From: Candidatus Latescibacterota bacterium | GTDB taxonomy: Bacteria; Latescibacterota; UBA2968; UBA8231 | Reading direction: 5' to 3' | NCBI GenBank assembly: GCA_965248355.1 | Contig: OZ252098.1 | Location: 2,912,001-2,976,000, forward strand | Length of the DNA stretch: 64,000 bases | Part shown: piece by piece, positions 1-64,000 of the stretch | Layout of the letters: each line of letters begins with the position of its first letter | Position numbering within the stretch: position 1 is the first letter of the stretch | Notes under the pieces: generated by a model | Databases searched by the model: none | Told to the model about the DNA's origin: nothing | What the model saw: the letters and a program-made list of their open reading frames with translations, nothing else | Program-made: the position numbers and the translations under genes

Positions 1-73
1 GGCGTAGGCCGCGGTCCCCGACGCCGAGGGCGGGAACCGGGTGCCGAAGAGCAGGACCCGCGGCGCCTCCCGG

Positions 74-1327
74 TCAGCCACCGGGGGCCGGCTCCCGGGC
101 GCCGGTGGCCGCGATCCAGGCGAAGCGCAGGGCGTGGACCGCCAGGGTCGCCGCCATGGCCCAGGCCATGACCTGGAAGGCGGCGGCCGCGGCCCCGAGA
201 CCGGCGCCGGTGGTGAGGATGAGCAGGTGGACGTTGCGGCGGGCGGCGACGAGGTGGAAGGCGGCGTCGAAGGGCCGGGCGTCGAACAGCTCGTACCCGA
301 AGAGGGCCTTGAAGCCGCCGCTGAAGAGCTTGTCGAGGAGAAAGGCGGACACCAGCGTCCAGCAGGCGGCGGCGGCCGGCGACGGGGTCAGCAGCCGCCC
401 GTCGCCCAGGTGCCACCCGAGGGCGGCGAACCACAGCCCGAGGCCGGGTATGGCGGAGGCGTGCTCGAAGCCGCCCATCCGGTCACTCCGGTTGACGGTC
501 AGCCGGGCGAGCTTGCCGTCCACCGAGTCGAGGAGGACGCCGGCCCAGGCGCACAGGATCCCGGCCCCCAGGCGCCCGGCGGCGAAGCAGGGGACGGCCG
601 CCCAGATGCCGAGGACGGAGAGCAGGGTCAGCAGGTTGGGCGGCACCGTGGTCCGGCTCAGGCCCCGGGTGAGGAAGCGCACGAGGTGGTAGTAGCCGTA
701 GCGGGCGACGACGTCGATGACCCCCTTGAAGGTGCGGTGGAACATGAGCCGGTCGATCGGGCGCAGCTGCCGCGGATCGTCCAGGCGGATCAGGAAGGGG
801 GCCATGGTGAGCCGCAGCTCCGGGACATAGCCCTCGAGGTCCCCTGCCTCCACGACCCGCAGCGGAGCGCCGGGACCCGGCTCCCAGGGTCCGCCGCCGG
901 CCGGCTGGGCCAGCAAGGCCGCCGAGGGCAGATGGGCCGCCGCGGCGCCCTCGCCGCGGACAACGCATCCGGGGCCGGCGGCCAGCAGGTGGTCGAGAAC
1001 CCGGTCGTCGACCACGGCGTCGCCCTCCAGGAACAGGACCGGTCCGTCCACGTGGTCCGCCAGCCAGCGGCGGGCCTCCGGGGAGCCGGCCACCTCCACG
1101 AGACGGCGCTGCTGCGGGTGCAGGCGGTCCAGATCGGGGCGGAAGCGGGCCACCGCGGCGGCGGTCTCCGGGGTCACGCAGATCACGGCGCGGCGCAGGC
1201 CGCGGCGGGAGCCCTCGCGCAGGAGCCGCTCCGCGAGGCTCATCCCCCAGAGGCGCCAGCCGGCGGCCCCTCGGGTGGCGTCGATGCACAGGGTCGGCGG
1301 CGGGGCCGGCGCCGCGGGATCGTCCAT
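74..1327 (-). CDS. CDP-alcohol phosphatidyltransferase family protein with N-terminal nucleotidyltransferase-like domain
   Basis: LDSVDGKLAR motif followed by TM helices; N-terminal 'LWGMSLAERLL...FLEGDAVVD' resembles an NTP-transferase-like domain; start trimmed to ATG 1327 (MDDPAAP). Confidence 0.8.
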   Translation of the reverse strand: MDDPAAPAPPPTLCIDATRGAAGWRLWGMSLAERLLREGSRRGLRRAVICVTPETAAAVARFRPDLDRLHPQQRRLVEVAGSPEARRWLADHVDGPVLFLEGDAVVDDRVLDHLLAAGPGCVVRGEGAAAAHLPSAALLAQPAGGGPWEPGPGAPLRVVEAGDLEGYVPELRLTMAPFLIRLDDPRQLRPIDRLMFHRTFKGVIDVVARYGYYHLVRFLTRGLSRTTVPPNLLTLLSVLGIWAAVPCFAAGRLGAGILCAWAGVLLDSVDGKLARLTVNRSDRMGGFEHASAIPGLGLWFAALGWHLGDGRLLTPSPAAAACWTLVSAFLLDKLFSGGFKALFGYELFDARPFDAAFHLVAARRNVHLLILTTGAGLGAAAAAFQVMAWAMAATLAVHALRFAWIAATGAREPAPGG

Positions 1328-1449
1328 GGGGGGAAGGTGGGGCCGGGGGCGGGGTCCGGGCAACCGGGACCGCAGGCGGCCCGAGGCTTTCCGCAAGGCG
1401 GTCCGGTGCGGCCCTTGAGCATGGATGCCCGCCTTCGTAGAGTGCGCCC

Positions 1450-2043
1450 ATGGAACCGACCGAACGACCATCGCGCGCGCCTCTTCCCGACCCGGGCTCC
1501 GTGCGCCGCCTCGGGCTGATCCTGGTCCTCGTCTCCCTGTCCACGTTCTTCGCGGCCGGGCTGGCCGTGTTCGTCTTCAGCCACCAGTCGCGTCCCTCCC
1601 AGGACAGCCTCTCCCTGCCTCCCGTCCTGTGGCTGTCGACGCTGCTGCTGCTGCTGTCGGGCATGGCCGTGGAGGGGGCCGCCCGTCAGGCCCGCCGGGC
1701 GCGGCTCTCCGAGGTCGGCCGCTGGCTGCGCGTCGGCTTCGTCCTCGGCCTGCTCTTCACCCTGGCCCAGGCCCTCGGCATGGCCTCCCTGCTGGCCCAG
1801 CACGAGTCATCGCTGACCACGGGCGCCTTCATCGGCCTGGCGGGCCTCACCTTCGCCCTCGTCCTCATCCACGCCCTTCACGTGGCCGCGGGCCTGGTCC
1901 TGCTGGGCCTGCTGGCGGTGCGGGCGGGCCTGGACAGCCTCGGGCTGGAGCACCTGCCCGCGGTGCGCAGCGCCGCCGCCTACTGGCACTTCCTCGAGAT
2001 CGTCTGGGTGGTGCTGCTGATCGCCTTCTACGCCGCAGGCTGA
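1450..2043 (+). CDS. Cytochrome c oxidase subunit III family protein (stand-alone)
   Basis: 5 TM helices, HALHV and YWHFLEIVW motifs. Confidence 0.85.
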   Translation: MEPTERPSRAPLPDPGSVRRLGLILVLVSLSTFFAAGLAVFVFSHQSRPSQDSLSLPPVLWLSTLLLLLSGMAVEGAARQARRARLSEVGRWLRVGFVLGLLFTLAQALGMASLLAQHESSLTTGAFIGLAGLTFALVLIHALHVAAGLVLLGLLAVRAGLDSLGLEHLPAVRSAAAYWHFLEIVWVVLLIAFYAAG

Positions 2044-2118
2044 CCGCGGTCGAGACGGCCGCGGCTCCGGTGCGGGGACCCCCGGGCCGGGCTCGGGGGG
2101 GATGCCCCCCGGGGCGGC

Positions 2119-3144
2119 TCACGGCGTCGGCGCGTCCGCCCGGATCAGGCCCTCCGACTTCAGCTCCGCCCACAGCTCCGCCGGGATCGGGCGGCTCCAC
2201 GAGTCCAGGTTCGACCGCACCTGCCCGGGATGCACGGCGCCGGGGATCACCGCCGACACCAGGGGATGGGCGAGAGGGAACTGGATGGCCGCCGCCGGCA
2301 GCGGCACGTCGTGGCGCTCGCAGACCGCCTGGATGCGGCCGGCCTTCTCGAGGATCTCGGGCGGCGCCGGGCCGTAGGCGTACACGGCGCCCTCCTTCGG
2401 GCCCGTGACCAGGATCCCGGAGGCGAAGGGGGCGCCGATGACAACGCTGACGCCGCGCTCCTGGCAGAGGGGGAACTCCGCGTCGAGCACGTCCTGGTCG
2501 AGCAACGTGTAGGGCATGGCGACGATGAAGAAGTCGAGATCGACCAGGTCGAGCAGCCGCGGGATGGCGGCGCGCACGTTGATGCCGGCGCCGATGGCGC
2601 CGATGCGCCCGTCGCGGCGCAGCTCCTCGAGGGCCCGGGCGCCGCTGGCGTAGAGCTGTCCCTCGTGGGCGGAGAGGCGCTTGTCGGTGGTCTGCACGAG
2701 GCTGTCGAGGTCGTGCACCAGCAGCAGGTCCACCGACGGCAGGCCCAGGCGCAAAAGGCTGTCCTCCCACGAGCGCATGACCCCGTCGTAGGTGTAGTCG
2801 TAGTGGAACTCGAAGGGCAGTCCGCCGCTCCAGACGCCGGGGTCGAAACGCTCCAGGTCGCGGACCGCCTTGAAGACGCGGCCCACCTTGGTGGACAGCA
2901 CGAACCGCGACCGCTCCCGCCGCCGCAGGAAGTCGCCCGTGCGGTGCTCGGAGAGGCCGTACCCGTAGTACGGCGCGGTGTCGTAGAGGCGCATGCCGCC
3001 CTCCCAGGCCGCGGCCAGCGTCGCCTGCGCCTGGTCGTCGGGGACGCGCTCGAACAACTGGCCGAGGTGGGCGCCGCCGAAACCGACCTCGGTGACGGTC
3101 ACCCCGGTGCGCCCGAGGCTGCGTTGGGAGAGAGTCTTCGTCAT
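2119..3144 (-). CDS. Aldo/keto reductase (D-threo-aldose dehydrogenase-like)
   Basis: GFGGA, YDTAPYYGYGLSE, LSTKVGR, LLVHD, IPGA motifs. Confidence 0.9.
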   Translation of the reverse strand: MTKTLSQRSLGRTGVTVTEVGFGGAHLGQLFERVPDDQAQATLAAAWEGGMRLYDTAPYYGYGLSEHRTGDFLRRRERSRFVLSTKVGRVFKAVRDLERFDPGVWSGGLPFEFHYDYTYDGVMRSWEDSLLRLGLPSVDLLLVHDLDSLVQTTDKRLSAHEGQLYASGARALEELRRDGRIGAIGAGINVRAAIPRLLDLVDLDFFIVAMPYTLLDQDVLDAEFPLCQERGVSVVIGAPFASGILVTGPKEGAVYAYGPAPPEILEKAGRIQAVCERHDVPLPAAAIQFPLAHPLVSAVIPGAVHPGQVRSNLDSWSRPIPAELWAELKSEGLIRADAPTP

Positions 3145-3165
3145 CGGATCCTCACTCAAAGGGAG

Positions 3166-5082
3166 TCACGAACGAAACGTAATCAAGTAAACGAGCCCGG
3201 GGTCGGAGGACCCCTCGACGACTACTCCATCAGGAGCACGCTTCACCGTCTCCGGGCCATCGCCCTGCCACAGGCGCGCGAAGTACAGGCCGCCCGCCCG
3301 CCGGCGCCGCGCGGCATCCCAGTAGACCCGGTGCGCGCCAGCCGTCCGGTACCCGTCGATCAGCGTGGCGATGCGTTGGCCCAGGAGGTTGAAGATCTGC
3401 AGGCGCACGGAGCCGGGCTCCTCGAGCCGATAGCCGATGGTGGTGCCGGCGTTGAAGGGATTGGGGGCGCTGCTCAGCGGTGCGGAGACCCCGGCCTCCT
3501 CCTGGTGAACGGCGACGAAGGTAGCGGTCCGCCTCTGGTGCCAGTCCAGGGCTCCGGCCAGATCGGCCTGTCCGTGACCCCACAGGTTGTTGGGCGCGGG
3601 CATCTCGCCGATGGCGCGGGCGGAACCGGCGAAGGCCTCGTAGACCTCCTGGCGGGTCGCCTCGGGGAACCGTTGCAGAAAGGCGGCGATCAGGCCCGAG
3701 ACCCTCGCCGCCGCCAGGCTCGTGCCCAGATCCCAGACATACTCCTGCCCGCCTTCGATGCCGGGCCCCCAGCCCATGCCCGGTGCGACGAGATCCGGCT
3801 TGACCCGGCCGGCCGGCGAGGGCCCCCGGGCCGAGAGCGGGAGCAGCCGGCCCTGACCCAGCCCCGGATACAAGGCCAGCAAGTGGTTCCGCAGCTCCTT
3901 GTAGAACCGCGGATCTTCGTCGAGGGCGCCCCGGCCCGTGGTGTCGGCGAGACCGCCCACGGCGATGACCTGCGGCAGAACGGCCGGATACACGATCGTC
4001 GAGTAGAGGTCCATGGGCCGATAGCCGGGCAGGGAGGCGAAGCGATCCTCTTCCCGACCGTATCCACGCAAGGCCCGCGCCTGCAACATGCCTTCGCCGC
4101 GCGCGGCCAACAGGTAGGGGTCCCCGCCCCATTCGTACCCGGGATCGTCCAGGGTCGCGCTGAGGAACTCGTGGTCGCCATCCCTGACCAGGTCCATGAG
4201 CGGTGAGTCCCGGAGGAGACGCCATCTCACCGTAACCCCGTTCTCCAGGGTGTCCGAGGCCATCGTCGATCCGCGGAGGGTCTCCACCCGCCTCCACGAC
4301 AGCCCCTCCATCGATCGGCCGAGGCCGAGCTCCACGTCCGAGCCCTCCCGGAGCCACAGGTCGAGGTGAAGCCTGGATGGATCCCCCGGCCTCCCGAGCA
4401 AGTCGTCCGGATGCAGAGTGGTGAAGACGGGCGCCTCGCCGAGGACGACCTCCCAGTGGAGGCGGGTGCCGTCCCCGTAGATGAAGGGGGCGAGGAGATT
4501 GCCCGCCGCGGCGACGATGATGCGGCGGTCGTCGGCCGCCAGCAGACGGCCCAGCCGGGCGACCTCCTGCTTCGGCTCGTCGGTGTAGATGCTGAAGTTG
4601 ACCACCGCCCGGCGCCCCAGGGCCTCGGCCTTGCCGAAGACGTAGCCGGCGGCGTCGGTCAGGGAGGTGAAGCTGGAGACGAAGATGATGTCGGCTTCGG
4701 GAGCCGTGCCCGGTACCCGGGCCCCGGGCCACGCCGAACCCGCCGCCAGTCCCGCCATCATCGTGCCGTGATCGGCCGCCAGGTCCCCGAAGAGCCAGTC
4801 GATGCCGGAATCGGGGCCGGCGGGAGGGGATTCGCCGGCATCCCGCAGGGCGGCCTCGATCGCCTCCCGGTCCCACTCCCGGCCTTCGGCCCGCAGGTAG
4901 AGCACGCGGCTGCGGTCCGGGTTTCGTGGATCCCGGAAGGCTTCGTGACGCCAGTTCAGCCCGTTGTCGACGATGCCGACGATCACGCCGCGGCCCGTGG
5001 GCAGGTCGGCGTGCAGCGGCGGCAGGCAGAGCAGCAGGAGCAGCGGCGCCATGGCGGCGCAAGGCCCGCGCGGGGATCCCAT
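3166..5082 (-). CDS. Secreted S8 (subtilisin-like) peptidase with FlgD-Ig/T9SS-like C-terminal domain
   Basis: Signal peptide; triad IVDNG / DHGTMMAG / GTSLAAA, AAAGN; C-terminal PNPFNAGTTIGYRL...IFNLLGQRIATL; start 5082 or 5052. Confidence 0.85.
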   Translation of the reverse strand: MGSPRGPCAAMAPLLLLLCLPPLHADLPTGRGVIVGIVDNGLNWRHEAFRDPRNPDRSRVLYLRAEGREWDREAIEAALRDAGESPPAGPDSGIDWLFGDLAADHGTMMAGLAAGSAWPGARVPGTAPEADIIFVSSFTSLTDAAGYVFGKAEALGRRAVVNFSIYTDEPKQEVARLGRLLAADDRRIIVAAAGNLLAPFIYGDGTRLHWEVVLGEAPVFTTLHPDDLLGRPGDPSRLHLDLWLREGSDVELGLGRSMEGLSWRRVETLRGSTMASDTLENGVTVRWRLLRDSPLMDLVRDGDHEFLSATLDDPGYEWGGDPYLLAARGEGMLQARALRGYGREEDRFASLPGYRPMDLYSTIVYPAVLPQVIAVGGLADTTGRGALDEDPRFYKELRNHLLALYPGLGQGRLLPLSARGPSPAGRVKPDLVAPGMGWGPGIEGGQEYVWDLGTSLAAARVSGLIAAFLQRFPEATRQEVYEAFAGSARAIGEMPAPNNLWGHGQADLAGALDWHQRRTATFVAVHQEEAGVSAPLSSAPNPFNAGTTIGYRLEEPGSVRLQIFNLLGQRIATLIDGYRTAGAHRVYWDAARRRRAGGLYFARLWQGDGPETVKRAPDGVVVEGSSDPGLVYLITFRS

Positions 5083-5166
5083 CCTGGGGTTGCCTTCCCT
5101 GTTTGGGGCGCTCGCCGCGCCCGGGTTACATTCCCCGAACCCGGTCAAACATACGACGGAGCGGAT

Positions 5167-6294
5167 ATGGATCTGCACCAAAGGTACGGACTGCGGCGCG
5201 TGATCAACGCCTGCGGCAAGATGACCCACCTGGGGGGCGCCATCGTGCTGCCCGAGATCGCCGCGGCCGCGGCCGAGTCGATGCGCCACTTCTTCGTCCT
5301 CGACGAGCTGCAGGCCGCCGCCGGCCGCGTCATCGCCGCCTCCTCCGGCGCCGAGAGCGGCTGCGTCACCGCCTGCAGCGCCGCCGGCCTCACCCTCGGC
5401 GTGGCCGCCTCGATGACGGGCGCGAACCTGCCCAAGGTCCTGCAGCTGCCGGACACCACCGGCCTGCCCGACCGGGTGCTGATCCAGAAGGGGCACTGCG
5501 TCAACTACGGCCAGCCCGTGACCCAGGCGATCCGCCTGGCCGGGGCCCGCCCCGTGGAGCTGGGGTCCGTCAACCGCTGCACCGAGGCCGAGCTGCTGGA
5601 GGGGCTGGCCGGCGAGGGCGTGACCGCGGTGCTCCACATCGAGTCCTTCCACACGGTGCGCTTCGGCTGGGTGCCGCTGCCCCGCGTCGTCGCCCTGGCC
5701 CACGAGCACGGCGTGCCCGTCATCGTCGACGGCGCCGCCCAGGACCTGCGCCTGCGCGAGCTGATCGCCGCCGGCGCCGACCTGGTGATCACCAGCGGCC
5801 ACAAGTTCCTGTGCTCCACCACCGGAGGGATCGTCGCCGGCCGCAAGGCCCTGGTGGACGCCGTCTACCTGCAGAACCGCGGCATCGGCCGCCCCATGAA
5901 GGCCGGCAAGGAGGCGATCACCGGCGCCATGGCGGCCCTCGAGTACCGCGAGTCCCAGGACGTGGCCGCCTGGACGGCCGAGCAGGACCGCCGCGTGCGC
6001 CGCATCCTCGACCGCCTGGCGCCGGTGCCGGGACTGGCCCTGTCCGTCGAACCCGACGCCAACGGCTGCCCCTTCTCGCGGGCCCGCCTGACGCCCGATC
6101 CCGACACCACCGGGCACACGGCCGCCTCCCTGACCCAGGCGCTGGCGGAGGGCGATCCCACCGTCGTCGCCCGCGCCCACCACGTCGATCAGGGCTACAT
6201 CTTCCTGGACGCCATCGAGATGACGGACGAGGAGATCGACTTCGCCTGCCACAAGGTGGAGCGCATCCTCACGGAGAAGAGACCGGCCTCGTGA
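5167..6294 (+). CDS. SelA-like PLP-dependent enzyme (D-glucosaminate-6-P ammonia-lyase-like)
   Basis: RRVINACGKMTHLGG, IVDGAA, TSGHKFL (PLP Lys), GIGRPMKAGKE. Confidence 0.85.
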   Translation: MDLHQRYGLRRVINACGKMTHLGGAIVLPEIAAAAAESMRHFFVLDELQAAAGRVIAASSGAESGCVTACSAAGLTLGVAASMTGANLPKVLQLPDTTGLPDRVLIQKGHCVNYGQPVTQAIRLAGARPVELGSVNRCTEAELLEGLAGEGVTAVLHIESFHTVRFGWVPLPRVVALAHEHGVPVIVDGAAQDLRLRELIAAGADLVITSGHKFLCSTTGGIVAGRKALVDAVYLQNRGIGRPMKAGKEAITGAMAALEYRESQDVAAWTAEQDRRVRRILDRLAPVPGLALSVEPDANGCPFSRARLTPDPDTTGHTAASLTQALAEGDPTVVARAHHVDQGYIFLDAIEMTDEEIDFACHKVERILTEKRPAS

Positions 6295-7037
6295 AGGTCC
6301 TGCTCGTGGGCGGCTCCGGCCACGTGGGCACCATGGTCACGCCCCACCTGCGGCAGGCCCACGAGCTGCGCGTCCTCGACCTGGCGCCGCCGGCCCACGA
6401 CGTCGACTTCGTCGAGGGCTCCATCGCCGATCCCGAGGCCCTGGCCCGGGCCCTGGACGGCATGGACAGCTTCATCACCATGGTGATGAAGGGCGGCCAG
6501 GGGGGCCTCTCCCGCGACCACACACCGCAACTGGTCATCGACAACTACACCGTCAACTGCCTCGGCCTGCACCTGCTGCTGCTGACCGCCCACGGCCTGG
6601 GCATCCACCGCGGCCTCCACACCGGCACCATGAGCCAGCACCACCGCGGCCGGGAATGGTACCCCGGCGAGGACCACGTCCCCCTCGACGGACCCAACGT
6701 CTACGGCCTCACCAAGGGCCTGGCCGAGAGCATCTGCCGCTACTTCGCCCGCGAGTTCCAGATGAACCTGGCCGTCTTCCGCATCACCGGGCCGTCGACG
6801 CGGGAAGACTTCATCGAGCGCCGCAACGCCCCGCCCGTGGCCGGCGTCGTGCCCACCGACGAGGAGGACCTCGCCCGGGCCTACCTGGCCGGCCTCGACT
6901 TCGTGCGCGAGGGCCGCGGCCGCTTCGACGCCTTCTTCATCGCCGGCGACGAGAACCACCGGGAGGTCAACCTCTCCAAGGCCAGGGCCCTGCTCGGCTG
7001 GGAGCCGAGGAGCCACCGGCTGCTGGATTGCCGATGA
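6291..7037 (+). CDS. NAD-dependent epimerase/dehydratase (extended SDR)
   Basis: GTG start overlapping upstream stop; GGSGHVG Rossmann motif, YGLTK. Confidence 0.85.
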   Translation: MKVLLVGGSGHVGTMVTPHLRQAHELRVLDLAPPAHDVDFVEGSIADPEALARALDGMDSFITMVMKGGQGGLSRDHTPQLVIDNYTVNCLGLHLLLLTAHGLGIHRGLHTGTMSQHHRGREWYPGEDHVPLDGPNVYGLTKGLAESICRYFAREFQMNLAVFRITGPSTREDFIERRNAPPVAGVVPTDEEDLARAYLAGLDFVREGRGRFDAFFIAGDENHREVNLSKARALLGWEPRSHRLLDCR

Positions 7038-8140
7038 GTCTTCCCACAGTTGGCCAGCCGGCGCCACCGATCGAGGTGGCTGAATGGATCGCCGGCAGAC
7101 CGGAAGGCGAGGATGTGCTTTCCGGGAGAAATGTGATCCTTGAATTCTGGGGGACCCATTGTGGGCCTTGCATAAGCGCCATCCCTCACCTCAATGAACT
7201 CGCCTCCACCTATGGAGGTCCGGACACCCTGTTCGTCTCGCTGAGCCCGGAGGACTCCCCCACCATAGAGCGCTTCCTGGAGAAGCGGCCCATCAAGGGC
7301 TCGGTCGCTGTCGATCGCGAGCGCGCGACCTTTGACGCCTACCGGATACGCGGCATCCCTCACACCTTCATCATCGACTCCAACGGTCTGCTTCGCTGGC
7401 ACGGCCATCCCAATCTCCTTACGGCGGAACTGCTGGAGACGTTCCTGCGCACGGACCAGGTTCCCGAGGTGGCCGAACCAGCCGCCGCGCCGGAGACCGT
7501 GCCCGCCGAAGCACCGGATGCTCCCTTCTTCCTGCGGATCAACCGGAATGCTTCCGACCGCAGGGAATCGAGTTCAGGTTTCGGCGAGGGGCGATTCGAG
7601 ACCGAGTTACACGGTCGCCGGGTGGTGGAGGTGATCCGCGACCTGCTGGATCACCCCCGCTCCCGGCTCCGGATCGAGGGGCAGGAGCCGGAGGACCTGT
7701 GGGACCTGGAGTTGCGTTCGACCAGCCCCCTGAAGCCGGAGGCCGCCAGGCAGAGAGCCGTGGACGTCCTCTGCGACCTGTGCGGGATCACGATCTCTCG
7801 CGTGCTGGAAGAGCGGGAAGGGTGGAAGCTGACCTGCCGTCGGCCGCGGATGACGGACATGTCGGAACTGGGCGGCGGCATGTCCACGAGCACATCGGAG
7901 ACGGAGTTCACAGGCTCCAACATCACGATCGATCAGCTCGTAAGTGATCTCGAGAGATCGACGGATCGAATCTTCTTCAACGAGACGCGGCTGCAAGGGA
8001 AGTATGATTTCCTACTGCCTCTCGAAGACCTCGAGCAGACACGGCGCGTGCTGGAAGAGGAGTACGGCCTCGGGGTCGAGGCCGAGGTGCGCGAAGTCGA
8101 GATCGTGACTCTCCGCATCACCGGCGAAGCCATCGCCTGA
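7034..8140 (+). CDS. TlpA/redoxin-domain protein fused to a TIGR03435-like domain
   Basis: EFWGTHCGPC, GIPHTFIID; C-terminal NETRLQGKYDF...LEEEYGL pattern. Confidence 0.7.
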   Translation: MSLPTVGQPAPPIEVAEWIAGRPEGEDVLSGRNVILEFWGTHCGPCISAIPHLNELASTYGGPDTLFVSLSPEDSPTIERFLEKRPIKGSVAVDRERATFDAYRIRGIPHTFIIDSNGLLRWHGHPNLLTAELLETFLRTDQVPEVAEPAAAPETVPAEAPDAPFFLRINRNASDRRESSSGFGEGRFETELHGRRVVEVIRDLLDHPRSRLRIEGQEPEDLWDLELRSTSPLKPEAARQRAVDVLCDLCGITISRVLEEREGWKLTCRRPRMTDMSELGGGMSTSTSETEFTGSNITIDQLVSDLERSTDRIFFNETRLQGKYDFLLPLEDLEQTRRVLEEEYGLGVEAEVREVEIVTLRITGEAIA

Positions 8141-8144
8141 TTCC

Positions 8145-9936
8145 GTGGCCGATTCGATAGCCCAGGCAGCCAGGTACTACCCCCGGTGCCTGCGCCTGAT
8201 CTGGGATGCGACCAGGCTGTACGGCATCCTGGCCGTCGTGGTGAACATGCTCAGCGCCGTGGTCCCGGCGGCCCAGGTCTGGATCACCAAGATCGTCATC
8301 GACAACGTGGCCGGGGCCGTAGGTGGTCCGGCCGACGCCCCGGTGGACTGGGTCGGCCTGCTGATGCCGGTGGCCGGCGTCTTCGGCGTCTGGATCCTCG
8401 GGTCCCTGTGCGGGGCGGCGGCAACCGGGCTGCAGGAGAAGGTCGGGGTCGATGTCAGCAACCACAGCCAGGACCTGATCCTGAGGAAGGCCGCCCGGCT
8501 CGACATCGCTTCGAGAGAAGGCCCGGAGCGAGACCTATCGCGCCCACAACCTCGCCGTCCTCTCCCTGCTGATCGCCTCCTCACTGACCGGGCTGGCCTC
8601 CATGCTGGTCCTGCTGGTCTCGGTCCACTGGGCCGCGCCGATCGTGCTGCTCCTCACGTCGGCGCCGCAGGTGATCGTCGGCGGCCACTACGCCGGCAAG
8701 CGCTTCTCGCTGGTGGGCGCGATGGCGGCCAACCGGCGCATGGCCGAGTACCTGTCGGGGCTGCTCGGCTCTCGCGAGGCCGTCAAGGAGATCCGCATCT
8801 TCGCCTTGCACGAGGAACTGCTGAGGCGCTTCGGCCGCTTCTGGCGGTCGTGGGGAAAGGAGACGATCCGCCTCCGCTTCGCCCAGGAACGCTTCGGTTT
8901 TCTCCTGGGACTGATGACGATGGTGGGGACGGCGTCCATCTGGGCCTACGCCGTGGTGCGGGCCGTGGGCGGCCACATCAGCCTTGGCACCGTGGCCCTG
9001 GCCTTCCAGGCGGCCGAGCAGGGACGGTCGGGATTCTCCAGTCTCTTCAGCAATCTCGGCCTGTTCTACGAGCACACGATCTTCGCCGGCACTCTCTTCC
9101 GCTTCCTCGACCTCGATCCGCGCTCCGTCGACGGGGCGCTGGCACCGCCCCCCGCCTCGCCCGCGCCGGTACCCGAACGACTGACCCAGGGCATCGAGTT
9201 CCGCAACGTCTCCTTTCGTTATCCAGGCTCCGATCGGGATGTGCTGAGGGACGTCTCCTTCGCCGTCGGGGCGCGCGAATCGGCGGCCATCGTCGGGGAG
9301 AACGGCGCCGGCAAGACCACCCTCATCAAGCTCCTGGCCCGGTTCTACGATCCCACGGAGGGCGCCGTCTACCTCGATGGACGGGATCTCCGGGAATACG
9401 ACCTGGCAGACCTTCGCCGCCAGATCGGGGTGATCTTCCAGGACTTCGTGCGATACGGCCTTTCGGCGAAAGAGAACGTCGGCTTCGGCCAGGTGGACCT
9501 CCTCGACGATGCCGCCCGGATCGAGCGCGCCGCCCTCGACGGCGGCGCCGTGGACCTCATCAAGGGCCTGCCGAAGGGATACGACACGGTCCTGGGGAAG
9601 GAGTTCGACGAGGGCGTCGACCTGTCCGGCGGCGAGTGGCAGAAGATCGCCCTGAGCCGTGCCTTCATGAAGGAGGCGCAGATCCTCATCCTGGACGAGC
9701 CCACGGCCGCCCTCGATGCCTTCGCCGAGCAGGATGTGTTCTCGCGCTTCGCCGACCTCACGTCGGACCGGACGGCCATCTTCATATCCCACCGCTTCTC
9801 CACGGTGCGCATGGCCGATCGGATCCTCGTCCTCCAGCAGGGCGAGCTCGTCGAGCAGGGGAGCCACGAGCAGCTCCTGGCCGAGGACGGCAGGTACGCG
9901 CGGATGTTCAACACTCAGGCGGAGCGCTATCGGTAG
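8145..9936 (+). pseudogene. ABC transporter ATP-binding/permease, frameshifted by a short deletion near 8510
   Basis: Frame from 8145 reads a TMD start to 'AARLDIA'; the continuation 'EKARSETYRAHNL...' is in the 8602 frame; GENGAGKTT, LSGGEWQK, LDEPT intact. Confidence 0.75.
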
Positions 9937-9978
9937 GCGCGGCCCGGCGGAGCCGCCCCGCCACAGAGGAGGAGAGCC

Positions 9979-10884
9979 ATGCGTCCTTACCTCGTTTCCC
10001 TCCTGACCCTCGGACCGATCCTGGGCCTCGCCCCCGGTGCCCACGCCCACATCGGCGACGAGGTCTACCCCTTCTTCGAGCTGCTCGACGAAGACCTGGA
10101 CCGGATCGACCTGAGCGATGGCAGCGTCGAGGACTGGTACGAGGTCGTCGGCGAGCCCTCGTTGACGGCCAGCGACTTCGTCTGGGAGGATCAGTCGTAC
10201 GATCCGTCGGATGTGGACTTCCGAATCTGGCTCGGCTGGCACCAGGGCAGCAGTACGATCTGGATCGCCATGGAGCGCGTCGATGACCTCTACTTCAACC
10301 TCTACGACGGGGACGAACCTTGGGAGATGCAGAACTGGGATTCCAGCCTCCGCTTCATGGTCGACGGCGACCACACAGGTGGGGAATACAGCTACTTTCT
10401 CGGGAGGTATTTCGAAGACTGCACGGCCGAGCAAGTCCTGGAGGACAACCGTCAGGCGCAGGAGTGGATGGCGATCGCCGAGACCCCCAACGGCGAGCAT
10501 CTGTTTCACTTCGGTGCCAGCAAATGGGTGGCGGGGAAGCCGTACGCTGCCGCCGGGGGCGGTGCCATCGGTCAGAGCCCGGTCACCACGGTCACCGAGG
10601 TCAAGGTGACGCCCTTCGACGACCTCATCTACGACGACGAAGACGCCTCCGAGGCCTCGCGATTCTACCCTGGCAAGACCATCGGGTTCGAGATAGTCAC
10701 CTACGACAAGGACGGGCTCGGGCAGAAGAGCCGTCTGTCGCTAACCGGCAGCACGCGTGCACTGAGAAACGCCGATTTCCTCCACGACGGCCTGTTGGTG
10801 GGGGCTGGAGAGCAGCAGGGCCTTGACGACGGCTCCGCCGTGGAGCCGTCCTCCTGGGGAAGGATCAAGGCGGCCCTGGAGTAG
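9979..10884 (+). CDS. Secreted CBM9/DOMON-like protein, paralog 1, with SAVEPSSWGRIK tail
   Basis: Signal peptide AHA|HIGD; VDGDH, E-x-K-V-TPFD, PGKTIGF..DKD pattern; clearly similar to three other genes in the window. Confidence 0.7.
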   Translation: MRPYLVSLLTLGPILGLAPGAHAHIGDEVYPFFELLDEDLDRIDLSDGSVEDWYEVVGEPSLTASDFVWEDQSYDPSDVDFRIWLGWHQGSSTIWIAMERVDDLYFNLYDGDEPWEMQNWDSSLRFMVDGDHTGGEYSYFLGRYFEDCTAEQVLEDNRQAQEWMAIAETPNGEHLFHFGASKWVAGKPYAAAGGGAIGQSPVTTVTEVKVTPFDDLIYDDEDASEASRFYPGKTIGFEIVTYDKDGLGQKSRLSLTGSTRALRNADFLHDGLLVGAGEQQGLDDGSAVEPSSWGRIKAALE

Positions 10885-10935
10885 CCTGGGTGGTATCGAG
10901 CACGAGCAGAGGTCTGGGCCCGGGTGGCCGAAGAA

Positions 10936-11361
10936 TCAGGCCGAATTCGCGGCGGGGTGCACGTCCTGAAAGGTGACGAGTTGGGCAAGAGCCAGCCGAA
11001 CCGTCAGGTTGTTGTTCTCATAGCCGGAGATGCCCGCATGGGACGGATCTTCGGCGGTAGGCATGCGCTCAATAGCCAATAGCCGGTTGCCCCTTTCCCC
11101 CGCTTCCTTTGCAGCTCGAACATTCAGGACCGCAAACCTGCCGCTCCTGGCAACCTGGTATCCCTTCTCCCGGAAAGCCTGCCTGACTCCTTTAACCGCC
11201 TTCTCCAATGACGGCTGGCCGAAGTACTCGAGCCAGTTGACCGAGAGATGGTCCTCACCCTGCCTCAAGCTGAAGGCCTGCTCCGTGGGCAACCCATCCT
11301 CGTCGACGGCCGATGGCTTGCAGTACCTGGAAACATGATCCGTGTCGGGCAACGCCGTCAT
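10936..11361 (-). CDS. Hypothetical protein, possible ADP-ribosyltransferase-like (Tse2/RES-like) fold
   Basis: SRY...AF...LSVNW...SHAGI motif order; lower GC; overlaps upstream partner (ATGA). Confidence 0.55.
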   Translation of the reverse strand: MTALPDTDHVSRYCKPSAVDEDGLPTEQAFSLRQGEDHLSVNWLEYFGQPSLEKAVKGVRQAFREKGYQVARSGRFAVLNVRAAKEAGERGNRLLAIERMPTAEDPSHAGISGYENNNLTVRLALAQLVTFQDVHPAANSA

Positions 11362-11822
11362 GGACGGTGCATCCGCATCGTGAACGGCTCGATGGCCGCC
11401 ATGACCTCACTCCTCGGCGAGGTGCCGCTGATATTCCACTGATCCTCCGGGTCACCGGGACTGGACAGCGCGGCAAACCGGATCGATCCCGAAGCAAGGA
11501 ATTCCATTGCCATGACGTCGTTGGAGGGAGCCCTCCACTGCGCGGAGAGAAGACCTTCCGCGCCGAGAGAAATCTGTGGGTGAGGAAGCTGCCGTTCGCC
11601 AACGAGAAAGGTGGCAAGGGAACGCAAGGATTCGATTTGCATGGGGGGGTGTTCGGGGTCTTCGTCAACGACCTGCTGGAGGTAGTCCAGGCGAGCAGCG
11701 ATCCTTTCAAGTCCGGATCGCCGGAGGAATGCAACTACCCCCTCGCACGTGTCGTACCGCTCTTGGGTGATCATGGCCTCAATCCCTCGGAGCCCTTCGC
11801 GATTGGTTTCCACCGGGTACAA
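11358..11822 (-). CDS. Hypothetical protein (partner of 10936..11361)
   Basis: 154-aa ORF with protein-like composition, translationally coupled to the downstream ORF; start uncertain. Confidence 0.55.
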   Translation of the reverse strand: MYPVETNREGLRGIEAMITQERYDTCEGVVAFLRRSGLERIAARLDYLQQVVDEDPEHPPMQIESLRSLATFLVGERQLPHPQISLGAEGLLSAQWRAPSNDVMAMEFLASGSIRFAALSSPGDPEDQWNISGTSPRSEVMAAIEPFTMRMHRP

Positions 11823-12011
11823 ACACGGTCGGCCGCCTTGGGGTCAAGAAATCGTCGGGACGACCGCCAGTCTCACCGGGCAATATCCGTGCCGGACTAG
11901 TCCCCCTTGGGGCCTCCCGGCTTGGGGCCTCCCGGCCGCTCCAGCCACGCCTGCACCCCCGATCTTCCCCTATATTCCCGCTTCCCCCAAGCCACGGGAG
12001 CACCTGACCAC

Positions 12012-13577
12012 ATGCATCTGCACTGGTTCGACTTCCTCATCGTGCTCGTCTACGTGGGCGGCACGATCACCGCCGGCCTGCTGGCGCGCTCGGCGATCCG
12101 GGGCATCTCGGACTTCCTCGTCGCCGGCCGCAGCCTGACGACGCACACGGCCGTGGCCACCATGGTCTCCACCGGCCTCGGCCTGGTGACGGTCATGTAT
12201 TTCGCCGAGGAGGGCTTCGTCAACGGCTTCTCGCCCTTCATCCTCGGGGTGATCGCCACCGGCGCCCACATCGTCATCGGCAAGACCGGCTTCCTCGTGA
12301 GCCGGCTGCGCCACCTGCGCATCATGACCGTGCCGGAGATGTACGAGCTGAAGTACTCCCGGGGCGTGCGCCTCCTCGGGGGCTGCATCCTCGGCCTGGC
12401 CGGCACCCTCAACATGAGCCTCTTCCCCATCCTCGGCTCCAAGTTCGTCGTCGGCTTCACCGGCATGCCCGAGAGCTGGACGAACCCGGTGATGATCGCC
12501 TTGCTGGTCATCGTCGTGTTCTACACCCTCATGGGCGGCATGGTCTCGGTGGTGCTCACCGACTTCGCCCAGTTCGTGCTGCTCACCCTCGGCTTCTTCC
12601 TGGGCACCTTCTTCATCCTCAACCACCCCGACCTGGGCTTCGGCACCATCGTCAGCTCGCTGGAAACGCACAAGGGAGCCGCCGCCTTCGACCCCATCGG
12701 CAACCCCTCCTTCGGGTGGACCTTCATCATCTACTTCCTGTGCGTCTCCTTCGTGGGCATCGTCTGGCAGCCGGAGATGTCGCGGCCCCTGTCGGCCGAG
12801 AACGCCCGCGTGGCGCGGCGCATCTTCTGGATCCAGGGGCTGACCTCGGCCGGCCGCGCCCTTGTGCCCATGTTCTGGGGCGCCGCCGCCTTCGCCTGGA
12901 CGCGGCTGCCCTCGTACGCCGGCGCCTACGCCCAGGACGGCCAGTCGGCGGTGCCGGAGATGCTCGGCCAGATCCTGCCCGCCGGGGCCGCGGGGCTGCT
13001 GCTGGCCGGCATGTTCGCCGCCTTCATGTCCACCCACGACTCCTACCTGCTGGCCTGGAGCGGCGTCATCGTGCGCGACGTCATCTCGCCGATCAAGGCG
13101 ATGCGCGCCGGCAGCGACCAGCAGCGCCACGGCGACGACACCTGGGGCGGGCTGAGCAGCCGCGAGGAGATCTACTGGACGCGGGCCATCATCGTCTGCC
13201 TGGCGGTGCTGCTGGCCCTGTTCGGCATCTTCTTCATCGACCGCCTGCCCGAGACGGCGATGAAGTTCATGTACCTCACCGGCACCATCTACTTCGCCGG
13301 CACCGTGGGCACCGTGGTCCTGGGCCTCTACTGGAAGAAGGCCAACCGCGTGGGCGCCTACTGCGCCCTGGTCCTGGGCGCCACCGGGCCCCTCAACTTC
13401 CTGATCATGAGCGTCTTCCCCGAGCTGGTGCCCGAGGCCCTGCGCGGCTTCGTGGAGAACTCGAACCTGACCAACTTCTCGAGCCTGGTCCTCGGCGGCC
13501 TGGGCATGATCGTGGGCTCGCTGCTGACGCAGAAGAAGTACCCGCCCCGCCACATCGACTTCGGCGACATGGAGTAA
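12012..13577 (+). CDS. Sodium:solute symporter family protein
   Basis: DFLVAGRSL, YTLMGGMVSVVLTD, AAFMSTHDS, many TM helices. Confidence 0.92.
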   Translation: MHLHWFDFLIVLVYVGGTITAGLLARSAIRGISDFLVAGRSLTTHTAVATMVSTGLGLVTVMYFAEEGFVNGFSPFILGVIATGAHIVIGKTGFLVSRLRHLRIMTVPEMYELKYSRGVRLLGGCILGLAGTLNMSLFPILGSKFVVGFTGMPESWTNPVMIALLVIVVFYTLMGGMVSVVLTDFAQFVLLTLGFFLGTFFILNHPDLGFGTIVSSLETHKGAAAFDPIGNPSFGWTFIIYFLCVSFVGIVWQPEMSRPLSAENARVARRIFWIQGLTSAGRALVPMFWGAAAFAWTRLPSYAGAYAQDGQSAVPEMLGQILPAGAAGLLLAGMFAAFMSTHDSYLLAWSGVIVRDVISPIKAMRAGSDQQRHGDDTWGGLSSREEIYWTRAIIVCLAVLLALFGIFFIDRLPETAMKFMYLTGTIYFAGTVGTVVLGLYWKKANRVGAYCALVLGATGPLNFLIMSVFPELVPEALRGFVENSNLTNFSSLVLGGLGMIVGSLLTQKKYPPRHIDFGDME

Positions 13578-13582
13578 GGACG

Positions 13583-13735
13583 ATGGAAACCACCACCTGG
13601 ATCGAGATCTGGAGCTACGTCTTCCTGCTGGCCAGCGGCCTGTTCTACGGCACCGTGGCCGTGGTCGCCCTCAAGGGTTTCGGCGACGTGGCGAACATGG
13701 TGAAGGCCATGATCGCCCGGGGGAGGGAGCCGTAA
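13583..13735 (+). CDS. Small single-TM membrane protein (SSS accessory-like)
   Basis: METTTWIEIWSYVF..., RBS (AAGGA) directly after the SSS stop. Confidence 0.65.
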   Translation: METTTWIEIWSYVFLLASGLFYGTVAVVALKGFGDVANMVKAMIARGREP

Positions 13736-13824
13736 GGCCACCCCTCCCGGGGCTTTGCGAAATCGGCGTGGGGGGCCCTCTACCAGTGGCCGTGCCCCCC
13801 TCCCCGAGAACAAGGAGGAGCCCC

Positions 13825-14775
13825 ATGCGCACCTCCCCCATCTTCCTGCTGGCCCTTGCCCCTCTCTTGGGCATCAATAGCGTCACCCACGCCCACATCG
13901 GCGACGAGATCTACCCCTTCTACGAGCTGCTCGACGAGGACCTCGACCTCATCGACCTCACTGACGGCAGCGTCGAGGACTGGCTCGAGGTCGTCGGTGA
14001 ACCCTCGCTGACGGCCGCCGACTTCTACTACCCGTACTCCAGCTACGATCCAACAAACTGTGACAACCGTTTCTGGCTCGGCTGGCACCGGCGCAGCGGT
14101 ACCCTCTGGGTCGCCATGGAGCGCTTCGATGACATCTACTTCAACAACTATGCGGGAAAGATTGTCGAGGGGCTGATTCTCCCTACGATGCATCTCTGGG
14201 ATTCCTACTTCAGCTTCATGGTCGACGGCGACCACTCCGGCGGCCCGTACTGGTTTTCATTCAACAGCTGCGAGGGGTGCACGGTCGAGGAGGCCAAGGT
14301 CCTGAACAACCGCCAGGCCCAGCACTGGATGGCCATCGCCGAGGCGGCGGACGGCCAGCACGTGGGCTATGTCGGCGCCAGCGAGTGGGCCGTGAGGGAG
14401 CCGTACGCCGCGGCCGGAGGCGGCGTCCTCGGCGCCACCCCTGCGACCACGGTCACCGAGATGAAGGTGACCCCCTTCGACGACCTCATCTACAACGACG
14501 AGGCCGCTTCCGTAGCCTCGGAGTTGTATCCCGGCAAGATCATCGGGTTCACCATCCATACGACCGACAACGACGCCACCGAGTACAGTGACGGAATGGG
14601 TCCGTCGCGCCGCCAGCGGCTGTCCGGCGAGGTGCGGACCGGGCACTTCGCCGATTTCTTCGTCGACGGCCTGCTCGTCGGCGCCGGAGAGGATCCATCC
14701 CGCTACGACGACCGTTCCGCCGTGGAGCCGTCCTCCTGGGGGCGGATCAAGGCCGCCCTCCGAGTGGGTCCCTAA
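13825..14775 (+). CDS. Secreted CBM9/DOMON-like protein, paralog 2
   Basis: AGGAGG RBS, signal peptide THA|HIGD, same scaffold and SAVEPSSWGRIKAAL tail. Confidence 0.7.
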   Translation: MRTSPIFLLALAPLLGINSVTHAHIGDEIYPFYELLDEDLDLIDLTDGSVEDWLEVVGEPSLTAADFYYPYSSYDPTNCDNRFWLGWHRRSGTLWVAMERFDDIYFNNYAGKIVEGLILPTMHLWDSYFSFMVDGDHSGGPYWFSFNSCEGCTVEEAKVLNNRQAQHWMAIAEAADGQHVGYVGASEWAVREPYAAAGGGVLGATPATTVTEMKVTPFDDLIYNDEAASVASELYPGKIIGFTIHTTDNDATEYSDGMGPSRRQRLSGEVRTGHFADFFVDGLLVGAGEDPSRYDDRSAVEPSSWGRIKAALRVGP

Positions 14776-14963
14776 GCGGGCAGACGCCGCCAGCTCGACC
14801 TGGGACTCGGTGCCCCGTAGTACCCCGGGACCGTTGGTGAATGCTCGACGCCTGCCTTGAGGACGGCATCCGCCCGGCCCCGCTTGCTCCGGATTATCCC
14901 CGCGCATATACTGCACATATATTCACCGTCCTCCGGCGCCCGCGACAAAGGCAGGCCGCCCCC

Positions 14964-16049
14964 ATGCCCGACCCCATCGCCCCCCAGCCTCCCGGCAAGA
15001 GGGGCCGCGCCGCCGGCTTCAACCCCCCCAACCGCTTCGAGCCCCTGCACCTGGAGCCCGACCCGGCCGAGCCCGGCGAGGAGGGCTTTCAGGAGCGGGT
15101 CCCCACCAGCTACCTGATCGACGCCAGCCGCTCGATCCTGGCCGAGAACGACTCGCCCGACGTCGGCTTCCGCTTCAGCCTGAACCCCTACCGCGGCTGC
15201 GAGCACGGCTGCGTCTACTGCTACGCCCGGCCCAGCCACGAGTACCTGGGGTTCTCGGCGGGGCTCGACTTCGAGACCAAGATCCTGGTCAAGGAGCAGG
15301 CCCCGGAGCTGCTGGAGGCGGCCCTGCGCAAGAGGTCGTGGCAGCCGCAGGTCGTGGCCCTGTCGGGCAACACCGACTGCTACCAGCCGGTGGAGCGGCG
15401 GCTTCAGCTCACGCGGCGGTGCCTGGAGGTGTTCCTCAAGTTCCGCAACCCGGTGAGCCTGATCACCAAGAACCACCTGGTCACGCGCGACCTCGACATC
15501 CTTGAGAGCATGGCGGCCCTCGACCTGGTGCACGTGACCCTGTCGATCACCAGCCTCGACCGCCGGCTCACGGCGGCCATGGAGCCGCGCACGTCGCGGC
15601 CCGAGCGGCGGCTGCAAGCCCTTGAGGAGCTGTCCCGGGCCGGCGTGCCGGCAGGGGTCAACGTGGCGCCCCTGATCCCGGGGCTCAACGATTCGGAGGC
15701 GCCGGCCATCCTGGAGGCGGCGGCGGCGCGGGGGGCGCGCTGGGCCCACTACATCCTGGTGCGCCTGCCCGGGGCCGTGCGGCCCCTGTTCCTGGACTGG
15801 CTGCAGCGCCACTACCCCGACCGGGCGAGCAAGGTCGTGCACCGGCTCGAGGCGGTGCGGGGGGGACAGCTCTCCGACGCCCGCTACGGCAGCCGCATGC
15901 GGGGCGAGGGGGAGCTGGCGGAGCTGGTGAGCCGGTTCTTCGAGATCGCCAAGAGGCGGCACGGGCTGGACCGGGATGGGCACGAGCTGGCCGTGCACCG
16001 GTTCCGGCGCCAGGGGGCGGATCAGCTGGAGCTGTTCGGGGAGGGGTGA
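14964..16049 (+). CDS. PA0069/SplB-like radical SAM protein
   Basis: [19 protein letters not shown] (CxxxCxxC), NTDCYQP, C-terminal QLELF. Confidence 0.9.
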   Translation: MPDPIAPQPPGKRGRAAGFNPPNRFEPLHLEPDPAEPGEEGFQERVPTSYLIDASRSILAENDSPDVGFRFSLNPYRGCEHGCVYCYARPSHEYLGFSAGLDFETKILVKEQAPELLEAALRKRSWQPQVVALSGNTDCYQPVERRLQLTRRCLEVFLKFRNPVSLITKNHLVTRDLDILESMAALDLVHVTLSITSLDRRLTAAMEPRTSRPERRLQALEELSRAGVPAGVNVAPLIPGLNDSEAPAILEAAAARGARWAHYILVRLPGAVRPLFLDWLQRHYPDRASKVVHRLEAVRGGQLSDARYGSRMRGEGELAELVSRFFEIAKRRHGLDRDGHELAVHRFRRQGADQLELFGEG

Positions 16050-16089
16050 GGGCGGCTGCCCGGACTGCCCGGGGCCTCCCGGCGGCCTG

Positions 16090-16632
16090 TTGGCCCTCGC
16101 CCTGGCCGGGGGCCTGGTCGTCGTGGACGGTCCGCCCGGCTCCCTGCTGAACCGGCTGCCGCGGAGCCAGTGGCAGCAACTGCCCCGGGGCACCCCCGCC
16201 CCCGACTTCCAGCTGGCCGCGGTCGCAGGATCCGGACTGGAACTGGCCGACCTGAAGGGCCGGTCCTCGGCAGTCGTGTTCGTCACCACCACCTGCCGCT
16301 ACTGCAACGAGTTGAAGGCCAACCTGCTCGGCGCGGGGCTGCCGGACCTGGATGGGCGCCTGGTCTTCATCAACGGTCCCGACGACGGTCCGTCAGCAGA
16401 GCCGCCCGAGGACAGCGTCGAGGCGCGGATCCGCGACTTGTACCCCGTCCTTCAGGACACCACGGGAGAGACGTCGCTGGCGTACTACGCCGTCAGCGTG
16501 CCCACGGCCTACCGGCTCGACCCGGAGGGCACGGTGGCGGCGGCGGCCCGGGGCGTCGAGCCGGTCCAGGAACTGGTCGAGGAGCTGGCCCAGGCCGTGG
16601 CCTTGGACGAGGACTGCCGGTCGTGTCGCTAG
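16090..16632 (+). CDS. Membrane-anchored TlpA/peroxiredoxin-like thiol-disulfide oxidoreductase
   Basis: APDFQL...LADLKGR, TTTCRYC, VSVPTAYRLD (cis-Pro loop), C-terminal CRSC; start uncertain (in-frame TTG 16090; may be 5'-truncated). Confidence 0.7.
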   Translation: MALALAGGLVVVDGPPGSLLNRLPRSQWQQLPRGTPAPDFQLAAVAGSGLELADLKGRSSAVVFVTTTCRYCNELKANLLGAGLPDLDGRLVFINGPDDGPSAEPPEDSVEARIRDLYPVLQDTTGETSLAYYAVSVPTAYRLDPEGTVAAAARGVEPVQELVEELAQAVALDEDCRSCR

Positions 16633-17675
16633 GCGATCCTGTCCTTTGGGTGGAGCTGGCGATGCTGTCGGCGCTGCTGACGGCCGGCCTCTGTGTCGCC
16701 TACACGGATCTCCGGTTCCAGCGGGTGCCGAACCGCTACACCTTGGGGCTGCTCGGCATCGGCGTGACCGGCCAGGTGGCGATGGTGGGACTGGGCGTGG
16801 GCGGCTGGAACCAGGTCGCAGGGACCCTGCTCCTGGGGCTGGGCGTGGCGCTCCTGATGATGCTGGCGGGGGTCTGGTCGCCGGGCGACGCCAAGATGTA
16901 CTGGGCGGCCGTGGCCGCCCTGCCGCCGAGCCTGTGCCCGGTGGGGAAATGGCTCTCCCTGGAAACGCCTCCGGCCGCTCTCATAGTCAACGCCCTGGTC
17001 GCCTACGTCGCAGTGCTCCTGGCGGTGGTGGCCTGGCGTCAACGGCCGTTGAAGACGGTCAAGGGAAACCGGGGGCCATGGCTGCAGGCCGCCGCCGGGC
17101 TGGGGGGCCTGCTCGGCTTGGCCCTGAGCTTCGCCCAGCTCGTCCTGAACCGGCCCCTGAGCTACCTGGAAGCCTTCGCGTTCCTCGTCGTGGGATACCG
17201 CCTGCTGGAGTGGGGCCTGAAGCCGGATAGGCGTCCGGTGGTGATGATCCCCGGGCTGGCGGCTCTCGCGCTGCTGGCCGTGTCGACCGGCGGCTGGAAG
17301 GACTATCTCCTGATCTGGGCTACGACGTGGCTGCTGGAGCTGGCCTTTCAGCAGGTACGGCACGGGAGCGGGCGGGCCTTCGGGTACGAAGTGCCGATAG
17401 GGCGGCTTCAGCCGGGGGCGATCCTGCGGCACCGGATGATCCTGGCCGGGGACGATGGGGCGGAGGTGATCTGGGAGGGCGGGGAGAGCCTCGATCGGGA
17501 AAGGGTCAACCTGCTGCAAAAGCGGACGGCCTCCGGCGACCTGCCCCGGAGGGTCGAGCTGGCGCGGGCCATGCCCTTCGTCCCCTTCCTCGTGCTTGGC
17601 GGGCTAGCCACCGCCGCCTTCGGCGGCCACTTGGCCCCGCCCTTGAGGGCCTTGCTCGTGTGGCTCAACGGATGA
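16623..17675 (+). CDS. A24 family prepilin/preflagellin peptidase (GxGD-type aspartic protease, FlaK-like long form)
   Basis: YTDLRFQRVPN (Asp1), SPGDAK (Asp2), multiple TM helices, C-terminal AMPFVPFL. Confidence 0.85.
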   Translation: MSLGDPVLWVELAMLSALLTAGLCVAYTDLRFQRVPNRYTLGLLGIGVTGQVAMVGLGVGGWNQVAGTLLLGLGVALLMMLAGVWSPGDAKMYWAAVAALPPSLCPVGKWLSLETPPAALIVNALVAYVAVLLAVVAWRQRPLKTVKGNRGPWLQAAAGLGGLLGLALSFAQLVLNRPLSYLEAFAFLVVGYRLLEWGLKPDRRPVVMIPGLAALALLAVSTGGWKDYLLIWATTWLLELAFQQVRHGSGRAFGYEVPIGRLQPGAILRHRMILAGDDGAEVIWEGGESLDRERVNLLQKRTASGDLPRRVELARAMPFVPFLVLGGLATAAFGGHLAPPLRALLVWLNG

Positions 17676-17780
17676 ATTCGCACCCCCTGCGGCTGAGAGA
17701 GGAGGCATGTGGCGCACAGCAGGATGGAATGGAGGAGTCTCGGAATCAACGCAGTTCATTTCCTTACGGAGGAGTGAGTT

Positions 17781-18086
17781 ATGTTGAAGCGGTTTCGTAA
17801 CCTTGTGGGCGGCTTCATCGCCAGCGAGGACGGCGTCAGGCAGCAGGCGATCCTGCCCGTGGCCTGGGTCGGTGCCGTGATGATGGCTGGGGCCGTCGTG
17901 CTAAACATGCCCGACAAGGCGCAGGCCAGCACCTATTGTTGGGCGGGTGGGTGCCCCAACACGAGCCCCGCTGTCAACTGCAACTATGAGTGTCAGAACA
18001 GCAGCAGCTGCGAGCAGAATTGGGGCACATGCCTCTACTATGGTTCATCGGGGCTCAAGCGCTGCCGGTGTCAGGACCCGTCGTAG
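17781..18086 (+). CDS. Cys-rich defensin-like peptide precursor with Flp-pilin-like leader
   Basis: GGAGGAG RBS; leader ...FIASEDG|V, hydrophobic segment, AQA site, 52-aa core with 8 Cys including CxxxC, GxC, CxC. Confidence 0.75.
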   Translation: MLKRFRNLVGGFIASEDGVRQQAILPVAWVGAVMMAGAVVLNMPDKAQASTYCWAGGCPNTSPAVNCNYECQNSSSCEQNWGTCLYYGSSGLKRCRCQDPS

Positions 18087-20235
18087 TGCACCTTCGTGCT
18101 GATGCGTTGCGCGTCTGACGTGCATCAGCAAGATCCTGGGAGCGGGGGCATGGCCCTCGCTCCCCTCTTCAATGGAGATGAACACCATGCATTTCGCTAT
18201 CTCCTGCCTGCTGGTCTTGCTCGCCACCCGTGTCTTCGCCCACGCCGGCGACGAGATCTACCCCTTCCTCGAGCTGCTCGACGAGGACCTGGACCGCATC
18301 GACCTGACCGACGGCAGCGTCGAGGACTGGCTCGAGGTCCTCGGCGAGCCCTCGCTGACGGCCAGCGACTTCTATTGGGTGAACTATCACTACGATCCCT
18401 CGGAATTGGACTTCCGCATCTGGCTCGCCTGGCACCAGGGCAGCAACACCGTCTGGGTCGCCATGGAGCGCTTCGACGACCTCTACTTCAACCGCTACGA
18501 CGGGGGCAATGTCGCCGATATGTGGCTTTGGGATTCCAACATCGCCTTCTTTGTCGACGGCGACCACACCGCCGGGCAGTACAGCCAATATCACGGGCCC
18601 GACTGCAAGTATTGCACCCCCGAGCGGATTCTTGCCCGCAACCGTCAGGCGCAGCGGTGGTTGGCGATTGCCGAGGCGGCCAATGGCGAGATCCTGGGCT
18701 ACGACGGCTTCAGCGAGTGGGTGGTCCGGGAACCGTACGCCGCCGCGGGCAGCGGCGTCATCGGCCAGAGCCCGGCGATCACGGTCGTCGAGTTCAAGGT
18801 GACGCCCTTCGACGATCTCATCTACGACGACGAGGACGCCTCCGAGGTCTCGCAACTCCGCCCTGGCAAGACCATCGGGTTCACCATGACCACGAACGAC
18901 AACGACGCGACGGAGTACAAGGACGGATTGGGGCCGGCGATCCATCTCTCCCTCGGCCCCGAGGTGCTGAACCTGAGGGTCAACGCCTCTCTCTTCGTCG
19001 ACGGCCTGCTGGTCGGCGCGGGAGAAGACCCCTCCAGCTACGACGACGTTTCCGCCGTGGAGCCGTCCTCCTGGGCGCGCATCAAGGCCGCCCTGAAGTA
19101 GACCGCCCAGGGGGGCCACCGCCCTCCGGCCCCGCCAGCACGCCTGCGCCCCGATCTTCCCCTATATTCCCCGCTTCATCGGGGCTGAAGCGCTGCCGGT
19201 GTCAGTGGCCGTCGTAGTTCATCCTCGGGCGCCCTGATGCGTTGCGCGTCTGACGTGCATCAGCAAGATCTTGGGAGCGGGGGCATGGCCCTCGCTCCCT
19301 CTTCCTTGGAGACGAACATCATGCGTTTCGGTATTTCCTGCCTGTTGGTCTTGCTCGCCACCCGTGTCGTCGCCCACATCGGCGACGAGATCTACCCCTT
19401 CCTCGAGCTCCTCGACGAGGACCTTGCTCGCATCGACCTGACCGATGGCAGCGTCGAGGACTGGTTGGAAGTCATCGGCGAGCCCTCGCTGACGGCCAGC
19501 GACTTCTATTGGCTGAACTATCGCTACGATCCCTCGGAATTGGACTTCCGCATCTGGCTCGCGTGGCACCAGGCCAGCAACACCGTCTGGGTCGCCATGG
19601 AGCGCTTCGACGACCTCTACTTCAACCGCTACGACGGGGGCGGACTCAGCCGGATGCACCTCTGGGATTCCAGCATCGCCTTCCTGGTCGACGGCGACCA
19701 CACCGCCGGGGTGTACGGCGAATGGATCGGGGCCGAGCGCGACTGCGAGACATGCACGCCCGAGCGGGTTCTTTCCCACAACCGTCAGGCGCAGCGGTGG
19801 ATGGCGATTGCCGAGGCGCCCGATGGCGACATCCTGGACTACGACGGCTTCAGCGAGTGGGTGGTCCGGGAACCGTACGCCCTCGCCGGCAGCGGCGTCC
19901 TCGGCCATAGCCCGGCGACCACGGTCGTCGAGTTCATGGTGACGCCCTTCGACGATCTCATCTACGACGACGAGGACGCCTCCGAGGTCTCGCAACTCCA
20001 CCCTGGCAAGACCATCGGGTTCACCATGACCACCAGCGACAACGACGCTACTGGGCACCAGGACGGATTCGGGCCCAAGATACAGCTCACCCTCGGCGCC
20101 GAGGTGCTGAACCTGAGGGTCAACGCCTCTCTCTTCGTCGACGGCCTGTTGGTCGGCGCCGGAGAAGACCCCTCCCGCTACGACGACGTTTCCGCCGTGG
20201 AGCCGTCCTCCTGGGCGCGCATCAAGGCCGCCCTG
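18044..20235 (+). repeat. Tandem duplication (~18044-19095 / ~19175-20235) covering the defensin 3' end, spacer and CBM9-like gene
   Basis: Near-identical intergenic and coding sequence in both copies (e.g. gatgcgttgcgcgtctgacgtgcatcagcaagatc). Confidence 0.85.
18187..19101 (+). CDS. Secreted CBM9/DOMON-like protein, paralog 3
   Basis: Signal peptide VFA|HAGD; tail SAVEPSSWARIKAALK. Confidence 0.7.
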   Translation: MHFAISCLLVLLATRVFAHAGDEIYPFLELLDEDLDRIDLTDGSVEDWLEVLGEPSLTASDFYWVNYHYDPSELDFRIWLAWHQGSNTVWVAMERFDDLYFNRYDGGNVADMWLWDSNIAFFVDGDHTAGQYSQYHGPDCKYCTPERILARNRQAQRWLAIAEAANGEILGYDGFSEWVVREPYAAAGSGVIGQSPAITVVEFKVTPFDDLIYDDEDASEVSQLRPGKTIGFTMTTNDNDATEYKDGLGPAIHLSLGPEVLNLRVNASLFVDGLLVGAGEDPSSYDDVSAVEPSSWARIKAALK

Positions 20236-20250
20236 CGGGTGCGTCGCTGA
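19321..20250 (+). CDS. Secreted CBM9/DOMON-like protein, paralog 4
   Basis: Closest to paralog 3; tail SAVEPSSWARIKAALRVRR. Confidence 0.7.
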   Translation: MRFGISCLLVLLATRVVAHIGDEIYPFLELLDEDLARIDLTDGSVEDWLEVIGEPSLTASDFYWLNYRYDPSELDFRIWLAWHQASNTVWVAMERFDDLYFNRYDGGGLSRMHLWDSSIAFLVDGDHTAGVYGEWIGAERDCETCTPERVLSHNRQAQRWMAIAEAPDGDILDYDGFSEWVVREPYALAGSGVLGHSPATTVVEFMVTPFDDLIYDDEDASEVSQLHPGKTIGFTMTTSDNDATGHQDGFGPKIQLTLGAEVLNLRVNASLFVDGLLVGAGEDPSRYDDVSAVEPSSWARIKAALRVRR

Positions 20251-20257
20251 GCGGTGC

Positions 20258-20495
20258 AACCGCTTCGAGCCCCTGCACCTGGAGCCCGACCCGGCCGAGC
20301 CCGGCGAGGAGGGCTTTGAGGAGCGGGTCCCCACCAGCTACCTGATCGACGCCGGACGTCGGCTTCCGCTTCAGCCTCAACCCCTACCGCGGCTGCGAGC
20401 ACGGCTGCGTCTACTGCTACGCCCGGCCCGGCCACGAGTACCTCGGGTTCTCGGCGGGGCTCGACTTCGAGACCAGGATCCTGGTCAAGGAGCAG
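20258..20495 (+). pseudogene. Truncated duplicate of the PA0069 radical SAM 5' region
   Basis: Near-identical to ~15030-15299 with a 32-nt deletion between cgcc microhomologies; no start, 3' end missing. Confidence 0.9.
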
Positions 20496-20613
20496 CCGCG
20501 TCTCCCTGGCACACACCGATGTTTCCCGGAGGACCCACCCGACTCCGCGGCGGAGGTCGGGCGGATTCCTGCAAGTCCTTGGCCTCCAGGCCCGTGGAAG
20601 GCACGGGTGGAGC

Positions 20614-20629
20614 TGGCACGGTCTTTGTA
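20614..20629 (+). promoter_or_regulatory. Putative sigma54 (-24/-12) promoter
   Basis: TGGCACG-GTCT-TTGTA versus consensus TGGCACG-N4-TTGCW; ~50 nt upstream of the GT4 start; near-identical copy at 23834. Confidence 0.55.
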
Positions 20630-20676
20630 TCGGGCCTGTGTGCAACGTGGCATCCCTCCAACCCCGTCGATGGGAT

Positions 20677-21912
20677 ATGTCGCAGCCAGGCGTCACCCGC
20701 CCTGTGCCATCCGCGCGTCCTCAGCCGCGCCGGCCGGGTCCCGGTCCCGCAACCGGCCGTGGCCCGGGCCGGGGCATCATCGTGCTCAACGGCAACTTCG
20801 CGCCGGCGTCGGCGGCGGGACCTTTCAAGTACGGAGCCGTGGCCTATGCCCTGAAGGCGGCGGAGGCCCTCGACCGCCAGGGGCTGTTGGCCGGATTCCT
20901 TCTCTACCGGCGCGACGAGCGGTTGCACCGGCCGCGTCTGGAGCCGGTGTCGTTGCTCGGGTATCCCGCCCTCGAGCTCGGCTTTCACTTCGACATGGAT
21001 CGCGAGGTGTTGGCCGCGGCCCTGGAGGACGCCCGCGCGCGCCTGAACCGCGGGTGCCTCTACTACCAGACCAACGTGCTGCTGCCCTTTCACCCGCCGG
21101 GGCGGCCCCTCGTCGTCACCCATCACGCGCCCTTCGTCGACCACGTGGTCGAGGTCATGGGGGACCGCCTGGCCGCGGAGGCCTTCGGGGCCGGGCGCGC
21201 CAAGCTGGAGCACCTGCGGCACAGCCAGCGCATCGGACTGGACTGCCTGGTCCGCAGCCGCGGTTCCGCCGTGGAGATCTCGTCGATCCAGGCCGACTAC
21301 CTGCGGATGCACGGTGTGGAGCCTCGGTTCATCCACAGGATCTACCCACCCCTGGAGTGGCCCGACGGGGTGAACGGCCTCTCGCGGGAGGGTGCGCGTC
21401 TGCGGCGCTTCATCGCCGAGGCCGGCCCCCGGTTGGTCCTGTGCACGGCCTGCTCGCGGCTGGACGCCTTCAAGAACGTCGAACTCCTCGTGCAGGCCGC
21501 GTTGCGGCTGGTGAGGTCGGGTCTCGACCTGCGCGTGCTGATCATCGGGGGCCCCCCTCGGGATGGGGAGCGGCGGCGCCTGGAGAGACTGGTGGACGAG
21601 GGCCTGGCTCACCGTTTCCGCTTTGCCCCCAGGGTCCCGCGCGAAGACCTGGCCCGGGTGCTCGATGACCTGGCCGGCCGCGGCCTCTTCGTCTGTCCTT
21701 CCCGCTACGAGACTTGTGGTCTGACCCCCCTGGAGGCGGCGGCGCGGGGGGTGTGCACGTTGGTGGCGGACACGCCCGACAGGGTCGAGGCCGCGATCGC
21801 TGGTTCCGCCCCGGCACCGGTTCTCGCCCACGGTGGAGGGCCTTGGAGCCGCCGTGCGCCGAGTCGCCGAGCGACGGTCGGACCCTTGTTCGACGATCGG
21901 AGTCCTCGATGA
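20677..21912 (+). CDS. Family 4 glycosyltransferase (probable frameshift near 21794)
   Basis: [25 protein letters not shown] (E-x7-E); more natural-looking C-terminus continues in the 21833 frame. Confidence 0.8.
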
Positions 21913-22069
21913 GAACGCACAGGCCGGCAGCCGCGCCTTCGACGAGCTTGTTCATCGCGGCGTGGCTCCGGATCACGGCACCGGAGGTTCGCGGCAGACG
22001 CCTGCCGCGCCGGCAGCGACCGGCCAGAGCTCTCTCCGGAGCCGTCCCATCCCGCCTGAGAAGTCCACC

Positions 22070-22705
22070 ATGCCCGGGGGCCGTTCCGCCCGCCTGGATC
22101 TGTCCACCCACTTCAACAACGCCGGCATCACCCCGGACGGGCGGCCGGGGGCCGGGGGCCTCGACGGGATGGGCACGGCCTTCCGCGCCGAGTGCCTCCC
22201 GGCCCCGGGGGGGACCATCGTCAGCGAGGAGACGCCCTTCCTCTTTCCGGGCCGGGACCGCGAGTCGAAGGACAACATCGCCTGCGAGGCCCAGGAGATC
22301 CCGTTGCCGCCGGGCGCCTGGGACGCCCTCCACGTGCTGGGCATGTGCGACTGGCGGGCCTTCGAGGAGCCCCTCCGGTTGAAGGCCCCCGACGGCACCT
22401 GCTTGGAGACGCGCCTGGGACTCAGCGACGCCCCGCGTTACCAGGGGCTTCAGTACGGAGAGAGCGTGGCTCTCTCGTGTCCACTGACGGCCCCCGATAC
22501 CTCGATTCCCCTTTCCTCCCTCATCGGGACCTCCCCGCCGGGAGCGGGTTACGAGATGAAGGAGACCCGCATCGAGGCGGGGATCTGGCACCAGGTGATC
22601 CACTTCCATGGGCCCCGGCCGCTATCGGGACTGGTGCTGCCGGACAACCCGTCCATGCACCTCTTCGCCTTGACCTTGGTCGCGGCGGACGAGGTCTCCC
22701 CATGA
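22070..22705 (+). CDS. Hypothetical beta-sandwich (carbohydrate-binding-like) protein; possibly the C-terminal domain of the upstream GT4
   Basis: LDLSTHFNNAGIT...DNIACEAQEIPLP...LHVLG...LPDNPSMHLFALTL; stop overlaps next start. Confidence 0.6.
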   Translation: MPGGRSARLDLSTHFNNAGITPDGRPGAGGLDGMGTAFRAECLPAPGGTIVSEETPFLFPGRDRESKDNIACEAQEIPLPPGAWDALHVLGMCDWRAFEEPLRLKAPDGTCLETRLGLSDAPRYQGLQYGESVALSCPLTAPDTSIPLSSLIGTSPPGAGYEMKETRIEAGIWHQVIHFHGPRPLSGLVLPDNPSMHLFALTLVAADEVSP

Positions 22706-23712
22706 AGAAGCGCATCGACGGTATTCCCTTCTGCACCAACCGGCACTACAACTGTGTCTACGTGGTGCTCGACAGCCTGCTGCGCTTCCACGGCCACGAG
22801 CCCACCGTGCCCTGCTTTTCCAATTGGGACTTCGTCTACTCCCGGGATGGCGGGCCGTTCGCCATCCACGGCCGCGCCATCCCCCTTCCCAGGATGCTCA
22901 ACGCCTTCGGGATCGGACTGCTCAACCGCGGCGCGGCGGACGGGGAAGCCGCGTGGAAGGCCGTGAGAACGCTGATAGACGCGGATACCCCGGTGGCCGT
23001 CGGCGTCGACGTCTTCGCCCTCGCCCGGGCCGGCCTCTACCCCCGCCTGCGCCATGCCGACCACCAGTACATCGCCGCCGGGTACGACGACGAGGCGGGT
23101 ACCGTCCACCTGATCGATCCCTCCCCCTGGCAGCCTTGTGCACGGGACCTCCCCCTCGGCCTGTTCCTCGCCAGTTGGGACATGAGCGAGTTCTCCGGGG
23201 TACGGGACCGGTACAACTGGACCTGGCTGGAGGCGCCGGCGCCACGTCCCACCTTGCGCCGCGGCCCCATGCAGGCCCTCCTGCGGCGCAACCTCCGGAG
23301 CATGTCGGCCTCCAGCGGCCAGGGCGGTCTCGTCCTGGGCCTGGAGGGTATCGGACAGCTCGCCGAGGATGCCGGGGCCTGGGCGGCATACGAGGAGCCC
23401 TTCCTCAAAAAGCACTTGCGGCGGTGCGCCGAGCTCCTGCTGGAGATCGCCGTGCTCCGGGAGGGGCACGGCCACTTCCTGCGCCACCTGGGCCAGCTCT
23501 TCGACCGTCCCGCGCTGGCCGGCCTCGGCGGGGAACTCGAGGCGATCTCGCAGGGCTGGTTCGTCGTGAAGAACCTGTGCCTCAAGGGCGCCCTCAAGGA
23601 GCCGGCGAGCCTCCTGCCCCGCATTCAGTCCCGGCTCCACGACATCGAGGCCCGCGAACGGAAAGCCCTGGCGGGGCTGGCAGCGGCGGTGGAAGCGCCG
23701 GCCCGGCTTTGA
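22702..23712 (+). CDS. BtrH N-terminal-like papain-fold protein (acyltransferase/peptidase)
   Basis: YNC (Cys), HQYIAAGYD (His), LIDP (Asp); helical C-terminal domain. Confidence 0.75.
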   Translation: MKKRIDGIPFCTNRHYNCVYVVLDSLLRFHGHEPTVPCFSNWDFVYSRDGGPFAIHGRAIPLPRMLNAFGIGLLNRGAADGEAAWKAVRTLIDADTPVAVGVDVFALARAGLYPRLRHADHQYIAAGYDDEAGTVHLIDPSPWQPCARDLPLGLFLASWDMSEFSGVRDRYNWTWLEAPAPRPTLRRGPMQALLRRNLRSMSASSGQGGLVLGLEGIGQLAEDAGAWAAYEEPFLKKHLRRCAELLLEIAVLREGHGHFLRHLGQLFDRPALAGLGGELEAISQGWFVVKNLCLKGALKEPASLLPRIQSRLHDIEARERKALAGLAAAVEAPARL

Positions 23713-23833
23713 AGTGTCACCTCCACGACGCATGGCTGACGCCGGACACACACAACTCGCCCGAGCCTCGACCGGGCCGCGCGGAGGCCGCAAGTCGTTG
23801 CCGTCCAGAACGCGCCGACCGCGCCGCCGGCCC

Positions 23834-23849
23834 TGGCACGGCCTTTGTA
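23834..23849 (+). promoter_or_regulatory. Putative sigma54 (-24/-12) promoter
   Basis: TGGCACG-GCCT-TTGTA, ~57 nt upstream of the second GT4. Confidence 0.55.
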
Positions 23850-23905
23850 TCGGACATGGGCGCCAGAGCATCCGCCCACCCACTCTCGCCGCGGAGACGC
23901 GCTGA

Positions 23906-25111
23906 ATGAACATCGGCCTGATCGGTCACGGCTTCCGGCCCATCGCCGGGGGCCTGGAGCGCCCGCTTCGGGACTGCGCCGCCGGCCTCGCCCGGCGCGG
24001 CTGCCGGGTCCGCGTGCTGTCCATCGTCGGAGAGGGGTGCCGGCTGCCGCGCGACGAGGTCCTGCACCCGCCCGGCGGCTCCCCCGTCCAGGTGCACCGG
24101 GCCGCGGTGCCGCGCCCGGCCGCCAACGGCGATCCTCTTGCCGAGCCGGAGATCCCGGCCAGCGCCTGCCGGGGGCTCGCCCCGCACTGGTGCTCGCTGC
24201 TGGCCGACGCCGACGTGGTCTGCACCTTCGGCGCTTCACCGGCCCTGGCCGGCGCCGAGGTCCGCGCGCGGCTCGGACTCCCCTTCATCGCCGTTCTCCC
24301 CGGTCTGCCCAGCCAGGCCGACGCCCGCTTCCAGGAGGTCCTGCGCTGCGGCGCCGATCTGTTCGTCGGCGTCTCCCGCTCCATGTGCCGGCGCGCCGAG
24401 GAGCGCTTCGGCCTGCGCATGATCCCGGTCTGCAACGGCGTCGATACCGGGTTCTTCCAGCCCGTAGCGGCCCCGGCCGCCGAGTCGGCCCTCGGCCGCT
24501 ACGAGGTGCTGCGCGGCCTCCCGGGCCCGCTGATCACCAGCCCCGCGCGGCTCGATCCGGGTAATGGGCTCGAGCTGCTGATCGAGGCCTTCGAGCTGGT
24601 CGTCTCCCTGCGCCCCGACACCAGTCTGCTGATCACGGGCCTCGGCAGCCTCCGCCATCACCCCCTGGGGAACTCCTACGCCGATTACCTGGCCGGCCTG
24701 GTGGAACTGAAGGAGCTGGGCGCCAAGGTGCGCTTCGGCCGCGGCGTGTTCGAGGCCCGGCACATGCCCGCTCTCTACTCGCGCTCCCACCTGTGCGTCC
24801 TGACCGGCGCCGGCGAGGGCTTCGGCCTCGAATGGGCCGAGTCGCTGGCCTGCGAGACACCGGTGGTGGCCACCCGCACCGAAGGCATGGCCGAACTCTT
24901 CGGCCACGGCACCGGAGGCCTCTTGGTCGACGGCCGCGATCCGGTGAAGGTGGCCCAGGGCATCCTCCCCCTGCTCGACGACGACGGCCTGCGGCGCCGC
25001 CTCGGCCGCAGCGGCCGCGAGCACGTCCGCCGCGCCTTCCCGCTGCAGGCGCAGGCCGACCGCTACCTCGAGCTGTTCACGTCCATCCGGGCCGCCCGCG
25101 CCGCCGCCTGA
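23906..25111 (+). CDS. Family 4 glycosyltransferase
   Basis: FRPIAGGLE, NGVDTGFF, ARLDPGNG, EGFGLEWAE (E-x7-E), TPVVAT. Confidence 0.88.
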   Translation: MNIGLIGHGFRPIAGGLERPLRDCAAGLARRGCRVRVLSIVGEGCRLPRDEVLHPPGGSPVQVHRAAVPRPAANGDPLAEPEIPASACRGLAPHWCSLLADADVVCTFGASPALAGAEVRARLGLPFIAVLPGLPSQADARFQEVLRCGADLFVGVSRSMCRRAEERFGLRMIPVCNGVDTGFFQPVAAPAAESALGRYEVLRGLPGPLITSPARLDPGNGLELLIEAFELVVSLRPDTSLLITGLGSLRHHPLGNSYADYLAGLVELKELGAKVRFGRGVFEARHMPALYSRSHLCVLTGAGEGFGLEWAESLACETPVVATRTEGMAELFGHGTGGLLVDGRDPVKVAQGILPLLDDDGLRRRLGRSGREHVRRAFPLQAQADRYLELFTSIRAARAAA

Positions 25112-25125
25112 GGAGACCGGAAAGG

Positions 25126-26559
25126 ATGCCTCAAATGCAGCCGGAGTTTCTCGAGTATCTCCATCTTCCCGACGACGGCACGGCCCTGCTGAAGCCCACC
25201 CTCGAGAGTCTGCTCGAGTTGGCCAGAGAAGAGGCCGGGGACGAGTTCCCGTCGATCCGGCAACGACTCGAGGACGCCCACGCCGCGCTCGGCGGCGATG
25301 CCCGGGCCGCCGCGAGTTCCTTCCAGGGGGTCCAGGCGGCATGGCCGAATCCCGCCGCTTCCATGGCGGCCGGCGTCGCCCTCGCCCTGGCGTCGGATTG
25401 GCGCGGCGCCCTGGAGGTCTTCTCCGCGAACGCCGACCTGCTCGAGGCGAGGGGCCTTCCCGAGGCGGCTCTGGGCTGCCGGCTGAACCAGGCCTACATG
25501 CACTCCGTTCTGGGCGACTCGTCCAGCGCCGAGTCGACCCTCGATCAAGTCGTGGGGGCCTCGAGGCTCGCCGGGAAGACCCGGCTGCTGGCAACCGGAC
25601 TCCACGCCAAGGCGGTCCTCCGGTTGCGTCACGGCCGTTTCCCGGAGGCCCGGCAGGAGTGTGAGAGGGCGATGGCGGAATGCCCCGGGGAGCCCGAGCT
25701 GGCCCAGGTCATGGGTACGCAGGGCGTTGCCTCCCAGGCCCTCGGAGAGCTCCCGCGGGCGGAGAAGGAGTTCAGGGCCTCCCTGTCGCTGGCCTCGGGG
25801 GCTTCGCCCTTAGCGGAGTTGCGGGCCTCGGTCAACCTGGCCGTGCTCTGCCAGCTCACGGCGCGCGGCACCGAGGCCCTGGACCTGCTCGCCGGGGCCA
25901 CGGCCATCGCCGAGCGGCAGGGGGACGTGCGGTTCCTCGCCAAGGTTCGGTTCCTGCGGGCCCTGCTGGCCTTCGCGGAGACCGGGGAGGAGGCCATCCC
26001 GGCCGCCCTCGACGGCGTCGAGCAGATGCGCATCCATGGCTACCGCAAGGGAGAGCTGGACTCCATTGCCATGGTGGTCCCGTGCCTCCTCGAGTGCGGC
26101 AAGGCCCTGGAAGCGGAGACCCTGGCCGCGTCGGCGGTGAGCACGGCGGAAGAAACCGGATACCTGGCCGGGCTCCTCGAAGCGATGTCCAGCGCCGCCC
26201 TGGTCCATCTCGCCGGCGCCGACCTCGAGCGCGCGAGGGAGATGGCTTGCCGCCTCCTTGAGAAGAGCGCCGCGGCGGAGCTGCCCATGATCGCCGTCAA
26301 GGCCCACCGGGTCCTGTCGGACGTGTCGCTGCAGGAGGGAGAGCCGGAAAGAGCCCTGGAGCACCTTCGACGGGCGGAGGGAGCGGCCGCGGAGATGGGG
26401 GCCCAGGTGCTGCAGTGCCACCTCATGGAGGGAGTGGCCGGCCTCCTCGAGATCTGCGGAAGAATCGACGAGGCCGAGGCGGAGAGAGCGGCCGCCCAGG
26501 CGCGGGCGCTCTCCATCGGAGTGGGGAGGACTACCGGAGTCGGGAACAACATCGAATGA
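25126..26559 (+). CDS. TPR-repeat (MalT-TPR-like) protein with no recognisable output domain
   Basis: Repeated Ala/Leu-rich helical TPR-like units (e.g. NLAVLCQLTARGTEALDLL). Confidence 0.7.
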   Translation: MPQMQPEFLEYLHLPDDGTALLKPTLESLLELAREEAGDEFPSIRQRLEDAHAALGGDARAAASSFQGVQAAWPNPAASMAAGVALALASDWRGALEVFSANADLLEARGLPEAALGCRLNQAYMHSVLGDSSSAESTLDQVVGASRLAGKTRLLATGLHAKAVLRLRHGRFPEARQECERAMAECPGEPELAQVMGTQGVASQALGELPRAEKEFRASLSLASGASPLAELRASVNLAVLCQLTARGTEALDLLAGATAIAERQGDVRFLAKVRFLRALLAFAETGEEAIPAALDGVEQMRIHGYRKGELDSIAMVVPCLLECGKALEAETLAASAVSTAEETGYLAGLLEAMSSAALVHLAGADLERAREMACRLLEKSAAAELPMIAVKAHRVLSDVSLQEGEPERALEHLRRAEGAAAEMGAQVLQCHLMEGVAGLLEICGRIDEAEAERAAAQARALSIGVGRTTGVGNNIE

Positions 26560-26608
26560 ACACGGGGGCATCTACGAGGGCGCTACATTCACCGGAAGGA
26601 GATCCATC

Positions 26609-26836
26609 ATGAACAGACTCATCAAGCCCCAGAAGCAGTCTTACACCGGCGAGGACGCCCAGGTCCTTGCTTATTCCGATGCCTGCGAGATAGCATGGCT
26701 CATGAACCTCTGCTCTGGCGGCATAGGCGCCGCAGTCTTGTTGGGCCTCGCCGTGCCGCCGGCCCTGGTCGCGTTCGGCGTGTCGTGCTTCATCATGTAC
26801 GTCATCACCTCGGCGGCGTGCAAGGGCTACATCTGA
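26609..26836 (+). CDS. RiPP/bacteriocin-like precursor peptide 1 (75 aa)
   Basis: GAAGGAG RBS; leader MNRLIKPQKQSYTGEDAQVLAY, 4-Cys hydrophobic core ending KGYI. Confidence 0.88.
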   Translation: MNRLIKPQKQSYTGEDAQVLAYSDACEIAWLMNLCSGGIGAAVLLGLAVPPALVAFGVSCFIMYVITSAACKGYI

Positions 26837-26950
26837 TCCATTCCTCCCCGGCCCTTCTTTCAGTCGTGGACCGTCCTGATGAGCGGGACGAACAACGAAT
26901 GAACAGGGGGCATCTACGTGGGCGCTACATTCACCGGAAGGAGATCCATC

Positions 26951-27166
26951 ATGAACAGACTCAACAAGCCCCGAAAGCAGTCCTACACGGGCGATGACAC
27001 TCAGGTCGTTGCCTACTCCCGTCTCTGCGAGATGACGTGGACGACCGCCTTCTGCACAAGCTCCCTGCCCTTCCTCGGCGGCGTGCATCCCTTCCTGGTC
27101 GCGGTGGGAGTGAGCTGCTCCATCTTCTCCATGGTCTGTTCGGCGGTGAGCAACGGTTACATCTGA
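26951..27166 (+). CDS. RiPP/bacteriocin-like precursor peptide 2 (71 aa)
   Basis: Same RBS/5' block; leader MNRLNKPRKQSYTGDDTQVVAY, core ending NGYI. Confidence 0.88.
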   Translation: MNRLNKPRKQSYTGDDTQVVAYSRLCEMTWTTAFCTSSLPFLGGVHPFLVAVGVSCSIFSMVCSAVSNGYI

Positions 27167-27387
27167 TCCCGTCACGCCGAGACTTGCGGCATAGACGCGA
27201 ACGTCGATAAGACAAACCCCTTAGCGCCCCGTAGATGCCCCCATGATCGAATCGTCTCGTCCCTGCCATGATCCCCATCCATGCCACCGGTTCTTTTGGA
27301 GTCGGGGCCCGTGACGGGGGGACGAACAACGAATTGAACAGGGGGCATCTACGTGGGCGCTACATTCACATCGGAAGGAGATCCATC

Positions 27388-27609
27388 ATGAGCAAACTCA
27401 TCAAGCCGCAGAAGCAGTCCTACACCGGCGAGGACTCCCAGGTCCTTGCCTACTCCCTTGCCTGCGAGATTGCGTGGGCCACCCAGTACTGCGTGGCCTT
27501 GGTAGCGGTTGCTCTCATTTTTGGCGGGCCGGCTGGGGTGGCCGGGGTTGGCATCCTGTGTGTCGTCATCTACGTCGTCTCCACGTCGGCGTGCCACGGT
27601 TACATCTGA
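27388..27609 (+). CDS. RiPP/bacteriocin-like precursor peptide 3 (73 aa)
   Basis: Same RBS/5' block; leader MSKLIKPQKQSYTGEDSQVLAY, core ending HGYI. Confidence 0.88.
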   Translation: MSKLIKPQKQSYTGEDSQVLAYSLACEIAWATQYCVALVAVALIFGGPAGVAGVGILCVVIYVVSTSACHGYI

Positions 27610-27683
27610 CCTTCTCCCGAGAATTGCACCGTGCCTAGTACTCACTGACCAACCAAACCCCTTAGCGCCCCGTAGATGCCCCC

Positions 27684-29348
27684 ATGATCACAACATTCCT
27701 GTCGTCCTTGCCCCGGGTTTCGGAAGCGCTCTCCTACGCGGTCCGGGTCGAGGCCCGCACCCTGCGCCACGAGGCCCGGTCGAAGCCGGGAGACTTCTGG
27801 CCTGCCGTCGTACTCCTGGCCGCGGCCGGAGGGTTCTTCTGGCTGGGTCTCTGGTTATCACTCCACATCACCAAGGGCCTTCTCGGCGACGGGAACCCCG
27901 AGCTGGCCCTGGCCCTGGCCTCCGTGTTTCTCGCCTCCTACGCCTTCCTGTGGTTCTGCTTCGCCGTCGGCTTCGGCGGAGAGATCGTACCGATCTCCCG
28001 CCTGGAGAAGCTCGCCCAGCTTCGATGGACCCCGGGGCAGGCCTACGCGGCGGGCCTGGTGATGGCCGCCTTCAAGCCCCTGCCCCTGTTCTTCTCCCTG
28101 AGCTTCCTGACGATCGGGCTCACGCTCTTCCCGCCGGCCGGCGCCGCGTCCGTGCTGGCCTCGGGCCTGGCCACGGGCGTGACCGCTCTCGGCATCGTCG
28201 CCTTGACCCAGGGCGCCCGCTGCGCCATCGAGCTGGCGTCCTGGAAGGGCGCGCTGAGGACACTCGCCCGCGTCCTCGCGGGCGGACTGTTCGTGGCCCT
28301 GAGCCTGTTGCTCGCCTGGTCCCTGGTCGGCGGCGACTGGATCGAGCGGATTCGCGGGATTCCGGGCTCCTGGATCGAGATGGCGCCCACAAGCCTGCTG
28401 GCCCGGGCCTATCACCTGGCGGGGGAGGGACGCCTCGCGGACCTGCCGGGGCCCCTGGCCCTGCTCGGCGCCTTCGCGGCGGCCGGCTTCCTCTTCGGCT
28501 GGCGCCTCACCCGCCGGCGGGTCTTCCTCGCGGGCGGGTCCCGCCTGGCCCCGGCCGGCCCGCGCGACCGGATCCCGGGTCTGGCGCGGTGGCTCGGGCG
28601 GGTCCTGCCGCCGCCCTATCCGAACTTGGTGGTCCGCGAGGTGCTGGCCGCGATTCGCTGGAAGCAGCTCTGGATACAGGCGGCGTTGGCCGCGATGTTC
28701 GCATGCGGCGCTGCCATCACTCCTGCTCTCGCCCTCGCGGCCGGCGACGGACGCGCCAGTTTTCCCTACCCCTGGCAGATGCATGGCCTGGCGGTCGGCT
28801 TTCTCGCCGTCTTCCAGAGCGGGCTCGCGACCAACCTGTTCTCGAGAGACGGCAGGGCCGCCTGCGAGTACCTGCTTCTGCCCCTTGCCGAGCGGGAGAT
28901 CCTGGCGAGCAAGAACATCGCCTTCGCGATCATCCAGTACGCGGTGACGGCCCTCTGCGCCCCTGTCCTCCTCTTCGTGCTCTGGTTCCACGATCTCCTC
29001 GGACCCGGGCTCCAGGCCCTCGGGGCCGTGGTCCTGGCCCCCTTGGCGTTTGTCATCAGCGGCAACTATCTCTCGATCCTCAACCCCGCCAAGTCGCCCG
29101 GATCGAAGAAAGACCCGAGAGGCCATGTCCCGCGGAACAGCGGCCTCCTCCAGCTACTGCTGGGGACTCTCCTCGGCGCCGCGACGGCCCTGTATTTCTC
29201 GATCGATTCCGGGTACCTGCGCTACGCGGCGGCGGCCTTCGGGGTCCTGGCCGCGGCGGGGCTGCCGGCGGGGTACGTCCTCGCCCTGCGCCACCAGACC
29301 CGGCTGCTCCGGCAACGGCGCCTCGCCGTGGCGGAAGTGTTCTCGTAA
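27684..29348 (+). CDS. Polytopic ABC-2-type permease (export/immunity)
   Basis: ~12 TM helices; NLFSRDG..YLLLPL..ILASKN motif; precedes ABC ATPase. Confidence 0.75.
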   Translation: MITTFLSSLPRVSEALSYAVRVEARTLRHEARSKPGDFWPAVVLLAAAGGFFWLGLWLSLHITKGLLGDGNPELALALASVFLASYAFLWFCFAVGFGGEIVPISRLEKLAQLRWTPGQAYAAGLVMAAFKPLPLFFSLSFLTIGLTLFPPAGAASVLASGLATGVTALGIVALTQGARCAIELASWKGALRTLARVLAGGLFVALSLLLAWSLVGGDWIERIRGIPGSWIEMAPTSLLARAYHLAGEGRLADLPGPLALLGAFAAAGFLFGWRLTRRRVFLAGGSRLAPAGPRDRIPGLARWLGRVLPPPYPNLVVREVLAAIRWKQLWIQAALAAMFACGAAITPALALAAGDGRASFPYPWQMHGLAVGFLAVFQSGLATNLFSRDGRAACEYLLLPLAEREILASKNIAFAIIQYAVTALCAPVLLFVLWFHDLLGPGLQALGAVVLAPLAFVISGNYLSILNPAKSPGSKKDPRGHVPRNSGLLQLLLGTLLGAATALYFSIDSGYLRYAAAAFGVLAAAGLPAGYVLALRHQTRLLRQRRLAVAEVFS

Positions 29349-29366
29349 CAGGAGGCTGAGACCGAC

Positions 29367-30134
29367 ATGGAACCGACCGTGGAGCTGGAAGACCTGACCA
29401 AGCGTTACCGGTCCACCGTGGCCGTCCGTTCCCTCTCCCTGAAGGTGGAGCCGGGGGCGATCCTCGGTCTCGTGGGGCCGAACGGCGCCGGCAAGACGAC
29501 GCTGCTGAACATGTTGGCCGGGCTCCTCGAGCCGAGCGAGGGCTCGGTGCGCCTCTTCGGACGCACCTACGCCGAGGCCGGCAACGACATCCGGGCCCTC
29601 ACCGGCGTCATGCGGGACGATCCGGGGCTCTACGAGAGCCTCACCGGATCGGAGCACCTGAGCTTCACCGGCTCGGCGTACGGCCTCGATCCTGCAGAGG
29701 TCGCGGAGCGGTCCCGCGAGGTGCTGGCGTTCATGGACCTGGAGCAGGCCGCCGGCGAGACCGCCGCCACCTACTCGGCGGGCATGAGGAAGAAGCTGGC
29801 CCTGGCCTGCATCCTGCTGCACCGGCCCCGGATGGTCCTCCTCGACGAGCCCTTCGCCGCCCTGGACCCCGAAGCCGCCCTCCGGGTGGAGGAGCTGCTC
29901 CGCCGGCTGTCGGCCGGCGGCGCCACCGTGGTCCTCAGCTCCCACGTCCTCGAGCGCGTCGACCGGCTCTGCTCCGAGCTGGCCTTCATCAACAAGGGAG
30001 AGCTGATCCTGCGGGGCCCGCCCGACGAGCTGCGCGCCCGGGGGGCCGAGGGCAAGAAGGCCGGGAGTCTCGAGGAGCTGTACATGGATCTCGTCGCCCC
30101 GGAAGGGGAGCGGCGGGGGCTCTCGTGGTTGTGA
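29367..30134 (+). CDS. ABC transporter ATP-binding protein
   Basis: GPNGAGKTT, YSAGMRKK, LDEP, SSH. Confidence 0.92.
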   Translation: MEPTVELEDLTKRYRSTVAVRSLSLKVEPGAILGLVGPNGAGKTTLLNMLAGLLEPSEGSVRLFGRTYAEAGNDIRALTGVMRDDPGLYESLTGSEHLSFTGSAYGLDPAEVAERSREVLAFMDLEQAAGETAATYSAGMRKKLALACILLHRPRMVLLDEPFAALDPEAALRVEELLRRLSAGGATVVLSSHVLERVDRLCSELAFINKGELILRGPPDELRARGAEGKKAGSLEELYMDLVAPEGERRGLSWL

Positions 30135-31885
30135 GCCTGCCGGGCTGGCTCTCCTTTCGGCGACGGAAGCCGGCGGGGGGGTCCCTCCTCCCCTTTCTCT
30201 GGACCTTCCTCAGGCCCTACCGGCTGCGCGCGGCCGAGGCCTTCGCCGCCATGGTCCTGGCGGCGGCCCTCACCGTGCCCCTGCCGCTGGTGACGATCTA
30301 CCTCGTGGACGAGGTCTTCGCGGCCGGCTCGCGGAACACCCTCCACGTCGTCTGCGCCGGGGTGCTGGCCGTCTCCATCCTGAGCACGCTCCTGAGCCTG
30401 CTGCAGAGCTACCTGCTCACCGTCTTCGCGCGGCGCGTGTTCTTCGACATGGAGGTCACCCTCACCCGGAGACTGCTCGCGCAGTCGGCGGCCTACTTCC
30501 GAAAGGCGAGCCCCGGCTATCTCGCCACCCGGGCCAGCGACGACGTGCGCCAGCTCGGGGCCCTCATGGCCGGGACCTGGATCCAGGCCATGAACTCGGC
30601 CTTCGTGCTCGTCGTGGGCGCCGCGGTGATGACCGCCCTGAGTCCCGGGCTGGCCGCGATCCTGCTGGCCCACGTGCCCGTCCTGGCCGTGGTCAGCGTG
30701 CTCGTGGGTCAGAGGGTCCACGACCTCAACGCCGCGGTCCAGGAGCGCCGGGGGCAGACCCAGGCGGTGCGCATCGAGTCGCTGGAGAACATCACGGTGG
30801 TCAAAGCCTTCGGCGCCGAGCGCCGGCAGGTCGGACTGATCGCCAACAGGCTGCACCAGGAGCTCGACGCGGGCCTGGCCCGCGATGTCCGAGTGCTGGC
30901 GCTCTCCGGTGTCCAGAGCCTGGTGCACGCCGCCGGCTTTCTCGTCCTGCTGTGGGTGGGCGGGCTCGAGGTGATGAACGGCCAGCTGTCGCTCGGACAA
31001 CTCCTGGCGCTCAACTCCCTTCTCGCCCTCGTGCTCACGCCGACGGTACAGCTGTCCAACGTCTACATGAGCGTCAAGATGGCCCTCGGGATCCTGCAGC
31101 GGGTGCGCGACTTCGCCGGGCTTCCCCTGCACAGGGAGCGCGCCGGCAAGCCGCTCCTCGACATCGGTCCGGGCCGCGTGGAGTTCGAGAAGGTCTCCTT
31201 CCGGTTGCCGGGAGGGGGCGCCGTTCTGCACGACGTGTCGGCCACCTTCCCGGCCGGCCGGATCACCGCGGTGGTGGGCGGGACCGGAATGGGCAAGAGC
31301 ACGCTTGTGCGGCTCCTGCTCCAGCTGGAGGCCCCGTCGCGGGGATCGATCCTGATCGACGGCCGGGACTCGAGCGAATACGACCCCCGGAGCATCCGGG
31401 CCCACATCGGCTACGTCGAGCAGGAGGTGCACCTGTTCTCGGCGACGATCCGCCAGAACATCCTCTACGGCCGTCCCAGGGCCGCCGGAGACGACCTGGC
31501 CTGGGCGATCGAGATATCCGACTGCGCCGAGTTCCTCTCCCGGTTCCCGGACGGGATGGACACGCGCATCGGCGCCAACGGCGTCGAGCTCTCCAGGGGC
31601 CAGAAGCAGCGAGTCTGCCTGGCCCGGGCCATGGTCCGCAGACCGAGGATCCTCGTTCTCGACGAGACCACCGCCTCCCTGGACCCCGAGACCGAACAGA
31701 CCGTGATCCGCGCCCTGACGCAGGCCGGCGAGGGACGGACGACCGTCTACGTGAGCCATCGCCTCGCCTCGCTGGATTTCGCCGACCGGGTCGTGGTCAT
31801 GAACGGCGGGCGGGTGACGGGGGAAGGCAGTTTCCAGGACTGGGTCTCCGGAGGCGGGCCGGTCGCCGCCAGTGCCGGCCCATGA
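30125..31885 (+). CDS. Fused ABC exporter (TMD+NBD) without a C39 peptidase domain
   Basis: 6-TM domain then GGTGMGKST, LSRGQKQR, LDETT. Confidence 0.9.
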   Translation: MVVSLPGWLSFRRRKPAGGSLLPFLWTFLRPYRLRAAEAFAAMVLAAALTVPLPLVTIYLVDEVFAAGSRNTLHVVCAGVLAVSILSTLLSLLQSYLLTVFARRVFFDMEVTLTRRLLAQSAAYFRKASPGYLATRASDDVRQLGALMAGTWIQAMNSAFVLVVGAAVMTALSPGLAAILLAHVPVLAVVSVLVGQRVHDLNAAVQERRGQTQAVRIESLENITVVKAFGAERRQVGLIANRLHQELDAGLARDVRVLALSGVQSLVHAAGFLVLLWVGGLEVMNGQLSLGQLLALNSLLALVLTPTVQLSNVYMSVKMALGILQRVRDFAGLPLHRERAGKPLLDIGPGRVEFEKVSFRLPGGGAVLHDVSATFPAGRITAVVGGTGMGKSTLVRLLLQLEAPSRGSILIDGRDSSEYDPRSIRAHIGYVEQEVHLFSATIRQNILYGRPRAAGDDLAWAIEISDCAEFLSRFPDGMDTRIGANGVELSRGQKQRVCLARAMVRRPRILVLDETTASLDPETEQTVIRALTQAGEGRTTVYVSHRLASLDFADRVVVMNGGRVTGEGSFQDWVSGGGPVAASAGP

Positions 31886-32325
31886 GGATTCCCTCCCGCA
31901 TCGAGTGGACCGGGGCAGCGGTCCTGATCTGCGCGGCCGCCTGCTCCCTGCTCCTGCTGATGGGGCTGGTCCTCATCGACGTGGAGCGGGGGGTCCGGGT
32001 CTCGGGGACGGTGACGGGAGGGGATGGTACCTGGCGGCTCGAGGGCCCCGTGTCGAGCCGGAGTCTCGGGCTCCTGGGCGACGCCCGGTACGTCCTCGCC
32101 GCGAGGGGGAACCGCCGGATCCTGTTGGGAGAAGTGCGGGCGGTCGACGCGCGGTTCCGCCCAGGCGCGGGGGAAGTCCTCGCCGCCGTGGAGTTCGAGT
32201 CCACGGCCAACGGCGACGGCCGGTCCCATCCCGTGGAAGAGGGCCCCGCGAGCCTTTTCCTGGCCACACGGCCTTCGGGGCCCTTGCTGCTCGCCCTCCT
32301 CGAAAAGGTGAGCCCCGCGAGGTAA
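31882..32325 (+). CDS. Small membrane-anchored protein (truncated HlyD/adaptor-like)
   Basis: N-terminal TM then 'DVERGVRVSGTV'; ATGA overlap with exporter. Confidence 0.5.
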   Translation: MRIPSRIEWTGAAVLICAAACSLLLLMGLVLIDVERGVRVSGTVTGGDGTWRLEGPVSSRSLGLLGDARYVLAARGNRRILLGEVRAVDARFRPGAGEVLAAVEFESTANGDGRSHPVEEGPASLFLATRPSGPLLLALLEKVSPAR

Positions 32326-32415
32326 AGCGCGAGGGGCGCCTGGGGAGACGCCCGTGCGATCGTTCCCGGAGAGTCCGGGAATGCCCGCCTGAGCCAAACC
32401 AGAAAAGGTCATGTC

Positions 32416-33189
32416 ATGAAGAGATGGGCAGAGAGAGGCACGAAGGAGGAGGAGAGGGCGCACCTGGTGGACCGCGTGCGCCTCGTGGTGGCGTCGCCGC
32501 GGCAGGCTCTCGGCGCCATCCTCGAGAGCCGCCCCTGGGTGGACGTATTCGTGGTGCTGAGCCTGGGGAGCGCGCTGTTCTCGTGCCTCTCCCTGCACCT
32601 GGCGGGGGACCAACTGGAGCTCGTGCCGGCCGGACTGCTCACCGAGTCCCAGCAGGATGTCGTCGCCGTCCTGAGGTTCGCGGCGATCGTCCTGCTTGCG
32701 TTCCCGGTCACCCTCGTCAGCCTCCTGGCGCCCGCGTTCTTCCTGTGGCTGCTGGTGCAGATGTTCGAGGAATGGAGCGACTTCCGGTCGATCCTGGCCG
32801 TCGTCGCCCACGCGAGTCTGGTGTTGCTGTTCTCCCAGGCGGCGGACACCATCCTGCTCGCCCTGAGATTGCAGGGGCAAGAGGCCGTGGGCCTCTCGGA
32901 GATGGGAGCCCAGGCCGATCTGGGCCTGCTCTTCGACCTCGGCGGGGCCCCCCTTCTCGCGGTCCTCCTGTCGTACACCAGCCCTTTCAAGATCTGGTTC
33001 TATGGACTCCTCGTCCTCGGCATCGGCCGGGCCTGCCGGCTGACCTGGCCGCGCAGCGCCGGCGTCGTGGCGCTCCTCCTCGTCGCCAGCCTCGCGCTGA
33101 GAGTGAGCCTCACCTTCCTGACGGATTCGGCCTCCGAGTCCCTCACCGCCGACTCCGACTGCCCCGCCTGCGAGCTGCTGCCACACTGA
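32416..33189 (+). CDS. Yip1-domain membrane protein with C-terminal CxxC
   Basis: VVASPRQAL...FRSILAVVAHA...SPFKIWFYGLLVLGI; ends DSDCPACELLPH. Confidence 0.8.
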   Translation: MKRWAERGTKEEERAHLVDRVRLVVASPRQALGAILESRPWVDVFVVLSLGSALFSCLSLHLAGDQLELVPAGLLTESQQDVVAVLRFAAIVLLAFPVTLVSLLAPAFFLWLLVQMFEEWSDFRSILAVVAHASLVLLFSQAADTILLALRLQGQEAVGLSEMGAQADLGLLFDLGGAPLLAVLLSYTSPFKIWFYGLLVLGIGRACRLTWPRSAGVVALLLVASLALRVSLTFLTDSASESLTADSDCPACELLPH

Positions 33190-35114
33190 TGGCCAATCTC
33201 TCCTTTGCGGACCTGACGGGACGTGGGGTGCGCGTCGCCATCATCGACAGCGGCCTCGACACCTCCCGCCCCGACCTCGCGAGGAACGTCGTCGGAGGCG
33301 TCTCGATCCAAGTCGGGGACGACGGGACCATTCGGCGGAGCGAGGACTACGCCGACGAGGCGGGACACGGCACCGCCTGCGCCGGGATCCTCCGCGGCCT
33401 GGCTCCCGAGGTGGAGCTGTCGATCATCCGGATCTTCGACGCCCTCCTCTCCGCCCGGGCCTCGGTCCTGGAGGCCGCCCTCGAGCACGCCGGCGAGGAG
33501 GGCGCTCACGTCATCAACGCGAGCCTCGGAGTCACCGACACCGCGGTCGCCGGCCGTCTCCGGGATGTCTGCCGCAGCCTTCAGCGCGCCGGCATCTGCA
33601 TCGTCTCCGCTCAACCCCGCGGCGGCGAGCGCAGCTTTCCCGCGGAGTTCGAGGAGGTGATCGGCGTCGAGGACGGGGACGTCCGCGGCAAGTACGGGTA
33701 CCACTACCGCGCCGGCCGGCCCATCGAATGCGTCGCCAAGGGAGGCCCCCGCCGGGTCGTCTGGCTGAACGGGGAAGAGGCGCTGAAGAGCGGCGCGAGC
33801 TACGCCGCACCCCATATCAGCGGCATCGTGGCGCTCCTGAAGGAACGGTACCCAACGGCCGGCCTCGAGGAGATGCGGAGGCTGCTCGAGAGCAACGCCA
33901 CCAGCCCCCCGAGCGCGAGTCCCCGGGGACGGGGGAAGAAAGCCCGGAGCCCCGGGGGAAAGGGGCGCCCCGGCCGGGTGGATCGGCGGCCCTCCTCGCC
34001 GTGGATGCGCCGCGTCGTCCTGTACCCCTACAGCAAGGAGCTCCACGGCCTCGTCCGCTTTCGGGATCTCACGGGCCTGGAGGTGGTGGGCGTGGCCGAT
34101 CCGGCGGGCCGGCGCCTGGTGGGCAAGGACGCGGGAGAAGCGATCGGCGCGGAACCCGCGGGTGTCATGATCGGGCCTGCCCTCGCCGGCGAGCTGGGCG
34201 CCGGTGACACGGTGATCCTGGGCTATCTCGACGAGCTCGGACGGATCGCGAAACGCGACCTGCTGAGGGATGCCATCGAAGCCGCCCTCGCCGGCAACCG
34301 CAACGTCTACAGCCTGAATGCGGTGCCCGAGTTGAGGTATGGAGACTTGTACGCCGAGAGCCGCCGCAGGGGGCTCCGGTTGGCCTATCCCTCGGTCTCC
34401 ATCGCCGAGGTGGAGAGGACGATCCGGGAGAAGTCGACCCTGGGCAAGATCGCCGTGCCCGTCATCGGCTTCTTCGGGACGAGCTCCCAGCAGGGAAAGT
34501 TCACCGCCCAGCTGGCCTTGCGCCGCCATCTGCTGAAGCAGGGCTACCGGGTCGGCCAGCTCGGCACGGAGCACCAGTCCGGGCTCTTCGGTTTCGACTA
34601 CACCTTCCCCATGGGGTACGCCTCGCCCCTCGAACTGCCCCTTCAGCGCTTCGAGCCCTTCCTGGACGCCAAGCTCAGGGAGATCCATCACGACAAGAAG
34701 CCCGATGTGCTCATCGTCGGGTCCCAGTCGGGCACCATCCCCTTCGCCATCGACGAGCCCCGGAGCCATCACTTCGGGAGTCTCGCCTTCCTGTTGGGCG
34801 CCAAACCCGATGTCTGCGTGCTGGCGGTCAACTGCATGGACCCGGAGGAGTACGTGAGGCACACCATCGACGCCATCCGGATCGTCGGGAAGGCCCGGAC
34901 GATCTGTCTCCTGCTCAGCGACAAGCAGAGGCGCGTGGAGTCGGCCCATGGCCACACCTGGATGAGTTCCAGGGTCCTGAAGGGCGCGGCGCTGCAGGAG
35001 GCGCTGAAGGACCTGGAGGACCGGTTCGGCCTTCCCGCGGTATGCCCCGCCGACCCCGGCGGTCAACGCCGCCTCGCAGAGACCGTGGAGACGGCGCTCT
35101 CGGCGGCCGCCTGA
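33189..35114 (+). CDS. S8 peptidase fused to a DUF1611/TIGR04066-like P-loop domain (peptide maturation protein)
   Basis: IIDSG / GHGTACAG / SGASYAAPH triad; C-terminal PVIGFFGTSSQQGKFT...GYRVGQLGTE...VGSQSG. Confidence 0.8.
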   Translation: MANLSFADLTGRGVRVAIIDSGLDTSRPDLARNVVGGVSIQVGDDGTIRRSEDYADEAGHGTACAGILRGLAPEVELSIIRIFDALLSARASVLEAALEHAGEEGAHVINASLGVTDTAVAGRLRDVCRSLQRAGICIVSAQPRGGERSFPAEFEEVIGVEDGDVRGKYGYHYRAGRPIECVAKGGPRRVVWLNGEEALKSGASYAAPHISGIVALLKERYPTAGLEEMRRLLESNATSPPSASPRGRGKKARSPGGKGRPGRVDRRPSSPWMRRVVLYPYSKELHGLVRFRDLTGLEVVGVADPAGRRLVGKDAGEAIGAEPAGVMIGPALAGELGAGDTVILGYLDELGRIAKRDLLRDAIEAALAGNRNVYSLNAVPELRYGDLYAESRRRGLRLAYPSVSIAEVERTIREKSTLGKIAVPVIGFFGTSSQQGKFTAQLALRRHLLKQGYRVGQLGTEHQSGLFGFDYTFPMGYASPLELPLQRFEPFLDAKLREIHHDKKPDVLIVGSQSGTIPFAIDEPRSHHFGSLAFLLGAKPDVCVLAVNCMDPEEYVRHTIDAIRIVGKARTICLLLSDKQRRVESAHGHTWMSSRVLKGAALQEALKDLEDRFGLPAVCPADPGGQRRLAETVETALSAAA

Positions 35115-35116
35115 AG

Positions 35117-36061
35117 ATGACCGGACCCATGGGAGCGATGAGGAAGGCGATGCTCGCCGCGCTCGCGGCGGGCCTGTTCGTGCCGGGATGCCGGGGCGGC
35201 CAGGAAAGCTCCACGGTGCCGGGGCACCCGGTCGTCCGGGCCGTCCGTGGAGAGCTGACCGACAGGCTCTCGGCCGATGGCCGTCTCGAGTTCGCCGAGA
35301 TCGTGGACGTCAGCTCCACTCTCTCGGGCACCGTGACCTGGATCGCCGGGGAGGGTGGGATCGTGAAGGAGGGTGACCGGGTCGCCACCGTGCGGGGGCG
35401 GCAGGGACGGACCGCCAACGTCCCGGCGACCCGGGGAGGCACCGTGGTGAAGCGGCACGTGGACGCGGGAGAGAGCGTCCTCTCCGGTTTCGAGGGCGGG
35501 ACCGCGCTGGTATCCATCGCCTCCACGGAGAGCTTCATCGCCCGCTGCGACGTGGCCGAAGTGGACGTCGAGTCCTGGAGCCGGGACGGGCCGGCGGAAA
35601 TCACCGTGCAGGCCTTCCCCGAAGACCGCCTCGAGGGACGGGTGAAGCGGATTTCGAAGATGGGCCGCAGGAGCCCGGGCAGCCACATGATCACCTTTGA
35701 AGCGGTGATCGGCCTGCAAGAGACCACCGACCGGCTGCGCCACAACATGTCCTGTGTCGTGGAGGTTCCGACGTACGTGCAGAGGGACGTGATCTCCCTG
35801 CCGTTGCAGGCCGTCGTGCTCGAGGGCTTCGAAGCCGCCGCCTGGAGAGCCCGCGGTCCGGTGGGAGCCCGCGCCTGGTTGTGCTCGGCGGAGGACCCCG
35901 GCGGCGGAGGCGCGGCGCCGGCTTGCCCCCGGGACCACTTCAGGCAAGTGGGGCTGAGGATCTCGCGAGGCACGGAGAGCCGCGTCGTGGTCCTGTCCGG
36001 GCTCCGGGCCGGGGATCTCGTCGCCGCCGATGCAGCCGCCCTCGAGGAGGAGGCGGAGTGA
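35117..36061 (+). CDS. Efflux periplasmic adaptor (MacA-like), putative lipoprotein
   Basis: Lipobox-like VPGC, lipoyl-type repeats, LSGLRAGDLV terminus. Confidence 0.8.
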   Translation: MTGPMGAMRKAMLAALAAGLFVPGCRGGQESSTVPGHPVVRAVRGELTDRLSADGRLEFAEIVDVSSTLSGTVTWIAGEGGIVKEGDRVATVRGRQGRTANVPATRGGTVVKRHVDAGESVLSGFEGGTALVSIASTESFIARCDVAEVDVESWSRDGPAEITVQAFPEDRLEGRVKRISKMGRRSPGSHMITFEAVIGLQETTDRLRHNMSCVVEVPTYVQRDVISLPLQAVVLEGFEAAAWRARGPVGARAWLCSAEDPGGGGAAPACPRDHFRQVGLRISRGTESRVVVLSGLRAGDLVAADAAALEEEAE

Positions 36062-37281
36062 GTCCGCGTCTCAGGCGCCGTTGCCGAGTTGCCAGGGCCG
36101 CCGTGGTGCAGGGCCTCCGGTATCAGCTCCGCGGCAACCTGCCGCGCACCGCCCTCGCCTGTTTCGGGATCACCGTGGGCGCGGCGGGGCTTGTTGCGGT
36201 GCTGTCCGTGGGCGGCGGGCTCAGACGCCTGCTGATCTCGGACGCCCGGCAGGCGGGGGGCCATCTGAGCGTGATCATCGCGCCGCCGCCGGGCCCGGAG
36301 AGACGCGCCCCCCTGACTCTGGCGGATATCGATCGCATCGGACGGATTCCCGGCGTGGAAGCCGTGGTCCCCGAGACCAGCGCCCCGGGGCGGATAGGGG
36401 CCGGAGGGCGGCAGGTTCCGGCGCAGGTGCGGGGGGTCACACCGGAGTTCCTGTCCCGCCGCGACTGGGGGCTGGACAGGGGCCGGGGGATCGTCACCGA
36501 GGATGTGTACTCGTCGCGGCGAGTCTGCGTCCTCGGCCACTCCGTCGCCTCCCGGCTGTTCCCCGACGCGCAGAGGACGGACGGCGCCGTATCCATCGAT
36601 GGCCTGCGGTTCTCCGTGGCCGGGGTGCTGGAGCCACGCTCCCCTCGGGATCCGGGCGGCAACGACGTGGTGCTCGTCCCCATCACGACCTCCCTCGAGG
36701 CGCTCCGGATCCGGGAAGTCGGCAGGGCGACCGTTCAGGCCGCCCACGTGGAGGAGGTCCCCGCCATCGTCGAACGAATCAAGACGTGGCTGGCGCGGGA
36801 GCACCGATACGGCGAGGACTTCCGGGTCCGTTCGGCCGTCGCCGACGCCCAGGGCGCCGTCCGGGCCCTCCGGGGGATCGAGGTGTCGCTGGGGGCGTTG
36901 GCGGCGATCTGCCTCGGCCTCGGGGGCCTGGGCATCCTGAACGTCATGCTGGCCTCTCTCGATGAGCGCGTCTACGAGATGGGTCTGCGCTCGGCCATCG
37001 GGGCTCCCGGCCACGCCCTCCTGCTGCAGCTCCTGGCCGAGTCACTCGCCATGAACCTGGCGGGCTTCCTCCCGGGGATCGCCCTGGGCGCCGGGGTCTC
37101 GTCCTGCGTGGAGTGGTCCGTCTCCCTCTTCCTGCCCGGGGCTGACTTCCGCGCAGCCGTAACGGGCGAGGCCTTGCTGGCGGCCGGGCTGGCCTCGGGC
37201 GGGGTCGGCCTGCTGTCGGGGGTCTTCCCGGCTCTGCGCGCGGCGCGCATGAGCCCGGTGCAGGCCCTGAAGGAGACCTGA
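36058..37281 (+). CDS. MacB/FtsX-family ABC permease
   Basis: GGLGILNVMLASLDERVYEMGLRSAIGA; PALRAARMSPVQALK. Confidence 0.88.
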   Translation: MSPRLRRRCRVARAAVVQGLRYQLRGNLPRTALACFGITVGAAGLVAVLSVGGGLRRLLISDARQAGGHLSVIIAPPPGPERRAPLTLADIDRIGRIPGVEAVVPETSAPGRIGAGGRQVPAQVRGVTPEFLSRRDWGLDRGRGIVTEDVYSSRRVCVLGHSVASRLFPDAQRTDGAVSIDGLRFSVAGVLEPRSPRDPGGNDVVLVPITTSLEALRIREVGRATVQAAHVEEVPAIVERIKTWLAREHRYGEDFRVRSAVADAQGAVRALRGIEVSLGALAAICLGLGGLGILNVMLASLDERVYEMGLRSAIGAPGHALLLQLLAESLAMNLAGFLPGIALGAGVSSCVEWSVSLFLPGADFRAAVTGEALLAAGLASGGVGLLSGVFPALRAARMSPVQALKET

Positions 37282-37287
37282 GAGGGA

Positions 37288-38511
37288 ATGCGGAGTCTGC
37301 ACGCGGCGCCCATGGCCCTGGCGGCGATACGGCGGTTCCGCCTGAGGGCCGTCGTCGCGGTCGTCTCGGTGGCCATCGGAGTCGCAGCCATGGTGGCGAT
37401 CCAATCCTTCGGCGCCGCCATCCAGCGGCTGGTGATGGGCGAGCTCGGCAGGCTCGGGCTCGAAGGGCTGGTCCTGGTGCACCCCCGTCCGGCGCTGGCC
37501 CTGCAGGGGCCGGGGCCGATGCTGACCCTGCAGCAGGTGCGGGAGCTCGAACGCGGCGTGCCCGATCTCGACTACGTCGTGCCCATCTTGCATTTGGATC
37601 TCGAGATCCGGTCCGGAGGCCGCGGGACGTATGCCCGGGCCACGGGCACGGCACCCGACTACCGCCGGCTTCTCGGAGACAAGATGGCGGCGGGCCGGTT
37701 TCTCGACGAGACCGACGATCTGACTCGCCGCAGGGTCTGTGTCCTCGGCGCCGACCTGGCCAAGCGACTCCTGCGAGGCGGCCATCCCGTTGGACGGAAG
37801 GTCCTCCTGGCCGGCACCACCTACACGGTCGTGGGAGTGCTCGAGGGAAGGCGGTTGATGGATTCCGCCTGGGGCGACGAGCGGCTCATCATCCCCATCC
37901 GCACGCTGCAGAGCTTTCACGGGGGGCCGCCCGGGATCCACGCCATCCACGCATCCCTGGCGGCCGGTGCCGACGCTTCGAGAGCTCTGGCCGCGGTTCG
38001 TCGAGGGCTGGCCCGCGGCGGCGGCGGCCAGGACCTCGATCATTACGAGGTCATGAGCGGCCGGGAGGTGCTTCAGGACATCAACCAGGCCCTGATCGTG
38101 GCGCGCCTCGTGACGACGGCCATCGCCGGGATGGCCCTGCTCGTCGGGGCCGTGGGCGTCCTCAATACCATGCTCATCTCGGTGGAGCAGCGTGTCTGCG
38201 AGATCGGCCTTCGCAAGGCCCTTGGCGCCCGGCCGATGGCCCTCGTGAGCCAGTTTCTCACCGAGGCCGTGGTCCTGAGCTGCTGCGGGGGAGTACTGGG
38301 CCTGGCGCTGGGATGGGGGCTCGCCAGGGGCGGGGAGGCGGTGCTCTCCGGATGGCTCGGAACCTCCATGGCAGGGTCCACCGACTGGGGGACCGCGGGG
38401 CTCGCCCTCGCCGTCTCCCTGACCGTGGGCATCTGCTCCGGCGTCGTCCCCGCGGTTCAGGCCGCGGAACTCCCTCCCGCGGAGGCCATGAGGAATGCTG
38501 GTCGAGCTTGA
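37288..38511 (+). CDS. MacB/FtsX-family ABC permease
   Basis: GVLNTMLISVEQRVCEIGLRKALGA. Confidence 0.88.
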   Translation: MRSLHAAPMALAAIRRFRLRAVVAVVSVAIGVAAMVAIQSFGAAIQRLVMGELGRLGLEGLVLVHPRPALALQGPGPMLTLQQVRELERGVPDLDYVVPILHLDLEIRSGGRGTYARATGTAPDYRRLLGDKMAAGRFLDETDDLTRRRVCVLGADLAKRLLRGGHPVGRKVLLAGTTYTVVGVLEGRRLMDSAWGDERLIIPIRTLQSFHGGPPGIHAIHASLAAGADASRALAAVRRGLARGGGGQDLDHYEVMSGREVLQDINQALIVARLVTTAIAGMALLVGAVGVLNTMLISVEQRVCEIGLRKALGARPMALVSQFLTEAVVLSCCGGVLGLALGWGLARGGEAVLSGWLGTSMAGSTDWGTAGLALAVSLTVGICSGVVPAVQAAELPPAEAMRNAGRA

Positions 38512-39208
38512 ATCCGCCTGCAAGGTCTACCGGAAGGGGCCGGAGCGGGTGCGCGCCCTGTGGGATGTCGACGCCGCCTTCGGCCCCGGAGAGTTCGTGG
38601 CCCTCATGGGTCCCTCCGGCTCCGGGAAGACGACGATGCTCAACATCATCGGCTGTCTCGACTACCTGACGGCGGGGAGGTATCTGCTGCAGGGAGAGGA
38701 TGTAACCGGCTTGAATCCCATCCGCCTCGCCGAGGTCCGAAGCCGGAAGATCGGGTTCGTCTTCCAGAGCTTTCACCTGCTGCCGAGGGCGACGGCCGCG
38801 GAGAACGTCGAGCTCCCCCGGATCTACGCGGGATCAAGCCGGCGCCAGCGCAGAGAGTGCGCCCACGCGGCCCTCGAACGAGTCGGACTGGCGGATCGCC
38901 GCGACTTCCGGCCGGAAGAGCTGTCCGGGGGCCAGCGGCAGCGAGTGGCCATCGCCAGGGCCCTGGTGAATGAACCCTCTCTCATTCTGGCCGATGAGCC
39001 GACCGGCAGCCTGGACCCCCAGGCCGCCGGAGGGGTCATGGACCTCTTCACGAGACTGAACGACGAAGGCATCGCCATCGTCCTGGTCACCCACCAGGAA
39101 GACGTGGCACGGCACGCCAGGCGGAAGATCCGCCTGGCCGATGGGCGGGTGATCCCCGCACCCGACGGACCGGCGTGTCCCGCGCAAACACGAGAGACCC
39201 ACAGATGA
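38495..39208 (+). CDS. MacB/LolD-type ABC ATP-binding protein
   Basis: GPSGSGKTT, LSGGQRQR, ADEPTG, VTH. Confidence 0.92.
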   Translation: MLVELESACKVYRKGPERVRALWDVDAAFGPGEFVALMGPSGSGKTTMLNIIGCLDYLTAGRYLLQGEDVTGLNPIRLAEVRSRKIGFVFQSFHLLPRATAAENVELPRIYAGSSRRQRRECAHAALERVGLADRRDFRPEELSGGQRQRVAIARALVNEPSLILADEPTGSLDPQAAGGVMDLFTRLNDEGIAIVLVTHQEDVARHARRKIRLADGRVIPAPDGPACPAQTRETHR

Positions 39209-39471
39209 CGAAAGCGGAGATCACCGGCAGGGTCCGGGAGGCCGTGGTGAAGGCCCTTGAGCTGCCCATCGGGCCCGAGGAACTCCCCGAGAGCGAGCCC
39301 CTCTTCGGCGCCGACGGCGAAGTCGATTCGATCCTGTCGATCAAGCTGGTCGTCGAGCTGGAGGAAGCCTTCGGAATCGACGTCGACGATGACGATCTGA
39401 CGGAGGAACTCTTCGGGACGGTCGCGGCCCTGGCGGCGTACGTGGAAACCAAACTGGCTGGCCGGGGGTGA
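39205..39471 (+). CDS. Acyl carrier protein
   Basis: Acidic 88 aa; VDSILSIKLVVELEEAFGIDV with the phosphopantetheine Ser. Confidence 0.88.
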   Translation: MTKAEITGRVREAVVKALELPIGPEELPESEPLFGADGEVDSILSIKLVVELEEAFGIDVDDDDLTEELFGTVAALAAYVETKLAGRG

Positions 39472-39641
39472 ACCGGCGCGCACTCTGGAGGCACAATGAA
39501 GTCTTGGTTGCAGAACATCGCCGCCGGCAACGGGCGGCGCTGCCGAGGTGGCCAAAAGACGGCGACCTCCGCGAGAGCCGCCGCCTGACCCACCTAAGCA
39601 CGAGTGATGTAGACACTTACCATCACTACACACTTACAATC

Positions 39642-40187
39642 CTACACAAGGAACGAAGAAGGGGGGACATACCCCAACTGACGATGATCTTCCGCCTTCG
39701 CCCCATCTTGAAGCCATTGTATAGGCTCTTCACACTTCTTCGTCGGATTCACCCATACGATGCCACACAACTCCACAACACTTCCTGAGGCCCTCCTGAA
39801 CAAGACACGAGCTCCCTCATCCCTCGAAACTATCCGATGATCTGCCCCGAGTGCAGCTTCAATAAGGTGCGCATCTTTGTAGGCCCTATCCATCTCGCCT
39901 GGGCTGACAGCCGCATCGATACGACTCCGTAGGTCCGCATCTTCAGGGATCTTCATGTACGCTACTAGCTTCTTGCCCCGCATCAACGAGAGCCAACTCG
40001 CCGCGTAGTTTGATTTGTGTCGACGCCACTCTGAGTAAATTGCTCGGGTCATCACGACGCGAAATTCCGCCTCCATCACCCGGAGCAAGAAGGACCCGCA
40101 CGCTCCTGAAACCAAACCAGAGGTGGCGCTCGCTGACCTGACTACATCAGCATCTATTACCAATCTGTAAGGGTAGTGCTTCGCCAC
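39642..40187 (-). CDS. PIN-like domain protein
   Basis: LVIDADV...E...KDAHLIEAAL..IVSRD acidic pattern; low GC. Confidence 0.6.
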   Translation of the reverse strand: MAKHYPYRLVIDADVVRSASATSGLVSGACGSFLLRVMEAEFRVVMTRAIYSEWRRHKSNYAASWLSLMRGKKLVAYMKIPEDADLRSRIDAAVSPGEMDRAYKDAHLIEAALGADHRIVSRDEGARVLFRRASGSVVELCGIVWVNPTKKCEEPIQWLQDGAKAEDHRQLGYVPPSSFLV

Positions 40188-40192
40188 TACCC

Positions 40193-41515
40193 TTACAGTT
40201 CTTTATCCATAGTATCTAGGTAAGCACCATGCGCTTCCAACTCAACCTTTCCAAAATCAATAGGCCACTCGCCAAACGCGCCGCTCTCATCCAGGTCCGC
40301 ACTGTCTATGCTGGTCACACCTTCACGATCTCTCGAGAACCAGTGTAACCTAACCAACTTAGGATCAATATAACCCTTAGCTACTAGGGTCTGGATCTGA
40401 ATCAACAACAGCGAGCTGTGCGTCTCTATAACCAGTCGTTTCCCTCGTTTCGCCGCATCTACAAGGATCTTCGCCAAAGCATGCTGCGCGCCAGGATGAA
40501 GATGCAGCTCCGGTTGCTCTATATACACAAGCTGTCCAGGCTCACTAGCCAGGAGCGCCACAAGCACAGGGAGCACCTGCGAAACTCCAAATCCAACATC
40601 AGCTATGTCTACCAGGTCAGACTGAGGTTGTTTTTCTTCCAATGTGCGACCAACCCGCAACTCAGCCTGAGCATCACTGATACCTCTAGCAGAAACCTCA
40701 GAGGTCAATCCCAATTCCGAGAACATAGATCCCAGTTGCTGAATCTCGCCCTTCCCTCCTTCCTGCCAAGAGGAGACTAGGGAGGGTATGTACTTCTCAA
40801 AAGTGTCAGAAAACTCAGGCCCGAAAACTGCCGCGAACTTCCTGTAGGTCCGCTCCGGACTTCCCCGCAATCCCGGAACATGAATCACTCGTTGAATGTC
40901 ATTCCTAACACAAAGAATAGACGGCGACGGAAGATTAACGGAGTCATAGTCCTTTAGAGCAATCTCCAAGAAGATGCGTTTCCTAACAACCTGCAATTGT
41001 CGATTCTTGTAGATCCTTCTGAACTCCTCCGGCACGAGTTTTCTTGCCGCTTCCTTCAACTCCGCCGATCTCATCCCCGGAGTTATGTGGTAGCGGTAGG
41101 GTGCTTCAGTTCTCGATGTGGGAGTAGTTGAACACTCGAGCCGCCTTACTTCTGGAGGTCGGCCTTGAGAAGCGCCGAAACTGAACTTAACGGAGTGACG
41201 GCCGAGGTAATCTCGACTTTCAATTGCAACGCTCAGAGCCTTGGTCGCGCGAGCCTTTCGAGATCGCGAAATGAATTGATCAGCTGATGTGAACCTGACA
41301 TTCGGACCGTCTAACATCAAGGGACCGGGATCGTAGGTGGAGTCAAGAGTCTGCTTCATTAGCAGCAGAGGTTGCATAATGCTTGACTTTCCAGAGCTAT
41401 TTGCACCTGCCAGTATTGTTAACGGACGTATCTCGATTCTCCGTTGATTTGCAATAGACTTAAACCCCTGAACGGAAATGGCGCTGATTCCGTAATGCTG
41501 CTTTGACTGAGCCAT
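40193..41515 (-). CDS. AAA_15/AAA_21-type ATPase (DUF3696-like C-terminus)
   Basis: GFKSI, GANSSGKSS, DVGFGVSQVLP, IEQPELHLHP, IETHS, GEWPIDF. Confidence 0.85.
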   Translation of the reverse strand: MAQSKQHYGISAISVQGFKSIANQRRIEIRPLTILAGANSSGKSSIMQPLLLMKQTLDSTYDPGPLMLDGPNVRFTSADQFISRSRKARATKALSVAIESRDYLGRHSVKFSFGASQGRPPEVRRLECSTTPTSRTEAPYRYHITPGMRSAELKEAARKLVPEEFRRIYKNRQLQVVRKRIFLEIALKDYDSVNLPSPSILCVRNDIQRVIHVPGLRGSPERTYRKFAAVFGPEFSDTFEKYIPSLVSSWQEGGKGEIQQLGSMFSELGLTSEVSARGISDAQAELRVGRTLEEKQPQSDLVDIADVGFGVSQVLPVLVALLASEPGQLVYIEQPELHLHPGAQHALAKILVDAAKRGKRLVIETHSSLLLIQIQTLVAKGYIDPKLVRLHWFSRDREGVTSIDSADLDESGAFGEWPIDFGKVELEAHGAYLDTMDKEL

Positions 41516-41741
41516 GGGACAAGACTCCGCTTGCTCGTGACGTTGCTTTGCCAGATGGGCACCACTTATGGTGCTTCCGCCTGCTGACTTACCCAATCCA
41601 GATGATTCTCGCTTGATTCTCGCTTCATACCCAACACAAGTCAAGTCCGAATCGAATTGCGATCGGTAGTGTACCCCAAATCCTGGACAGGTGGCTAAGC
41701 GAGACTTTGCGTCCACCGACCCACTGTCCGGAGGGGCTTGG

Positions 41742-42035
41742 ATGACGAGGAAACGCAAGACGCATTCGGCGCAGTTCAAGGCCAAGGTGGCCTTGGAGGC
41801 TCTGCGCGAACGGCAGACAGTCAACGAGCTGGCCCACAAGTTCTCCGTCCACCCCAGCCAGATCCACGGCTGGAAGAAGCAGTTGCTGGAGCGGCTGCCC
41901 GAGGTCTTCCGGGGCCCCGGGACCCGCCGGGCCGACGACGAGGCCGCCTTGGTGCCCGAGCTCTACCAGCAGATCGGGCGGCTGCAGATGGAACTGGAGT
42001 GGCTTCAAAAAAAACACGAGGCTCTCGGTGGCTGA
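41742..42035 (+). CDS. IS3 transposase OrfA (HTH)
   Basis: [17 protein letters not shown]...[18 protein letters not shown]. Confidence 0.9.
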
Positions 42036-42855
42036 GCGCCGCGCCCTCATCGAGCCGCACCCCGGCCCGCTGAGCGTGCATCGGCAGTGCCAACTGCTCG
42101 GGCTGGCCCGCTCCAGTTTCTACTACCGCCCGGAGGCGCCGGATCGGCTCACCCTCGACCTGATGAACGCCATCGACCGGATCTACACCGAGCACCCGGT
42201 CTACGGCGTGCGCCGGATCTGCGCGGCCCTGAGGCGGGACGGCTACCCGGTCAATCCCAAGCGCGTGCACCGCCTGATGAAGGCCCTGGGCCTGCAGGCG
42301 ATCTATCCCCGGCCGCGACCGACCACCCCCAACCCTCAGCACCGGGTCTATCCGTATCTGCTGCGAGGGGTGACCGTGAACCGGCCGGACCAGGTGTGGT
42401 GCAGCGACATCACCCATCTGCCGATGCCCTCCGGCTTCGTCTACCTGGTGGCGGTCATGGACTGGTTCAGCCGCTACGTGCTGGCCTGGCGGGTCTCCAA
42501 CACCCTCGACGCGGCCTTCTGCCTGGAGGCCCTGGAGGAAGCCCTGAGCCAGGGGCGGCCGGAGATCTTCAACACCGACCAGGGGGCCCAGTTCACCAGC
42601 ACCGCCTTCACCGGGCGGGTCGAGGCGGCCGGGGCCCGGGTGAGCATGGACGGCCGCGGCCGGGTGCTGGACAACATCTTCATCGAGCGGCTGTGGCGCT
42701 CCCTGAAGTACGAGGACATCTACCTGAAGGCCTACGACAGCGTCCCCGAGTTGATCGAGGGCGTGGCGGCCTACTTCCGCTTCTACAACCTCGAGCGGCC
42801 GCACCAGGCCTTCGACTACGAGACCCCCAGCGATGTCTACCACCGGGCGGCCTGA
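42028..42855 (+). CDS. IS3 transposase OrfB (DDE integrase core)
   Basis: [29 protein letters not shown]. Confidence 0.92.
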
Positions 42856-43153
42856 GCGCGGGGGCTCCTCACGGCCTCGGTGGCCCGGCCTGGGTGCAAG
42901 TCCGGGAGGCGGGGCTTCGGTCCCAGCGCCGGGGCGCAGTACGGCTCCATTACATCTCGAGACTCTCGCTTGTACAAGCCCAATTCCTGTCCAGTTGACG
43001 GGGTACACTTCCATCTTGGGCAGAACCCCCGTCTCTGTTCTGAGGAATTCCGGCTTTACGGGCTAGCGGTCGCATATTGCGATCGAAGGGCAACGCGAGC
43101 ATAAGCCGGATTCCTAAGCTGTCTGGGGAATTGAGACGAAATGACCGCAGGAG

Positions 43154-45049
43154 TTATCTCAATCTGCGTTCAGGCCTCACCTCCCCCCGCACCACCCCGC
43201 CCACCCCCACCACATACCCCCCCGCCTTCAGCCCCCCCAGCTCCTCCACCGCCCCGTTATCTCCGCCCACCTCCCCCCGCACCACCCCGCCCACCCCCAC
43301 CACATACCCCCCCGCCTTCAGCCCCCCCAGCTCCTCCACCGCCCCGTCCGCCCAGCGCACCGTCACCTCCTCGGCCGCCTCCGCCTCCCCCAGCCCGAAG
43401 GTCAGCTCCCGCGCCCCCTGGCTCAGGTACGACGATCCCGTGCGCACCCGCAGCGACTGGATCCGCCCGCCGGCCCGCACCGTCACCAGCGCGCCCAGGG
43501 CGTCGGTCCCCGGGGATCTCCCCCGCAGGCGCAGGACCAGGGCCCGGCCGCCCTCCAGGTCGTTGCGCAGCAGCCGGGGGGTCCCTCCGTTGGTGGTGAT
43601 CAGCACGTCCGGGTCGCCGTCCCCCTCCACGTCGCCCACGGCCAGGCCGCGGCCCACGAGGGGCTCGACCAGCGCCGGCCCGGCCCAGGCACTCGCGTCG
43701 AGCAGCAGGCCCCGGCCGTCGTTCCAGAACAGCTGCGGCGGCTGGGCGTAGGCGATCTCCCGCTGCACGGCGTTGATCTCGGGCTCGATGTGGCCGTTGG
43801 CCAGGATCAGGTCCTGGCGGCCGTCCAGGTCGTAGTCGAAGAACCGCAGGCCAAAGGTCAGGGTCGGCAGGGTGGGCTGCACAAGCCGGCTCTTGCCGGC
43901 CCCGTCGAGGAAGACGGTGCCGCCCGCCGCCGTCTGCCGGTAGAGGGACAGGGACTCGCGGCTGAAGTTGCCGATGCCGATGGCCAGCACGCCGTCGCCG
44001 GCCAGGTCGGCCACGTCCACGCCCATGCCGGCCCGGGCCCGGCCCGACTCGTCGTAGCCGATGCCGGCCGCCGTGCCCACCTCCTCGAAGCGGCCGCCGA
44101 GGTTACGCAGCAGGAAGTTGGGCTGCGTGTCGTTGGTGATCACCAGGTCGACGCGGCCGTCGGCGTCGAAGTCGGCGGCGGCCACGCCCATCGACTTGGC
44201 GTGGGGCAGCAGCAGTCCGGCCTCCTCGGTAATGTCCAAGAAGGCGCCGTCGCCGCGGTTGCGGTAGAGGCGCGGCGTCGAGCCCGTGTACTGCTGCGGC
44301 GTGGCGTACGACTTGTTCTTGCCGTCGAAGCTGGCGTAGAGGTCGTTGGCCGGCGACCACTGCACGTAGTTGGTCACCAGCAGGTCGGGCCGCCCGTCGC
44401 CGTCGACGTCGGCCCAGGCCGCGCCCGTGGACCACTCCGGGTGCCGGCCGCCGTCCTCGCCGGTCCAGGTCTCCCCCGCCACCCCGGCCGGCCCCGCCAC
44501 GTCGGCGAACCCGAGGGGCCGGTCCTGGCGCAGCAGCAGGTTGTCGCCCAGGGTCGTCAGGTAGAGGTCGGCGTCGCCGTCGGCGTCGTAGTCGGCGGCG
44601 GTCACGCCCATGCCGTAGACGCTCACGTCAACGCCCGAGCCGGCGGTGACGTCGGTGAAGGACCCGGCGCCGTCGTTGGCGAACAGGGCCGACGTGGGCG
44701 CCGATCCCTCCCCCTCGTGGCCCGGCCACCAGGCGCCGTTGACCAGCAGGGCGTCGTCGTCGCCGTCGCCGTCGAGGTCGTGGAGGGCGCAGCCGGAGCC
44801 CATGGTCTCGGGCATCCACTTGTCGCCGAAGGCGCCGGTCTCGTGGCGGAAGCTCAGGCCCGCCGCCGCCGCGGTCTCGGTGAAGGTCACCGCCGGCGGC
44901 GCCGGTGCGTCCCCGGCGCGGGCGTAGTCGGGGGCCGGGCGCGAGTACGCCGGCGGCTCCGGGGCGACCTCGGGGGCCTCCTCGCCGCACGCGGCCAGCA
45001 GCAGCGCCGCCGCCGGGGCCAGCCGCCGCAGGCGGCGTCCGCGGGCCAT
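43154..45049 (-). CDS. CRTAC1/ASPIC-UnbV family lipoprotein with FG-GAP repeats
   Basis: LLAAC lipobox, repeated DxDxDGxxD, GSSYLSQ...FGLG ASPIC motif; TGATG overlap with upstream gene. Confidence 0.88.
   Translation of the reverse strand: MARGRRLRRLAPAAALLLAACGEEAPEVAPEPPAYSRPAPDYARAGDAPAPPAVTFTETAAAAGLSFRHETGAFGDKWMPETMGSGCALHDLDGDGDDDALLVNGAWWPGHEGEGSAPTSALFANDGAGSFTDVTAGSGVDVSVYGMGVTAADYDADGDADLYLTTLGDNLLLRQDRPLGFADVAGPAGVAGETWTGEDGGRHPEWSTGAAWADVDGDGRPDLLVTNYVQWSPANDLYASFDGKNKSYATPQQYTGSTPRLYRNRGDGAFLDITEEAGLLLPHAKSMGVAAADFDADGRVDLVITNDTQPNFLLRNLGGRFEEVGTAAGIGYDESGRARAGMGVDVADLAGDGVLAIGIGNFSRESLSLYRQTAAGGTVFLDGAGKSRLVQPTLPTLTFGLRFFDYDLDGRQDLILANGHIEPEINAVQREIAYAQPPQLFWNDGRGLLLDASAWAGPALVEPLVGRGLAVGDVEGDGDPDVLITTNGGTPRLLRNDLEGGRALVLRLRGRSPGTDALGALVTVRAGGRIQSLRVRTGSSYLSQGARELTFGLGEAEAAEEVTVRWADGAVEELGGLKAGGYVVGVGGVVRGEVGGDNGAVEELGGLKAGGYVVGVGGVVRGEVRPERRLR
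43178..43347. repeat. Tandem direct repeat (80 nt, period 90) in the CRTAC1 3' end
   Basis: 43178-43257 equals 43268-43347; duplicates GAVEELGGLKAGGYVVGVGGVVRGEV. Confidence 0.9.
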
Positions 45050-47985
45050 CAGGTCCCGCCCCCGGCGCCGGCCTCCGCGGGCGAAAGCTCGTGCAGATGG
45101 ATGGCCTGGGTCTCGAGGTTGTCGTGGGGGTGGTCCAGGCGGTAGCGGCGGGTCACGGCCTGGGCCGACTCGTCGATCTGGTAGTACTCGTAGGCCTGCT
45201 CCGCGGCCTCCGCTTCCTGCTGCCGCCCCAGGCTGCGCAGGCTGAGCATGCGGTGGTAGTGGGCGCCGCGGTCCTCGGGATCGATCCGCAGGGCCTGGTC
45301 GAGGGCCTCCAGGGCCGGCTCGAAGCGGCCGTCCAGGTAGAGGACGCGGCCGAGGTTGCGCCACGCCGCGCGGTCGGCCGGGAAGCTCTCCAGCACGTGG
45401 CGGTAGGCCAGCTCGGCGTCGGCGTAGCGGCCGCTCTTCTGGTGGGCCACGCCCCACACCCAGGCGGTCTGGGCGTCGGCCGGGGCCAGCTCCTCGCAGC
45501 GCTGCAGCAGCTCGTAGGCGCCCTCGAGGTCGCCGTCGGCCAGGGCCGCCCGCGCCATGTTGCGCGGCCCGTCCACGCGCTCCGGATGGCGCCGGGCCAG
45601 CTCCGAGAAGGCGGACGTGGCCCCGCGGGTGTCCCCCTGCAGCAGCAGCCCGATGCCGTAGTCGTTGAGCCGCTGCCAGGCGTCGGGGCCGGGAGCGGCC
45701 CGCCGCGCGGCGGCTCCCTGGACCAGGGGCAGGGTGAGGGTGTGGGCGGCGATCTCCGTCACCGGCAGGTCGGGCACCTCGTCGAAGGGCCGGAACCCCT
45801 CCCGGTTGGCGTGGAAGGCGAACTCGGTGTAGGCGCGGTCGAACTTGCGCCACAGCAGGCGCGCCGTGACCGTCAGCGACCCTCCGCCGTAACCCGCCGG
45901 CACGGTGAACCCGTAGTGGGCCACGTCCGCCGTGCCCGGGCCGACGACGCGCACGTAGACCGGCGCGTGGATGTCCTGGGCGTTGCGGCGGTGGATGGCC
46001 CGGCCCTCGCCGTCGACCAGCAGGGCCTTGTAGAAGTGGGCCGCCGGGTCCACGTGCCCGTCGGCGCCGAGGGCGCCGCTTCTCGCCAGCACGCGGCCCT
46101 CGGCGTCGGCCACGGTGATCTCCAGCCAGCCCTCGTTGGAGTCGTTGGTGCCGCCCGGGAAGGTGTGCCCCACGCCGAGGTTGCGCACCGAGACGTCGAA
46201 CTCCAGGCGCTCGCCGGGGCGCACGGGCGGCGGCGTTAGGGCGGGCTGGTACTCGACCGGCCCGCCGGGCCGGCGCAGGGCGGCGATGTCGACGCGCAGC
46301 TTCGAGTCGCGCAGAAAGGCCTCGATCCGCTCGATCGTCTCGCGGTCGCCGCGCAGGAAGGGCAGGGCCGTGTTCACCGCCAGGAAGCGGTGGGAGCGCA
46401 CCAACCCGTCCTTGGCCGACACGTCCCCCTCCACGGCCTCCTCCAGGGGCATGTGGCAGTCCTGGCAGACGCGCCGGAACCCGGGCCGGTAGAAGGTGCG
46501 CGAGGCGTTGAGGGCGACGCCGCTGTCGTGCCAGTTGTCGTACTCGTCCTGGCCGCGCAGCCAGCGGTAGCCGTTGAGCCTCGTGTCCAGGCTCACCTTG
46601 TGGCAGGTGGCGCAGAACTCGGAGGTCTGGAAGAAGGGCTTGAGCATCTGGCGCTTGTGGACCGCCGGCCGCGCCTTCAGGGCCGTGTCGTGGAGCAGCC
46701 GCAGGATCCCGTGCTCCGTGTCGGCGAACAGGTAGGGGTCCTCCTGGTGGTCGGCGATGTTGTAGTTGCCGTTGCCGGTGACGTCGTGGATGTGGTCGAT
46801 GGCATGGCAGGCCAGGCAGGTGAGCCCCGCCTGCGCCTGCGGTGTGCTGCGGTCGATCTCCTCCGTCATCTGGCCGGCCAGCATCAGCGCCGGGTCGTGG
46901 CAGCCGGAGCACCACTTCGACTTCACCAGCGCCTGGCGCCCCGTCAGGTCCTTCCCGCCCCGGTCCGGGTCCAGCCGCGAGAAGTGGTCGATGTGGGCCT
47001 CCACCTCGGCGTTGAGGGAGGTGGAGTGTTCCCGCATGTCGTTGATGGTGGCCTCGTAGAAAGGATTGTTGAAGGAGGCGAAGCGATGGGCCGAGGCCGC
47101 CCACTGGGCCACCACCGAGGCGTGGCAGCGCTGGCAGTCGAAGGCCCCCAGCCTCTCGCTGACGACGAAGCCCTGCTGCTCGATCTCGCGGTCCAGGAAC
47201 TCCTGCTCGGGCAGGCCGCCGCGGGTGATGATCCGCGACGGCAGATAGGAGCCCGTGGTGGTCGTCGTGGCGGCCGGGAAGAAGGGGCTCTGGAAGGGGA
47301 CGAAGTTGGCGGGCACGAACTCCGTGGGGCCGCCGCCGAGCTGCCGCTGCCGCGACCCGGGCCCGGTGTGGGTGCCGCTGGCGAAGGCCTCCCGCGCCGC
47401 CTCGGTGTAGGCCTCGCGGTCGTAGGTGAGGCCGTGGACGACGATGGCGAGGCCGGCCAGACCCGCCGTGGCCAGGGGCACGACGCGGTAGCTGCGGGCC
47501 GAGGGCTTCCAGATCGAGATGCGCCGGTGGGCCAGGTAGAAGACGGGCAGGGCCGCCGCCGCAGCCACGTGGCACCACCAGGCCCAGGCGTTGTCGCGGC
47601 TGTTGGCCTCGGTGAGGATGAAGAGGCCCGTCACCAGCAGCGTCACCCCCAGGGTCACGGAGGCCAGGCCGGTGTAGATCGCCCGCCGGCGGTGGCGGCG
47701 CCAGACCGTGGGCAGGTGCCACTCGACGAAGGCCAGGGCCAGGATCACCAGGATGATCCCCCCCACGGTGTGCCAGAGCACCATGGACTGGTAGAACCGG
47801 GGCAGGGAGAGGTCGGTGACCGCGAAGTAGCCGAGGCCGAGGATGTCGGCGGCGCGGTTGGCCAGCAGGTAGAGGGTGTCGGCCAGCATCAGCACGCCGA
47901 GGCCGACGACCAGCAGCAGCAGCCGCTTCTGCAGGGGGCCGAGGCGGGAGCGGCGCGGGGCGGGTGCGGGGGGCGATTCGTTCAC
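45049..47985 (-). CDS. Membrane-anchored pentaheme cytochrome c with C-terminal TPRs
   Basis: ~5 N-terminal TM helices; CQRCH, CSGCH, CLACH, CATCH, CQDCH; GHTFPGG; TPR tail. Confidence 0.85.
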   Translation of the reverse strand: MNESPPAPAPRRSRLGPLQKRLLLLVVGLGVLMLADTLYLLANRAADILGLGYFAVTDLSLPRFYQSMVLWHTVGGIILVILALAFVEWHLPTVWRRHRRRAIYTGLASVTLGVTLLVTGLFILTEANSRDNAWAWWCHVAAAAALPVFYLAHRRISIWKPSARSYRVVPLATAGLAGLAIVVHGLTYDREAYTEAAREAFASGTHTGPGSRQRQLGGGPTEFVPANFVPFQSPFFPAATTTTTGSYLPSRIITRGGLPEQEFLDREIEQQGFVVSERLGAFDCQRCHASVVAQWAASAHRFASFNNPFYEATINDMREHSTSLNAEVEAHIDHFSRLDPDRGGKDLTGRQALVKSKWCSGCHDPALMLAGQMTEEIDRSTPQAQAGLTCLACHAIDHIHDVTGNGNYNIADHQEDPYLFADTEHGILRLLHDTALKARPAVHKRQMLKPFFQTSEFCATCHKVSLDTRLNGYRWLRGQDEYDNWHDSGVALNASRTFYRPGFRRVCQDCHMPLEEAVEGDVSAKDGLVRSHRFLAVNTALPFLRGDRETIERIEAFLRDSKLRVDIAALRRPGGPVEYQPALTPPPVRPGERLEFDVSVRNLGVGHTFPGGTNDSNEGWLEITVADAEGRVLARSGALGADGHVDPAAHFYKALLVDGEGRAIHRRNAQDIHAPVYVRVVGPGTADVAHYGFTVPAGYGGGSLTVTARLLWRKFDRAYTEFAFHANREGFRPFDEVPDLPVTEIAAHTLTLPLVQGAAARRAAPGPDAWQRLNDYGIGLLLQGDTRGATSAFSELARRHPERVDGPRNMARAALADGDLEGAYELLQRCEELAPADAQTAWVWGVAHQKSGRYADAELAYRHVLESFPADRAAWRNLGRVLYLDGRFEPALEALDQALRIDPEDRGAHYHRMLSLRSLGRQQEAEAAEQAYEYYQIDESAQAVTRRYRLDHPHDNLETQAIHLHELSPAEAGAGGGT

Positions 47986-48109
47986 GGGTCCGAGGGCGCG
48001 GAAGGGGGGCGGGCGCCTGTGTCTCGGGGAGGCGTCCTGGCGGCACTCAAGATAAGGGACGGTGCCCGGCCATGCCCGAGGCCGGGACCGGTCCGCGGCG
48101 CCTGAAACT

Positions 48110-48275
48110 GCACCACGGACCCTCGGGGACAGCGTTGGGACGCACCAAAATGCGCCGCGATGGTTTCGTCTCGGTGGACGCCGGCCCGCGTACGGCTCGC
48201 CTGACGACGCAGCCGTTGCAATTGATGGGCAGCGCGCCCTGTGTGAATAGCGACGCCACCGGCGGCTCCGTTCGT
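48110..48275 (+). pseudogene. C-terminal fragment of a glycoside-hydrolase-like protein
   Basis: Reads 'MRRDGFVSVDAG...LTTQPL...VNSDATGGSVR', a recognisable C-terminal motif with no upstream body. Confidence 0.5.
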
Positions 48276-48402
48276 TCTGGACCCCGGCGGGACGGTACGA
48301 TATTCGGCCGGCTTTGCCTTCTTCTGATCTGGAAGTTCACGCAGCCCTTCAGCGGCAAGGTGCTCTTTCTTCCCGAAGCCCCCCGCAGGGAGGAGAGTGA
48401 TA

Positions 48403-50985
48403 CTACCAACCCTGCGTGACCACTTCGTGCTGCAGCACCCTCTGCTGGCCGTGGGGGCCGCCGACGACGAATGTGAGCTTGCATTGTTCACCGGGCACGA
48501 GATTGTTGATCGTCACACTCGGGGTGTGTGTCTGAAGCGATGTGTCGATGAATCGGCGGTGATTGTGGCCGCGGTTGACCCAGGTCCAGACCCGCACGGG
48601 TTGCGACGCTGAGAATCGAACCACGGCGCTGTGGCGCGTTGTTTCTACGTCGGTGATCATGGCGCTCAGAGGTTCCGCGTCTGCCAGTTGAATGGCGTGC
48701 TCGATAAGTCTCTGCCTCATGTGTCGAAGCTCGTCCTGGCTTGCGCCCGCCAGTACGTGTTCAACCGCCGAATCGATTTCATCGAGCGCTTGTTGGGCCA
48801 GCTGCGGGTCCTGGCCCTCGATTTGAGCCGCCTGTTTTACGATCCAAAGCAGTTTGTAATCTTCCCATCCATCGCGGTAGGCTTCCAATCGCCGGCTGGT
48901 GATGGGGCCATCGTGTCCCATGTAGATGAAGCCAACATTGGTGTAGGGCCCTTTCGGGGCGACGTCGGGAAATCCATCGTAACGTCCCCACCACCGCGGC
49001 GCGGTGAAGACCCAGAAACCGTATCCGTCAAGTCCGAGTTTCCAAGCCAGCCAAGGGCGGCTGCGCAGCATGCTGTGCGGCGCCTTCGGGTTGGCACGCG
49101 GTTGGGCGGTGCGCTCGGGGGAGCTCCAAAAGGCGTGTCGGTAGGCCCACCAAGGTTTGCCTGTTTCCAGGAAGAACTCTTCGGCTTCGCCATTACGGCC
49201 GAACCCAAGTCCCTTCGTCGAAAGCCACGGACTGTAGGGAACAATCACGTCAATGTACGGTTCGGCTTTCTTCGTCGTCTCGAGATCCTCGATCCGGTTG
49301 GCCCAGATCTGAATGCGCCGGTCGGCCTGTCGCACCAGCTTCCCGAGGGGTAGAAAGTCGTCACCGATGTGCTCGTCATTCAGGTACAAGCCCCATCGAT
49401 CGTCGGCCAGGCCGTAGTTGCTGCGGATGTGCTGTGCGAGCATTTTTGTGTACGCGATGAAATTCCGTTTCCACTGATCGTACTCGGCTTCGAGGAAGTG
49501 CGGTCCCCAGCGCTCCGTCCCGCGTCGGATCGTGAGCCCAACGACAAGATAGTCGTGATGCGTGAACTCACGGCGGAGCATCATCCGGTCGAACTCATCG
49601 ACTCTTATTCCCACAATTTCGTTGTCTTCATTCAAGATCGGTTGCGGTGCCCCGTCCCGGTACGACATTTGCACGACGTTCGTGCCCGTTCGCCGCATCA
49701 AGTCCATGTAGGGCTTGTTCTTTCCCCGGCCCTCGGACATCCAGCCATGTGACGGCGAATAGGACCAGAACGTGACCCAGATCGGCACCCGCTGCGGCAG
49801 AACGACCGGGGCGACATCCAGTTCAAAGGGAATCTCCAGCTTGGGGCCACTGCGCAAGGGAGTGAGACGCACGCGGCCCTTCCATAGACCGGCCGGCATG
49901 CCGCGCGTGTCGACCAGCACGAAGAAACTGCCCGTTTCCCCGGGGCTGAGGCGCAAGCCATTGGCGCTGTTGGCTCGTGGCAGTGGATCAGGCACCAGTT
50001 TCTTGAGACGCGTCAGAATGTAGTCCACGAAATGAATCTGCACGCGATCCGTGCGCAACCGCAGCTGGGTTTGTTCGTGGCGGACGCTGGCCAGGTCGAA
50101 ACGTACCGGGAGCGTGGTATCGCTGTGGTTGCGCACGTGGATGGCCAAGGGCACGTACTCCCCGCAGGTGCCGGTAACGCGAATTTCGTCCGTGAGGCTG
50201 TGGGCATGTGATGCGCCGACACCTTTCTGTTTGATTCTCACCTGACCCGTGCCCTCCGTATCCGGATAGATCGGATCGTACGGGTTCGTCGTCCAGACCT
50301 CGTATTGAACCGTCGGCTCTTTGGCCTCGAGGGTGCGGGTATTCATCACTTCGGCGCGCGAGGTCATCTGGCTGAGTTCCAACGGCGTGTCACTGGCAAA
50401 CAGGTACACGGGTTTCCAAATGCCGCCCCCGCCGTCCCCGCCGCGTTTCACTCGCACCGCAAACACGTCTGGTCCCTGCCCGCGCAGGTGCTCCTGGGTC
50501 TCCAGGGCGAAGGGGGTGATCCACATGCGGCCACGTCTCTTGCTCTTTGAGCCCACAAGTCCCTCACTGATGAGCGTATGCTCTCCGACCCTCTGGCCGT
50601 TCAACCAGACCCAGGCCTGCTCGTCCACGCAATTGAAATACAAGTAGACGTACTTCTTGTTCTCGAGCGCCTCGGGTACCTCGTAACGGACGCGGTACCA
50701 GCCAAAATCGGACTCTGCGATCAGCCCCTGATTCTCCCAACCCTCCCAGTCGTCCGTGCGCAGTGCGGTCCAATCGCTGTCATCAAGGTCGGCGGCGTTC
50801 CACCGCTCCTTCAAGCCCAGATCATTGGTGTCGAGCTTGACCTGCCAGACGACCGGCAAGGACGCCTGCTCGATGGCCGCAGCAACGGTTGCGAGCGTGA
50901 GTATGCATATGACGCACGAGACTACACACGAGACTACAGTAGAGCGACGCAACACGGGTGTTCTCCTTCCAATCGCGTTTGACAT
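48403..50985 (-). CDS. Secreted glycoside hydrolase-like protein (GH2-type sugar-binding domain + DUF4091/GH123-like domain)
   Basis: FGWYR, FNCVDEQAWVWLNGQRVGEH, GGIWKPV; C-terminal SRRLEAYRDGWEDY. Confidence 0.75.
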   Translation of the reverse strand: MSNAIGRRTPVLRRSTVVSCVVSCVICILTLATVAAAIEQASLPVVWQVKLDTNDLGLKERWNAADLDDSDWTALRTDDWEGWENQGLIAESDFGWYRVRYEVPEALENKKYVYLYFNCVDEQAWVWLNGQRVGEHTLISEGLVGSKSKRRGRMWITPFALETQEHLRGQGPDVFAVRVKRGGDGGGGIWKPVYLFASDTPLELSQMTSRAEVMNTRTLEAKEPTVQYEVWTTNPYDPIYPDTEGTGQVRIKQKGVGASHAHSLTDEIRVTGTCGEYVPLAIHVRNHSDTTLPVRFDLASVRHEQTQLRLRTDRVQIHFVDYILTRLKKLVPDPLPRANSANGLRLSPGETGSFFVLVDTRGMPAGLWKGRVRLTPLRSGPKLEIPFELDVAPVVLPQRVPIWVTFWSYSPSHGWMSEGRGKNKPYMDLMRRTGTNVVQMSYRDGAPQPILNEDNEIVGIRVDEFDRMMLRREFTHHDYLVVGLTIRRGTERWGPHFLEAEYDQWKRNFIAYTKMLAQHIRSNYGLADDRWGLYLNDEHIGDDFLPLGKLVRQADRRIQIWANRIEDLETTKKAEPYIDVIVPYSPWLSTKGLGFGRNGEAEEFFLETGKPWWAYRHAFWSSPERTAQPRANPKAPHSMLRSRPWLAWKLGLDGYGFWVFTAPRWWGRYDGFPDVAPKGPYTNVGFIYMGHDGPITSRRLEAYRDGWEDYKLLWIVKQAAQIEGQDPQLAQQALDEIDSAVEHVLAGASQDELRHMRQRLIEHAIQLADAEPLSAMITDVETTRHSAVVRFSASQPVRVWTWVNRGHNHRRFIDTSLQTHTPSVTINNLVPGEQCKLTFVVGGPHGQQRVLQHEVVTQGW

Positions 50986-51142
50986 CTTCGATTCCCAGAA
51001 GATACTGGCAGATTTGAGTGCGGTGGGCAAACACTGCTACGAGCACGCGAGATGCGGGAGAGGAAGGCGGCCCGGGCGGTGAGGAAGACAAGGGACGCGA
51101 CCCCCGGCCGTCCGAGGCCCCCGCCGGTCCGTCGGCGGCGCC

Positions 51143-52333
51143 TCAGGCCGTGAGCAGCTCGAAGGTCTGGCGGGCCACGATCCACTCCTCGTCGGTGCGC
51201 AGCACGTGCAGGCGCACGCGGCTGCCGGCGGCGTGCAGGCTCCCCTCGCCGCGGACGGCCTCGTTCTTCGCCGGGTCCAGCTCCACGCCGAGGAACTCCA
51301 GCCCGGCCAGCACCTGGGCGCGCACCAGGCTGGAGTGCTCGCCGATGCCCCCGGTGAAACTGACCGCGTCCAGGCCCCCCAGCTCCACGGCGAAGGCCCC
51401 GAGGTAGTCGCGGATCGAGGAGGTGAAGACCTCGATGGCGAGGGCGCAGCGCCGGTCGCCGGCGGCGGCCTTCTCCTCGATGTCGCGCATGTCGTTGGAG
51501 GCCCCGCTCAGCCCCAGCAGCCCGCCCTCGGTGGCGCAGATCTCCAGGGCCTCGTCGAGGGAGATCCCCTCGCGGTCGCAGACCACCTGCAGGGCCCAGG
51601 GATCGAGGTCGCCGATGCGGTTGTTCTGGGGCACCCCGCCCTGGGGGCTCAGCCCGTGGGAGGCGCCCCGGGACTCGCCGTCCTTCACCGCGCACAGGGA
51701 CGACGAGCCGCCCAGATGGCAGTTGACGTGGCGCAGGCGGTCCGTGCCCTCCAGCTCCAGCACCTTCTCGGCGGCGTAGCGGTGCGAGGCCCCGTGGAAG
51801 CCGTAGCGCCGGATGCCGTAGTCCTCGTACCAGTGCCAGGGGACGGCGTAGAGCTGCCGCCGCAGGGGGGCGGTGCCGTGGAAGGCCGGCTCGAAGCAGC
51901 CCACCCGCGGCGCGTGCGGGGCCACCCGGGCGAACCCGCGGATGGCGGCCACGTACGCCGGGTTGTGGGCCGGCGCCAGACGGTAGAAGTCCTCCATGCG
52001 CCCCAGGACCTCCTCGTCCAGCTCGACGACGCCGATGATGCCCCGGGCGTGGACGGTCTTGAAGCCGACCGCTTCCAGCTCCTCCACCGACGACAGCGGC
52101 GCGCCGCTGCCGCCGGTGAGCCGAGCCAGGGCCTCGTCGATGGCGGCCCCGTGGTCGGGCAGGTCGCACTCCTGCTCCACCGGGTCGCCGCCGCCGAGGC
52201 GGTACTCGTGCACGGAGCCGCCGGCGCCGCCGATGCGGTCCATGCCCCCCTGGGCGAGGACCTCGCCGCCGGGCATGTCGAAGAGCTTGTACTTGAAGGA
52301 GGTGCTGCCGAGGTTGGCCACCAGGATCTTCAT
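51143..52333 (-). CDS. ackA: Acetate/propionate kinase
   Basis: ANLGSTSFKY, APAHNP, RRYGFHGASH, CHLGGSSS, FTGGIGE, TDEE. Confidence 0.9.
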   Translation of the reverse strand: MKILVANLGSTSFKYKLFDMPGGEVLAQGGMDRIGGAGGSVHEYRLGGGDPVEQECDLPDHGAAIDEALARLTGGSGAPLSSVEELEAVGFKTVHARGIIGVVELDEEVLGRMEDFYRLAPAHNPAYVAAIRGFARVAPHAPRVGCFEPAFHGTAPLRRQLYAVPWHWYEDYGIRRYGFHGASHRYAAEKVLELEGTDRLRHVNCHLGGSSSLCAVKDGESRGASHGLSPQGGVPQNNRIGDLDPWALQVVCDREGISLDEALEICATEGGLLGLSGASNDMRDIEEKAAAGDRRCALAIEVFTSSIRDYLGAFAVELGGLDAVSFTGGIGEHSSLVRAQVLAGLEFLGVELDPAKNEAVRGEGSLHAAGSRVRLHVLRTDEEWIVARQTFELLTA

Positions 52334-52447
52334 GGGCTCCGCTCCCTCTCTTCCATGGCCCGCTCGGCCCGCAAACACAACCGCACCGCGACCTCGGCCG
52401 TGGTCAGGTCCCTCCGCCGGTGACTACATTCGGTCATTAGACTGGAC

Positions 52448-53755
52448 TTAACGCCTTTCAGGCAGTTGAGATCTATCAAGATCTCCGTTGTTGATAAGCT
52501 GTAGAGTAGCCGTATCCTGTGATACCCCAAAATGCTGGGCGGCGTCCTGCCTACTCTCCTCCGAGAAATCTCCTCCTACAAAGTCTCGCAAGAAATCAAT
52601 AGGGCAAAGAAACTCTGCCCCAAAAGCCCTCTGCCTCTTCTGCCTAAAAGTATAGGTGCGAGTAGCAGGACGGAGATTCTCACACTGCCAGAAATCCGTC
52701 AGGATACGATCACCCAAGAGACGAGCAGCACCAAATCGTCGCCCCTGTCTCGATCGAGGACTCAAAACAATCGCGTTCTCAAGAACAAAAGAGAGGCTTG
52801 AGCCCCTGCGCCTCTTGAGAAATTGAGGACTGATACCACACAACTCAGCCAGGGTCTTGTCAGAGATAGCAAAGCCCTACCCCTCCTGACTTCGAAGAGC
52901 GCGTGCCGCTTCCACACCCTCTACCCAGGGAAGAGTGTAATGCTCAGGACTCCCCGAAAGCAGAGCGCCATCAGAAGAGCGGATCTCAGTCCCGTACTCC
53001 TGAGCGAGAGACTGCAGCCCAGAAAGGAGATCCGGATCATCAAGCGCGACCTCCGATACGGCCTCGCTGCCGAATTTCTCTACCTCCGCCAGCAATCGAT
53101 CGATCAACCGCCTAGGAGCTTCGTCCGGATCAAACCCGGCGCAAGCCTCAAGCTTCCGGTAGAAGGATATTTCAGGATCCTTTCGCTCAGATTCCAAATC
53201 CTCCCAAATGCTCTGAAGAGCTGTGTCCTTAAGAGGACGAGAATCAAGACGATCCAAAACTCGCTTCACGAAATCCTCAACTCCGCTCTCAAATGCTTCC
53301 GTCGTGACAGTCACCTCCTCATCAGAGGTATACGTAAGTGGAGCTATCTCCAGTCTCCTTTCAGACACAGCGCGCAAAATGACATTGACGCCATCTGGAT
53401 TGATTGTAACTTTAGGCCAAGTCCAGCCAGATCCAATCGATGCTATATCATGAGACTGTTCCCAGTCAAGGCAGGAAGCACCCAAAAACCGAGGAATAGG
53501 AGGGGAGTCGGGATAAGGCTCCCAACGCAATCTCCACCAGTTCCAAGCAAACCACTCTGCTAACTGATAGCCAGATAGATTGGCCCCTTCCTGAGGCTTA
53601 TTCTCTTGATCGACTAGCTCCGAAAGACACTTATCTCTCGCGAAAATTCCTATCTCTGCCAGGGTAAGAGTGTCCTCAACCAAGAGAACTTCAGATTCAT
53701 ATTCAGGATCGTTGCTGTCCTCAACCTGCCAAGGGCCCAACCTAATCTCAAACAT
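52448..53755 (-). pseudogene. Conserved hypothetical (ImmA/IrrE-like C-terminus) interrupted by one in-frame TAG at 52877-52879
   Basis: Reading continues in frame: RSQEG*GFAISDKTLAELCGI...RQRAFGAEFLCP; low GC. Confidence 0.7.
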
Positions 53756-54059
53756 TCCTCTCCCTCCACTGGATCCTCAAATGGCCGACAAATGCACTTG
53801 GCCCTCGCAAGGGAAAGGCATGATAGAGACCTGCTGTAGTGAGCTTTGCCTCATAGACCCCATCATCGCAGGCCGTCTTCCCTCGGCGACGACCTGGACT
53901 AGACAAATTCCATCTTTGGAGAGCTTCGAGAGTCTTATGGAACTCACTGGGATGATATTGGACTTCACCAGCCATGCACTCAAGCTCATTTTCGTCCAGA
54001 TCGCTCATGCGGGCAACTACCTTCTTGCTTATAGCCCTCTCTCTTCTTCTTGGACGCAT
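53748..54059 (-). CDS. Small basic hypothetical protein (putative toxin, possibly internally deleted)
   Basis: YHPSEFHK...KTACD|DGVYEAKL...YHAFPL; overlaps the start of the downstream gene. Confidence 0.5.
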   Translation of the reverse strand: MRPRRRERAISKKVVARMSDLDENELECMAGEVQYHPSEFHKTLEALQRWNLSSPGRRRGKTACDDGVYEAKLTTAGLYHAFPLRGPSAFVGHLRIQWRERNV

Positions 54060-54098
54060 TGTCAATCCTCCAATCTATGGATGAATTTAGCCTACGTC

Positions 54099-54322
54099 CT
54101 ATAAGGCGTAAAGGCAGACGACCGCGTCCACCAGGTCACCCTCGACAAGCGGCTCCCACTCCCCGACCTGCCGTGCGCCCTGCTCCTCCGCCAAGGCGGC
54201 CCCCGCCGCCTGGTTGCGCGCCGCCACGGCCGGGACGCTGCTGCCGTCGAGGCGGCGAAAGCGAGCGCCCTCCGCCGGGCCATTCCCCCAGATCCGACGA
54301 TGCCGAGCCTGACGTCGCTCAC
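54099..54322 (-). pseudogene. Gfo/Idh/MocA oxidoreductase 5' remnant
   Basis: VRLGIVGSGGMARRR, then frameshift to VAARN...VDAVVC, truncated at the low-GC island. Confidence 0.75.
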
Positions 54323-55521
54323 GGCCGCGCCGGACTGCCGTCGGGCAGCCGCGTCTGCGTCCAGGTCTCGACGCCGTCCTGGCAGGGATGCTTCGCCGCC
54401 AGCCCCTCGTCCACGTCGATGCCGAGGCCGGGGCCGTCGTTGGGATACATGTAGCCGCCCCGCACCTCGGGCATGCCGGGGAAGATCTCGGCCACGCGGT
54501 CGTCGAAGCGGCACCACTCCTGGACCCCGAAGTTCGGCGCCCACAGGTCCAGGTGCAGGTTGGCGGCGTGGCCCACGGGGGAGACGTCGCCGGGCCCGTG
54601 CCAGGCGGTGCGGATCCCGTACATGTCTGCAAAAGCGGCTACGTTCCTCGCCGGCGTGAGACCCCCCATCTGCGACACGTGCATGCGCAGGAAGTCGATG
54701 AGCCGGTCCTGGATCAGCGGCTGCCACTCGCGCGGGTGGTTGAACAGCTCGCCCATGGCGATGGGCGTGGAGCACTGCTGGCGGATGTTGCGGAACCACT
54801 CCAGGTCCTCCGGGGCCAGCGGGTCCTCCAGGAAGTACAGCCGGAAGCGCTCCATCTCCTTGGCGAAGCCCACCGCGTCGATGGGGACCAGCCGCTCGTG
54901 CACGTCGTGGAGCAGCTCCACCCCGAACCCGAGCTGCGCGCGCACGTGGTCGAAGACCTCCAGGTGGGCGCGCATGTAGCCGCGGGGATCGAAGTAGGAC
55001 CCCGGCTGGGCGCCCTCGGGCCGGGGCCGCTCCGCCTCGAGACCGCCGTAGCCGCCCTGCTGCACGCGGATGTACTGGTAGCCCTGCTCCTGGTAGGCGC
55101 GGATCGAGTCGACGATCTCCTCCTTGCTGGCGCCGCCGGCGTGGGCGTAGCAGGCCGCCGCCTCGCGGCACTTGCCCCCGAGGAGCTGGTAGACGGGCAT
55201 GCCGGCGCGCTTGCCCTTGATGTCCCACAGGGCCTGGTCGACCCCCGAGATGGCGTTGTTCAGCACCGGCCCGTTGCGCCAGTAGCCGTTGACGCAGGAG
55301 AGCTGGTAGATCTCCTCGATGCGGTCCACGTCGCGCCCGATGAGCAGGGGCTTGAGGTGCCGCTCCACGGCGGCCACCACGGCGCGGAACCGCTGGGTGA
55401 AGGTGGCGCACCCGACGCCGTGGAGCCCGGGCTCGGAGGTGATGATCTTGACGATGACCAGTTTGGCTCCCGCCGGCTGGGTGGCGATGACCTGCACGTC
55501 GCGGATGGTGACGGTGCTCAT
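54319..55521 (-). CDS. Enolase-superfamily dehydratase (RspA/ManD-like)
   Basis: YWRNGPV, ALWDIKGK, LHDVHER, FLEDP, MGELF, TAWHGPGD. Confidence 0.9.
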   Translation of the reverse strand: MSTVTIRDVQVIATQPAGAKLVIVKIITSEPGLHGVGCATFTQRFRAVVAAVERHLKPLLIGRDVDRIEEIYQLSCVNGYWRNGPVLNNAISGVDQALWDIKGKRAGMPVYQLLGGKCREAAACYAHAGGASKEEIVDSIRAYQEQGYQYIRVQQGGYGGLEAERPRPEGAQPGSYFDPRGYMRAHLEVFDHVRAQLGFGVELLHDVHERLVPIDAVGFAKEMERFRLYFLEDPLAPEDLEWFRNIRQQCSTPIAMGELFNHPREWQPLIQDRLIDFLRMHVSQMGGLTPARNVAAFADMYGIRTAWHGPGDVSPVGHAANLHLDLWAPNFGVQEWCRFDDRVAEIFPGMPEVRGGYMYPNDGPGLGIDVDEGLAAKHPCQDGVETWTQTRLPDGSPARP

Positions 55522-55527
55522 GGGGAC

Positions 55528-55773
55528 TCATTCCTTCCCGTGGAAGCCGGACCCCATGATCAGGGGCCGGTCGGATTTCGGATTCAGGTACACGGCGTAA
55601 CCCACCTTGGGAGACTCGGTCTCCACGTGGTACTTGACGAACCCGCCCCCCGACGAGGCGGCGGCGATCAGTTCCCGGAAGATCCGGACGCCGTTGATGC
55701 TCCCCTCGATGGAGGGGTCGGCGCCGTGGAAGAGAACGAGCCCGTCACGGGTGACGATGAAGACGTAGGTGGA
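55528..55773 (-). pseudogene. Cache-domain fragment
   Basis: YVFIVTRDGLVLFHGADPSIEG...GGGFVKY...KVGYAV...GSGF with no proper start. Confidence 0.6.
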
Positions 55774-55873
55774 CGCGGTCGTAGCGCCCCGTGGTCGGGT
55801 CGAGCCCTTCGTAGCGGCACGAGGCCTCCCCCCACCCGGCGGCGCCGAAGAGGTGGACCAGGGGGTACACCTG

Positions 55874-55987
55874 CCCTCGACCAGCGGCTGCCAGTCACCG
55901 ACCCGTTGCGCGCCCAACTCGTCCGCCAGGGCCGCGCCGGTCCCCAGGTTGCGCGCCGCCACTGCCGGGACGCTGCAGCCGTCGAGG
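55874..55987 (-). pseudogene. Second Gfo/Idh/MocA remnant (diverged copy of ~54140-54250)
   Basis: LDGCSVPAVAARNLGTGAALADELGAQRVGDWQPLVEG. Confidence 0.7.
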
Positions 55988-56126
55988 GCGCCGCACCGAC
56001 GGATTGGCTGTACCTGAGAAGCTCCGACACTCGCATCACCCCCTTTCGTCAGGCCCTGATGCCACAGGACCTCGCGTGGAGTTCCTCGGTGAGTCGCAGG
56101 CCCGGGTGCCCTCACTTGTTCGAGAG

Positions 56127-56702
56127 CTACCAGGTGAAGTAGACGGTGGCCTGCGGAGCCCTTTGCAGGCCGAGGTACATACTCCGAAACACGGAGTCGA
56201 TCTGGAGGCCGCGATGATCCGGGCTTTCGTTGTGGCGGTAGCTCAGATGCAGGCCCTTGCGAATCCACACCCCGACCCGCTCGAACGGCTGCCAGGCTAC
56301 GCCGATCCCGGCGGTGGTCTCCAAGACCCAGGAGCGGTCGGTCATGTCCCCGTTCAGGATGCCAACGGAGAACGACGGTCTTCCACGGAGGAAGTAGAAG
56401 GGCTTCACCGCGTGCCCGGTTTCCCGGAACCGCATCCGAGTCACGCCGACTGCGACCCGGTAGTAGCGGCTCTCGCGGTCGGAGACCCCGAGAAACTCCC
56501 CGGTCCTGGCATCGAAGCTCGGCGCGTCGTCGTTGTCGAGACCGCTCACGTAGGCGGTGAGCTCGAGGCCCCAGGCGGTGCGCTCGTCCAGGCGCCAGAC
56601 GCTGAGGTCCTCCAGGGGCAGCCGCACGCCCACGGCGGCATCGGCCGAGGCGGCCCCGGCCGTCAGGGCCAGGGCCGCCAGGACCGTTGCGAGGCGGTTC
56701 AT
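56127..56702 (-). CDS. Small outer-membrane beta-barrel-like protein
   Basis: Signal peptide ASA|D, alternating amphipathic strands, C-terminal VYFTW. Confidence 0.65.
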   Translation of the reverse strand: MNRLATVLAALALTAGAASADAAVGVRLPLEDLSVWRLDERTAWGLELTAYVSGLDNDDAPSFDARTGEFLGVSDRESRYYRVAVGVTRMRFRETGHAVKPFYFLRGRPSFSVGILNGDMTDRSWVLETTAGIGVAWQPFERVGVWIRKGLHLSYRHNESPDHRGLQIDSVFRSMYLGLQRAPQATVYFTW

Positions 56703-57104
56703 GGAGCCAGGACGACCATGCCGCAATAGCACGGACGTCGGGGGTGTCCATGTAGACGTCGTAGTAGACCCACCACAATCCCTCGTGCTTCTTGATGTCC
56801 CAAGCCCCTTCCGCTTTCGCCTTCTCCTGCTCCGCGATGCATTCGTCGTCGTCGTCCCTGCACTCAAACACCTTGTCCTCGACCTCTTGCGGGGTCATGT
56901 CGCAGGCGCAGTGGTAGTAGTTGCAGTCCCAGTCGTACCGCGGATCGGTGTACTTCACGTAGGACCGTGTGGTCCAGGTGTAGCGGGGTTATCCACAGCA
57001 CGTAGGGGAAGGCTGTGGATGCGGCTGAAGATAGCCCTCTCATCTCGGGCCACACAAGGCCGTTGATGTGGCTGGCAGGGGATGATGGCGTGCACGCTTG
57101 AACC

Positions 57105-57459
57105 TCAGAAGACGAAGACCGCCAGAACCTCTGTCCGGCCCCATGCGAGGCTCTGTTGCGTTCTGTCCAGGCGCATCGTGTAAGGACCTGGAGGAATCGC
57201 AACCGCTTTAGCCTGGCACGGATCTGATGTCCTTATCCGTCCGAACGTGGACACCGTCCATACCTTCCACGCAGAGGAGCTCGTCTCCTTCATCATTGGT
57301 CCATCGGGCGTCGACGTTGAGCCCCGCGGCCCAGAACTCTCCGACCTTCCACAAGCTGAGGCCGTCCTTCGGCAGATGGAGTCCGACCGCCAGGCCCTCC
57401 CCGTGAGCGGCCCCGGCCACCAAGGCCAGCACAGCAACGACGATGAGAAGCTGCTTCAT
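57105..57459 (-). pseudogene. Disrupted paralog of the 56127 beta-barrel gene
   Basis: AVGLHLPKDGLSLW ~ AVGVRLPLEDLSVW; early stop, with C-terminal LAVFVF in another frame. Confidence 0.55.
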
Positions 57460-57649
57460 GCTCCAGCCTTCCTTTCTCTTCTAAGGGCGTACATGGCAAA
57501 GGCCCCCGGCAACGCTGCGAGTACCGGGGGCCTTGCACTACCGGACGATCTTCAGCTTGCGCGGAATCGTCCGGGGTTACTCGCGGCCAACGCCGCGCGG
57601 CCGAGGACCTCGACGAGGCGGGCGGAGCGCTTCTTGTCCGTGTGCCCGC

Positions 57650-57929
57650 GCGCTTGCCCTTGATGTCCCACAGCCTGGTCGACCCCGGAGATGGCGTTGT
57701 TCAGCACCGGCCCGTTGCGCCAGTAGCCGTTGATGCAGGAGAGCTGGTAGATCTCCTCGATGCGGTCCACGTCGCGCCCGATGAGCAGGGGCTTGAGGTG
57801 CCGCTCCACGGCGGCGACCACGGCGCGGAACCGCTGCGTGAAGGTGGCGCACCCGACGCCGTGGAGCCCGGGCTCGGAGGTGATGATCTTGACGATGACC
57901 TGCACGTCGCGGATGGTGACGGTGCTCAT
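57650..57929 (-). pseudogene. Truncated duplicate of the dehydratase 5' end
   Basis: Near-identical to ~55207-55521 with a 33-nt deletion (ATQPAGAKLVI lost) and a later frameshift. Confidence 0.9.
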
Positions 57930-57994
57930 GGACTATTCCTTCCCGTAGAAGCTGGATTCATCACAAGGGGCCGATCGGCTCGAATAGGCTGAGG

Positions 57995-59245
57995 CTAGGT
58001 CAGCTCGCGCAGACGTTTGTCCAGATCCGGGGGCGGAGTGAAGTGAAACATCTTCCCGGAGCGCGATCTTACGAGCAGGTCCCTCGCCTCCAGATCGAGA
58101 AGGTCGGTGCGCGCCGTCTGATAGGTCACTCCGTGACTCGTCCGGTGACCGGCGATCGAGTATCGAGTCCCGGGATGCCGGAGGGAATGGCTGAGAAGGG
58201 CCATCTGGCGGTGGTTGAGCGAGACGGACGCCCGCAGAAGCTGCTCTGTGGCGCGGACTTCCGTGAGCTTTCTCTTGAGGTAACGATGCAACTCGCCGAT
58301 CGCCTTGCGAAAGACGTCCAGTTGCGCGTCGATGAAGTAGGTCAGGTCGTTCTCGTCGGTTTCCGTGTACAGAAAAGACCGCGCGTACTTCGCCGGCGCC
58401 TTGCGCAGAATACCTGAGATCGACACGAACTCGGCCAGCCAGTAGCCCTGGGAGAGCATGGACCAGTAGAACAAGGCCCGCGCCGTGCGGCCGTTGCCGT
58501 CGATGAAGGGGTGGTCGTAGGCCAGCCAGAAGTGGAGAAGGATGGCCTTGACGACGGGATGCAGGAAGGCTTCGGACGGGTCGCGATTGGCGAAGTCGCA
58601 CATGGCCTGCAGGCGTTCGGGGATCTGCTCCGCCTCAGGCGGTCGATGGAGCAGCGTGTTGTCCTCCTCGTCGTAGACGGCAATGCCGTCGCCCGGCTGG
58701 CGCAGGTAGGGCGCCCGGGCCTCGGAGGCAAGCGTCTCTCGTGTGATCCTTTCGTGGATCCGGTAGACGACCTGCGGCGAGAGCGGCTCGTCCTTGAACT
58801 GCCCGATGAGGTGCATGGCGCTGTAGTTGTTCAGGATCATCCGCTCGCTGCGGTCCACCGGCCGGCGTCCGGAGCGGATCATCTCCTTCGCCTGTTCGCG
58901 GGTGGCCACGGCCCCCTCCAGCTGGCTGGACGTGACGGCCTCCTCGATCAGGGAGCTCTGGACGTAGCGATCCTTGGTCTGGGGGTTCGCGATCGCCTCC
59001 GGAAGCTCGATCCGACCGCTTGCATCTCGGTCGATTTCGTGCAGCCTCTTCAAGATCGAGTCAGGTGTCGAAAAGCTGAACGGCTCTCCGGCCCGGTCCT
59101 GAAGAGGGATCTCCCGCCCGGTCTGCGAGCGAGCGAACTTGAGCCCTGCCCACCACTCTTCCAGCGTCAGGCCGTCCGGACGAGGGAGATGGCGCAGATT
59201 GTCCCAGTGCCTGTAGCGCCCCCCGGCGGTAGGCCCCACGCCCAT
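57995..59245 (-). CDS. Fic family protein with C-terminal wHTH
   Basis: Canonical HPFIDGNGRTAR; inhibitory-type SSQLEG; TYQTARTDLLDL. Confidence 0.9.
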   Translation of the reverse strand: MGVGPTAGGRYRHWDNLRHLPRPDGLTLEEWWAGLKFARSQTGREIPLQDRAGEPFSFSTPDSILKRLHEIDRDASGRIELPEAIANPQTKDRYVQSSLIEEAVTSSQLEGAVATREQAKEMIRSGRRPVDRSERMILNNYSAMHLIGQFKDEPLSPQVVYRIHERITRETLASEARAPYLRQPGDGIAVYDEEDNTLLHRPPEAEQIPERLQAMCDFANRDPSEAFLHPVVKAILLHFWLAYDHPFIDGNGRTARALFYWSMLSQGYWLAEFVSISGILRKAPAKYARSFLYTETDENDLTYFIDAQLDVFRKAIGELHRYLKRKLTEVRATEQLLRASVSLNHRQMALLSHSLRHPGTRYSIAGHRTSHGVTYQTARTDLLDLEARDLLVRSRSGKMFHFTPPPDLDKRLRELT

Positions 59246-59308
59246 TGCCGGCAGCCCGGCCTTGGCCGACGCGACGATGACCTCGGGCCCGGAAACGGTG
59301 CGCTTCCG

Positions 59309-59710
59309 TCATGGCCTCGGGCCGGCCTTGCGGCCCCGGCCCAGGATCTGGTCGATGATCGACCTCTGCGCGACCCTCTCCACCACCTCTCGAGTGCCCC
59401 GCATCTCCTCGGCGATTCGGGCCTGTTCCGCCTCTATCCTCGCCAAGGTCTCCGTGGCCTGAGCCGGGTCGGAGCGGTTGAGCAGCTCGAGAGCTTCGCG
59501 AAAGGCTGCAAGGGCGCCGTTCAGCGATTTGACCGCGGCCCTCGTCGAAGCCGCGAGTTGCGAGATGTTGGCATTCGCCTCCTCGAGCCCTCGTCCGGCG
59601 CCGGCGAGGGACTGCTGGAGCGAGTCCAGTTGTTCGAGGCGCTGGACCACTTCCATGGCCCTGCGCTCGGTCTCGTTGAGCCGTTCCTCCAGCCCTTCCA
59701 TCACGTCCAT
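59309..59710 (-). CDS. Coiled-coil hypothetical protein
   Basis: Heptad-rich 133 aa, GGAGGA RBS, immediately after the helicase stop. Confidence 0.65.
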   Translation of the reverse strand: MDVMEGLEERLNETERRAMEVVQRLEQLDSLQQSLAGAGRGLEEANANISQLAASTRAAVKSLNGALAAFREALELLNRSDPAQATETLARIEAEQARIAEEMRGTREVVERVAQRSIIDQILGRGRKAGPRP

Positions 59711-59711
59711 C

Positions 59712-62700
59712 TCATCCTCCCAGAGCTTCCGTTACACCGGCCGCCTCGTAGTCCCCGGCCACTCGGCCGCCCGCTTGCGCCAGCTGGGCGACGACCTTGC
59801 GGATCCTGCGCGCCGCCGTCACGACGCGCACCCGTGGGTCCTCCAGTTGGACCGCTCCATTGAAGACCCTGCTCTCGATGAAGGCGAACTCCGGCTGCGA
59901 GTCAGCGAGGTCCAGCAGGGCCACCACAAGAGGCGGCCCGAGGTCGAAGGCGCGAGTCGAGGCGAGCTCGAACATCTCGTCGATGATCGCCTCCATCTCC
60001 GTCCGCGAGATCTCGTACTCCTCGATCCCGGTGCGGATGGCCCTTCCGAGTTCCGTCGAACTGACCATCTCATCGTGATCCGAGCACATCGATTCGGCGA
60101 GAGCTCGCGCCAGGAGCAGACCCGGGTGGTCCGGGTAGGACTCGAGGGCCCGGATGCACAGACCCCGCAGCTCTCCCGCATCCATCGCCGTCTGCACCTT
60201 GGTGACCAGCTCCCACCATTCGGACAGCTCGACCTTCTCCCGCGCCAGCAGTTCCTCGATCCGCTCGGCGCCCAGACCTTCCTGGAGATAGTCGAGGAGA
60301 CGTTTGCGGACCTCCGTGTCATCGCCCGCCTGGCGAGCGAGCCGGACGGCCTCCCGGATCGATCGCCGCCGTGAGCCCTCTATCTCGTCATAGGTGAACT
60401 CGATCAGCATCCTGATCAGGGCGAGGGCGCCTTCACGGGGCTCGTCCGCGTCGATCTCGTTGGCCCGCCGGACGAAGGGCTGGCTCTTGCCTGGCGTCGC
60501 CGCGCGCACGTAGTCGGTCAGCCGCTCCCGGCATCGGTCCAGGTCGAAGGGGTTGACGTGAAGGACGAAGCTCCGGCGCCCGAAGTCGACTTCATAGTCG
60601 CGGATCACTCCAAGCTTGAAGAGCCGGTAGATGGCCTTCTCCTGGCGCTTGCGGTCGCCGGCCTCCCACGGAAGCTCCACCCGCCGGCTGATCGACAGGT
60701 CTCCGATCCCGTCGATCAGGCTCCTGGCGTCGTCGATCTCCGGACCCGCCCCGCCGAAGGCCTGCAGATGGAACCAGAGCGCCCGGGTCACGTCGTCCCC
60801 GGTCTGGCGGTCCCGCTCGATCGCCTCGAACCGCTGGTGAAGGGCGGCGAGATCGAGATCGAGCAACTCGTCGGAGCGGCTCTCGTCGTACTCGGAGAAC
60901 ACCACGATGGACCGGGCGGGTTTCCGGTCCCGGCCGGCGCGCCCGGCTTCCTGGTAGAAGCCTTCCAGGGACCGCGGCATCCCGAAGTGCACGGTGTAGC
61001 GGATGTTCGGTTTGTCGATGCCCATTCCGAAGGCGCTGGTGGCGACGAGGACAGGAACGCGGTTGCCCTTGAAGGAGGCTGCGTTCTCGCGTTTCTGCTT
61101 TTCCCACTGCCCGCGCTCGACGGACCTCGGAGGGCTGCCGGAGTACGTGGTGACCTCCGAACCCGTCGTCTTTCGCACGATGCTCTGCGCATCCAGGACG
61201 CCGTAGATGCGGCCGTTGGCCCACGGCACGAAGACGATCCCGGACGCCGTCTCGCCGCCGGAGGGCCGGTAGAACTCCCCCCGAGGCAGTCCGAACCGGC
61301 CCGGCAGGGCGTTCATGACGCCGCGCAGGGCCGCCTCGGGGTCTTCGCCGGGCGAGGTGCGCACGATCTCGAAGCGGATCTCGGGCCGGTCGAACGACGC
61401 GGGGCGGATCAAGGCCTCCGGGCGGCTCCTGTCGATGCCGAGATCGATCAGCATGTCCCGGAGGACGGCGCGCGAGGCGGTGCCCGTGAGAGCGAGCAGC
61501 GGCGGCGGGCGGTTCTCGCGGTCCGCGCCGAGCCGCCGGAGGTTGTTCGCCAGGTTCAGGTAGGCGGGCCGGAAGTCGTGCCCCCACTCCGAGACGCAGT
61601 GGGCCTCGTCGATGACGGCGAGGTTGACGAAGGAGGACTCCACGAGGGCGCGCAGGGTGGCGCGGAACGGCGGCGACTGGAGCCGCTCGGGGGAGTGGAG
61701 CACGAACAGGTACTCGCCCCGTTCGACCCGCCCCAGCAGGCGTCCGCGTTCACCGGGCTCCATGTCTCCCGTGACCGGAAGGGCGCGGTCGATCCCGTAG
61801 GCGCCCAGGCCTTCCACCTGGTCTTCGATGAGAGCGTTGATCGGATCCACGACCAGCGTCACGCCCGGCATGAGGAGACCCGCGAGCTGGTAGATGATGC
61901 TCTTGCCGGCCCCCGTCTGAAGCAGCACCACGCAGTCGTCCTGGCGCAGCACGTTGAAGACGGCCTCGCCCTGCATCGGGCGGAACTCGCGCTTGCGAAA
62001 GATGTTCCGAAGGAACAGGCCGAGGGGGGACCGGGCCTCGTCGTAGGTCGAGGCGGCGATCGCCCGCCGACGAAGGTCGAAGGACGGCTCCGTGGCGATC
62101 AGGGCCGGGACGCAGACGCAGCGGATGACGAAGTCCCCCGCCCCGGGAGGGACGCGGTGGAAGGGGCTCGCCATGGGCTCGACGGCTATGCGAAGCTGTG
62201 GCCCCGGCGATCCGGAAGCGGCGGCCTCCACCCACTCGCCGGCGCCGTTGCGCCTCCAGCTGACGACGTACCCGTCCTCGCCGCGAACGGTGCATCGCCC
62301 GGGGACCGAGCAGCCGCCATACAGGACATCGATGCCTGCCAGTAGTTGAAGGACGTCGAGCACGCCGGCAGCCACCGCGGGTCCGGCGCCCCTGATCTCC
62401 ATCTCCCAGTCCTCCCCCGGGGTCAGCCACCCATACTCGACGGCCCGGGCGACGGCGAACTGCACCTTCGCGGCCAGGGAGCAATCGACGACGAGGGAAG
62501 TTGCGGCCCGGTCCTCACCGGCGGACGAGTCAAATGCCGTGAGTGCCTCTTCGCATCGACGGCAGATCTGATCGAGCACCGGTCCCCGGCCCTGCAGCAC
62601 CTCCGCGTTGCTGACTCGGAGAACGTCGATCCCCACGGCGCGCAGCGATTCGTCACGTTCCTCGTCGATATCCCTTGCCCCATCGTGTTCCGGACCGTCG

Positions 62701-63578
62701 ATCTCGATCGCGAGGGGACGACCGCCGGGGTGATAGAAGAGGAAATCGATGCGCCGGCCGCCCCCACCCTCTCCGCCCCCGCGGGACTCGACCAGCCTGT
62801 CGAGCGGCGCCTGCGGCGTGAACCAGTGGCCGGCCGCCGGCCCCAGGGCCTCGGGGACCCACTTCTCGAGGAACCACGCCTCGGCCTCGCTCTGCAGCAG
62901 CGCCTCGCCGGAACCGGCGTCGAAGTCGAAGCCGGGGTCCAGAACGAAGGGATCTCTCTCAACGGCCCGGGACAGGATGGCTTCGGCGCTCGCGCGAGGG
63001 GCCTGGCCGGGCGGCGGTTGCCAGCCCACCTCCGAGCCATCGGCGCCGGACTCGCTCGCCGAACCCAGGAAGCCGTGGACGCGCAGCGCTTCCTCCTCGA
63101 CGTTCAGCGTCGGGTAGGGTATCCGGCCGCGGCGCAGCACCTTCAGCAGCAGGGCGACGGCGAAGCGGGCGTGTTCCCCGGGCTCCCGGCGCTCGCGGCT
63201 TCTGCTCGAGAGCAGCACGCACTGGCTGAGGGCCTGCCTCAGACGGGCGTCACGGACCAGACGGTCCCGGAGGACTCGGGGCACCGCTCCCACCGACACG
63301 TACTCGGCGATGAAACCGGGGCGCCGCGCGCCCTCGATCCACTCGACCGGCAGCGGCGCCGGCCTGCGGGAGGGCCGGGCCGACCGGCGATCACCGTCCC
63401 GGTCTCCGAGATCCCGGGTGCCCCGGCAGTCCGGATACCGCGTGCAGCCCCAGAACCGCCCTCCGGCCTTGGGGCCGGCCCTCGCCGTGCGCAGCTTCAT
63501 CGCGGCGGCGCACGTAGGGCACGAGGGCGGTGTCGACGGGGCGGTCGATCCCTCCCGCTCCGTGTCTACCCCTCCCAC
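59712..63578 (-). CDS. RecQ-like DEAH helicase with N-terminal topoisomerase zinc ribbon and DUF559/Vsr-like nuclease domain
   Basis: CPTC...FWGCTRYPDC; RIDF..IEIDGPEH..DEERD; QTGAGKS, DEAH, ATSAFGMGIDK, QEAGRAGRD; start uncertain. Confidence 0.85.
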   Translation of the reverse strand: MGGVDTEREGSTAPSTPPSCPTCAAAMKLRTARAGPKAGGRFWGCTRYPDCRGTRDLGDRDGDRRSARPSRRPAPLPVEWIEGARRPGFIAEYVSVGAVPRVLRDRLVRDARLRQALSQCVLLSSRSRERREPGEHARFAVALLLKVLRRGRIPYPTLNVEEEALRVHGFLGSASESGADGSEVGWQPPPGQAPRASAEAILSRAVERDPFVLDPGFDFDAGSGEALLQSEAEAWFLEKWVPEALGPAAGHWFTPQAPLDRLVESRGGGEGGGGRRIDFLFYHPGGRPLAIEIDGPEHDGARDIDEERDESLRAVGIDVLRVSNAEVLQGRGPVLDQICRRCEEALTAFDSSAGEDRAATSLVVDCSLAAKVQFAVARAVEYGWLTPGEDWEMEIRGAGPAVAAGVLDVLQLLAGIDVLYGGCSVPGRCTVRGEDGYVVSWRRNGAGEWVEAAASGSPGPQLRIAVEPMASPFHRVPPGAGDFVIRCVCVPALIATEPSFDLRRRAIAASTYDEARSPLGLFLRNIFRKREFRPMQGEAVFNVLRQDDCVVLLQTGAGKSIIYQLAGLLMPGVTLVVDPINALIEDQVEGLGAYGIDRALPVTGDMEPGERGRLLGRVERGEYLFVLHSPERLQSPPFRATLRALVESSFVNLAVIDEAHCVSEWGHDFRPAYLNLANNLRRLGADRENRPPPLLALTGTASRAVLRDMLIDLGIDRSRPEALIRPASFDRPEIRFEIVRTSPGEDPEAALRGVMNALPGRFGLPRGEFYRPSGGETASGIVFVPWANGRIYGVLDAQSIVRKTTGSEVTTYSGSPPRSVERGQWEKQKRENAASFKGNRVPVLVATSAFGMGIDKPNIRYTVHFGMPRSLEGFYQEAGRAGRDRKPARSIVVFSEYDESRSDELLDLDLAALHQRFEAIERDRQTGDDVTRALWFHLQAFGGAGPEIDDARSLIDGIGDLSISRRVELPWEAGDRKRQEKAIYRLFKLGVIRDYEVDFGRRSFVLHVNPFDLDRCRERLTDYVRAATPGKSQPFVRRANEIDADEPREGALALIRMLIEFTYDEIEGSRRRSIREAVRLARQAGDDTEVRKRLLDYLQEGLGAERIEELLAREKVELSEWWELVTKVQTAMDAGELRGLCIRALESYPDHPGLLLARALAESMCSDHDEMVSSTELGRAIRTGIEEYEISRTEMEAIIDEMFELASTRAFDLGPPLVVALLDLADSQPEFAFIESRVFNGAVQLEDPRVRVVTAARRIRKVVAQLAQAGGRVAGDYEAAGVTEALGG

Positions 63579-63997
63579 AGCGACAGCAGCTCCTCCGACG
63601 TCGTCACGTCCAGCCCGATGTCCCGGAACTGGCGCAGGGCCGCCTCGTGGCCGGCCGGCCGGGGGGAGCGGGTGCAGTCGCCGACGACGGCGACGTAGTA
63701 GTCCAGGCACCAGTCGGTGGAGCAGCCCACCAGGACCACGCTCTCGCGCCGCAGGGTGCGCAGCATGAGGTCGAAGTCGGTGCCCTCGAAGGCGCAGCCC
63801 CGGTGCTTGGACAGGATGTGGTCGCCTTCCCGCGGCTGCAGGCCCGGGTGGACCCGCACCTTGTCGAAGATGACCCGGTCCGGGCCCTCGTCCCACCGGG
63901 GGACGTTCTCGATGTCGATCACCGCGAGCGCCGCCCGGCGCGGATCCACCACCTCCGCCAGGCTCTCGCAGACCTGCTTGCCGTCGATCGTCAGCAT
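63566..63997 (-). pseudogene. Isochorismatase/cysteine hydrolase with internal deletions
   Basis: VIDIEN, KHRGCAFEGT, GCSTDWC retained, but the helix after the Cys and other segments are missing (143 aa). Confidence 0.65.
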
Positions 63998-64000
63998 GGA

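Follow-up and report, generated by a model that had tools for sequence, protein, structure and literature searches.

The window analysed here is a 64-kb stretch of DNA whose plus strand carries, between 15976 and 18086, a gene for a CxxC thioredoxin-fold protein (Trx2), a gene for a divergent A24 peptidase and a gene for a 101-aa peptide precursor. These had been described as an operon-like run in an earlier, sequence-only reading of the same DNA; all three ORFs were recovered on the plus strand, and the peptide sequence reported there is exactly that of ORF 17781-18086. The cassette and the features linked to it are as follows, with the evidence for each in brackets.

9979..10884, plus strand: fourth CBM9-like paralogue (regionally linked)
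13825..14775, plus strand: third CBM9-like paralogue, 5' of the radical-SAM gene (regionally linked, not contiguous)
15976..16632, plus strand: Trx2, thioredoxin-fold CxxC protein (Pfam AhpC-TSA)
16623..17675, plus strand: divergent A24 (GxGD-type aspartic) leader peptidase (PF01478)
17676..17780, plus strand: intergenic region between the A24 and peptide genes, with a GGAGGAG ribosome-binding site (blocks conserved in 7/7 copies)
17781..17834, plus strand: peptide residues 1-18, a basic n-region of the Flp-like type that closes with S15-E16-D17-G18 (alignment)
17835..17927, plus strand: peptide residues 19-49, hydrophobic helix ILPVAWVGAVMMAGAVVL followed by N-M-P44-D-K-A47-Q-A49 (alignment, hydropathy)
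17928..18086, plus strand: peptide residues 50-101 and stop codon, 52-aa core with 8 Cys (alignment, AlphaFold)
18138..18164, plus strand: GC-rich hairpin (12 bp) lying after the peptide stop and before the gene that follows (RNA folding)
18172..19101, plus strand: CBM9-like secreted protein of 309 aa (Atlas clusters, Foldseek, synteny)
19164..19217, plus strand: remnant of a peptide-gene 3' end, closing with SSGLKRCRCQWPS and the stop (tblastn, blastn)
19273..19299, plus strand: duplicate copy of the hairpin (terminator scan, folding)
19321..20250, plus strand: second CBM9-like paralogue of the cassette (83% identical to 18172-19101)

Copy counts cover seven copies of the peptide gene, namely those of the window and of five further loci (L001-L005). 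The A24 gene lies directly 5' of the peptide gene in every copy, one of the adjoining A24 genes being truncated to its last 183 residues, while Trx2 is found 5' of the A24 gene in six of the seven. The combination of A24 gene, thioredoxin-fold gene and Cys-rich ORF, suggested earlier as a pattern to search for, is a conserved unit (A24 in 7/7, thioredoxin-fold in 6/7). Directly 3' of the peptide gene, a CBM9-like gene is present in all seven copies, though in one a run of N interrupts it; a second thioredoxin-fold gene occurs in 5/5 locus cassettes and is absent from that of the window. Genes flanking the cassette otherwise vary from locus to locus. On one chromosome, three cassettes, every one having an A24 copy of its own, lie within ~14 kb, which would not be expected of a housekeeping prepilin peptidase. 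The cassette is small and repeatedly duplicated, and it was found only in a few uncultured soil-type bacteria.

The radical-SAM gene at 14841-16049 (PA0069 family) was rejected as a member of the system on its distribution across loci: it adjoins the cassette in the window, L002 and L003, is absent from L001 and L005, and is present as a fragment in L004. Membership of the cassette in a downstream glycosyltransferase/BtrH-like block was likewise rejected, since L001 and L005 lack the genes of that block. A sigma-70 promoter scan of 15800-20700 gave 0 sites and is uninformative for this lineage, and an Rfam search of 13000-21000 returned no match. Apart from the A24 gene, no type IV pilus or Tad family was detected with Pfam among the coding-like ORFs of the 64-kb window, and no pilus or Tad assembly gene in the flanks of the five loci, up to 10 kb a side. 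This agrees with the claim, made from the window's letters, that Tad/T4P genes are lacking nearby; the placement of homologues in ordinary tad loci was also tested, and in none of the five loci was this the case.

The peptidase matches PF01478 with an E-value of 3e-7 (31.1-31.4 bits, cut-off 26.5) and is far from standard models, its best NCBIfam match reaching 21 bits vs a cut-off of 450. Its start is most likely GTG 16623, giving 350 aa, rather than ATG 16662, giving 337 aa, because homologues carry the 13 extra residues and an orthologue from one of the loci, 84% identical, can be aligned from 16623 to 17672. With this start, the gene overlaps the thioredoxin stop by 10 nt, an arrangement which suggests translational coupling and was counted in favour of the cassette as a unit. 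Asp29 in 'YTDLRFQRVPN' and Asp89 in 'SPGDAK' (D16 and D76 in the 337-aa numbering) are invariant in 30/30 aligned homologues, as is G75-D76-x-K78 (337-aa numbering), and we take the two Asp to be the catalytic residues of family A24. By hydropathy, the protein has ~8-9 hydrophobic segments and a soluble stretch at ~250-310, with a 'PFVPF' helix at its C-terminus. The C-terminal part weakly resembles EppA (NF053826, E 1.5e-4, 21 bits vs a cut-off of 450), and a PDB sequence-profile search with the family yielded no meaningful match. The recovered family is small, comprising 59 clusters limited to these lineages, and some database sources call its members 'CpaA' or 'prepilin peptidase'.

Trx2 matches the AhpC-TSA/Redoxin fold in Pfam (E 3e-7, 30.8 bits vs a cut-off of 26), with CRYC as its active-site motif; a second motif, CxSC, stands at the C-terminus. 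Two starts are conceivable, ATG 15976, which overlaps the radical-SAM gene, or TTG 16090, the choice made earlier; with the former, a single N-terminal hydrophobic segment spans residues 32-50 by hydropathy. The CxxC cysteines are invariant in all nine thioredoxins of the cassettes that were aligned, and 5/5 Trx2 orthologues retain the second motif, CxSC, as well. The label 'TlpA' given to this protein is apt as regards its thioredoxin fold, CxxC motif and N-terminal anchor, whereas a TlpA/ResA identity is not established by NCBIfam, in which the best match is ResA (NF002854) at 33 bits vs a cut-off of 170, with no match at the equivalog level. Proteins of the TlpA/ResA type are usually reductants and not disulfide makers.

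The GGAGGAG ribosome-binding site stands 6 nt 5' of the peptide ATG. A structured leader RNA in this spacer was considered and dropped, because the covariation term in the consensus RNA fold was ~0. The consensus of Flp-type leaders is short and basic, with Gly at -1 and Glu at -3. In the peptide, K3, R4 and R6 precede S15-E16-D17-G18, and the sequence suggests G18|V19 as the proposed A24 cleavage site. E16 does not vary among 26 aligned sequences, in which S15 and G18 reach at least 90% conservation; it is also invariant in a wider 16-sequence alignment, and the E(-3)-x-G(-1) motif of the leader is conserved. The resemblance to the start of an Flp pilin, noted from the window's letters, holds at the level of the motif (basic, E-x-G), but no family member matches the Pfam Flp model: none of the 26 matched Flp_Fap or any pilin family at E-values up to 10, and an NCBIfam search with the peptide gave no match. 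The lack of Glu/Tyr at +5 was confirmed, this position being Ala23, invariant in the 26-sequence alignment, and Arg in a divergent branch of the family. Residues +2 to +4 past the proposed cut are charged or polar, with Lys/Arg at +2 and +3, unlike those of known substrates.

The hydropathy of the peptide peaks at residues 23-41, and fourteen positions in and just after the helix are invariant in the alignment (L25, P26, A28, W29, V30, A32, V33, M35, A38, V40, L41, P44, A47 and A49). A47-Q-A49 forms an AxA site of the signal-peptidase-I type within a conserved P-x-x-A-x-A, so that export and release of the peptide could proceed through ordinary Sec and signal peptidase I, without an A24 cut. 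Mean pairwise identity is 0.83 for leader residues 19-49 vs 0.48 for the core; the 49 residues of the leader vary less than the core does, with lower synonymous divergence too. The divergent branch retains 'SETG|FVRQR..LPVAW', and one of its peptides and a 50%-identical A24 homologue come from the same source on contigs of equal size (1807), which is a proxy for adjacency and not proof of it. Furthermore, when 1.84 billion representative proteins were searched with the leader only, eight of the ten matches were small Cys-rich proteins, the remaining two being long proteins with E-values of 2e-4 and 4e-4.

About 40 sequence clusters make up the family of the peptide, which is conserved and has no name; 29 other cluster representatives match the ORF with E-values of 2e-49 to 2e-10. 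The core of the peptide has the spacing C-x4-C-x8-C-x3-C-x5-C-x6-C-x10-C-x-C, in which the defensin-type cysteine signature previously pointed out is indeed present (C53..C67xxxC71..G82xC84..C95xC97). C53, C67, C71, C84, C95 and C97 are invariant in 26/26 aligned members, all of which have CxxxC and CxC, while the Gly two residues before C84 is confined to the branch of the window; the core contains eight Cys in 25 members and nine in the other. AlphaFold predicts a beta-alpha-beta-beta arrangement with moderate confidence (pLDDT about 73-78), with strands at 52-57, 82-87 and 92-98 and a helix at 68-73, the helix lying at C67/C71 and the last strand bearing C95/C97. The assignment to the CS-alpha-beta fold is in accordance with this topology and with the best structural matches, the top 15 PDB matches in Foldseek all being plant defensins, scorpion toxins or brazzein, but no match was significant: the best had an E-value of 0.54 and a TM-score of 0.48 on the target, and 0/69 reached E <= 0.001. 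Weak resemblances below the Pfam cut-off were registered for AtDEF-like (4/26 members, best E 0.019) and Defensin_like (4/26, best E 0.38), a PDB sequence-profile search with the peptide gave 0 matches at E <= 10, and an Atlas search with the 52-aa core gave no usable match. The net charge of the core ranges from -6 to +4 across the family, which is therefore not typically cationic, and an antimicrobial role is not indicated by charge. Core dN/dS, calculated on the six gene copies with usable DNA, a small sample in which several core dS values are saturated, was 0.24-0.68; no sign of positive selection emerged from these six copies, too few for a conclusion.

A hairpin comparable to that at 18138-18164 occurs 3' of the peptide stop, or of its remnant, in 9/9 folded regions, and the one in the window is likely a partial terminator or an mRNA-stabilising stem-loop. 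The CBM9-like protein encoded beyond it has a Sec-type signal peptide, and a His is conserved where the mature protein likely begins; in the alignment it shares with its relatives an invariant C-terminal tail, DD.SAVEPSSW.RIKAAL. In its nearest Atlas clusters, 13-94% of members carry CBM9_1, and Foldseek of a low-confidence model (mean pLDDT 53) gave as top matches the CBM9 structures 7nwo (8.4e-5) and 1i82 (2.8e-4); Pfam and NCBIfam searches with the protein gave no match, and a PDB sequence-profile search with its family gave no meaningful one. A tandem duplication of 18044-19095 onto 19175-20235 (90% over 1064 nt, blastn) left the peptide-gene remnant (71% over 17 aa, tblastn), and the same remnant was found in L001. 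The second CBM9-like ORF is open from 19237, its likely start being ATG 19321, and in L005 up to about 9-10 CBM9-like genes stand in tandem. These partners may be the real functional context of the cassette. The earlier description of the locus had missed the CBM9-like genes, the second thioredoxin-fold gene of the relatives and the conservation of the leader above that of the core.

Taken together, the gene order and the conserved motifs point to an A24 enzyme which most likely trims the Flp-like leader of a disulfide-rich peptide, and the cassette may represent a route, so far undescribed, to a mature secreted peptide. The 101-aa precursor would be inserted in the inner membrane by its one hydrophobic helix, in N-in/C-out orientation, and the dedicated A24 peptidase would recognise the conserved helix and S-E-x-G and cut G18|V19 on the cytoplasmic face. 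In the periplasm, the 8-Cys core would fold while the CxxC thioredoxin-fold protein or proteins encoded with it, anchored in the membrane, set or proof-read its disulfides, and signal peptidase I would then cut P-x-x-A-x-A after the helix, releasing the 52-aa core; alternatively, this site may be left uncut and the core remain tethered to the membrane. The hairpin 3' of the peptide gene could let the peptide transcript accumulate over those of the downstream genes, and the peptide may act with the CBM9-like secreted proteins whose genes always follow its own. Moreover, with its leader constant and its core variable, the peptide is suggestive of an extracellular ligand that diversifies, for example an inhibitor, a binding module or a weapon of the bacteriocin kind. 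That the cassette is self-contained and duplication-prone and produces a defensin-like, four-disulfide peptide by a pilus-independent prepilin route, in a lineage of the Gemmatimonadota/Latescibacterota type, is the reading we prefer, at about even odds. A fuller version is put forward tentatively and is somewhat less probable: a pilus-independent 'class III leader' maturation, in which a private GxGD peptidase and CxxC enzymes would serve a fast-diversifying defensin-like peptide with CBM9-like proteins as delivery or target-binding partners, and in which, for the first time in bacteria, prepilin-peptidase logic would be seen applied to a secreted or surface peptide effector.

Other readings were weighed against this one. 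It is unlikely, though still to be reckoned with, that the CBM9-like set is the real product and that the peptide, with its AxA site uncut, remains tethered as an anchor, receptor, chaperone or redox/metal partner, the A24 enzyme only trimming its cytoplasmic end; the core might, for example, bind the invariant C-terminal tail of the CBM9-like proteins. Such an arrangement would fit the CBM9-like genes that follow the peptide gene in 7/7 copies and are amplified in L005, as well as the invariance of their tail and likely N-terminal His. It would also fit a peptide helix conserved far above the needs of a cleaved signal peptide, a core charge near neutral and two periplasmic thioredoxin-fold proteins suited to the assembly of a redox or metal centre. 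However, CBM9-like paralogues are also found off the cassette (9979-10884 and 13825-14775), a hairpin standing between the genes for the peptide and the CBM9-like proteins speaks for expression that is partly independent, and the variable core and constant leader are more reminiscent of toxin or bacteriocin families than of a fixed docking module.

Rather less probable is that the peptide is an ordinary secreted Cys-rich protein, its leader being a long signal peptide of the Sec type with cleavage at AQA|S, and that the A24 enzyme serves pilins encoded elsewhere, its gene accompanying that of the peptide on other grounds. A single hydrophobic helix followed by a conserved P-x-x-A-x-A c-region, the want of any Pfam pilin or Flp match and the names attached to some enzyme homologues would all agree with it, but the A24 gene adjoins the peptide gene in 7/7 copies and has been re-duplicated with it (three copies within 14 kb), conservation of the n-region motif and of the helix well exceeds what is usual in Sec signal peptides, and the enzyme family is small, lineage-confined and far from standard models. 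A minor or tip pilin without Glu5, with a small disulfide-rich head and its machine (type IV filament or Tad) encoded elsewhere, is very improbable. The class-III-like leader and the dedicated A24 peptidase speak for it, and tip-located minor pilins can lack Glu5 (PMC10191384); yet no ATPase, platform, secretin or TadE/F-type gene was detected in the window or in the flanks of the five loci (up to 10 kb a side), Lys/Arg at +2 and +3 and a Pro and AxA straight after the helix are unlike pilins, and no pilin family is matched.

Maturation of the peptide by its neighbouring A24 enzyme would have parallels in several known systems. Flp/Tad (type IVc) loci with TadV/CpaA share with the cassette an A24 peptidase lacking the methyltransferase domain, a short basic E-x-G leader followed by a hydrophobic helix, and a peptidase gene beside that of the presumed substrate. 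Unlike Flp, the cassette peptide has neither Glu5 nor Tyr6, carries charged residues straight after the proposed cut and continues past the helix with a Pro-AxA site and the 52-aa 8-Cys domain; the enzyme, at ~350 aa, differs from TadV/CpaA in its extra helices and soluble insert, and no TadA/B/C, RcpA or TadE/F genes are near. Archaeal class III signal peptides on non-pilin binding proteins were reportedly described by Szabo et al. in 2007 (cited in PMC10191384), and the substrates of PibD/EppA are a precedent for A24 peptidases that process non-filament proteins, the C-terminal part of the cassette enzyme being weakly EppA-like; that precedent is archaeal, however, with large binding proteins as substrates and no linked disulfide enzymes. 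In the sublancin operon, a disulfide-containing ribosomal peptide is encoded beside its own oxidoreductases, BdbA and BdbB, and the leader is removed by a C39/ABC-transporter peptidase. Operons of this type resemble the cassette in placing a disulfide peptide, as predicted here, beside one or more thioredoxin-fold enzymes, whereas the cassette has an A24 aspartic peptidase and, within its bounds, no ABC exporter.

Bacterial cis-defensins (AdDLP/xanthusin-type, classes I-V) and actifensins are, like the cassette product, small ribosomal peptides with a leader (PMC11561630, PMC6989792), with the same C..CxxxC..xC..CxC frame and a core of alpha-helix and beta-sheet, predicted in our case (PMC11561630). 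The fold had been called rare in bacteria, and this is borne out by PMC11561630, which also makes clear that bacterial cis-defensins are already known, so the fold itself is not new; some of their classes have a fourth disulfide. The 74 peptides given there come from Proteobacteria, plus one each from Acidobacteria and Actinobacteria, and none from Gemmatimonadota/Latescibacterota. Sequences with a transmembrane signature were dropped from that screen, as described there, and it could therefore not have found the cassette family. Actifensin genes (PMC6989792) share multi-copy, variable cores behind a conserved leader, but the leader is of the GA type and associated with ABC transporters, in contrast to the Flp-like motif and conserved helix, with A24 and CxxC partners, of the cassette; the words 'thioredoxin' and 'peptidase' are both absent from the text of the actifensin paper. 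Neither by sequence nor by fold did the cassette peptide significantly match any defensin (PDB profile, Foldseek).

Should the A24 enzyme process the peptide, bacterial prepilin peptidases would be known to act beyond filament subunits, on a stand-alone peptide that is secreted or anchored. The short list of bacterial defensin-like peptides would gain a four-disulfide scaffold and two phyla about which little is known, with a bearing on whether the defensin fold arose in prokaryotes, a matter under debate (PMC11561630). The design of constant leader and variable core would amount to a natural library of stable disulfide scaffolds, and genome-mining tools would have a new rule to apply, namely a short ORF with an 'SE.G..LPVAW' leader together with genes of the A24 and CxxC types. 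The conserved link with CBM9-like genes, together with the possible N-terminal His of their products, is an unexplained lead by itself.

The run of a CxxC oxidoreductase, an A24 (prepilin-type) peptidase and a 101-residue peptide that had been read from the sequence alone is confirmed as three open reading frames (ORFs) on the forward strand, the third of which is exactly the quoted peptide. The peptide ORF shows a coding-like third-position G+C of 0.82 in a window of 68% G+C, and a GGAGGAG ribosome-binding site lies 6 nt 5' of it. The neighbourhood also holds four CBM9-like paralogues of about 300 aa and two copies of a hairpin:

15976-16632, + strand, thioredoxin-fold ORF (Trx2), Pfam AhpC-TSA/Redoxin (E 3e-7, 30.8 bits, cut-off 26); alternative TTG start at 16090, the one chosen in the sequence-only reading
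16662-17675, + strand, A24 ORF, Pfam Peptidase_A24 (E 3e-7, 31.1 bits, cut-off 26.5)
17781-18086, + strand, peptide ORF, 101 aa, no Pfam assignment
9979-10884, CBM9-like paralogue
13825-14775, CBM9-like paralogue
18172-19101, CBM9-like paralogue
19321-20250, CBM9-like paralogue
18138-18164, hairpin
19273-19299, hairpin

The Trx2 protein has a CRYC active site and a single N-terminal hydrophobic segment. Its earlier designation as TlpA holds for the architecture, which is TlpA/ResA-like, but not for family models, where the best NCBIfam match, ResA, scores 33 bits (cut-off 170). A second conserved cysteine pair (E-D/E/G-C-R/D-S-C-R/P; window 16606-16632) ends the protein; it is found in 5/5 Trx2 sequences and is absent from Trx1, a second thioredoxin-fold gene seen in relatives. 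A distant AhpC-TSA/thioredoxin-fold ORF at 6656-8140, with a C-terminal DUF3738 region and about 24% identity to Trx1, is probably unrelated to this gene set. The A24 gene most probably starts at a GTG at 16623, because homologues have 13 more N-terminal residues, which are encoded in frame in the window, and because the orthologue in L001, a locus from another genome, aligns to 16623-17672 with 84% identity over 350 residues. This start overlaps the Trx2 stop codon by 10 nt, which suggests that the two genes are co-translated.

One scan of GTDB representative genomes gave 22 pattern matches, corresponding to five loci (L001-L005). Their source genomes are all metagenome-assembled and bear the label Candidatus Latescibacterota or Gemmatimonadaceae. 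The loci include flanks of at most 10 kb per side, less where a contig ends sooner, as in L002, whose contig measures 10 kb. Together with the window they supply seven copies of the peptide gene, two of them (L003a and L003b) in L003, which overlaps L004 on one chromosome. The proposed synteny of A24, thioredoxin and Cys-rich ORF recurs in these relatives: tblastn with the window proteins places an A24 gene directly 5' of the peptide in 7/7 copies (only its last 183 residues in L003b), and Trx2 directly 5' of A24 in six of the seven. A homologue of ORF 18172-19101 lies directly 3' of the peptide in every copy, that of L002 being interrupted by a run of N, and L005 holds about 9-10 CBM9-like copies in tandem. 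Pfam annotation of flanking ORFs identified Trx1, a CxxC thioredoxin-fold gene with 26-28% identity, just 5' in 5/5 locus cassettes; it was looked for in the window and is absent there. Beyond the shared genes the flanks differ, with cupin/RraA and UxuA genes in L001, methyltransferase and phosphodiesterase genes in L005, a Vsr/Dcm/UvrD-nuclease block in L004, and radical-SAM and glycosyltransferase genes in the window; these differences set the boundaries of the conserved unit, [Trx1]-Trx2-A24-peptide-CBM9-like(n). The suggested lack of Tad or type IV pilus assembly genes nearby is likewise borne out, as Pfam models of the T2SSE/TadA, T2SSF/TadB, secretin, TadE and Flp families found no match in the window or the five loci among ORFs passing length and codon-composition filters. 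In the wider protein collections, 11/30 peptide clusters have a longest contig equal in length to the longest contig of an A24 cluster, a rough proxy for a shared location; by the same rough proxy, peptide P0100 and A24 homologue P0069 of the divergent branch have source and contig size (1807) in common.

On the chromosome shared by L003 and L004, three cassette copies occur within about 14 kb (L003 7612-7890, L003 10001-10288 and L004 10001-10285), the middle one retaining only the last 183 A24 residues and having no thioredoxin gene, an arrangement suggesting that the cassette is actively duplicating and decaying. Directly after the L004 cassette, a block of lower G+C (0.56-0.61; 11585-17609) encodes a Vsr endonuclease, a C-5 cytosine methylase, a UvrD-helicase/PD-(D/E)XK nuclease fusion and an AAA ATPase, and looks like a restriction or defence island.

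The A24 family is small, with 59 clusters at E <= 1e-5 among 8000 candidates scored, and falls into two branches of 76-90% and 40-50% identity; a few members of the latter carry the name CpaA or prepilin peptidase in their sources and are placed there in Gemmatimonadota. When 30 full-length members selected from the 59 clusters were aligned, the catalytic residues D16 and D76 (337-aa numbering) proved invariant in 30/30, as are G75, K78 and a C-terminal P-F-x-P-F motif. The Pfam core of about 104 positions matches residues 18-126 of a larger protein, whose hydropathy profile suggests about 8-9 segments in the membrane and, at approximately residues 250-310, a soluble stretch. A weak likeness to EppA, a pilin peptidase of archaea, is seen in the C-terminal part (E 1.5e-4; 21 bits, cut-off 450).

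A search of a 5.8-billion-protein collection returned 32 candidate clusters, 30 of which, the window's own included, lie at E <= 1; none of the 30 carries a Pfam domain or a source name, and the peptide represents a real, conserved and unnamed family. All 30 were aligned, and the working alignment of 26 was obtained by dropping P0015 (aberrant N-terminus), P0018 (long N-terminal extension), and P0029 and P0030 (C-terminal halves frameshifted or truncated). Invariant positions are E16, A23, L25, P26, A28, W29, V30, A32, V33, M35, A38, V40, L41, P44, A47 and A49 in the leader, and C53, W54, C67, C71, C84, C95 and C97 in the core, which contains eight cysteines in 25/26 peptides and nine in one. 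As judged by the mean pairwise identities of three regions, the leader is conserved better than the predicted mature part:

residues 1-18, n-region, mean pairwise identity 0.54
residues 19-49, helix plus AxA, mean pairwise identity 0.83
residues 50-101, core, mean pairwise identity 0.48

The six gene copies with usable DNA likewise show less synonymous divergence in the leader than in the core (window against L003a: dS 0.40 and 1.25, respectively). Between the two peptide branches, dS is 2-5 times lower in the leader (17781-17927) than in the core (17928-18083), which could reflect gene conversion or recombination keeping leaders uniform while cores swap, or a constraint acting on the nucleotide sequence. 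A phmmer search with residues 1-50 alone against 1.84 billion representative proteins (E <= 0.001) gave ten matches, among them more divergent members with the leader ASETGFVRQR.GLPVAW; eight of the ten are small members (67-134 aa) of the peptide family, which argues that the leader is no general sorting tag on varied cargo. The remaining two (481 and 983 aa; E 2e-4 and 4e-4) have many short matched stretches. A search started from the most divergent member returned 13 proteins, and E16, A28, W29, P44, A49 and seven cysteines are still invariant in a 16-sequence alignment of both branches.

AlphaFold2, run on the 26-sequence alignment, gave a mean pLDDT of 64.8 (about 50-62 in the leader and 73-78 in the core). 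The modelled core comprises strand 52-57, helix 68-73 with the CxxxC motif, strand 82-87 with C84 and strand 92-98 with CxC, a predicted cysteine-stabilised alpha-beta topology. Foldseek against the PDB listed 69 matches with E up to 10, of which none reached E <= 0.001. The fold proposed earlier agrees with the predicted topology and with the nature of the 15 best matches, classed from their descriptions as plant defensins, scorpion alpha-toxins or brazzein throughout; no match is significant, the best being the plant defensin Ah-AMP1 (1bk8; E 0.54, TM 0.48 on target). Scans of each of the 26 peptides at E <= 10 gave sub-threshold matches to the Pfam models AtDEF-like in four (best E 0.019) and Defensin_like in four (best E 0.38); no Flp or pilin model was matched. 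Nothing came from a PDB sequence-profile search with the peptide or from an Atlas search with the core. A defensin-like fold of the core is considered likely, if well short of certain.

The CBM9-like paralogues have no Pfam or NCBIfam match. In their nearest Atlas clusters (0.97-0.94), which occur most often in Latescibacterota, Gemmatimonadota and Poribacteria, 13-94% of members carry CBM9_1. Although an AlphaFold model based on 11 sequences has low confidence (mean pLDDT 53), the PDB entries that match it best are CBM9 modules (7nwo, E 8.4e-5; 1i82, E 2.8e-4), with the haem-binding gamma subunit of ethylbenzene dehydrogenase lower in the same list. Three features recur in each of the 11 copies aligned: a Sec-type signal peptide, an invariant His placed two residues ahead of G-D/E-E-I/V-Y-P-F, and an invariant C-terminal tail, DD.SAVEPSSW.RIKAAL (e.g. 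window 19039-19098). The tail is followed by no transmembrane segment and matched none of the NCBIfam sorting-signal models; it may serve in sorting or docking. An AxA-type cut would make the invariant His residue 1 (..A-H-A↓H-I-G-D-E-I-Y-P-F), a placement seen in the four window paralogues and in the L001, L003 and L005 copies. An N-terminal His is a hallmark of copper 'histidine brace' proteins, e.g. lytic polysaccharide monooxygenases, and a link to these is speculative.

The maturation route that we infer would begin with insertion of the precursor N-in through its single helix; its basic n-region (K3, R4, R6, R20) is in keeping with the positive-inside rule. The cassette's own A24 enzyme would then cut after G18, and the near-invariance of the helix would reflect intramembrane recognition by this enzyme, itself 76-90% conserved. 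In the periplasm the CxxC protein or proteins would help to oxidise or isomerise the eight-cysteine domain, after which cleavage by signal peptidase I at A47-Q-A49↓S50 may free the core. The main weakness of this model is that, with an AxA site present, an A24 cut may not be needed at all. As regards function, the constant leader, variable core and repeated duplication resemble bacteriocin and toxin gene families, but a membrane-active antimicrobial is not clearly indicated by the core net charge, which runs from -6 to +4 across the 26 peptides. Joint action of the peptide with the CBM9-like proteins is the strongest alternative. The observation made in the sequence-only reading stands, and its interpretation, an A24 peptidase repurposed to mature a defensin-like Cys-rich peptide, is partly supported.

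Bacterial cis-defensins are established, with 74 peptides in five classes from Proteobacteria plus one from Acidobacteria and one from Actinobacteria, from a pipeline that discarded sequences with transmembrane signatures (PMC11561630). Actifensins differ in having a GA-type leader and ABC transporters, and the text of that paper does not contain the words thioredoxin or peptidase (PMC6989792). In the sections at hand of a review of type IV filaments, prepilin peptidases appear only with filament machineries, and tip pilins can be without Glu5 (PMC10191384). A full-text literature search, judged by titles and abstracts and covering sources other than subscription journals, found no published description of the cassette. 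What appears new is a candidate defensin-like peptide family in new phyla and in an unprecedented A24-plus-CxxC (and CBM9-like) context; the parts themselves are known.

The 105-nt spacer between A24 and peptide (window 17676-17780) contains blocks conserved in 7/7 copies, such as CCCTGCGGC..AGAGAGGAGG and CGCAGTTCA; it has no Rfam match, and covariation support for an RNA fold was not found in it. A strong GC-rich hairpin follows the peptide stop, or a remnant of the peptide, in 9/9 regions folded. In the window, 18044-19095 is tandemly duplicated onto 19175-20235 (90% identity over 1064 nt), a stretch comprising the peptide 3' end, the hairpin and the CBM9-like gene, and a 17-residue remnant of the peptide C-terminus is left at 19164-19217. 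The same remnant occurs in L001 at 11337-11378, which argues that the duplication is older than the split of the two genomes.

Elsewhere in the window, three paralogous small ORFs of about 72-75 aa (26609-27609, + strand) share the pattern M(N/S)(R/K)LIKPQKQSYTGED.QV(L/V)AYS..C and a hydrophobic tail ending GYI. Downstream, 27684-39471 encodes a large membrane protein, two ABC ATPase/exporter genes, a subtilase, Yip1, HlyD, two MacB-type permeases, another ABC ATPase and an acyl-carrier protein, and the whole of 26609-39471 resembles a further array of precursor peptides, distinct from the cassette, together with genes for export. An IS3-type transposase pair (41691-42855; HTH_Tnp_1, then an rve integrase core) adjoins a low-G+C stretch at 39471-41691 (52% G+C).

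Follow-up and report, generated by a model that had tools for sequence, protein, structure and literature searches.

An undescribed, probable RiPP-like bacteriocin cluster with putative hairpin peptides in a Latescibacterota genome

The question raised by this locus is whether its genes produce a new class of ribosomal peptides, and how such peptides could be matured by a cluster that encodes no radical SAM enzyme. Based on the letters of the 64,000-nucleotide stretch of Candidatus Latescibacterota DNA analysed here (the window), a sequence-only reading had proposed glycosylated or acylated Cys-hairpin peptides. With a third-position GC frame plot and inspection of start codons we counted 19 co-oriented genes, all on the + strand, between positions 20677 and 39471. 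Two of them are for family-4 glycosyltransferases (GT4) and one is for g2, a protein of no known family; the others encode a papain-fold enzyme resembling BtrH, a protein with TPR repeats, three precursors that are paralogues of one another, three ABC systems, a carrier protein and a fusion of S8 with a TIGR04066-like domain. Apart from some single labels, this composition, as listed in the sequence-only reading, was borne out by Pfam and NCBIfam profile searches. The genes are closely spaced (18 nt or less, overlaps included, at 11 of 18 junctions), but the description "mostly overlapping" goes somewhat too far for 7 overlapping junctions out of 18. DNA similarity to the related loci ends at the stop codon of the carrier protein gene, and on the left similarity to locus L004 restarts about 100 nt upstream of GT4a. 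Since these breaks in similarity fall at both ends, the coordinates of the cluster had been drawn correctly.

Synteny was seen in three loci, all of them kin with 73-94% identity. The whole cassette upstream of the precursors was found in L003 and L004, the two loci whose DNA can be read in this region. GT4 and BtrH-like genes do co-occur with such precursors elsewhere, but only in close kin, which makes these loci not independent. Locus L001 contains the half from g6 to the carrier protein gene, with neither precursors nor cassette within 7.5 kb. Pfam and NCBIfam searches gave no match to the radical SAM, LanM or YcaO families among the cluster proteins, and a CxxxCxxC motif is absent from all of them, in agreement with the proposed lack of such enzymes inside the cluster. 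We found no paper describing the cluster in the literature searched. The locus is a real, undescribed RiPP-like bacteriocin cluster from a narrow bacterial group.

The three precursor genes encode pA (75 aa, 26609-26836), pB (71 aa, 26951-27166; 55% identity to pA) and pC (73 aa, 27388-27609; 53% identity to pA). The same 15-nt ribosome-binding stretch stands before all three, and the translations share 26 invariant columns, which confirms that all three are genuine genes. In pA, a polar leader of 22 residues is followed by a hydrophobic four-Cys core of 53 residues. Throughout the family the leader is conserved and ends in Ala-Tyr, with a mean top-residue frequency of 0.84 as compared to 0.54 in the core of about 50 residues. 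The family is tiny, with 9 representatives in 1.84 billion proteins, and no precursor matched TIGR04065. The AlphaFold model of pA is a helix-loop-helix (helices 15-44 and 51-72, pLDDT 81.8). Of the 51 distinct members of the family, 39 have C26 together with a Cys in the C-terminal helix, 11 have neither, and a single sequence has one alone; these counts are uncorrected for phylogeny, and the 11 two-Cys sequences seem to form one clade. C35 was found in 49 of the 51, as was C60, P0069 being a member without both, and in pB the outer C-terminal Cys is displaced by one helical turn. The core cysteines thus appear to come and go pairwise, which fits two nested disulfides, and we regard such disulfides as probable. 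The proposed Cys-hairpin therefore stands as a predicted fold with paired gain and loss of cysteines, subject to the uncorrected phylogeny of the counts.

Processing of the peptides would depend on g11 (33189-35114), a 641-aa S8-TIGR04066/DUF1611-like fusion (Peptidase_S8 83.1 bits, DUF1611 48.7 bits). Its residues 1-250 form a QhpE-like S8 serine protease (QhpE model 125 bits, cut-off 165) and residues 275-641 a TIGR04066/DUF1611-like P-loop domain (TIGR04066 110-112 bits, cut-off 200). D20, H60 and S204 lie in subtilase motifs and, like the P-loop residues, are conserved over 8 aligned proteins; G430, S432 and K437 do not vary. The N-terminus shows neither a signal peptide nor a membrane segment. 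We propose that the S8 domain removes the leader in the cytoplasm, probably after Tyr22, an assignment that we hold to be reasonably likely. Of 8000 candidates scored in a search with the TIGR04066-like domain, 413 had E ≤ 0.001, and 113 of the best 120 of these contain both S8 and DUF1611. The carrier protein gene (88 aa, 39205-39471; PP-binding 41.7 bits) has an Asp-Ser phosphopantetheine site at S42, this DS motif aligns with a Bacillus homologue, and the protein is 86-92% identical in L001-L003. The S8-DUF1611 protein and ACP gene of the sequence-only reading are thereby confirmed through their Pfam matches.

That reading had also pointed to clostridial CLI_3235-type systems, partly on the basis of the leader. 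Profile searches placed BtrH_N above its cut-off, DUF1611 at 48.7 bits and TIGR04066 at 110-112 bits against a cut-off of 200, while TIGR04065 and TIGR04069 gave no match, for the carrier protein not even at E 10 with TIGR04069. The leader likeness was not significant (hhalign against a Bacillus peptide, E 0.031, probability 1.6%), and hhalign against the Clostridium peptide gave no leader alignment. The link to these systems is real, as shown by the TIGR04066-like half of g11 and the parts of the Clostridium locus. The annotated CLI_3235 locus on a Clostridium pasteurianum plasmid comprises a precursor, CcpM, TIGR04066, a TIGR04069-like protein and S8; there S8 and TIGR04066 are unfused and accompanied by the radical SAM enzyme CcpM, whereas in the cluster described here they are fused and CcpM is absent. 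A Bacillus albus plasmid carries, as here, an exporter, a PP-binding protein, two 44-aa peptides and an S8-TIGR04066 fusion, and this set adjoins an MbnB/TglH-type enzyme (274.5 bits; MNIO). The same parts are listed in a description of a Paenibacillus polymyxa CLI_3235 cluster (PMC10731318). Judged by these gene sets, the S8-TIGR04066 fusion, the carrier protein and a peptidase-less exporter form a portable module, and the P-loop domain with the carrier protein may perform a step common to all CLI_3235-type systems. In Clostridium and Bacillus, the S8-TIGR04066 module comes with the carrier protein but with no evident catalytic BtrH: no BtrH enzyme is annotated in the Clostridium locus, and the 326-aa BtrH-like protein of Bacillus lacks the Cys aligning with C18 of its counterpart here. 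The proposed ACP-linked transferase is therefore one option for BtrH and not the default. In a weak alignment (18% identity), the Ser site seems to be missing from the TIGR04069-like protein of Clostridium.

Where other systems have CcpM radical SAM or MNIO as their core-modifying enzyme, this cluster would use the cassette upstream of the precursors. GT4a (411 aa, 20677-21912; Glycos_transf_1 54.7 bits, GT4-conflict 38.9 bits) matches profiles only in its C-terminal Rossmann half, contains E345-x7-E353, the E-x7-E motif being typical of GT4 enzymes, and is 78% identical in L003 and L004. GT4b (401 aa, 23906-25111; Glycos_transf_1 90 bits, Glyco_transf_4 39.4 bits) is full-length with the motif E304-x7-E312. 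Both predicted GT4 genes are thus present. The 211-aa g2 (22070-22705) starts at 22070 rather than at 21833 or 21854, as set by the ORF in L003, and overlaps g3 by 4 nt. It had been labelled a beta-sandwich protein; this label finds no support in Pfam, NCBIfam or PADLOC, none of which gave a match, or in the AlphaFold model, whose confidence was too low (pLDDT 42). The BtrH-like g3 (336 aa, 22702-23712) was correctly recognised: BtrH_N scores 47.4 bits (cut-off 29.7), DUF4872 27.4 bits (just under the cut-off of 28) and Peptidase_C39_2 E 0.0026. Its triad consists of C18 (5 of 6 aligned BtrH-like proteins), H121 and D139 (6 of 6 each), with a spacing near that of C11/H128/D144 in CtaG; BtrH and CtaG are carrier-protein-dependent transacylases, according to PMC7183216. 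By tblastn, relatives of g2 occur on 23 plasmids. In five of the six plasmid contexts read, a gene annotated as BtrH_N or DUF6005 follows directly downstream of the relative; in the sixth, the relative makes up the C-terminal part of an SGNH/GDSL hydrolase. The pair lies in LysW/NRPS clusters, or in one that has ACP, KASIII-like and ATP-grasp genes. The g2 and BtrH-like proteins are a conserved pair, found in carrier-protein-dependent pathways of Streptomyces and Bacillus, and this keeps the idea of acyl transfer alive. The cassette ends with a TPR protein (477 aa, 25126-26559; TPR_12 34.6 bits, TPR_2 33.3 bits), 76-78% identical in L003 and L004.

We suggest that the TPR protein holds the precursor, that the GT4 enzymes add sugar, and that the g2/BtrH-like pair transfers a carrier-bound group to the peptide, whose newly formed N-terminal amine is the obvious acceptor; the pair may instead be a second protease. 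For glycosylation by a GT4 enzyme and for carrier-dependent acylation the sole basis is operon adjacency; the former is less likely than not, and the latter a little less likely still. The peptides could be merely leader-cleaved and disulfide-bonded, like class II bacteriocins, the cassette being a neighbouring unit with another substrate (for example an envelope glycolipid, an exopolysaccharide or a small carrier-bound metabolite) that may aid immunity. In L003 the remainder of the locus is intact, but GT4b has lost residues 160-365, with residues 1-159 and 366-394 left in frame (in L004 it is whole, 73% identity); without its catalytic half there, at least one GT4 is dispensable in that locus. 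The best NCBIfam matches of both GT4s (EpsE, MshA, GlgA and BshA, all far under their cut-offs) are polysaccharide and small-molecule enzymes, and the g2/BtrH-like pair occurs elsewhere in small-molecule, not peptide, pathways. The precursor-family alignment shows no invariant Ser/Thr or Lys column in the core, the best conserved being S23 (84%), S59 (73%) and S68 (71%), and gaps of 157 and 193 nt within the cassette leave room for separate promoters. Against a separate unit, however, speak the single strand and the short distances from GT4b to the TPR gene (14 nt) and from there to pA (49 nt), and everything from GT4a through the carrier protein gene behaves as a unit whose ends coincide with the similarity breaks. 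Furthermore, no sugar-nucleotide, lipid-carrier or polysaccharide-export genes were detected within the cluster (Pfam and NCBIfam), and a core-modifying enzyme is always beside the processing module in the other systems (Bacillus, Clostridium). By the same searches the cluster has no carrier-loading enzyme (adenylating enzyme, ATP-grasp, ketosynthase). Weighing these points, we consider the disulfide-only explanation unlikely, if still a serious one, and give about even chances to the whole picture of a hairpin-peptide bacteriocin locus in which the upstream cassette carries out one tailoring step or more.

That the locus serves the production and export of peptides is very probable. The exporter would be g8 (586 aa, 30125-31885; ABC_membrane 143.6 bits, ABC_tran 114 bits), which lacks a C39 domain in Pfam and scores 288.6 bits with the NHLP exporter subunit without peptidase, as anticipated. 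The adjacent g9 (147 aa; the two genes span 30125-32325) has a single N-terminal membrane segment and is conserved at 77-82% in all four loci compared; no family match came from Pfam, NCBIfam or further searches, and the label "adaptor" found no support. We propose that the peptide reaches the periplasm through g8, acting with g9, and that its disulfides C26-C71 and C35-C60 form there. Further along are a Yip1/YknW-like membrane protein (257 aa, 32416-33189; Yip1 32.9 bits, cut-off 28.6; YknW_fam 33 bits, under the cut-off of 110) and, at 35117-39208, a HlyD-type adaptor (35117-36061; HlyD_D23 35 bits), two permeases (MacB_PCD 112 and 130 bits, FtsX 57 and 60 bits) and an ATPase (MacB 238.6 bits; darobactin exporter DarD 209.9 bits). 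The predicted Yip1 and MacAB-type set is thus present, and by these profiles its members probably form a YknWXYZ/MacAB-like pump. According to PMC4887032, YknWXYZ pumps out the SDP peptide toxin. The 554-aa polytopic membrane protein g6 and the DrrA-like ATPase g7 (29367-30134; TIGR01188 drrA 202 bits, lantibiotic-protection ATPase model 150.8 bits) may together make up an ABC system for immunity or efflux (27684-30134). For g6, which has 11 hydrophobic segments and only 19 relatives among 8000 scored candidates, the designation "ABC-2 permease" found no HMM match, but in the ESM Atlas clusters nearest to it 11-32% of the members have ABC_tran_2 or 12TM_1. The pump and g6/g7 would expel the peptide and shield the producer.

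The peptides would form a small ribosomal hairpin family, most likely of membrane-active bacteriocins in a Gram-negative lineage, and the locus would combine their production and export with self-protection. An alternative is that the peptides are membrane-resident or signalling molecules, such as regulators or partners of transporters, rather than secreted antimicrobials. The cores, with GRAVY values of 1.0-1.6 over the family (1.41 for pA), resemble two transmembrane helices, and the top Foldseek rows are membrane-protein hairpins, all with E > 1 (nothing in the PDB fell below E = 1). Leader, protease, exporter, diverging paralogues and toxin-efflux ABC systems are the usual marks of a bacteriocin locus. 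Here the leader is conserved and cleavable, the protease and exporter are dedicated, two further ABC systems are of types used in peptide-toxin efflux, and each locus has three to four fast-diverging paralogues (relatives hold 4 copies; 48-71% identity, against 73-94% for neighbouring genes), which renders this alternative improbable.

A PA0069-family radical SAM gene lies at 14841-16049, 4.6 kb upstream of the cluster (NF033668 480 bits, cut-off 360). In L004 some 110 nt lie between the 3' end of such a gene and the region upstream of GT4a. It is a conserved neighbour of the cluster, of a type not among the known RiPP ones. That this enzyme, or another radical SAM enzyme elsewhere in the genome, makes ranthipeptide-like thioether links might be suggested by the gene's proximity, the QhpE-like S8 domain, a processing module otherwise typical of CcpM systems and the conserved Cys26-Glu27 pair (E27 invariant, 51 of 51), but it is very improbable given the lack of a CcpM, QhpD-type or SPASM-type match, the different gene directly upstream in L003, the paired Cys gain and loss that fits Cys-Cys pairing over Cys-acid links, and the precursor alignment, in which no Cys-x3-Asp/Glu repeats, the freyrasin-type motif, are visible. 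Cys/Asp links are supported by PMC9413430.

The precursor genes are flanked by repeated non-coding units (26541-27689; repeat families D1-D4, inverted repeats I1-I6). A GC-rich arm lies upstream of each precursor ribosome-binding site, and its complement downstream of pB and of pC, the copy after pC directly abutting the g6 start codon. The three copies compared gave no covariation. The pB-pC spacer has a predicted fold of -87.5 kcal/mol (z = -5.5), both L003 and L004 retain the arms, and the 3' arm precedes g6 in all five loci.

Genes were mapped by third-position GC together with start-codon context, a choice dictated by the G+C content of the window (about 70%), and the cluster proteins were assigned to domains by Pfam and NCBIfam scans. 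The locus is real and coherent, and we found no description of it in the literature searched. It comprises 19 genes, all on the plus strand at positions 20677-39471, which overlap at 7 of the 18 junctions, the spacing being at most 18 nt at 11 of 18. The first five genes, an upstream cassette, encode the glycosyltransferase GT4a, g2 (without a family), the BtrH-like protein g3 (BtrH_N 47.4 bits, cut-off 29.7; DUF4872 27.4 bits), a second glycosyltransferase, GT4b, and a TPR protein. These are followed by three short ORFs for the precursor peptides pA, pB and pC, and then by genes for g6 (without a family, with 11 hydrophobic segments), a DrrA-like ATPase, the peptidase-less ABC exporter g8 and g9, again without a family. 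The remainder of the cluster encodes a Yip1 protein, the S8 + DUF1611 fusion protein g11, an HlyD adaptor, two MacB-type permeases, an ATPase and the carrier protein g16, an 88-aa PP-binding protein. This is the order in which the sequence-only reading had listed the genes, and the coordinates it had given for the cluster agree with the ends of the block that is conserved in related loci.

Some of these assignments deserve comment. The start of g2 was set at 22070 by the orthologue in the related locus L003, and an AlphaFold model of g2 built from three orthologues (pLDDT 42) was too poor for a fold search or for confirming the label 'beta-sandwich' that the sequence-only reading had given it. 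The label 'ABC-2 permease' for g6 has as its sole support Atlas neighbours with ABC_tran_2/12TM_1 domains. The label 'adaptor' for g9 found no support, as the protein showed no similarity to the HlyD adaptor and no plasmid match by tblastn. A 63-aa ORF at 23714-23905 was not retained as a gene, as it belongs to no family and its matches in the related loci L003 and L004 are only short, weak and non-syntenic. An Rfam scan of the window and a scan for sigma-70 promoters gave no match, and terminator-like sites fall within genes, none of the precursor genes being cleanly trailed by one. The 'GT4-conflict' match might be read as phage defence, a reading that is not supported, since PADLOC gives the cluster genes only a generic subtilase match.

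For the genome scan we used the membrane domain of g8 as the query, so that the flanks span the entire cluster; of 477 pattern matches, four were confirmed. Two of these loci are labelled Gemmatimonadaceae and two Candidatus Latescibacterota, and their cluster proteins are 73-94% identical to those of the window. The mixed phylum labels probably mean either that one label is wrong or that the locus was transferred between lineages. The complete order from GT4a to the pumps was recovered by tblastn in L003 and L004, each with four precursor genes. In L003 one precursor copy is frameshifted and GT4b is reduced, in frame, to residues 1-159 and 366-394, while in L004 the second MacB gene is split by an IS1595-type transposase, and the ATPase and carrier genes were not found in the remaining 2.9 kb. 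Upstream of g6, L001 carries an island of 58% G+C with Vsr, a C5 methylase, a UvrD/PD-(D/E)XK protein and an AAA_21 ATPase, and neither precursors nor cassette were found within 7.5 kb upstream of g6; the contig of L002 terminates within g6. The co-occurrence of GT4 and BtrH-like genes with such precursors elsewhere, the lack of which would have refuted the sequence-only reading, is thus seen, for the whole cassette, in both related loci in which the DNA concerned is visible (L003 and L004). All these genomes are close kin by protein identity; the precursors stand apart, with only 48-71%. Of g6, only 19 relatives turned up among the 8000 candidates that were scored, at 59-96% identity.

The precursors pA, pB and pC are 75, 71 and 73 aa long, share 53-55% mutual identity, and have an identical 15-nt stretch ahead of each ATG. 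In a profile search of 5.8 billion proteins, 46 of 179 candidates proved to be members; just two names were given for them, both 'hypothetical protein [Gemmatimonadaceae bacterium]'. HMMER, run over all of 1.84 billion representatives, returned 9 members at E <= 0.001. The precursor family is very small. Its alignment shows the layout of a leader and a core. The leader (residues 1-22) is conserved (mean top-residue frequency 0.84) and polar, and M1, L4, K6, P7, Y12, G14, A21 and Y22 are invariant in it. The core, of about 50 residues, is hydrophobic (GRAVY 1.0-1.6) and variable (top-residue frequency 0.54) except for E27, C35 and C60. AlphaFold, run with the family alignment, predicts a helix at 15-44, a loop and a second helix at 51-72 (pLDDT 81.8), and a Foldseek search of the PDB with this model gave no match below E = 1.

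To compare the cysteines we used 51 distinct sequences, omitting P0070 and P0071 (apparent frameshifts) and P0072 and P0074 (truncated). C26 and a cysteine in the C-terminal helix occur together in 39 sequences, are jointly missing from 11, and are found singly in only one. P0069 lacks both C35 and C60 and keeps the outer pair, and in sequences of the pB type the outer C-terminal cysteine is displaced by one helical turn. The pairing has a Fisher p-value of 2.5e-10 with relatedness ignored; the 11 two-cysteine sequences resemble one clade, and by count there were about two independent paired losses. This presence or absence of cysteines in pairs fits predicted nested disulfides, C26-C71 and C35-C60.

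GC-rich inverted arms flank every precursor gene (26541-27689, and also 5847-7530 in L003 and 6219-7500 in L004). An exact 36-nt repeat lies at 27213-27248 and 27654-27689 and includes the start codon of g6. For the pB-pC spacer the predicted fold (−87.5 kcal/mol, z = −5.5) is a long hairpin. Its stem does not vary among three copies, covariation giving no signal either way. It may mark mRNA processing, mRNA stabilisation or the control of g6 translation.

None of the cluster proteins matched a radical SAM family in Pfam or NCBIfam or contained a CxxxCxxC motif, in agreement with the earlier claim that the cluster has no such enzyme. The sole radical SAM gene found in the 64-kb window, at 14841-16049, encodes a protein of the PA0069 family (480 bits, cut-off 360) that did not match a peptide-maturase model. 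In L004 the 3' end of the PA0069-family gene lies about 110 nt from the upstream region of GT4a, because 4.5 kb of window DNA (16056-20571) is missing there. This gene is a conserved neighbour, for which a role in the cluster is unlikely. It is followed by genes for a redoxin-like protein (15976-16632) and a membrane protein resembling Peptidase_A24 (16632-17675). Next are a gene for a 101-aa protein that contains 10 cysteines and begins with a hydrophobic stretch (17781-18086) and genes for two paralogues, both with a signal peptide and with the same short C-terminal tail (18172-19101 and 19237-20250). The region 14841-20250 could be a second small-protein system.

The cluster is tied to other peptide systems through g11, g16 and g8, hereafter the module. 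The N-terminal half of g11 matches Peptidase_S8 (83.1 bits), its best model being the QhpE protease, although the 125 bits scored fall short of the cut-off of 165. TIGR04066 aligns with the C-terminal half from position 2 to position 335 of its 361 and scores 110-112 bits, the cut-off being 200; this half is, judged by that alignment, a divergent homologue of TIGR04066 fused to S8. The TIGR04066-like domain had no significant match in the PDB, where the DUF1611 structure 2g0t reached only E 0.2. A possible link between DUF1611 and an N-acetyltransferase found no confirmation in the literature searched. The exporter g8 matches ABC_membrane (143.6 bits) and ABC_tran (114 bits) and lacks a peptidase domain. 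The carrier g16 matches PP-binding (41.7 bits) and otherwise only generic ACP models, with no match to TIGR04069. When the C-terminal domain of g11 was used as a query, 413 proteins were found among 8000 scored candidates, and of the 120 listed, all with at least 50% identity, 113 combine S8 with DUF1611; these hits include proteins named 'S8 family serine peptidase' from Spirochaetales and Latescibacterota. The S8-TIGR04066 fusion is therefore far more widespread than the precursor family described here.

A tblastn search of plasmids with g11 gave 54 records, 6 of which span at least 80% of the protein, and two plasmid contexts of g11 relatives were examined. The Bacillus albus plasmid NZ_CP040345 encodes an ABC exporter, a 79-aa PP-binding protein, two 44-aa peptides and an S8-TIGR04066 fusion, together with an MbnB/TglH-type enzyme (274.5 bits) and a weakly ApyI-like partner. 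This MNIO cluster, for which we found no paper in the literature searched, occurs on megaplasmids of the Bacillus cereus group (NZ_CP040345 and five similar records) and shares with our locus the same fusion (29% identity over 89% of the length), a PP-binding protein with the Asp-Ser motif that is also kept in g16, an exporter and tandem short precursors. It differs in that its core enzyme is the MNIO with its ApyI-like partner, its peptides have 44 aa, and GT4, TPR and g2 are absent; g2 has no similarity to the partner of the Bacillus MNIO. At the end of the Bacillus cluster (8105-9085 of the L005 record) a 326-aa protein aligns over its full length with BtrH-like proteins, with the His and Asp columns kept and a Phe at the position of the catalytic Cys. 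Its similarity to g3 varies with the method (BLASTP E 8e-5 in the C-terminal part; Pfam BtrH_N E 0.0038; hhalign probability just 0.5%), and it may be a non-catalytic BtrH-like partner.

The Clostridium pasteurianum plasmid pCLOPA01 encodes a CLI_3235 precursor, CcpM, TIGR04066, a TIGR04069-like protein (60.7 bits) and an S8 protease, with an ABC exporter and a GT39 enzyme in the flank of the CLI_3235 genes. The same parts are listed for a Paenibacillus polymyxa CLI_3235 cluster (PMC10731318). The GT39 gene (5491-6957 of the L006 record) adjoins the exporter of this canonical CLI_3235/CcpM cluster, and is a second case of a glycosyltransferase beside the module. The carrier-like protein of Clostridium apparently lacks the Asp-Ser motif, in an alignment with only 18% identity. 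Compared by eye, the leaders of the window, Bacillus and Clostridium all have a basic Lys-Pro or Lys-Lys start, an acidic stretch and a (V/I)-x-(A/L)-Tyr end. With hhalign the Bacillus leader was co-linear but not significant (E 0.031, probability 1.6%), and the precursor-family profile did not align with the leader of the annotated Clostridium CLI_3235 precursor.

Compared with the CLI_3235/CcpM systems of Clostridia and Paenibacillus (freyrasin-type ranthipeptides), to which the sequence-only reading had pointed, the cluster has in common short precursors whose basic leader ends, by eye, in Ala-Tyr or Leu-Tyr. Also shared are an S8 protease, a P-loop protein of the TIGR04066 type, a small protein resembling a carrier and a peptidase-less ABC exporter. 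The likeness stops short of the diagnostic families, since CcpM (TIGR04068), the TIGR04065 precursor model (no match to pA, pB or pC even at E <= 10) and TIGR04069 are all lacking, the carrier is an ordinary PP-binding protein, and the TIGR04066 domain scores below its cut-off and is fused to S8. The cores also differ, being long, hydrophobic and predicted to be hairpin-shaped in the cluster, whereas those of CLI_3235/CcpM systems consist of Cys-rich repeats. The locus is nonetheless best filed with the CLI_3235-type peptide systems, as one without their precursor model, CcpM and TIGR04069. As the Bacillus MNIO cluster shows, the module can operate in the absence of a radical SAM enzyme. Its fusion to a protease and its pairing with three unrelated enzyme sets (radical SAM, MNIO and GT4/BtrH-like) mark the module as a putative general leader-processing unit. 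In the literature searched we found no account of what the TIGR04066 protein and its small carrier partner do in CLI_3235 or ranthipeptide clusters. QhpF is an exporter without a peptidase domain. The maturation system of quinohemoprotein amine dehydrogenase (QhpD/E/F; PMC8172795) likewise shares a QhpE-like S8 domain and a peptidase-less exporter, but the QhpE score of g11 is below the cut-off and the cluster has neither dehydrogenase subunits nor QhpD.

The cassette is the part of the locus that would supply the tailoring enzymes. In g3, the triad of BtrH-type proteins is recognisable from a comparison with annotated BtrH_N proteins (C18 in 5 of 6, H121 and D139 in all 6); a PDB sequence search with g3 found nothing significant. 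BtrH and CtaG are papain-fold transacylases to which a carrier protein donates the acyl group (PMC7183216), and the BtrH-type family is described as close to the C39 peptidases (PMC10318531). The C39-like signal in g3 itself is weak (E 0.0026). Relatives of g2 were found on 23 plasmids (11 from Streptomyces, 11 from Bacillus and one from Frondihabitans). In 5 of 6 contexts the g2-like gene lies directly upstream of, and usually overlaps, a gene for a BtrH N-terminal domain (four) or DUF6005 (one); in the sixth it is the C-terminal end of an SGNH/GDSL hydrolase. Three of the five are Streptomyces LysW/NRPS clusters. The Bacillus mycoides context contains an ACP, three KASIII-like genes, an ATP-grasp enzyme and an adenylate-forming enzyme, and in Bacillus cereus the DUF6005 neighbour is followed by a methyltransferase, two ABC transporter genes and a sugar-phosphate nucleotidyltransferase. 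Given this pairing in five of the six plasmid contexts, g2 and g3 are, to judge by gene neighbourhood, a conserved two-gene unit across three phyla, the usual setting of which is carrier-protein chemistry.

Acyl transfer is plausible because the g2 and g3 pair is usually found in carrier-protein pathways, and it is equally possible that g3 acts as a protease, like the C39 enzymes. With BtrH and CtaG the cluster shares a BtrH_N match above the cut-off, the Cys-His-Asp triad and a carrier with a phosphopantetheine site in the same operon. It differs in that the 19 genes revealed no carrier-loading enzyme, either ATP-grasp or adenylating, the only nucleotide-binding candidate being the P-loop domain of g11, and in that the acceptor would be a ribosomal peptide, for which we found no precedent. 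The ACP-linked transfer proposed from the sequence alone is kept plausible by the occurrence of g2 and g3 in carrier pathways, and weakened by the missing loading enzyme. That the carrier serves to acylate the peptides is a hypothesis we regard as rather doubtful.

GT4a and GT4b both keep the E-x7-E motif, which is typical of GT4 enzymes; SunS-type enzymes, in turn, belong to the GT2 family. In glycocins (sublancin, glycocin F, thermoglycocin), which are likewise ribosomal, two nested disulfides hold a helical hairpin, and a glycosyltransferase gene lies next to that of the peptide (PMC12457901). The hairpin with two nested disulfides, predicted here from the model and the cysteine covariation, parallels this layout, while the enzymes differ: glycocins have SunS-type enzymes acting on Ser, Thr or Cys of the peptide, a C39-peptidase exporter and Gly-Gly or Gly-Lys leaders, whereas the cluster has GT4 enzymes, an S8 protease, an Ala-Tyr leader end, a Gram-negative host and far more hydrophobic cores. 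We consider GT4-dependent glycosylation of the peptides a tentative hypothesis. If both the GT4 and BtrH-like enzymes acted on the peptides, peptide glycosylation would extend beyond the SunS type and the BtrH family would gain a ribosomal substrate. The locus would in addition be among the few peptide-antibiotic systems known from Gemmatimonadota. If they did not, its disulfide-stapled hairpins would still form a new bacteriocin family, one in which the genes for export and immunity are unusually numerous.

The most far-reaching reading, which we consider unlikely as a whole, is that of a portable CLI_3235-type platform of leader, protease, carrier and exporter in which enzymes tailoring with sugar and acyl groups have taken the place of the radical SAM or MNIO maturase. 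Its peptides would form a new RiPP class of doubly disulfide-stapled helical hairpins of about 50 residues from a Gram-negative phylum, glycosylated by GT4 enzymes and N-acylated by a g2/BtrH-like transacylase from the dedicated carrier. Were this so, it would provide a BtrH-family enzyme with its first ribosomal peptide substrate and give a first handle on the function of TIGR04066 and the carrier in all such systems.

The pump genes of the cluster score 32.9 bits for Yip1, 35 for HlyD_D23, 112 and 130 for MacB_PCD, and 113.8 for ABC_tran, and the pump ATPase matches the darobactin exporter model with 209.9 bits. In YknWXYZ of Bacillus, the efflux pump for the SDP peptide toxin (PMC4887032), and in MacAB/DarBCD-type pumps, Yip1, a membrane-fusion protein, an FtsX/MacB permease and an ATPase are likewise encoded together. 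The cluster differs from these in having two permease genes and the S8 fusion gene within the set, and in its low YknW_fam score (33 bits, cut-off 110). Candidate roles for this pump are immunity or transit across the outer membrane. The likeness of g6 and its neighbouring ATPase g7 to lantibiotic-protection ABC systems comes via the ATPase only.

Directly after the cluster, at 40193-42855, lies an AAA ATPase gene of low G+C (53%) on the minus strand (PADLOC NsnB, 177 bits), together with an IS3-type transposase pair. Mobile or defence DNA abuts or interrupts relatives too, namely as the Vsr/Dcm/UvrD/AAA_21 island of L001 and the IS1595 element of L004. Further upstream in the window, an ABC exporter gene at 8602-9936 (within 7050-9936) matches MsbA only from profile position 147 on, with upstream coding signal in other frames, and may be frameshifted or mis-assembled.

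Follow-up and report, generated by a model that had tools for sequence, protein, structure and literature searches.

A putative ribosomal peptide cluster of the S8-DUF1611/ACP/BtrH family in a Latescibacterota genome

The 19 genes, all on the + strand, that gene calling together with Pfam/NCBIfam profile searches places between positions 20677 and 39471 of the window (the whole stretch of 64,000 nucleotides analysed) form a real and intact gene cluster (Table 1). There is about an even chance that this is a RiPP cluster of a widespread S8-DUF1611/ACP/BtrH family, with leader removal, carrier-dependent acyl transfer, lineage-specific glycosylation and export. The family is already catalogued, though uncharacterised, and the locus is a variant of it with GT4s and hairpin cores, a combination of enzymes and peptides that seems not to have been characterised by anyone. 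In a literature search outside of which most subscription journals lay, the CLI_3235/TIGR families were known from annotation or one crude product, no characterisation was found of BtrH with a RiPP precursor and an ACP, of DUF1611 in RiPPs, of such a cluster in Latescibacterota, or of S8/DUF692/lipopeptide RiPP combinations, and nothing was found on the AziU mechanism.

The gene calls and common orientation of about 19 genes given in the initial annotation are borne out, but the genes are not mostly overlapping as stated there: counted from the coordinates, only 7 of the 18 junctions overlap, and 12 overlap or are at most 20 nt apart. Since a leader motif scan of the whole 5.5-Mb genome matched the three precursor ORFs only, and since the gene order is syntenic in congeners, the cluster is more than a chance assembly of genes; there is also purifying selection (dN/dS 0.31 for GT4a). 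In the window assembly GT4a loses its frame after about position 21797 and meets a stop at 21912. The single bases concerned, near 21797 and at 21949 and 22000, are absent from the read contigs of all four runs, and in the run that matches best, two haplotypes are present, with six gaps apiece across 21654-22050. Because the read contigs lack these indels, the frameshift is an assembly artefact, the true gene is intact and ends with the TGA at 22057-22059, and both a pseudogene and a GT4a-beta fusion are ruled out. Intact orthologues of 481-483 aa exist as well.

Table 1. Genes of the cluster, in window coordinates
Feature	Position	Strand	Basis and remarks
GT4a, GT-B glycosyltransferase	20677..22059	+	PF00534 E=1e-14; intact E-x7-E motif; ~458 aa in real strains
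AziU2/Azi28-like beta-sandwich partner subunit	22070..22705	+	phmmer to PDB 8gs1_A/7wuw_A E=2e-13; start ATG 22070
BtrH/AziU3/CtaG-like papain-fold carrier-protein-dependent transferase (predicted)	22702..23712	+	PF14399 + PF16169 (BtrH_N + DUF4872)
GT4b glycosyltransferase	23906..25111	+	PF00534/PF13439; nearest PDB PimB/MshA-type
TPR protein	25126..26559	+	TPR_12/TPR_2; putative regulator or precursor-binding role
Precursor 1	26609..26836	+	22-aa leader ending VLAY, 53-aa hydrophobic core, 4 Cys, Glu at +5
Precursor 2	26951..27166	+	22-aa leader, 49-aa core, 4 Cys
Precursor 3	27388..27609	+	22-aa leader, 51-aa core, 4 Cys; hairpin loop without Ser/Thr/Cys/Asn
Multi-pass membrane protein, probable ABC-2 type immunity permease	27684..29348	+	weak PF13346 E=0.037; ATPase next
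ABC ATPase (DrrA/LanF-like)	29367..30134	+	Pfam/NCBIfam profile matches
ABC exporter without peptidase domain	30125..31885	+	PF00664 + PF00005, no C39 match
147-aa membrane-anchored protein	31882..32325	+	no family match
Yip1/YknW-like membrane protein	32416..33189	+	PF04893; NF052650 under cutoff
Cytoplasmic S8 protease fused to DUF1611/TIGR04066-like P-loop domain	33189..35114	+	PF00082 + PF07755; P-loop GTSSQQGKFT
MacA/HlyD-type adaptor	35117..36061	+	Pfam match
MacB-type permease 1	36058..37281	+	Pfam match
MacB-type permease 2	37288..38511	+	Pfam match
MacB-type ABC ATPase	38495..39208	+	Pfam/NCBIfam matches
Stand-alone acyl carrier protein (ACP), phosphopantetheine serine in DS motif	39205..39471	+	PF00550 41.7 bits, above cutoff

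To judge from gene content, the true core of the family consists of S8-DUF1611, a serine-bearing ACP, a BtrH-like protein and a precursor with an 'LxKP..AY' leader: of 60 loci in the phylum, all 60 have S8-DUF1611, 56 the ACP and 44 a BtrH-like protein. Among 168 genomes of the phylum, 87 carry this module, in up to seven copies; it also occurs on Bacillus plasmids, on one of which DUF692 takes the place of GT4. As it goes along with wholly unrelated cores, its enzymes are probably leader-guided and tolerant. No match to rSAM, LanM or YcaO was obtained among the 19 genes in the Pfam/NCBIfam searches, in agreement with the initial annotation. The absence of rSAM, however, does not distinguish the locus as had been supposed; it is normal for the family, given that the radical SAM motif occurs in just 2 of the 60 loci. 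A radical SAM gene at 14841-16049, 4.6 kb upstream of the cluster, is ruled out as a peptide maturase by its membership in the PA0069 family (480 bits, cutoff 360).

In the S8-DUF1611 protein the S8 catalytic motifs are present, and the G, T and GKFT positions of the P-loop are invariant in 24 sequences; a regular expression recovers the P-loop in 58 of 64 ORFs, the misses including split genes. This domain is the only conserved nucleotide-binding enzyme of the cluster family. The ACP retains its serine in 57 of 57 relatives, and the host genome encodes two PPTases. According to the pathway proposed here, the cytoplasmic S8 domain would very probably cut the 22-aa leader after ..AY. The dedicated holo-ACP may then bear an acyl group that the P-loop domain loads or helps to load; from there the AziU2/U3-like pair may use its catalytic Cys to transfer the group to an amine, the simplest choices being the freed N-terminus or an amino sugar. 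Against this model, the cluster encodes no acyl-activating enzyme, genes for adenylation, ATP-grasp and ketosynthase functions all being absent, and among additional neighbours the only such proteins were one ATP-grasp protein, PurT (66 proteins scanned), and one A domain, at locus L117, apparently of a separate cluster (68 proteins scanned). In the related SacP23 system, the N-terminus of the product is reported to be blocked (PMC10731318), a weak point in favour of acyl transfer.

The genes initially described as encoding a beta-sandwich and a BtrH-like protein were correctly called and can be refined, by sequence searches, to homologues of AziU2 and AziU3. The two domains are fused in P0095 and P0132; an apparent third case, P0001, resembles a frameshift chimera and is excluded from the fusion evidence. 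The beta-sandwich domain is also found on GH92/GH38/GH2 enzymes, but the homology to AziU2 weakens the case for a sugar-binding module pointing to a glycan acceptor. While a PDB search with the single BtrH-like sequence gave no match, a profile search finds AziU3 with E=1e-30. An alignment-based model (pLDDT 93, against 41 for the single-sequence fold) matches AziU3 best (Z 28.8, rmsd 2.8 over 306 residues at about 19% identity), then CcbD (24.6) and CtaG (22.8). The protein is thus predicted to fold like the carrier-dependent ligases CtaG and CcbD, with an intact triad Cys18-His121-Asp139, in which His121 and Asp139 are invariant and Cys18 is conserved in at least 90% of 39 sequences. This, together with the serine-bearing ACP, agrees with the ACP-linked transferase suggested at the outset. 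In favour of acyl transfer, 4 of the 60 loci encode fusions that join the BtrH-like domain with a carrier and an NRPS condensation domain; against it, the N-terminal catalytic Cys is absent in 27 of 44 BtrH-like relatives, the gene is missing within about 10 kb in 16 of the 60 loci, and AziU3/U2, the closest structure, is described as an aziridine-forming enzyme and not a ligase (PMC12865890).

With respect to glycosylation, two GT4s had been taken as a mark of the class. They are present, and GT4 and BtrH-like genes do occur alongside such precursors elsewhere; however, any GT at all is found in only 12 of the 60 loci, and L117 has an identical hairpin architecture with no GT seen. In favour of the proposed pathway, all 12 loci with a GT have a BtrH-like gene too. 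GT4b is deleted or frameshifted in two of four congeneric clusters (L001, L002) and has a dN/dS of 0.79, and orthologues of GT4a in three genomes of another genus lie in a GT28/GT2 setting with no S8-DUF1611/ACP/BtrH module nearby. By their distribution, the GT4s appear as accessory, swappable add-ons and not as class-defining; those of this lineage might glycosylate the peptide or build a sugar acceptor.

Outside such clusters, GT4b orthologues adjoin a BtrH-like gene in five of five loci, one of them with a leader-bearing precursor, which again favours the proposed pathway. It is conceivable, though decidedly improbable, that DUF1611 needs no partner to N-acetylate the freed N-terminus with acetyl-CoA in a DgcN-like manner, whereas the ACP, the AziU2/U3-like pair and the GT4s produce some other acylated glycoside or carry out a reaction other than ligation, for instance closing a ring on a substrate bound to the carrier. 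The S8-DUF1611 fusion itself, the match of a relative to the DgcN model (E=1e-5) and the position of the GT4b satellite loci, which in five genomes lie apart from S8-DUF1611, would fit, as would the GT4 and carrier-dependent ligase pairs that build butirosin and lincosamides. Yet the ACP goes with S8-DUF1611 (56 of 60 loci) and not with the GTs, one satellite locus owns a leader-bearing precursor, and genes for a sugar core and for amino-acid loading are absent.

A rather improbable explanation is that of an unmodified disulfide-hairpin bacteriocin. The ACP, DUF1611 and the BtrH-like protein would then be pseudo-enzymes that bind the leader, or scaffolds, while the GTs would act on the cell envelope for self-protection. 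Indeed, most BtrH-like relatives (27 of 44) lack the Cys, CcpM clusters function with a Ser-less ACP, and the GTs are patchy, with lipid and small-molecule GT4s as their nearest relatives and a PMT-type membrane GT next to two of the GT4b satellites. The conservation of the ACP serine and the P-loop, that of the triad within the BtrH-like subfamily of the locus, and the BtrH-carrier-condensation fusions speak against it.

The cores were compared with those of 62 relatives. Support for a nested two-disulfide hairpin, and for the Cys-hairpin initially claimed, comes from the covariation of Cys4 and the last Cys (both present in 46, neither in 13, discordant in three); the Cys count is even in 60 of the 62. 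Under the proposed pathway the product would be a hydrophobic helical hairpin stapled by these disulfides. Ser23, at which the cores were expected to begin, is dispensable, being replaced by Ala in 10 of the 62. Against a glycosylated peptide, no conserved Ser/Thr acceptor was found across the cores; 56 of 58 loops contain some Ser, Thr, Cys or Asn, at no conserved column. A metagenome scan with the precursor alignment gave 102 pattern hits, none confirmed, and an uninformative ESM Atlas search with precursor 1 gave no match at 0.9.

The sole invariant core residue is a Glu (62 of 62), which lies within the outer disulfide ring and would therefore not be trimmed away; for acyl transfer it might be a recognition or reaction site. 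In an alternative that we consider unlikely, the peptide would itself be the acyl donor, in that DUF1611 activates the Glu carboxyl with NTP, a peptide-ACP thioester forms, and the BtrH-like protein couples it to an amine. This amine would be either the N-terminus of the peptide itself, with a small lactam as the result, or a GT-made amino sugar. Besides the invariance and position of the Glu, its recurrence three residues past the leader Tyr (+3) speaks for this reading: without the scan scoring that position, 32 of 39 hits and 15 of 20 unrelated core families have it, and it is also found in Bacillus. There is no other loading enzyme, and a relative scores weakly against CobQ (E=0.1). Moreover, both CcpM clusters inspected have lost three features jointly, namely the ACP serine, the P-loop and the BtrH gene, which also favours the preferred pathway, and their precursors lack the Glu, a comparison covering just these two. 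The donor of butirosin BtrH is reported to be a Glu-bearing carrier (PMC7183216). However, the Glu may have been inherited along with the leader just to be recognised by the protease, its spacing is +5 at the locus versus +3 elsewhere, and the only named DUF1611 enzyme is, by its model name, an N-acetyltransferase.

More broadly, and as a tentative proposal that is rather doubtful, the family might represent new RiPP chemistry, in which a P-loop ligase fused to the leader protease charges the carrier with either the invariant Glu or an acyl group, for a papain-like ligase to join to an amine or an amino sugar, i.e., thiotemplated amide formation. GT4, GT28, GT2, GNAT, DUF692, rSAM or a condensation domain would then be plug-in tailoring, and the locus the glycosylated hairpin branch.

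Returning to the preferred pathway of carrier-dependent acyl transfer, family knowledge suggests that the ABC exporter would secrete the product, while the permease/ATPase and the Yip1-MacAB set may afford self-protection against a membrane-active product. The 147-aa protein always directly follows the exporter in sister clusters, and TPR homologues occur in four of these (L048, L049, L051, L117). The pathway offers a testable function for the TIGR04066/ACP accessory pair, catalogued beside CcpM and never explained; the module enzymes are potentially useful for peptide acylation or glycosylation, mining keyed to rSAM, LanM or YcaO would overlook the module, and the cultured Bacillus host makes a test practical.

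Amongst known systems, the CLI_3235/CcpM set comprises a TIGR04065 precursor, a TIGR04068 rSAM, TIGR04066, TIGR04069 and S8, e.g., in the SacP23 cluster (PMC10731318). The locus shares with it a basic leader of about 20 aa ending in Tyr, an S8 protease, TIGR04066-like and ACP-like proteins and a peptidase-less ABC exporter. It differs by lacking rSAM, by the fused S8-DUF1611 with intact P-loop and the retained ACP serine, and by its BtrH/AziU2 pair, GT4s and hydrophobic hairpin cores with invariant Glu. All four TIGR models score below cutoff or do not match: S8-DUF1611 is homologous to TIGR04066 (110 bits, cutoff 200), the precursors lack a TIGR04065 match at E 0.1, the best TIGR04068 score in the genome is 84 bits (cutoff 500), with none in the cluster, and the ACP is a canonical serine-bearing PP-binding protein without a TIGR04069 match. 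The locus thus recalls CLI_3235-type systems, as first noted, and, judged by these profiles and the traits below, appears to fall outside both this group and the glycocins.

Glycocins such as sublancin and glycocin F combine a GT2, a double-glycine leader, a C39 transporter and nested disulfides. The helix-loop-helix core, the two nested disulfides (here by covariation only) and the glycosyltransferase genes are alike, but the GTs of the locus are GT4 and not SunS-type GT2, its leader ends in AY without a double glycine, its exporter lacks C39, its loop is long and hydrophobic without a conserved Ser/Thr/Cys acceptor, and it carries the ACP/BtrH module. Ribosomal lipopeptides (lipolanthines/goadvionins, albopeptins, lipoavitides, selidamides) resemble the proposed pathway in acyl transfer to a ribosomal peptide around or after leader removal; their enzymes are of the GNAT, NRPS condensation, FabH-like or ligase type and come with dedicated fatty-acid genes and a cyclase that defines the class, and we know of none with a BtrH-like ligase.

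In the AziU2/U3 pathway, a carrier-bound sulfated substrate requires an amino-group carrier, a sulfotransferase and an NRPS. Both subunits of azinomycin AziU2/AziU3 (Azi28/Azi29) are homologous to those of the locus, adjacent and in the same order, but the 19 genes have no Pfam/NCBIfam matches to amino-group carrier, sulfotransferase or NRPS/PKS genes; aziridine chemistry has no evident substrate at the locus. Finally, CtaG, BtrH, AsbE, MllDE and CcbD are papain-like, carrier-protein-dependent thiotemplated ligases, and the examples described all belong to ribosome-independent pathways with an ATP-grasp or CoA-ligase as loader (PMC12865890). The locus shares their bipartite papain and helical fold, Cys-His-Asp triad and dedicated PPant-Ser carrier; it differs in pairing these with ribosomal precursors and a leader protease, and in having DUF1611 as the only candidate loader in place of an ATP-grasp or CoA-ligase. 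If the proposed pathway is true, this newly described ligase class would reach from non-ribosomal pathways to ribosomal peptides.

The 19 genes of the peptide cluster code, according to Pfam and NCBIfam, for two GT4 glycosyltransferases (GT4a and GT4b, in gene order), a BtrH_N+DUF4872 protein (BtrH), a TPR protein, an ABC ATPase, a C39-less exporter, a Yip1 protein, an S8+DUF1611 protein, an adaptor, two MacB permeases, an ATPase and a PP-binding ACP; no family of either collection was found for the beta protein, a 147-aa protein and the three small Cys-bearing precursors. The number and common orientation of the genes are as initially annotated, but overlaps occur at 7 of the 18 junctions and not at most of them. 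When the 5.5-Mb genome was scanned for the leader motif, the three precursors were the only matches, and they are the outcome of a tandem duplication together with upstream DNA. Joints across the precursor array are visible in read contigs, with a hint of copy-number variation.

Features in and around the peptide cluster (window positions unless a relative's locus is named)
Feature	Position	Strand
Peptide cluster	20677-39471	+
GT4a, departure from frame of two orthologues	near 21797	
GT4a, single bases absent from read contigs	21796/21798, 21949, 22000	
Exact 36-nt direct repeat 3' of precursors 2 and 3	27213-27248, 27654-27689	
Radical SAM gene, PA0069 family	14841-16049	+
Thioredoxin-like gene, A24 prepilin peptidase (PF01478), 101-aa Cys-rich peptide with pilin-like leader	15976-18086	+
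Secreted acidic proteins, conserved SAVEPSSW.RIKA tail at end	9979-10884, 13768-14775, 18172-19101, 19237-20250	
Low-GC island directly behind ACP: AAA_21/AbiEii-type ATPase and partner, then IS3-type transposase pair	39642-42855	
GT4a orthologue locus of a relative	L109:6178-11136	
Bacillus mycoides plasmid locus (NZ_CP035996.1)	L115:8861-15771	

The flanks hold several further elements. The pair of A24 peptidase and Cys-rich peptide occurs in triplicate with diverged peptides at the congeneric locus L001, is also found in L002 and L112, and possibly represents a separate A24-processed disulfide peptide system. Two tandem copies of the genes with the SAVEPSSW.RIKA tail are 92% identical in DNA, and Pfam returned no match for their products.

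As regards the chemistry, the counterpart of the beta protein is AziU2/Azi28 (E=2e-13) and that of BtrH, compared as an alignment, AziU3/Azi29 (E=1e-30). A BtrH model built from the alignment (pLDDT 93) superposes, as a predicted structure, on AziU3 (Z 28.8, rmsd 2.8, 306 aligned), CcbD (Z 24.6) and CtaG (Z 22.8), the next match reaching only 12.5, and amongst 39 aligned BtrH-type sequences His121 and Asp139 of the triad are invariant and Cys18 is at least 90% conserved. According to the accessible passages of PMC12865890, CtaG, BtrH, AsbE and MllDE are papain-like ligases using carrier-bound donors and AziU2/U3 is an aziridine-forming enzyme of similar structure; RiPPs are nowhere mentioned in these passages or the supplement. 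Because of these matches in homology and fold and the literature on the enzymes concerned, the beta/BtrH pair most likely acts on a carrier-bound acyl group, perhaps as a ligase. From the genes, motifs, folds, co-occurrence and covariation observed we infer the enzymatic steps: the signal-less S8 protease would cleave the leader after Tyr22, DUF1611 would load the ACP, the AziU2/U3-like pair would carry out acyl transfer, the GT4 enzymes would glycosylate, and the transport genes would serve export and immunity. Acyl transfer plus lineage-specific glycosylation is given about an even chance, and a categorically new modification appears possible rather than probable.

Among 62 related precursor clusters, 61 have a leader of 22 aa; the cores of the 62 are hypervariable and hydrophobic, with four Cys (45), two Cys (15) or an odd number (2). 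Cys4 and the last Cys co-occur in 46 of these clusters, are jointly missing from 13 and disagree in 3, a covariation drawn from related sequences whose p-value therefore overstates; together with the conserved inner Cys pair it argues for a nested disulfide hairpin and so supports the hairpin proposed initially. The Ser at the proposed core start (Ser23) is not required: 52 of the 62 have Ser as residue 1, and the other 10 have Ala. No Ser/Thr column is conserved in the loop across the 62 clusters, precursor 3 having no such residue there at all. An unmodified hairpin bacteriocin as the product is quite unlikely. The only invariant core residue is Glu at +5 (62/62), and in unrelated cores across the phylum Glu is found at +3, a position not scored by the scan, in 32 of 39 hits and 15 of 20 families (opposite-strand control: 5 hits); about three of the misses resemble false hits, and two fit with cleavage at an earlier Tyr. 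Since Cys4 lies before the Glu and is paired, the Glu remains in the product, where it could either serve as a determinant for the protease or be the residue that is modified. That the peptide's own Glu is the acyl donor is unlikely.

The gene module can be followed beyond this genome. The DUF1611 half has matches in 87 of 168 phylum genomes at E 1e-20, with as many as 7 in one genome, and 60 loci of about 20 kb, a non-random set with several per genome, were picked among the matches listed because their contigs are long. Counted with profiles built from these same loci, S8 and DUF1611 are both present in 60/60, an ACP in 56/60 (serine kept in 57/57 ACP ORFs) and a BtrH-like gene in 44/60 (13 Cys-type stand-alone, 27 without N-terminal Cys, 4 fused to carrier and condensation domain); the beta subunit occurs in 11/60, always with a Cys-type BtrH-like gene. 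Any glycosyltransferase is found in 12/60 loci (GT4 6, four of these calls added by hand, partly from clustering; GT28 5; GT2 3), and all 12 carry a BtrH-like gene; a GNAT is found in 9/60 loci. In L055, L057, L061 and L078 the BtrH-like domain shares a protein with a carrier and an NRPS condensation domain, its gene coming right after S8-DUF1611 and ACP. From metagenomes, 361 relatives were found, 80 kept and, after 18 had been set aside because of their record name and 27 because they were shorter than 6 kb, 35 analysed, of which 5 have a radical SAM motif, one a GT4, and others PhyH/JmjC, ThiF or asparagine-synthetase genes; one locus (L117) shows the layout of the cluster and a two-Cys hairpin precursor, and no glycosyltransferase was seen in it. 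The DUF1611 half also matches six Bacillus plasmids. The one inspected, from Bacillus mycoides, carries ABC genes, a Ser-bearing ACP, two 44-aa precursors, S8-DUF1611, DUF692 with a partner and a BtrH-like gene, lacks a radical SAM gene at this locus, and offers a cultured model for the module.

A similarity to PDB 2g0t was found for the DUF1611 half, one of whose relatives hits a model named N-acetyltransferase DgcN (E=1e-5). That the peptide is simply N-acetylated, the small-molecule product being a separate one, is improbable. The related product SacP23, which comes from a radical SAM-bearing cluster, had its N-terminus blocked and a mass that is unexplained (accessible text of PMC10731318), at most a weak hint of acyl transfer here.

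With regard to glycosylation, the extra bases of GT4a are absent from read contigs of all four runs examined, so the real gene is intact in nature; the best-matching run holds two haplotypes with 6 gaps each over the same stretch. Its dN/dS against a congener (0.31; simple counting method, high GC) is similar to that of neighbouring genes. Orthologues occur in four congeners and three genomes of another genus (8/168 counting the window's own); in the latter three GT4a adjoins GT28 and GT2 genes, the module being absent nearby. At L109 and L111 the orthologue follows a GT28-like/transglutaminase fusion and a GT2, with TPR and ABC genes close by and no S8-DUF1611. GT4b has matches in 11/168 genomes and lies outside the cluster in five, adjoining a BtrH-like gene in 5/5; these loci, of which one includes a precursor with a leader and two include a PMT-type glycosyltransferase, are only partly independent, as three are from congeners. 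The PA0069-family gene found 4.6 kb upstream of the cluster also flanks, with a DnaE2-like ORF, the GT4b satellite loci L204, L205 and L208, which suggests a common insertion neighbourhood. GT4b has a dN/dS of 0.79 and carries an internal deletion in L002 and a frameshift in L001, where the cluster itself is fragmented. Adjacency to BtrH-like genes set against this decay indicates that the glycosyltransferases are functionally tied to the ligase yet optional; the two GT4s of the initial annotation are therefore present without defining a class.

The lack of a radical SAM maturase likewise applies to the cluster but is no distinguishing mark, since the motif occurs in just 2/60 phylum loci. The separation from CLI_3235-type (CcpM) systems and glycocins agrees with membership tests, which place the cluster in neither, the best CcpM score across the genome being 84 bits where the cutoff is 500. 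Two CcpM clusters inspected have a degenerate P-loop and an ACP devoid of the serine motif; neither has an annotated BtrH gene. The scaffold of TIGR04066, ACP-like protein and S8 is already catalogued (accessible parts of PMC4573289 and PMC10731318), and the searchable literature, which covers few subscription journals, yielded no description of the chemistry of the S8-DUF1611/ACP/BtrH family. The cluster would work like a thiotemplated ligase system grafted onto a ribosomal peptide.
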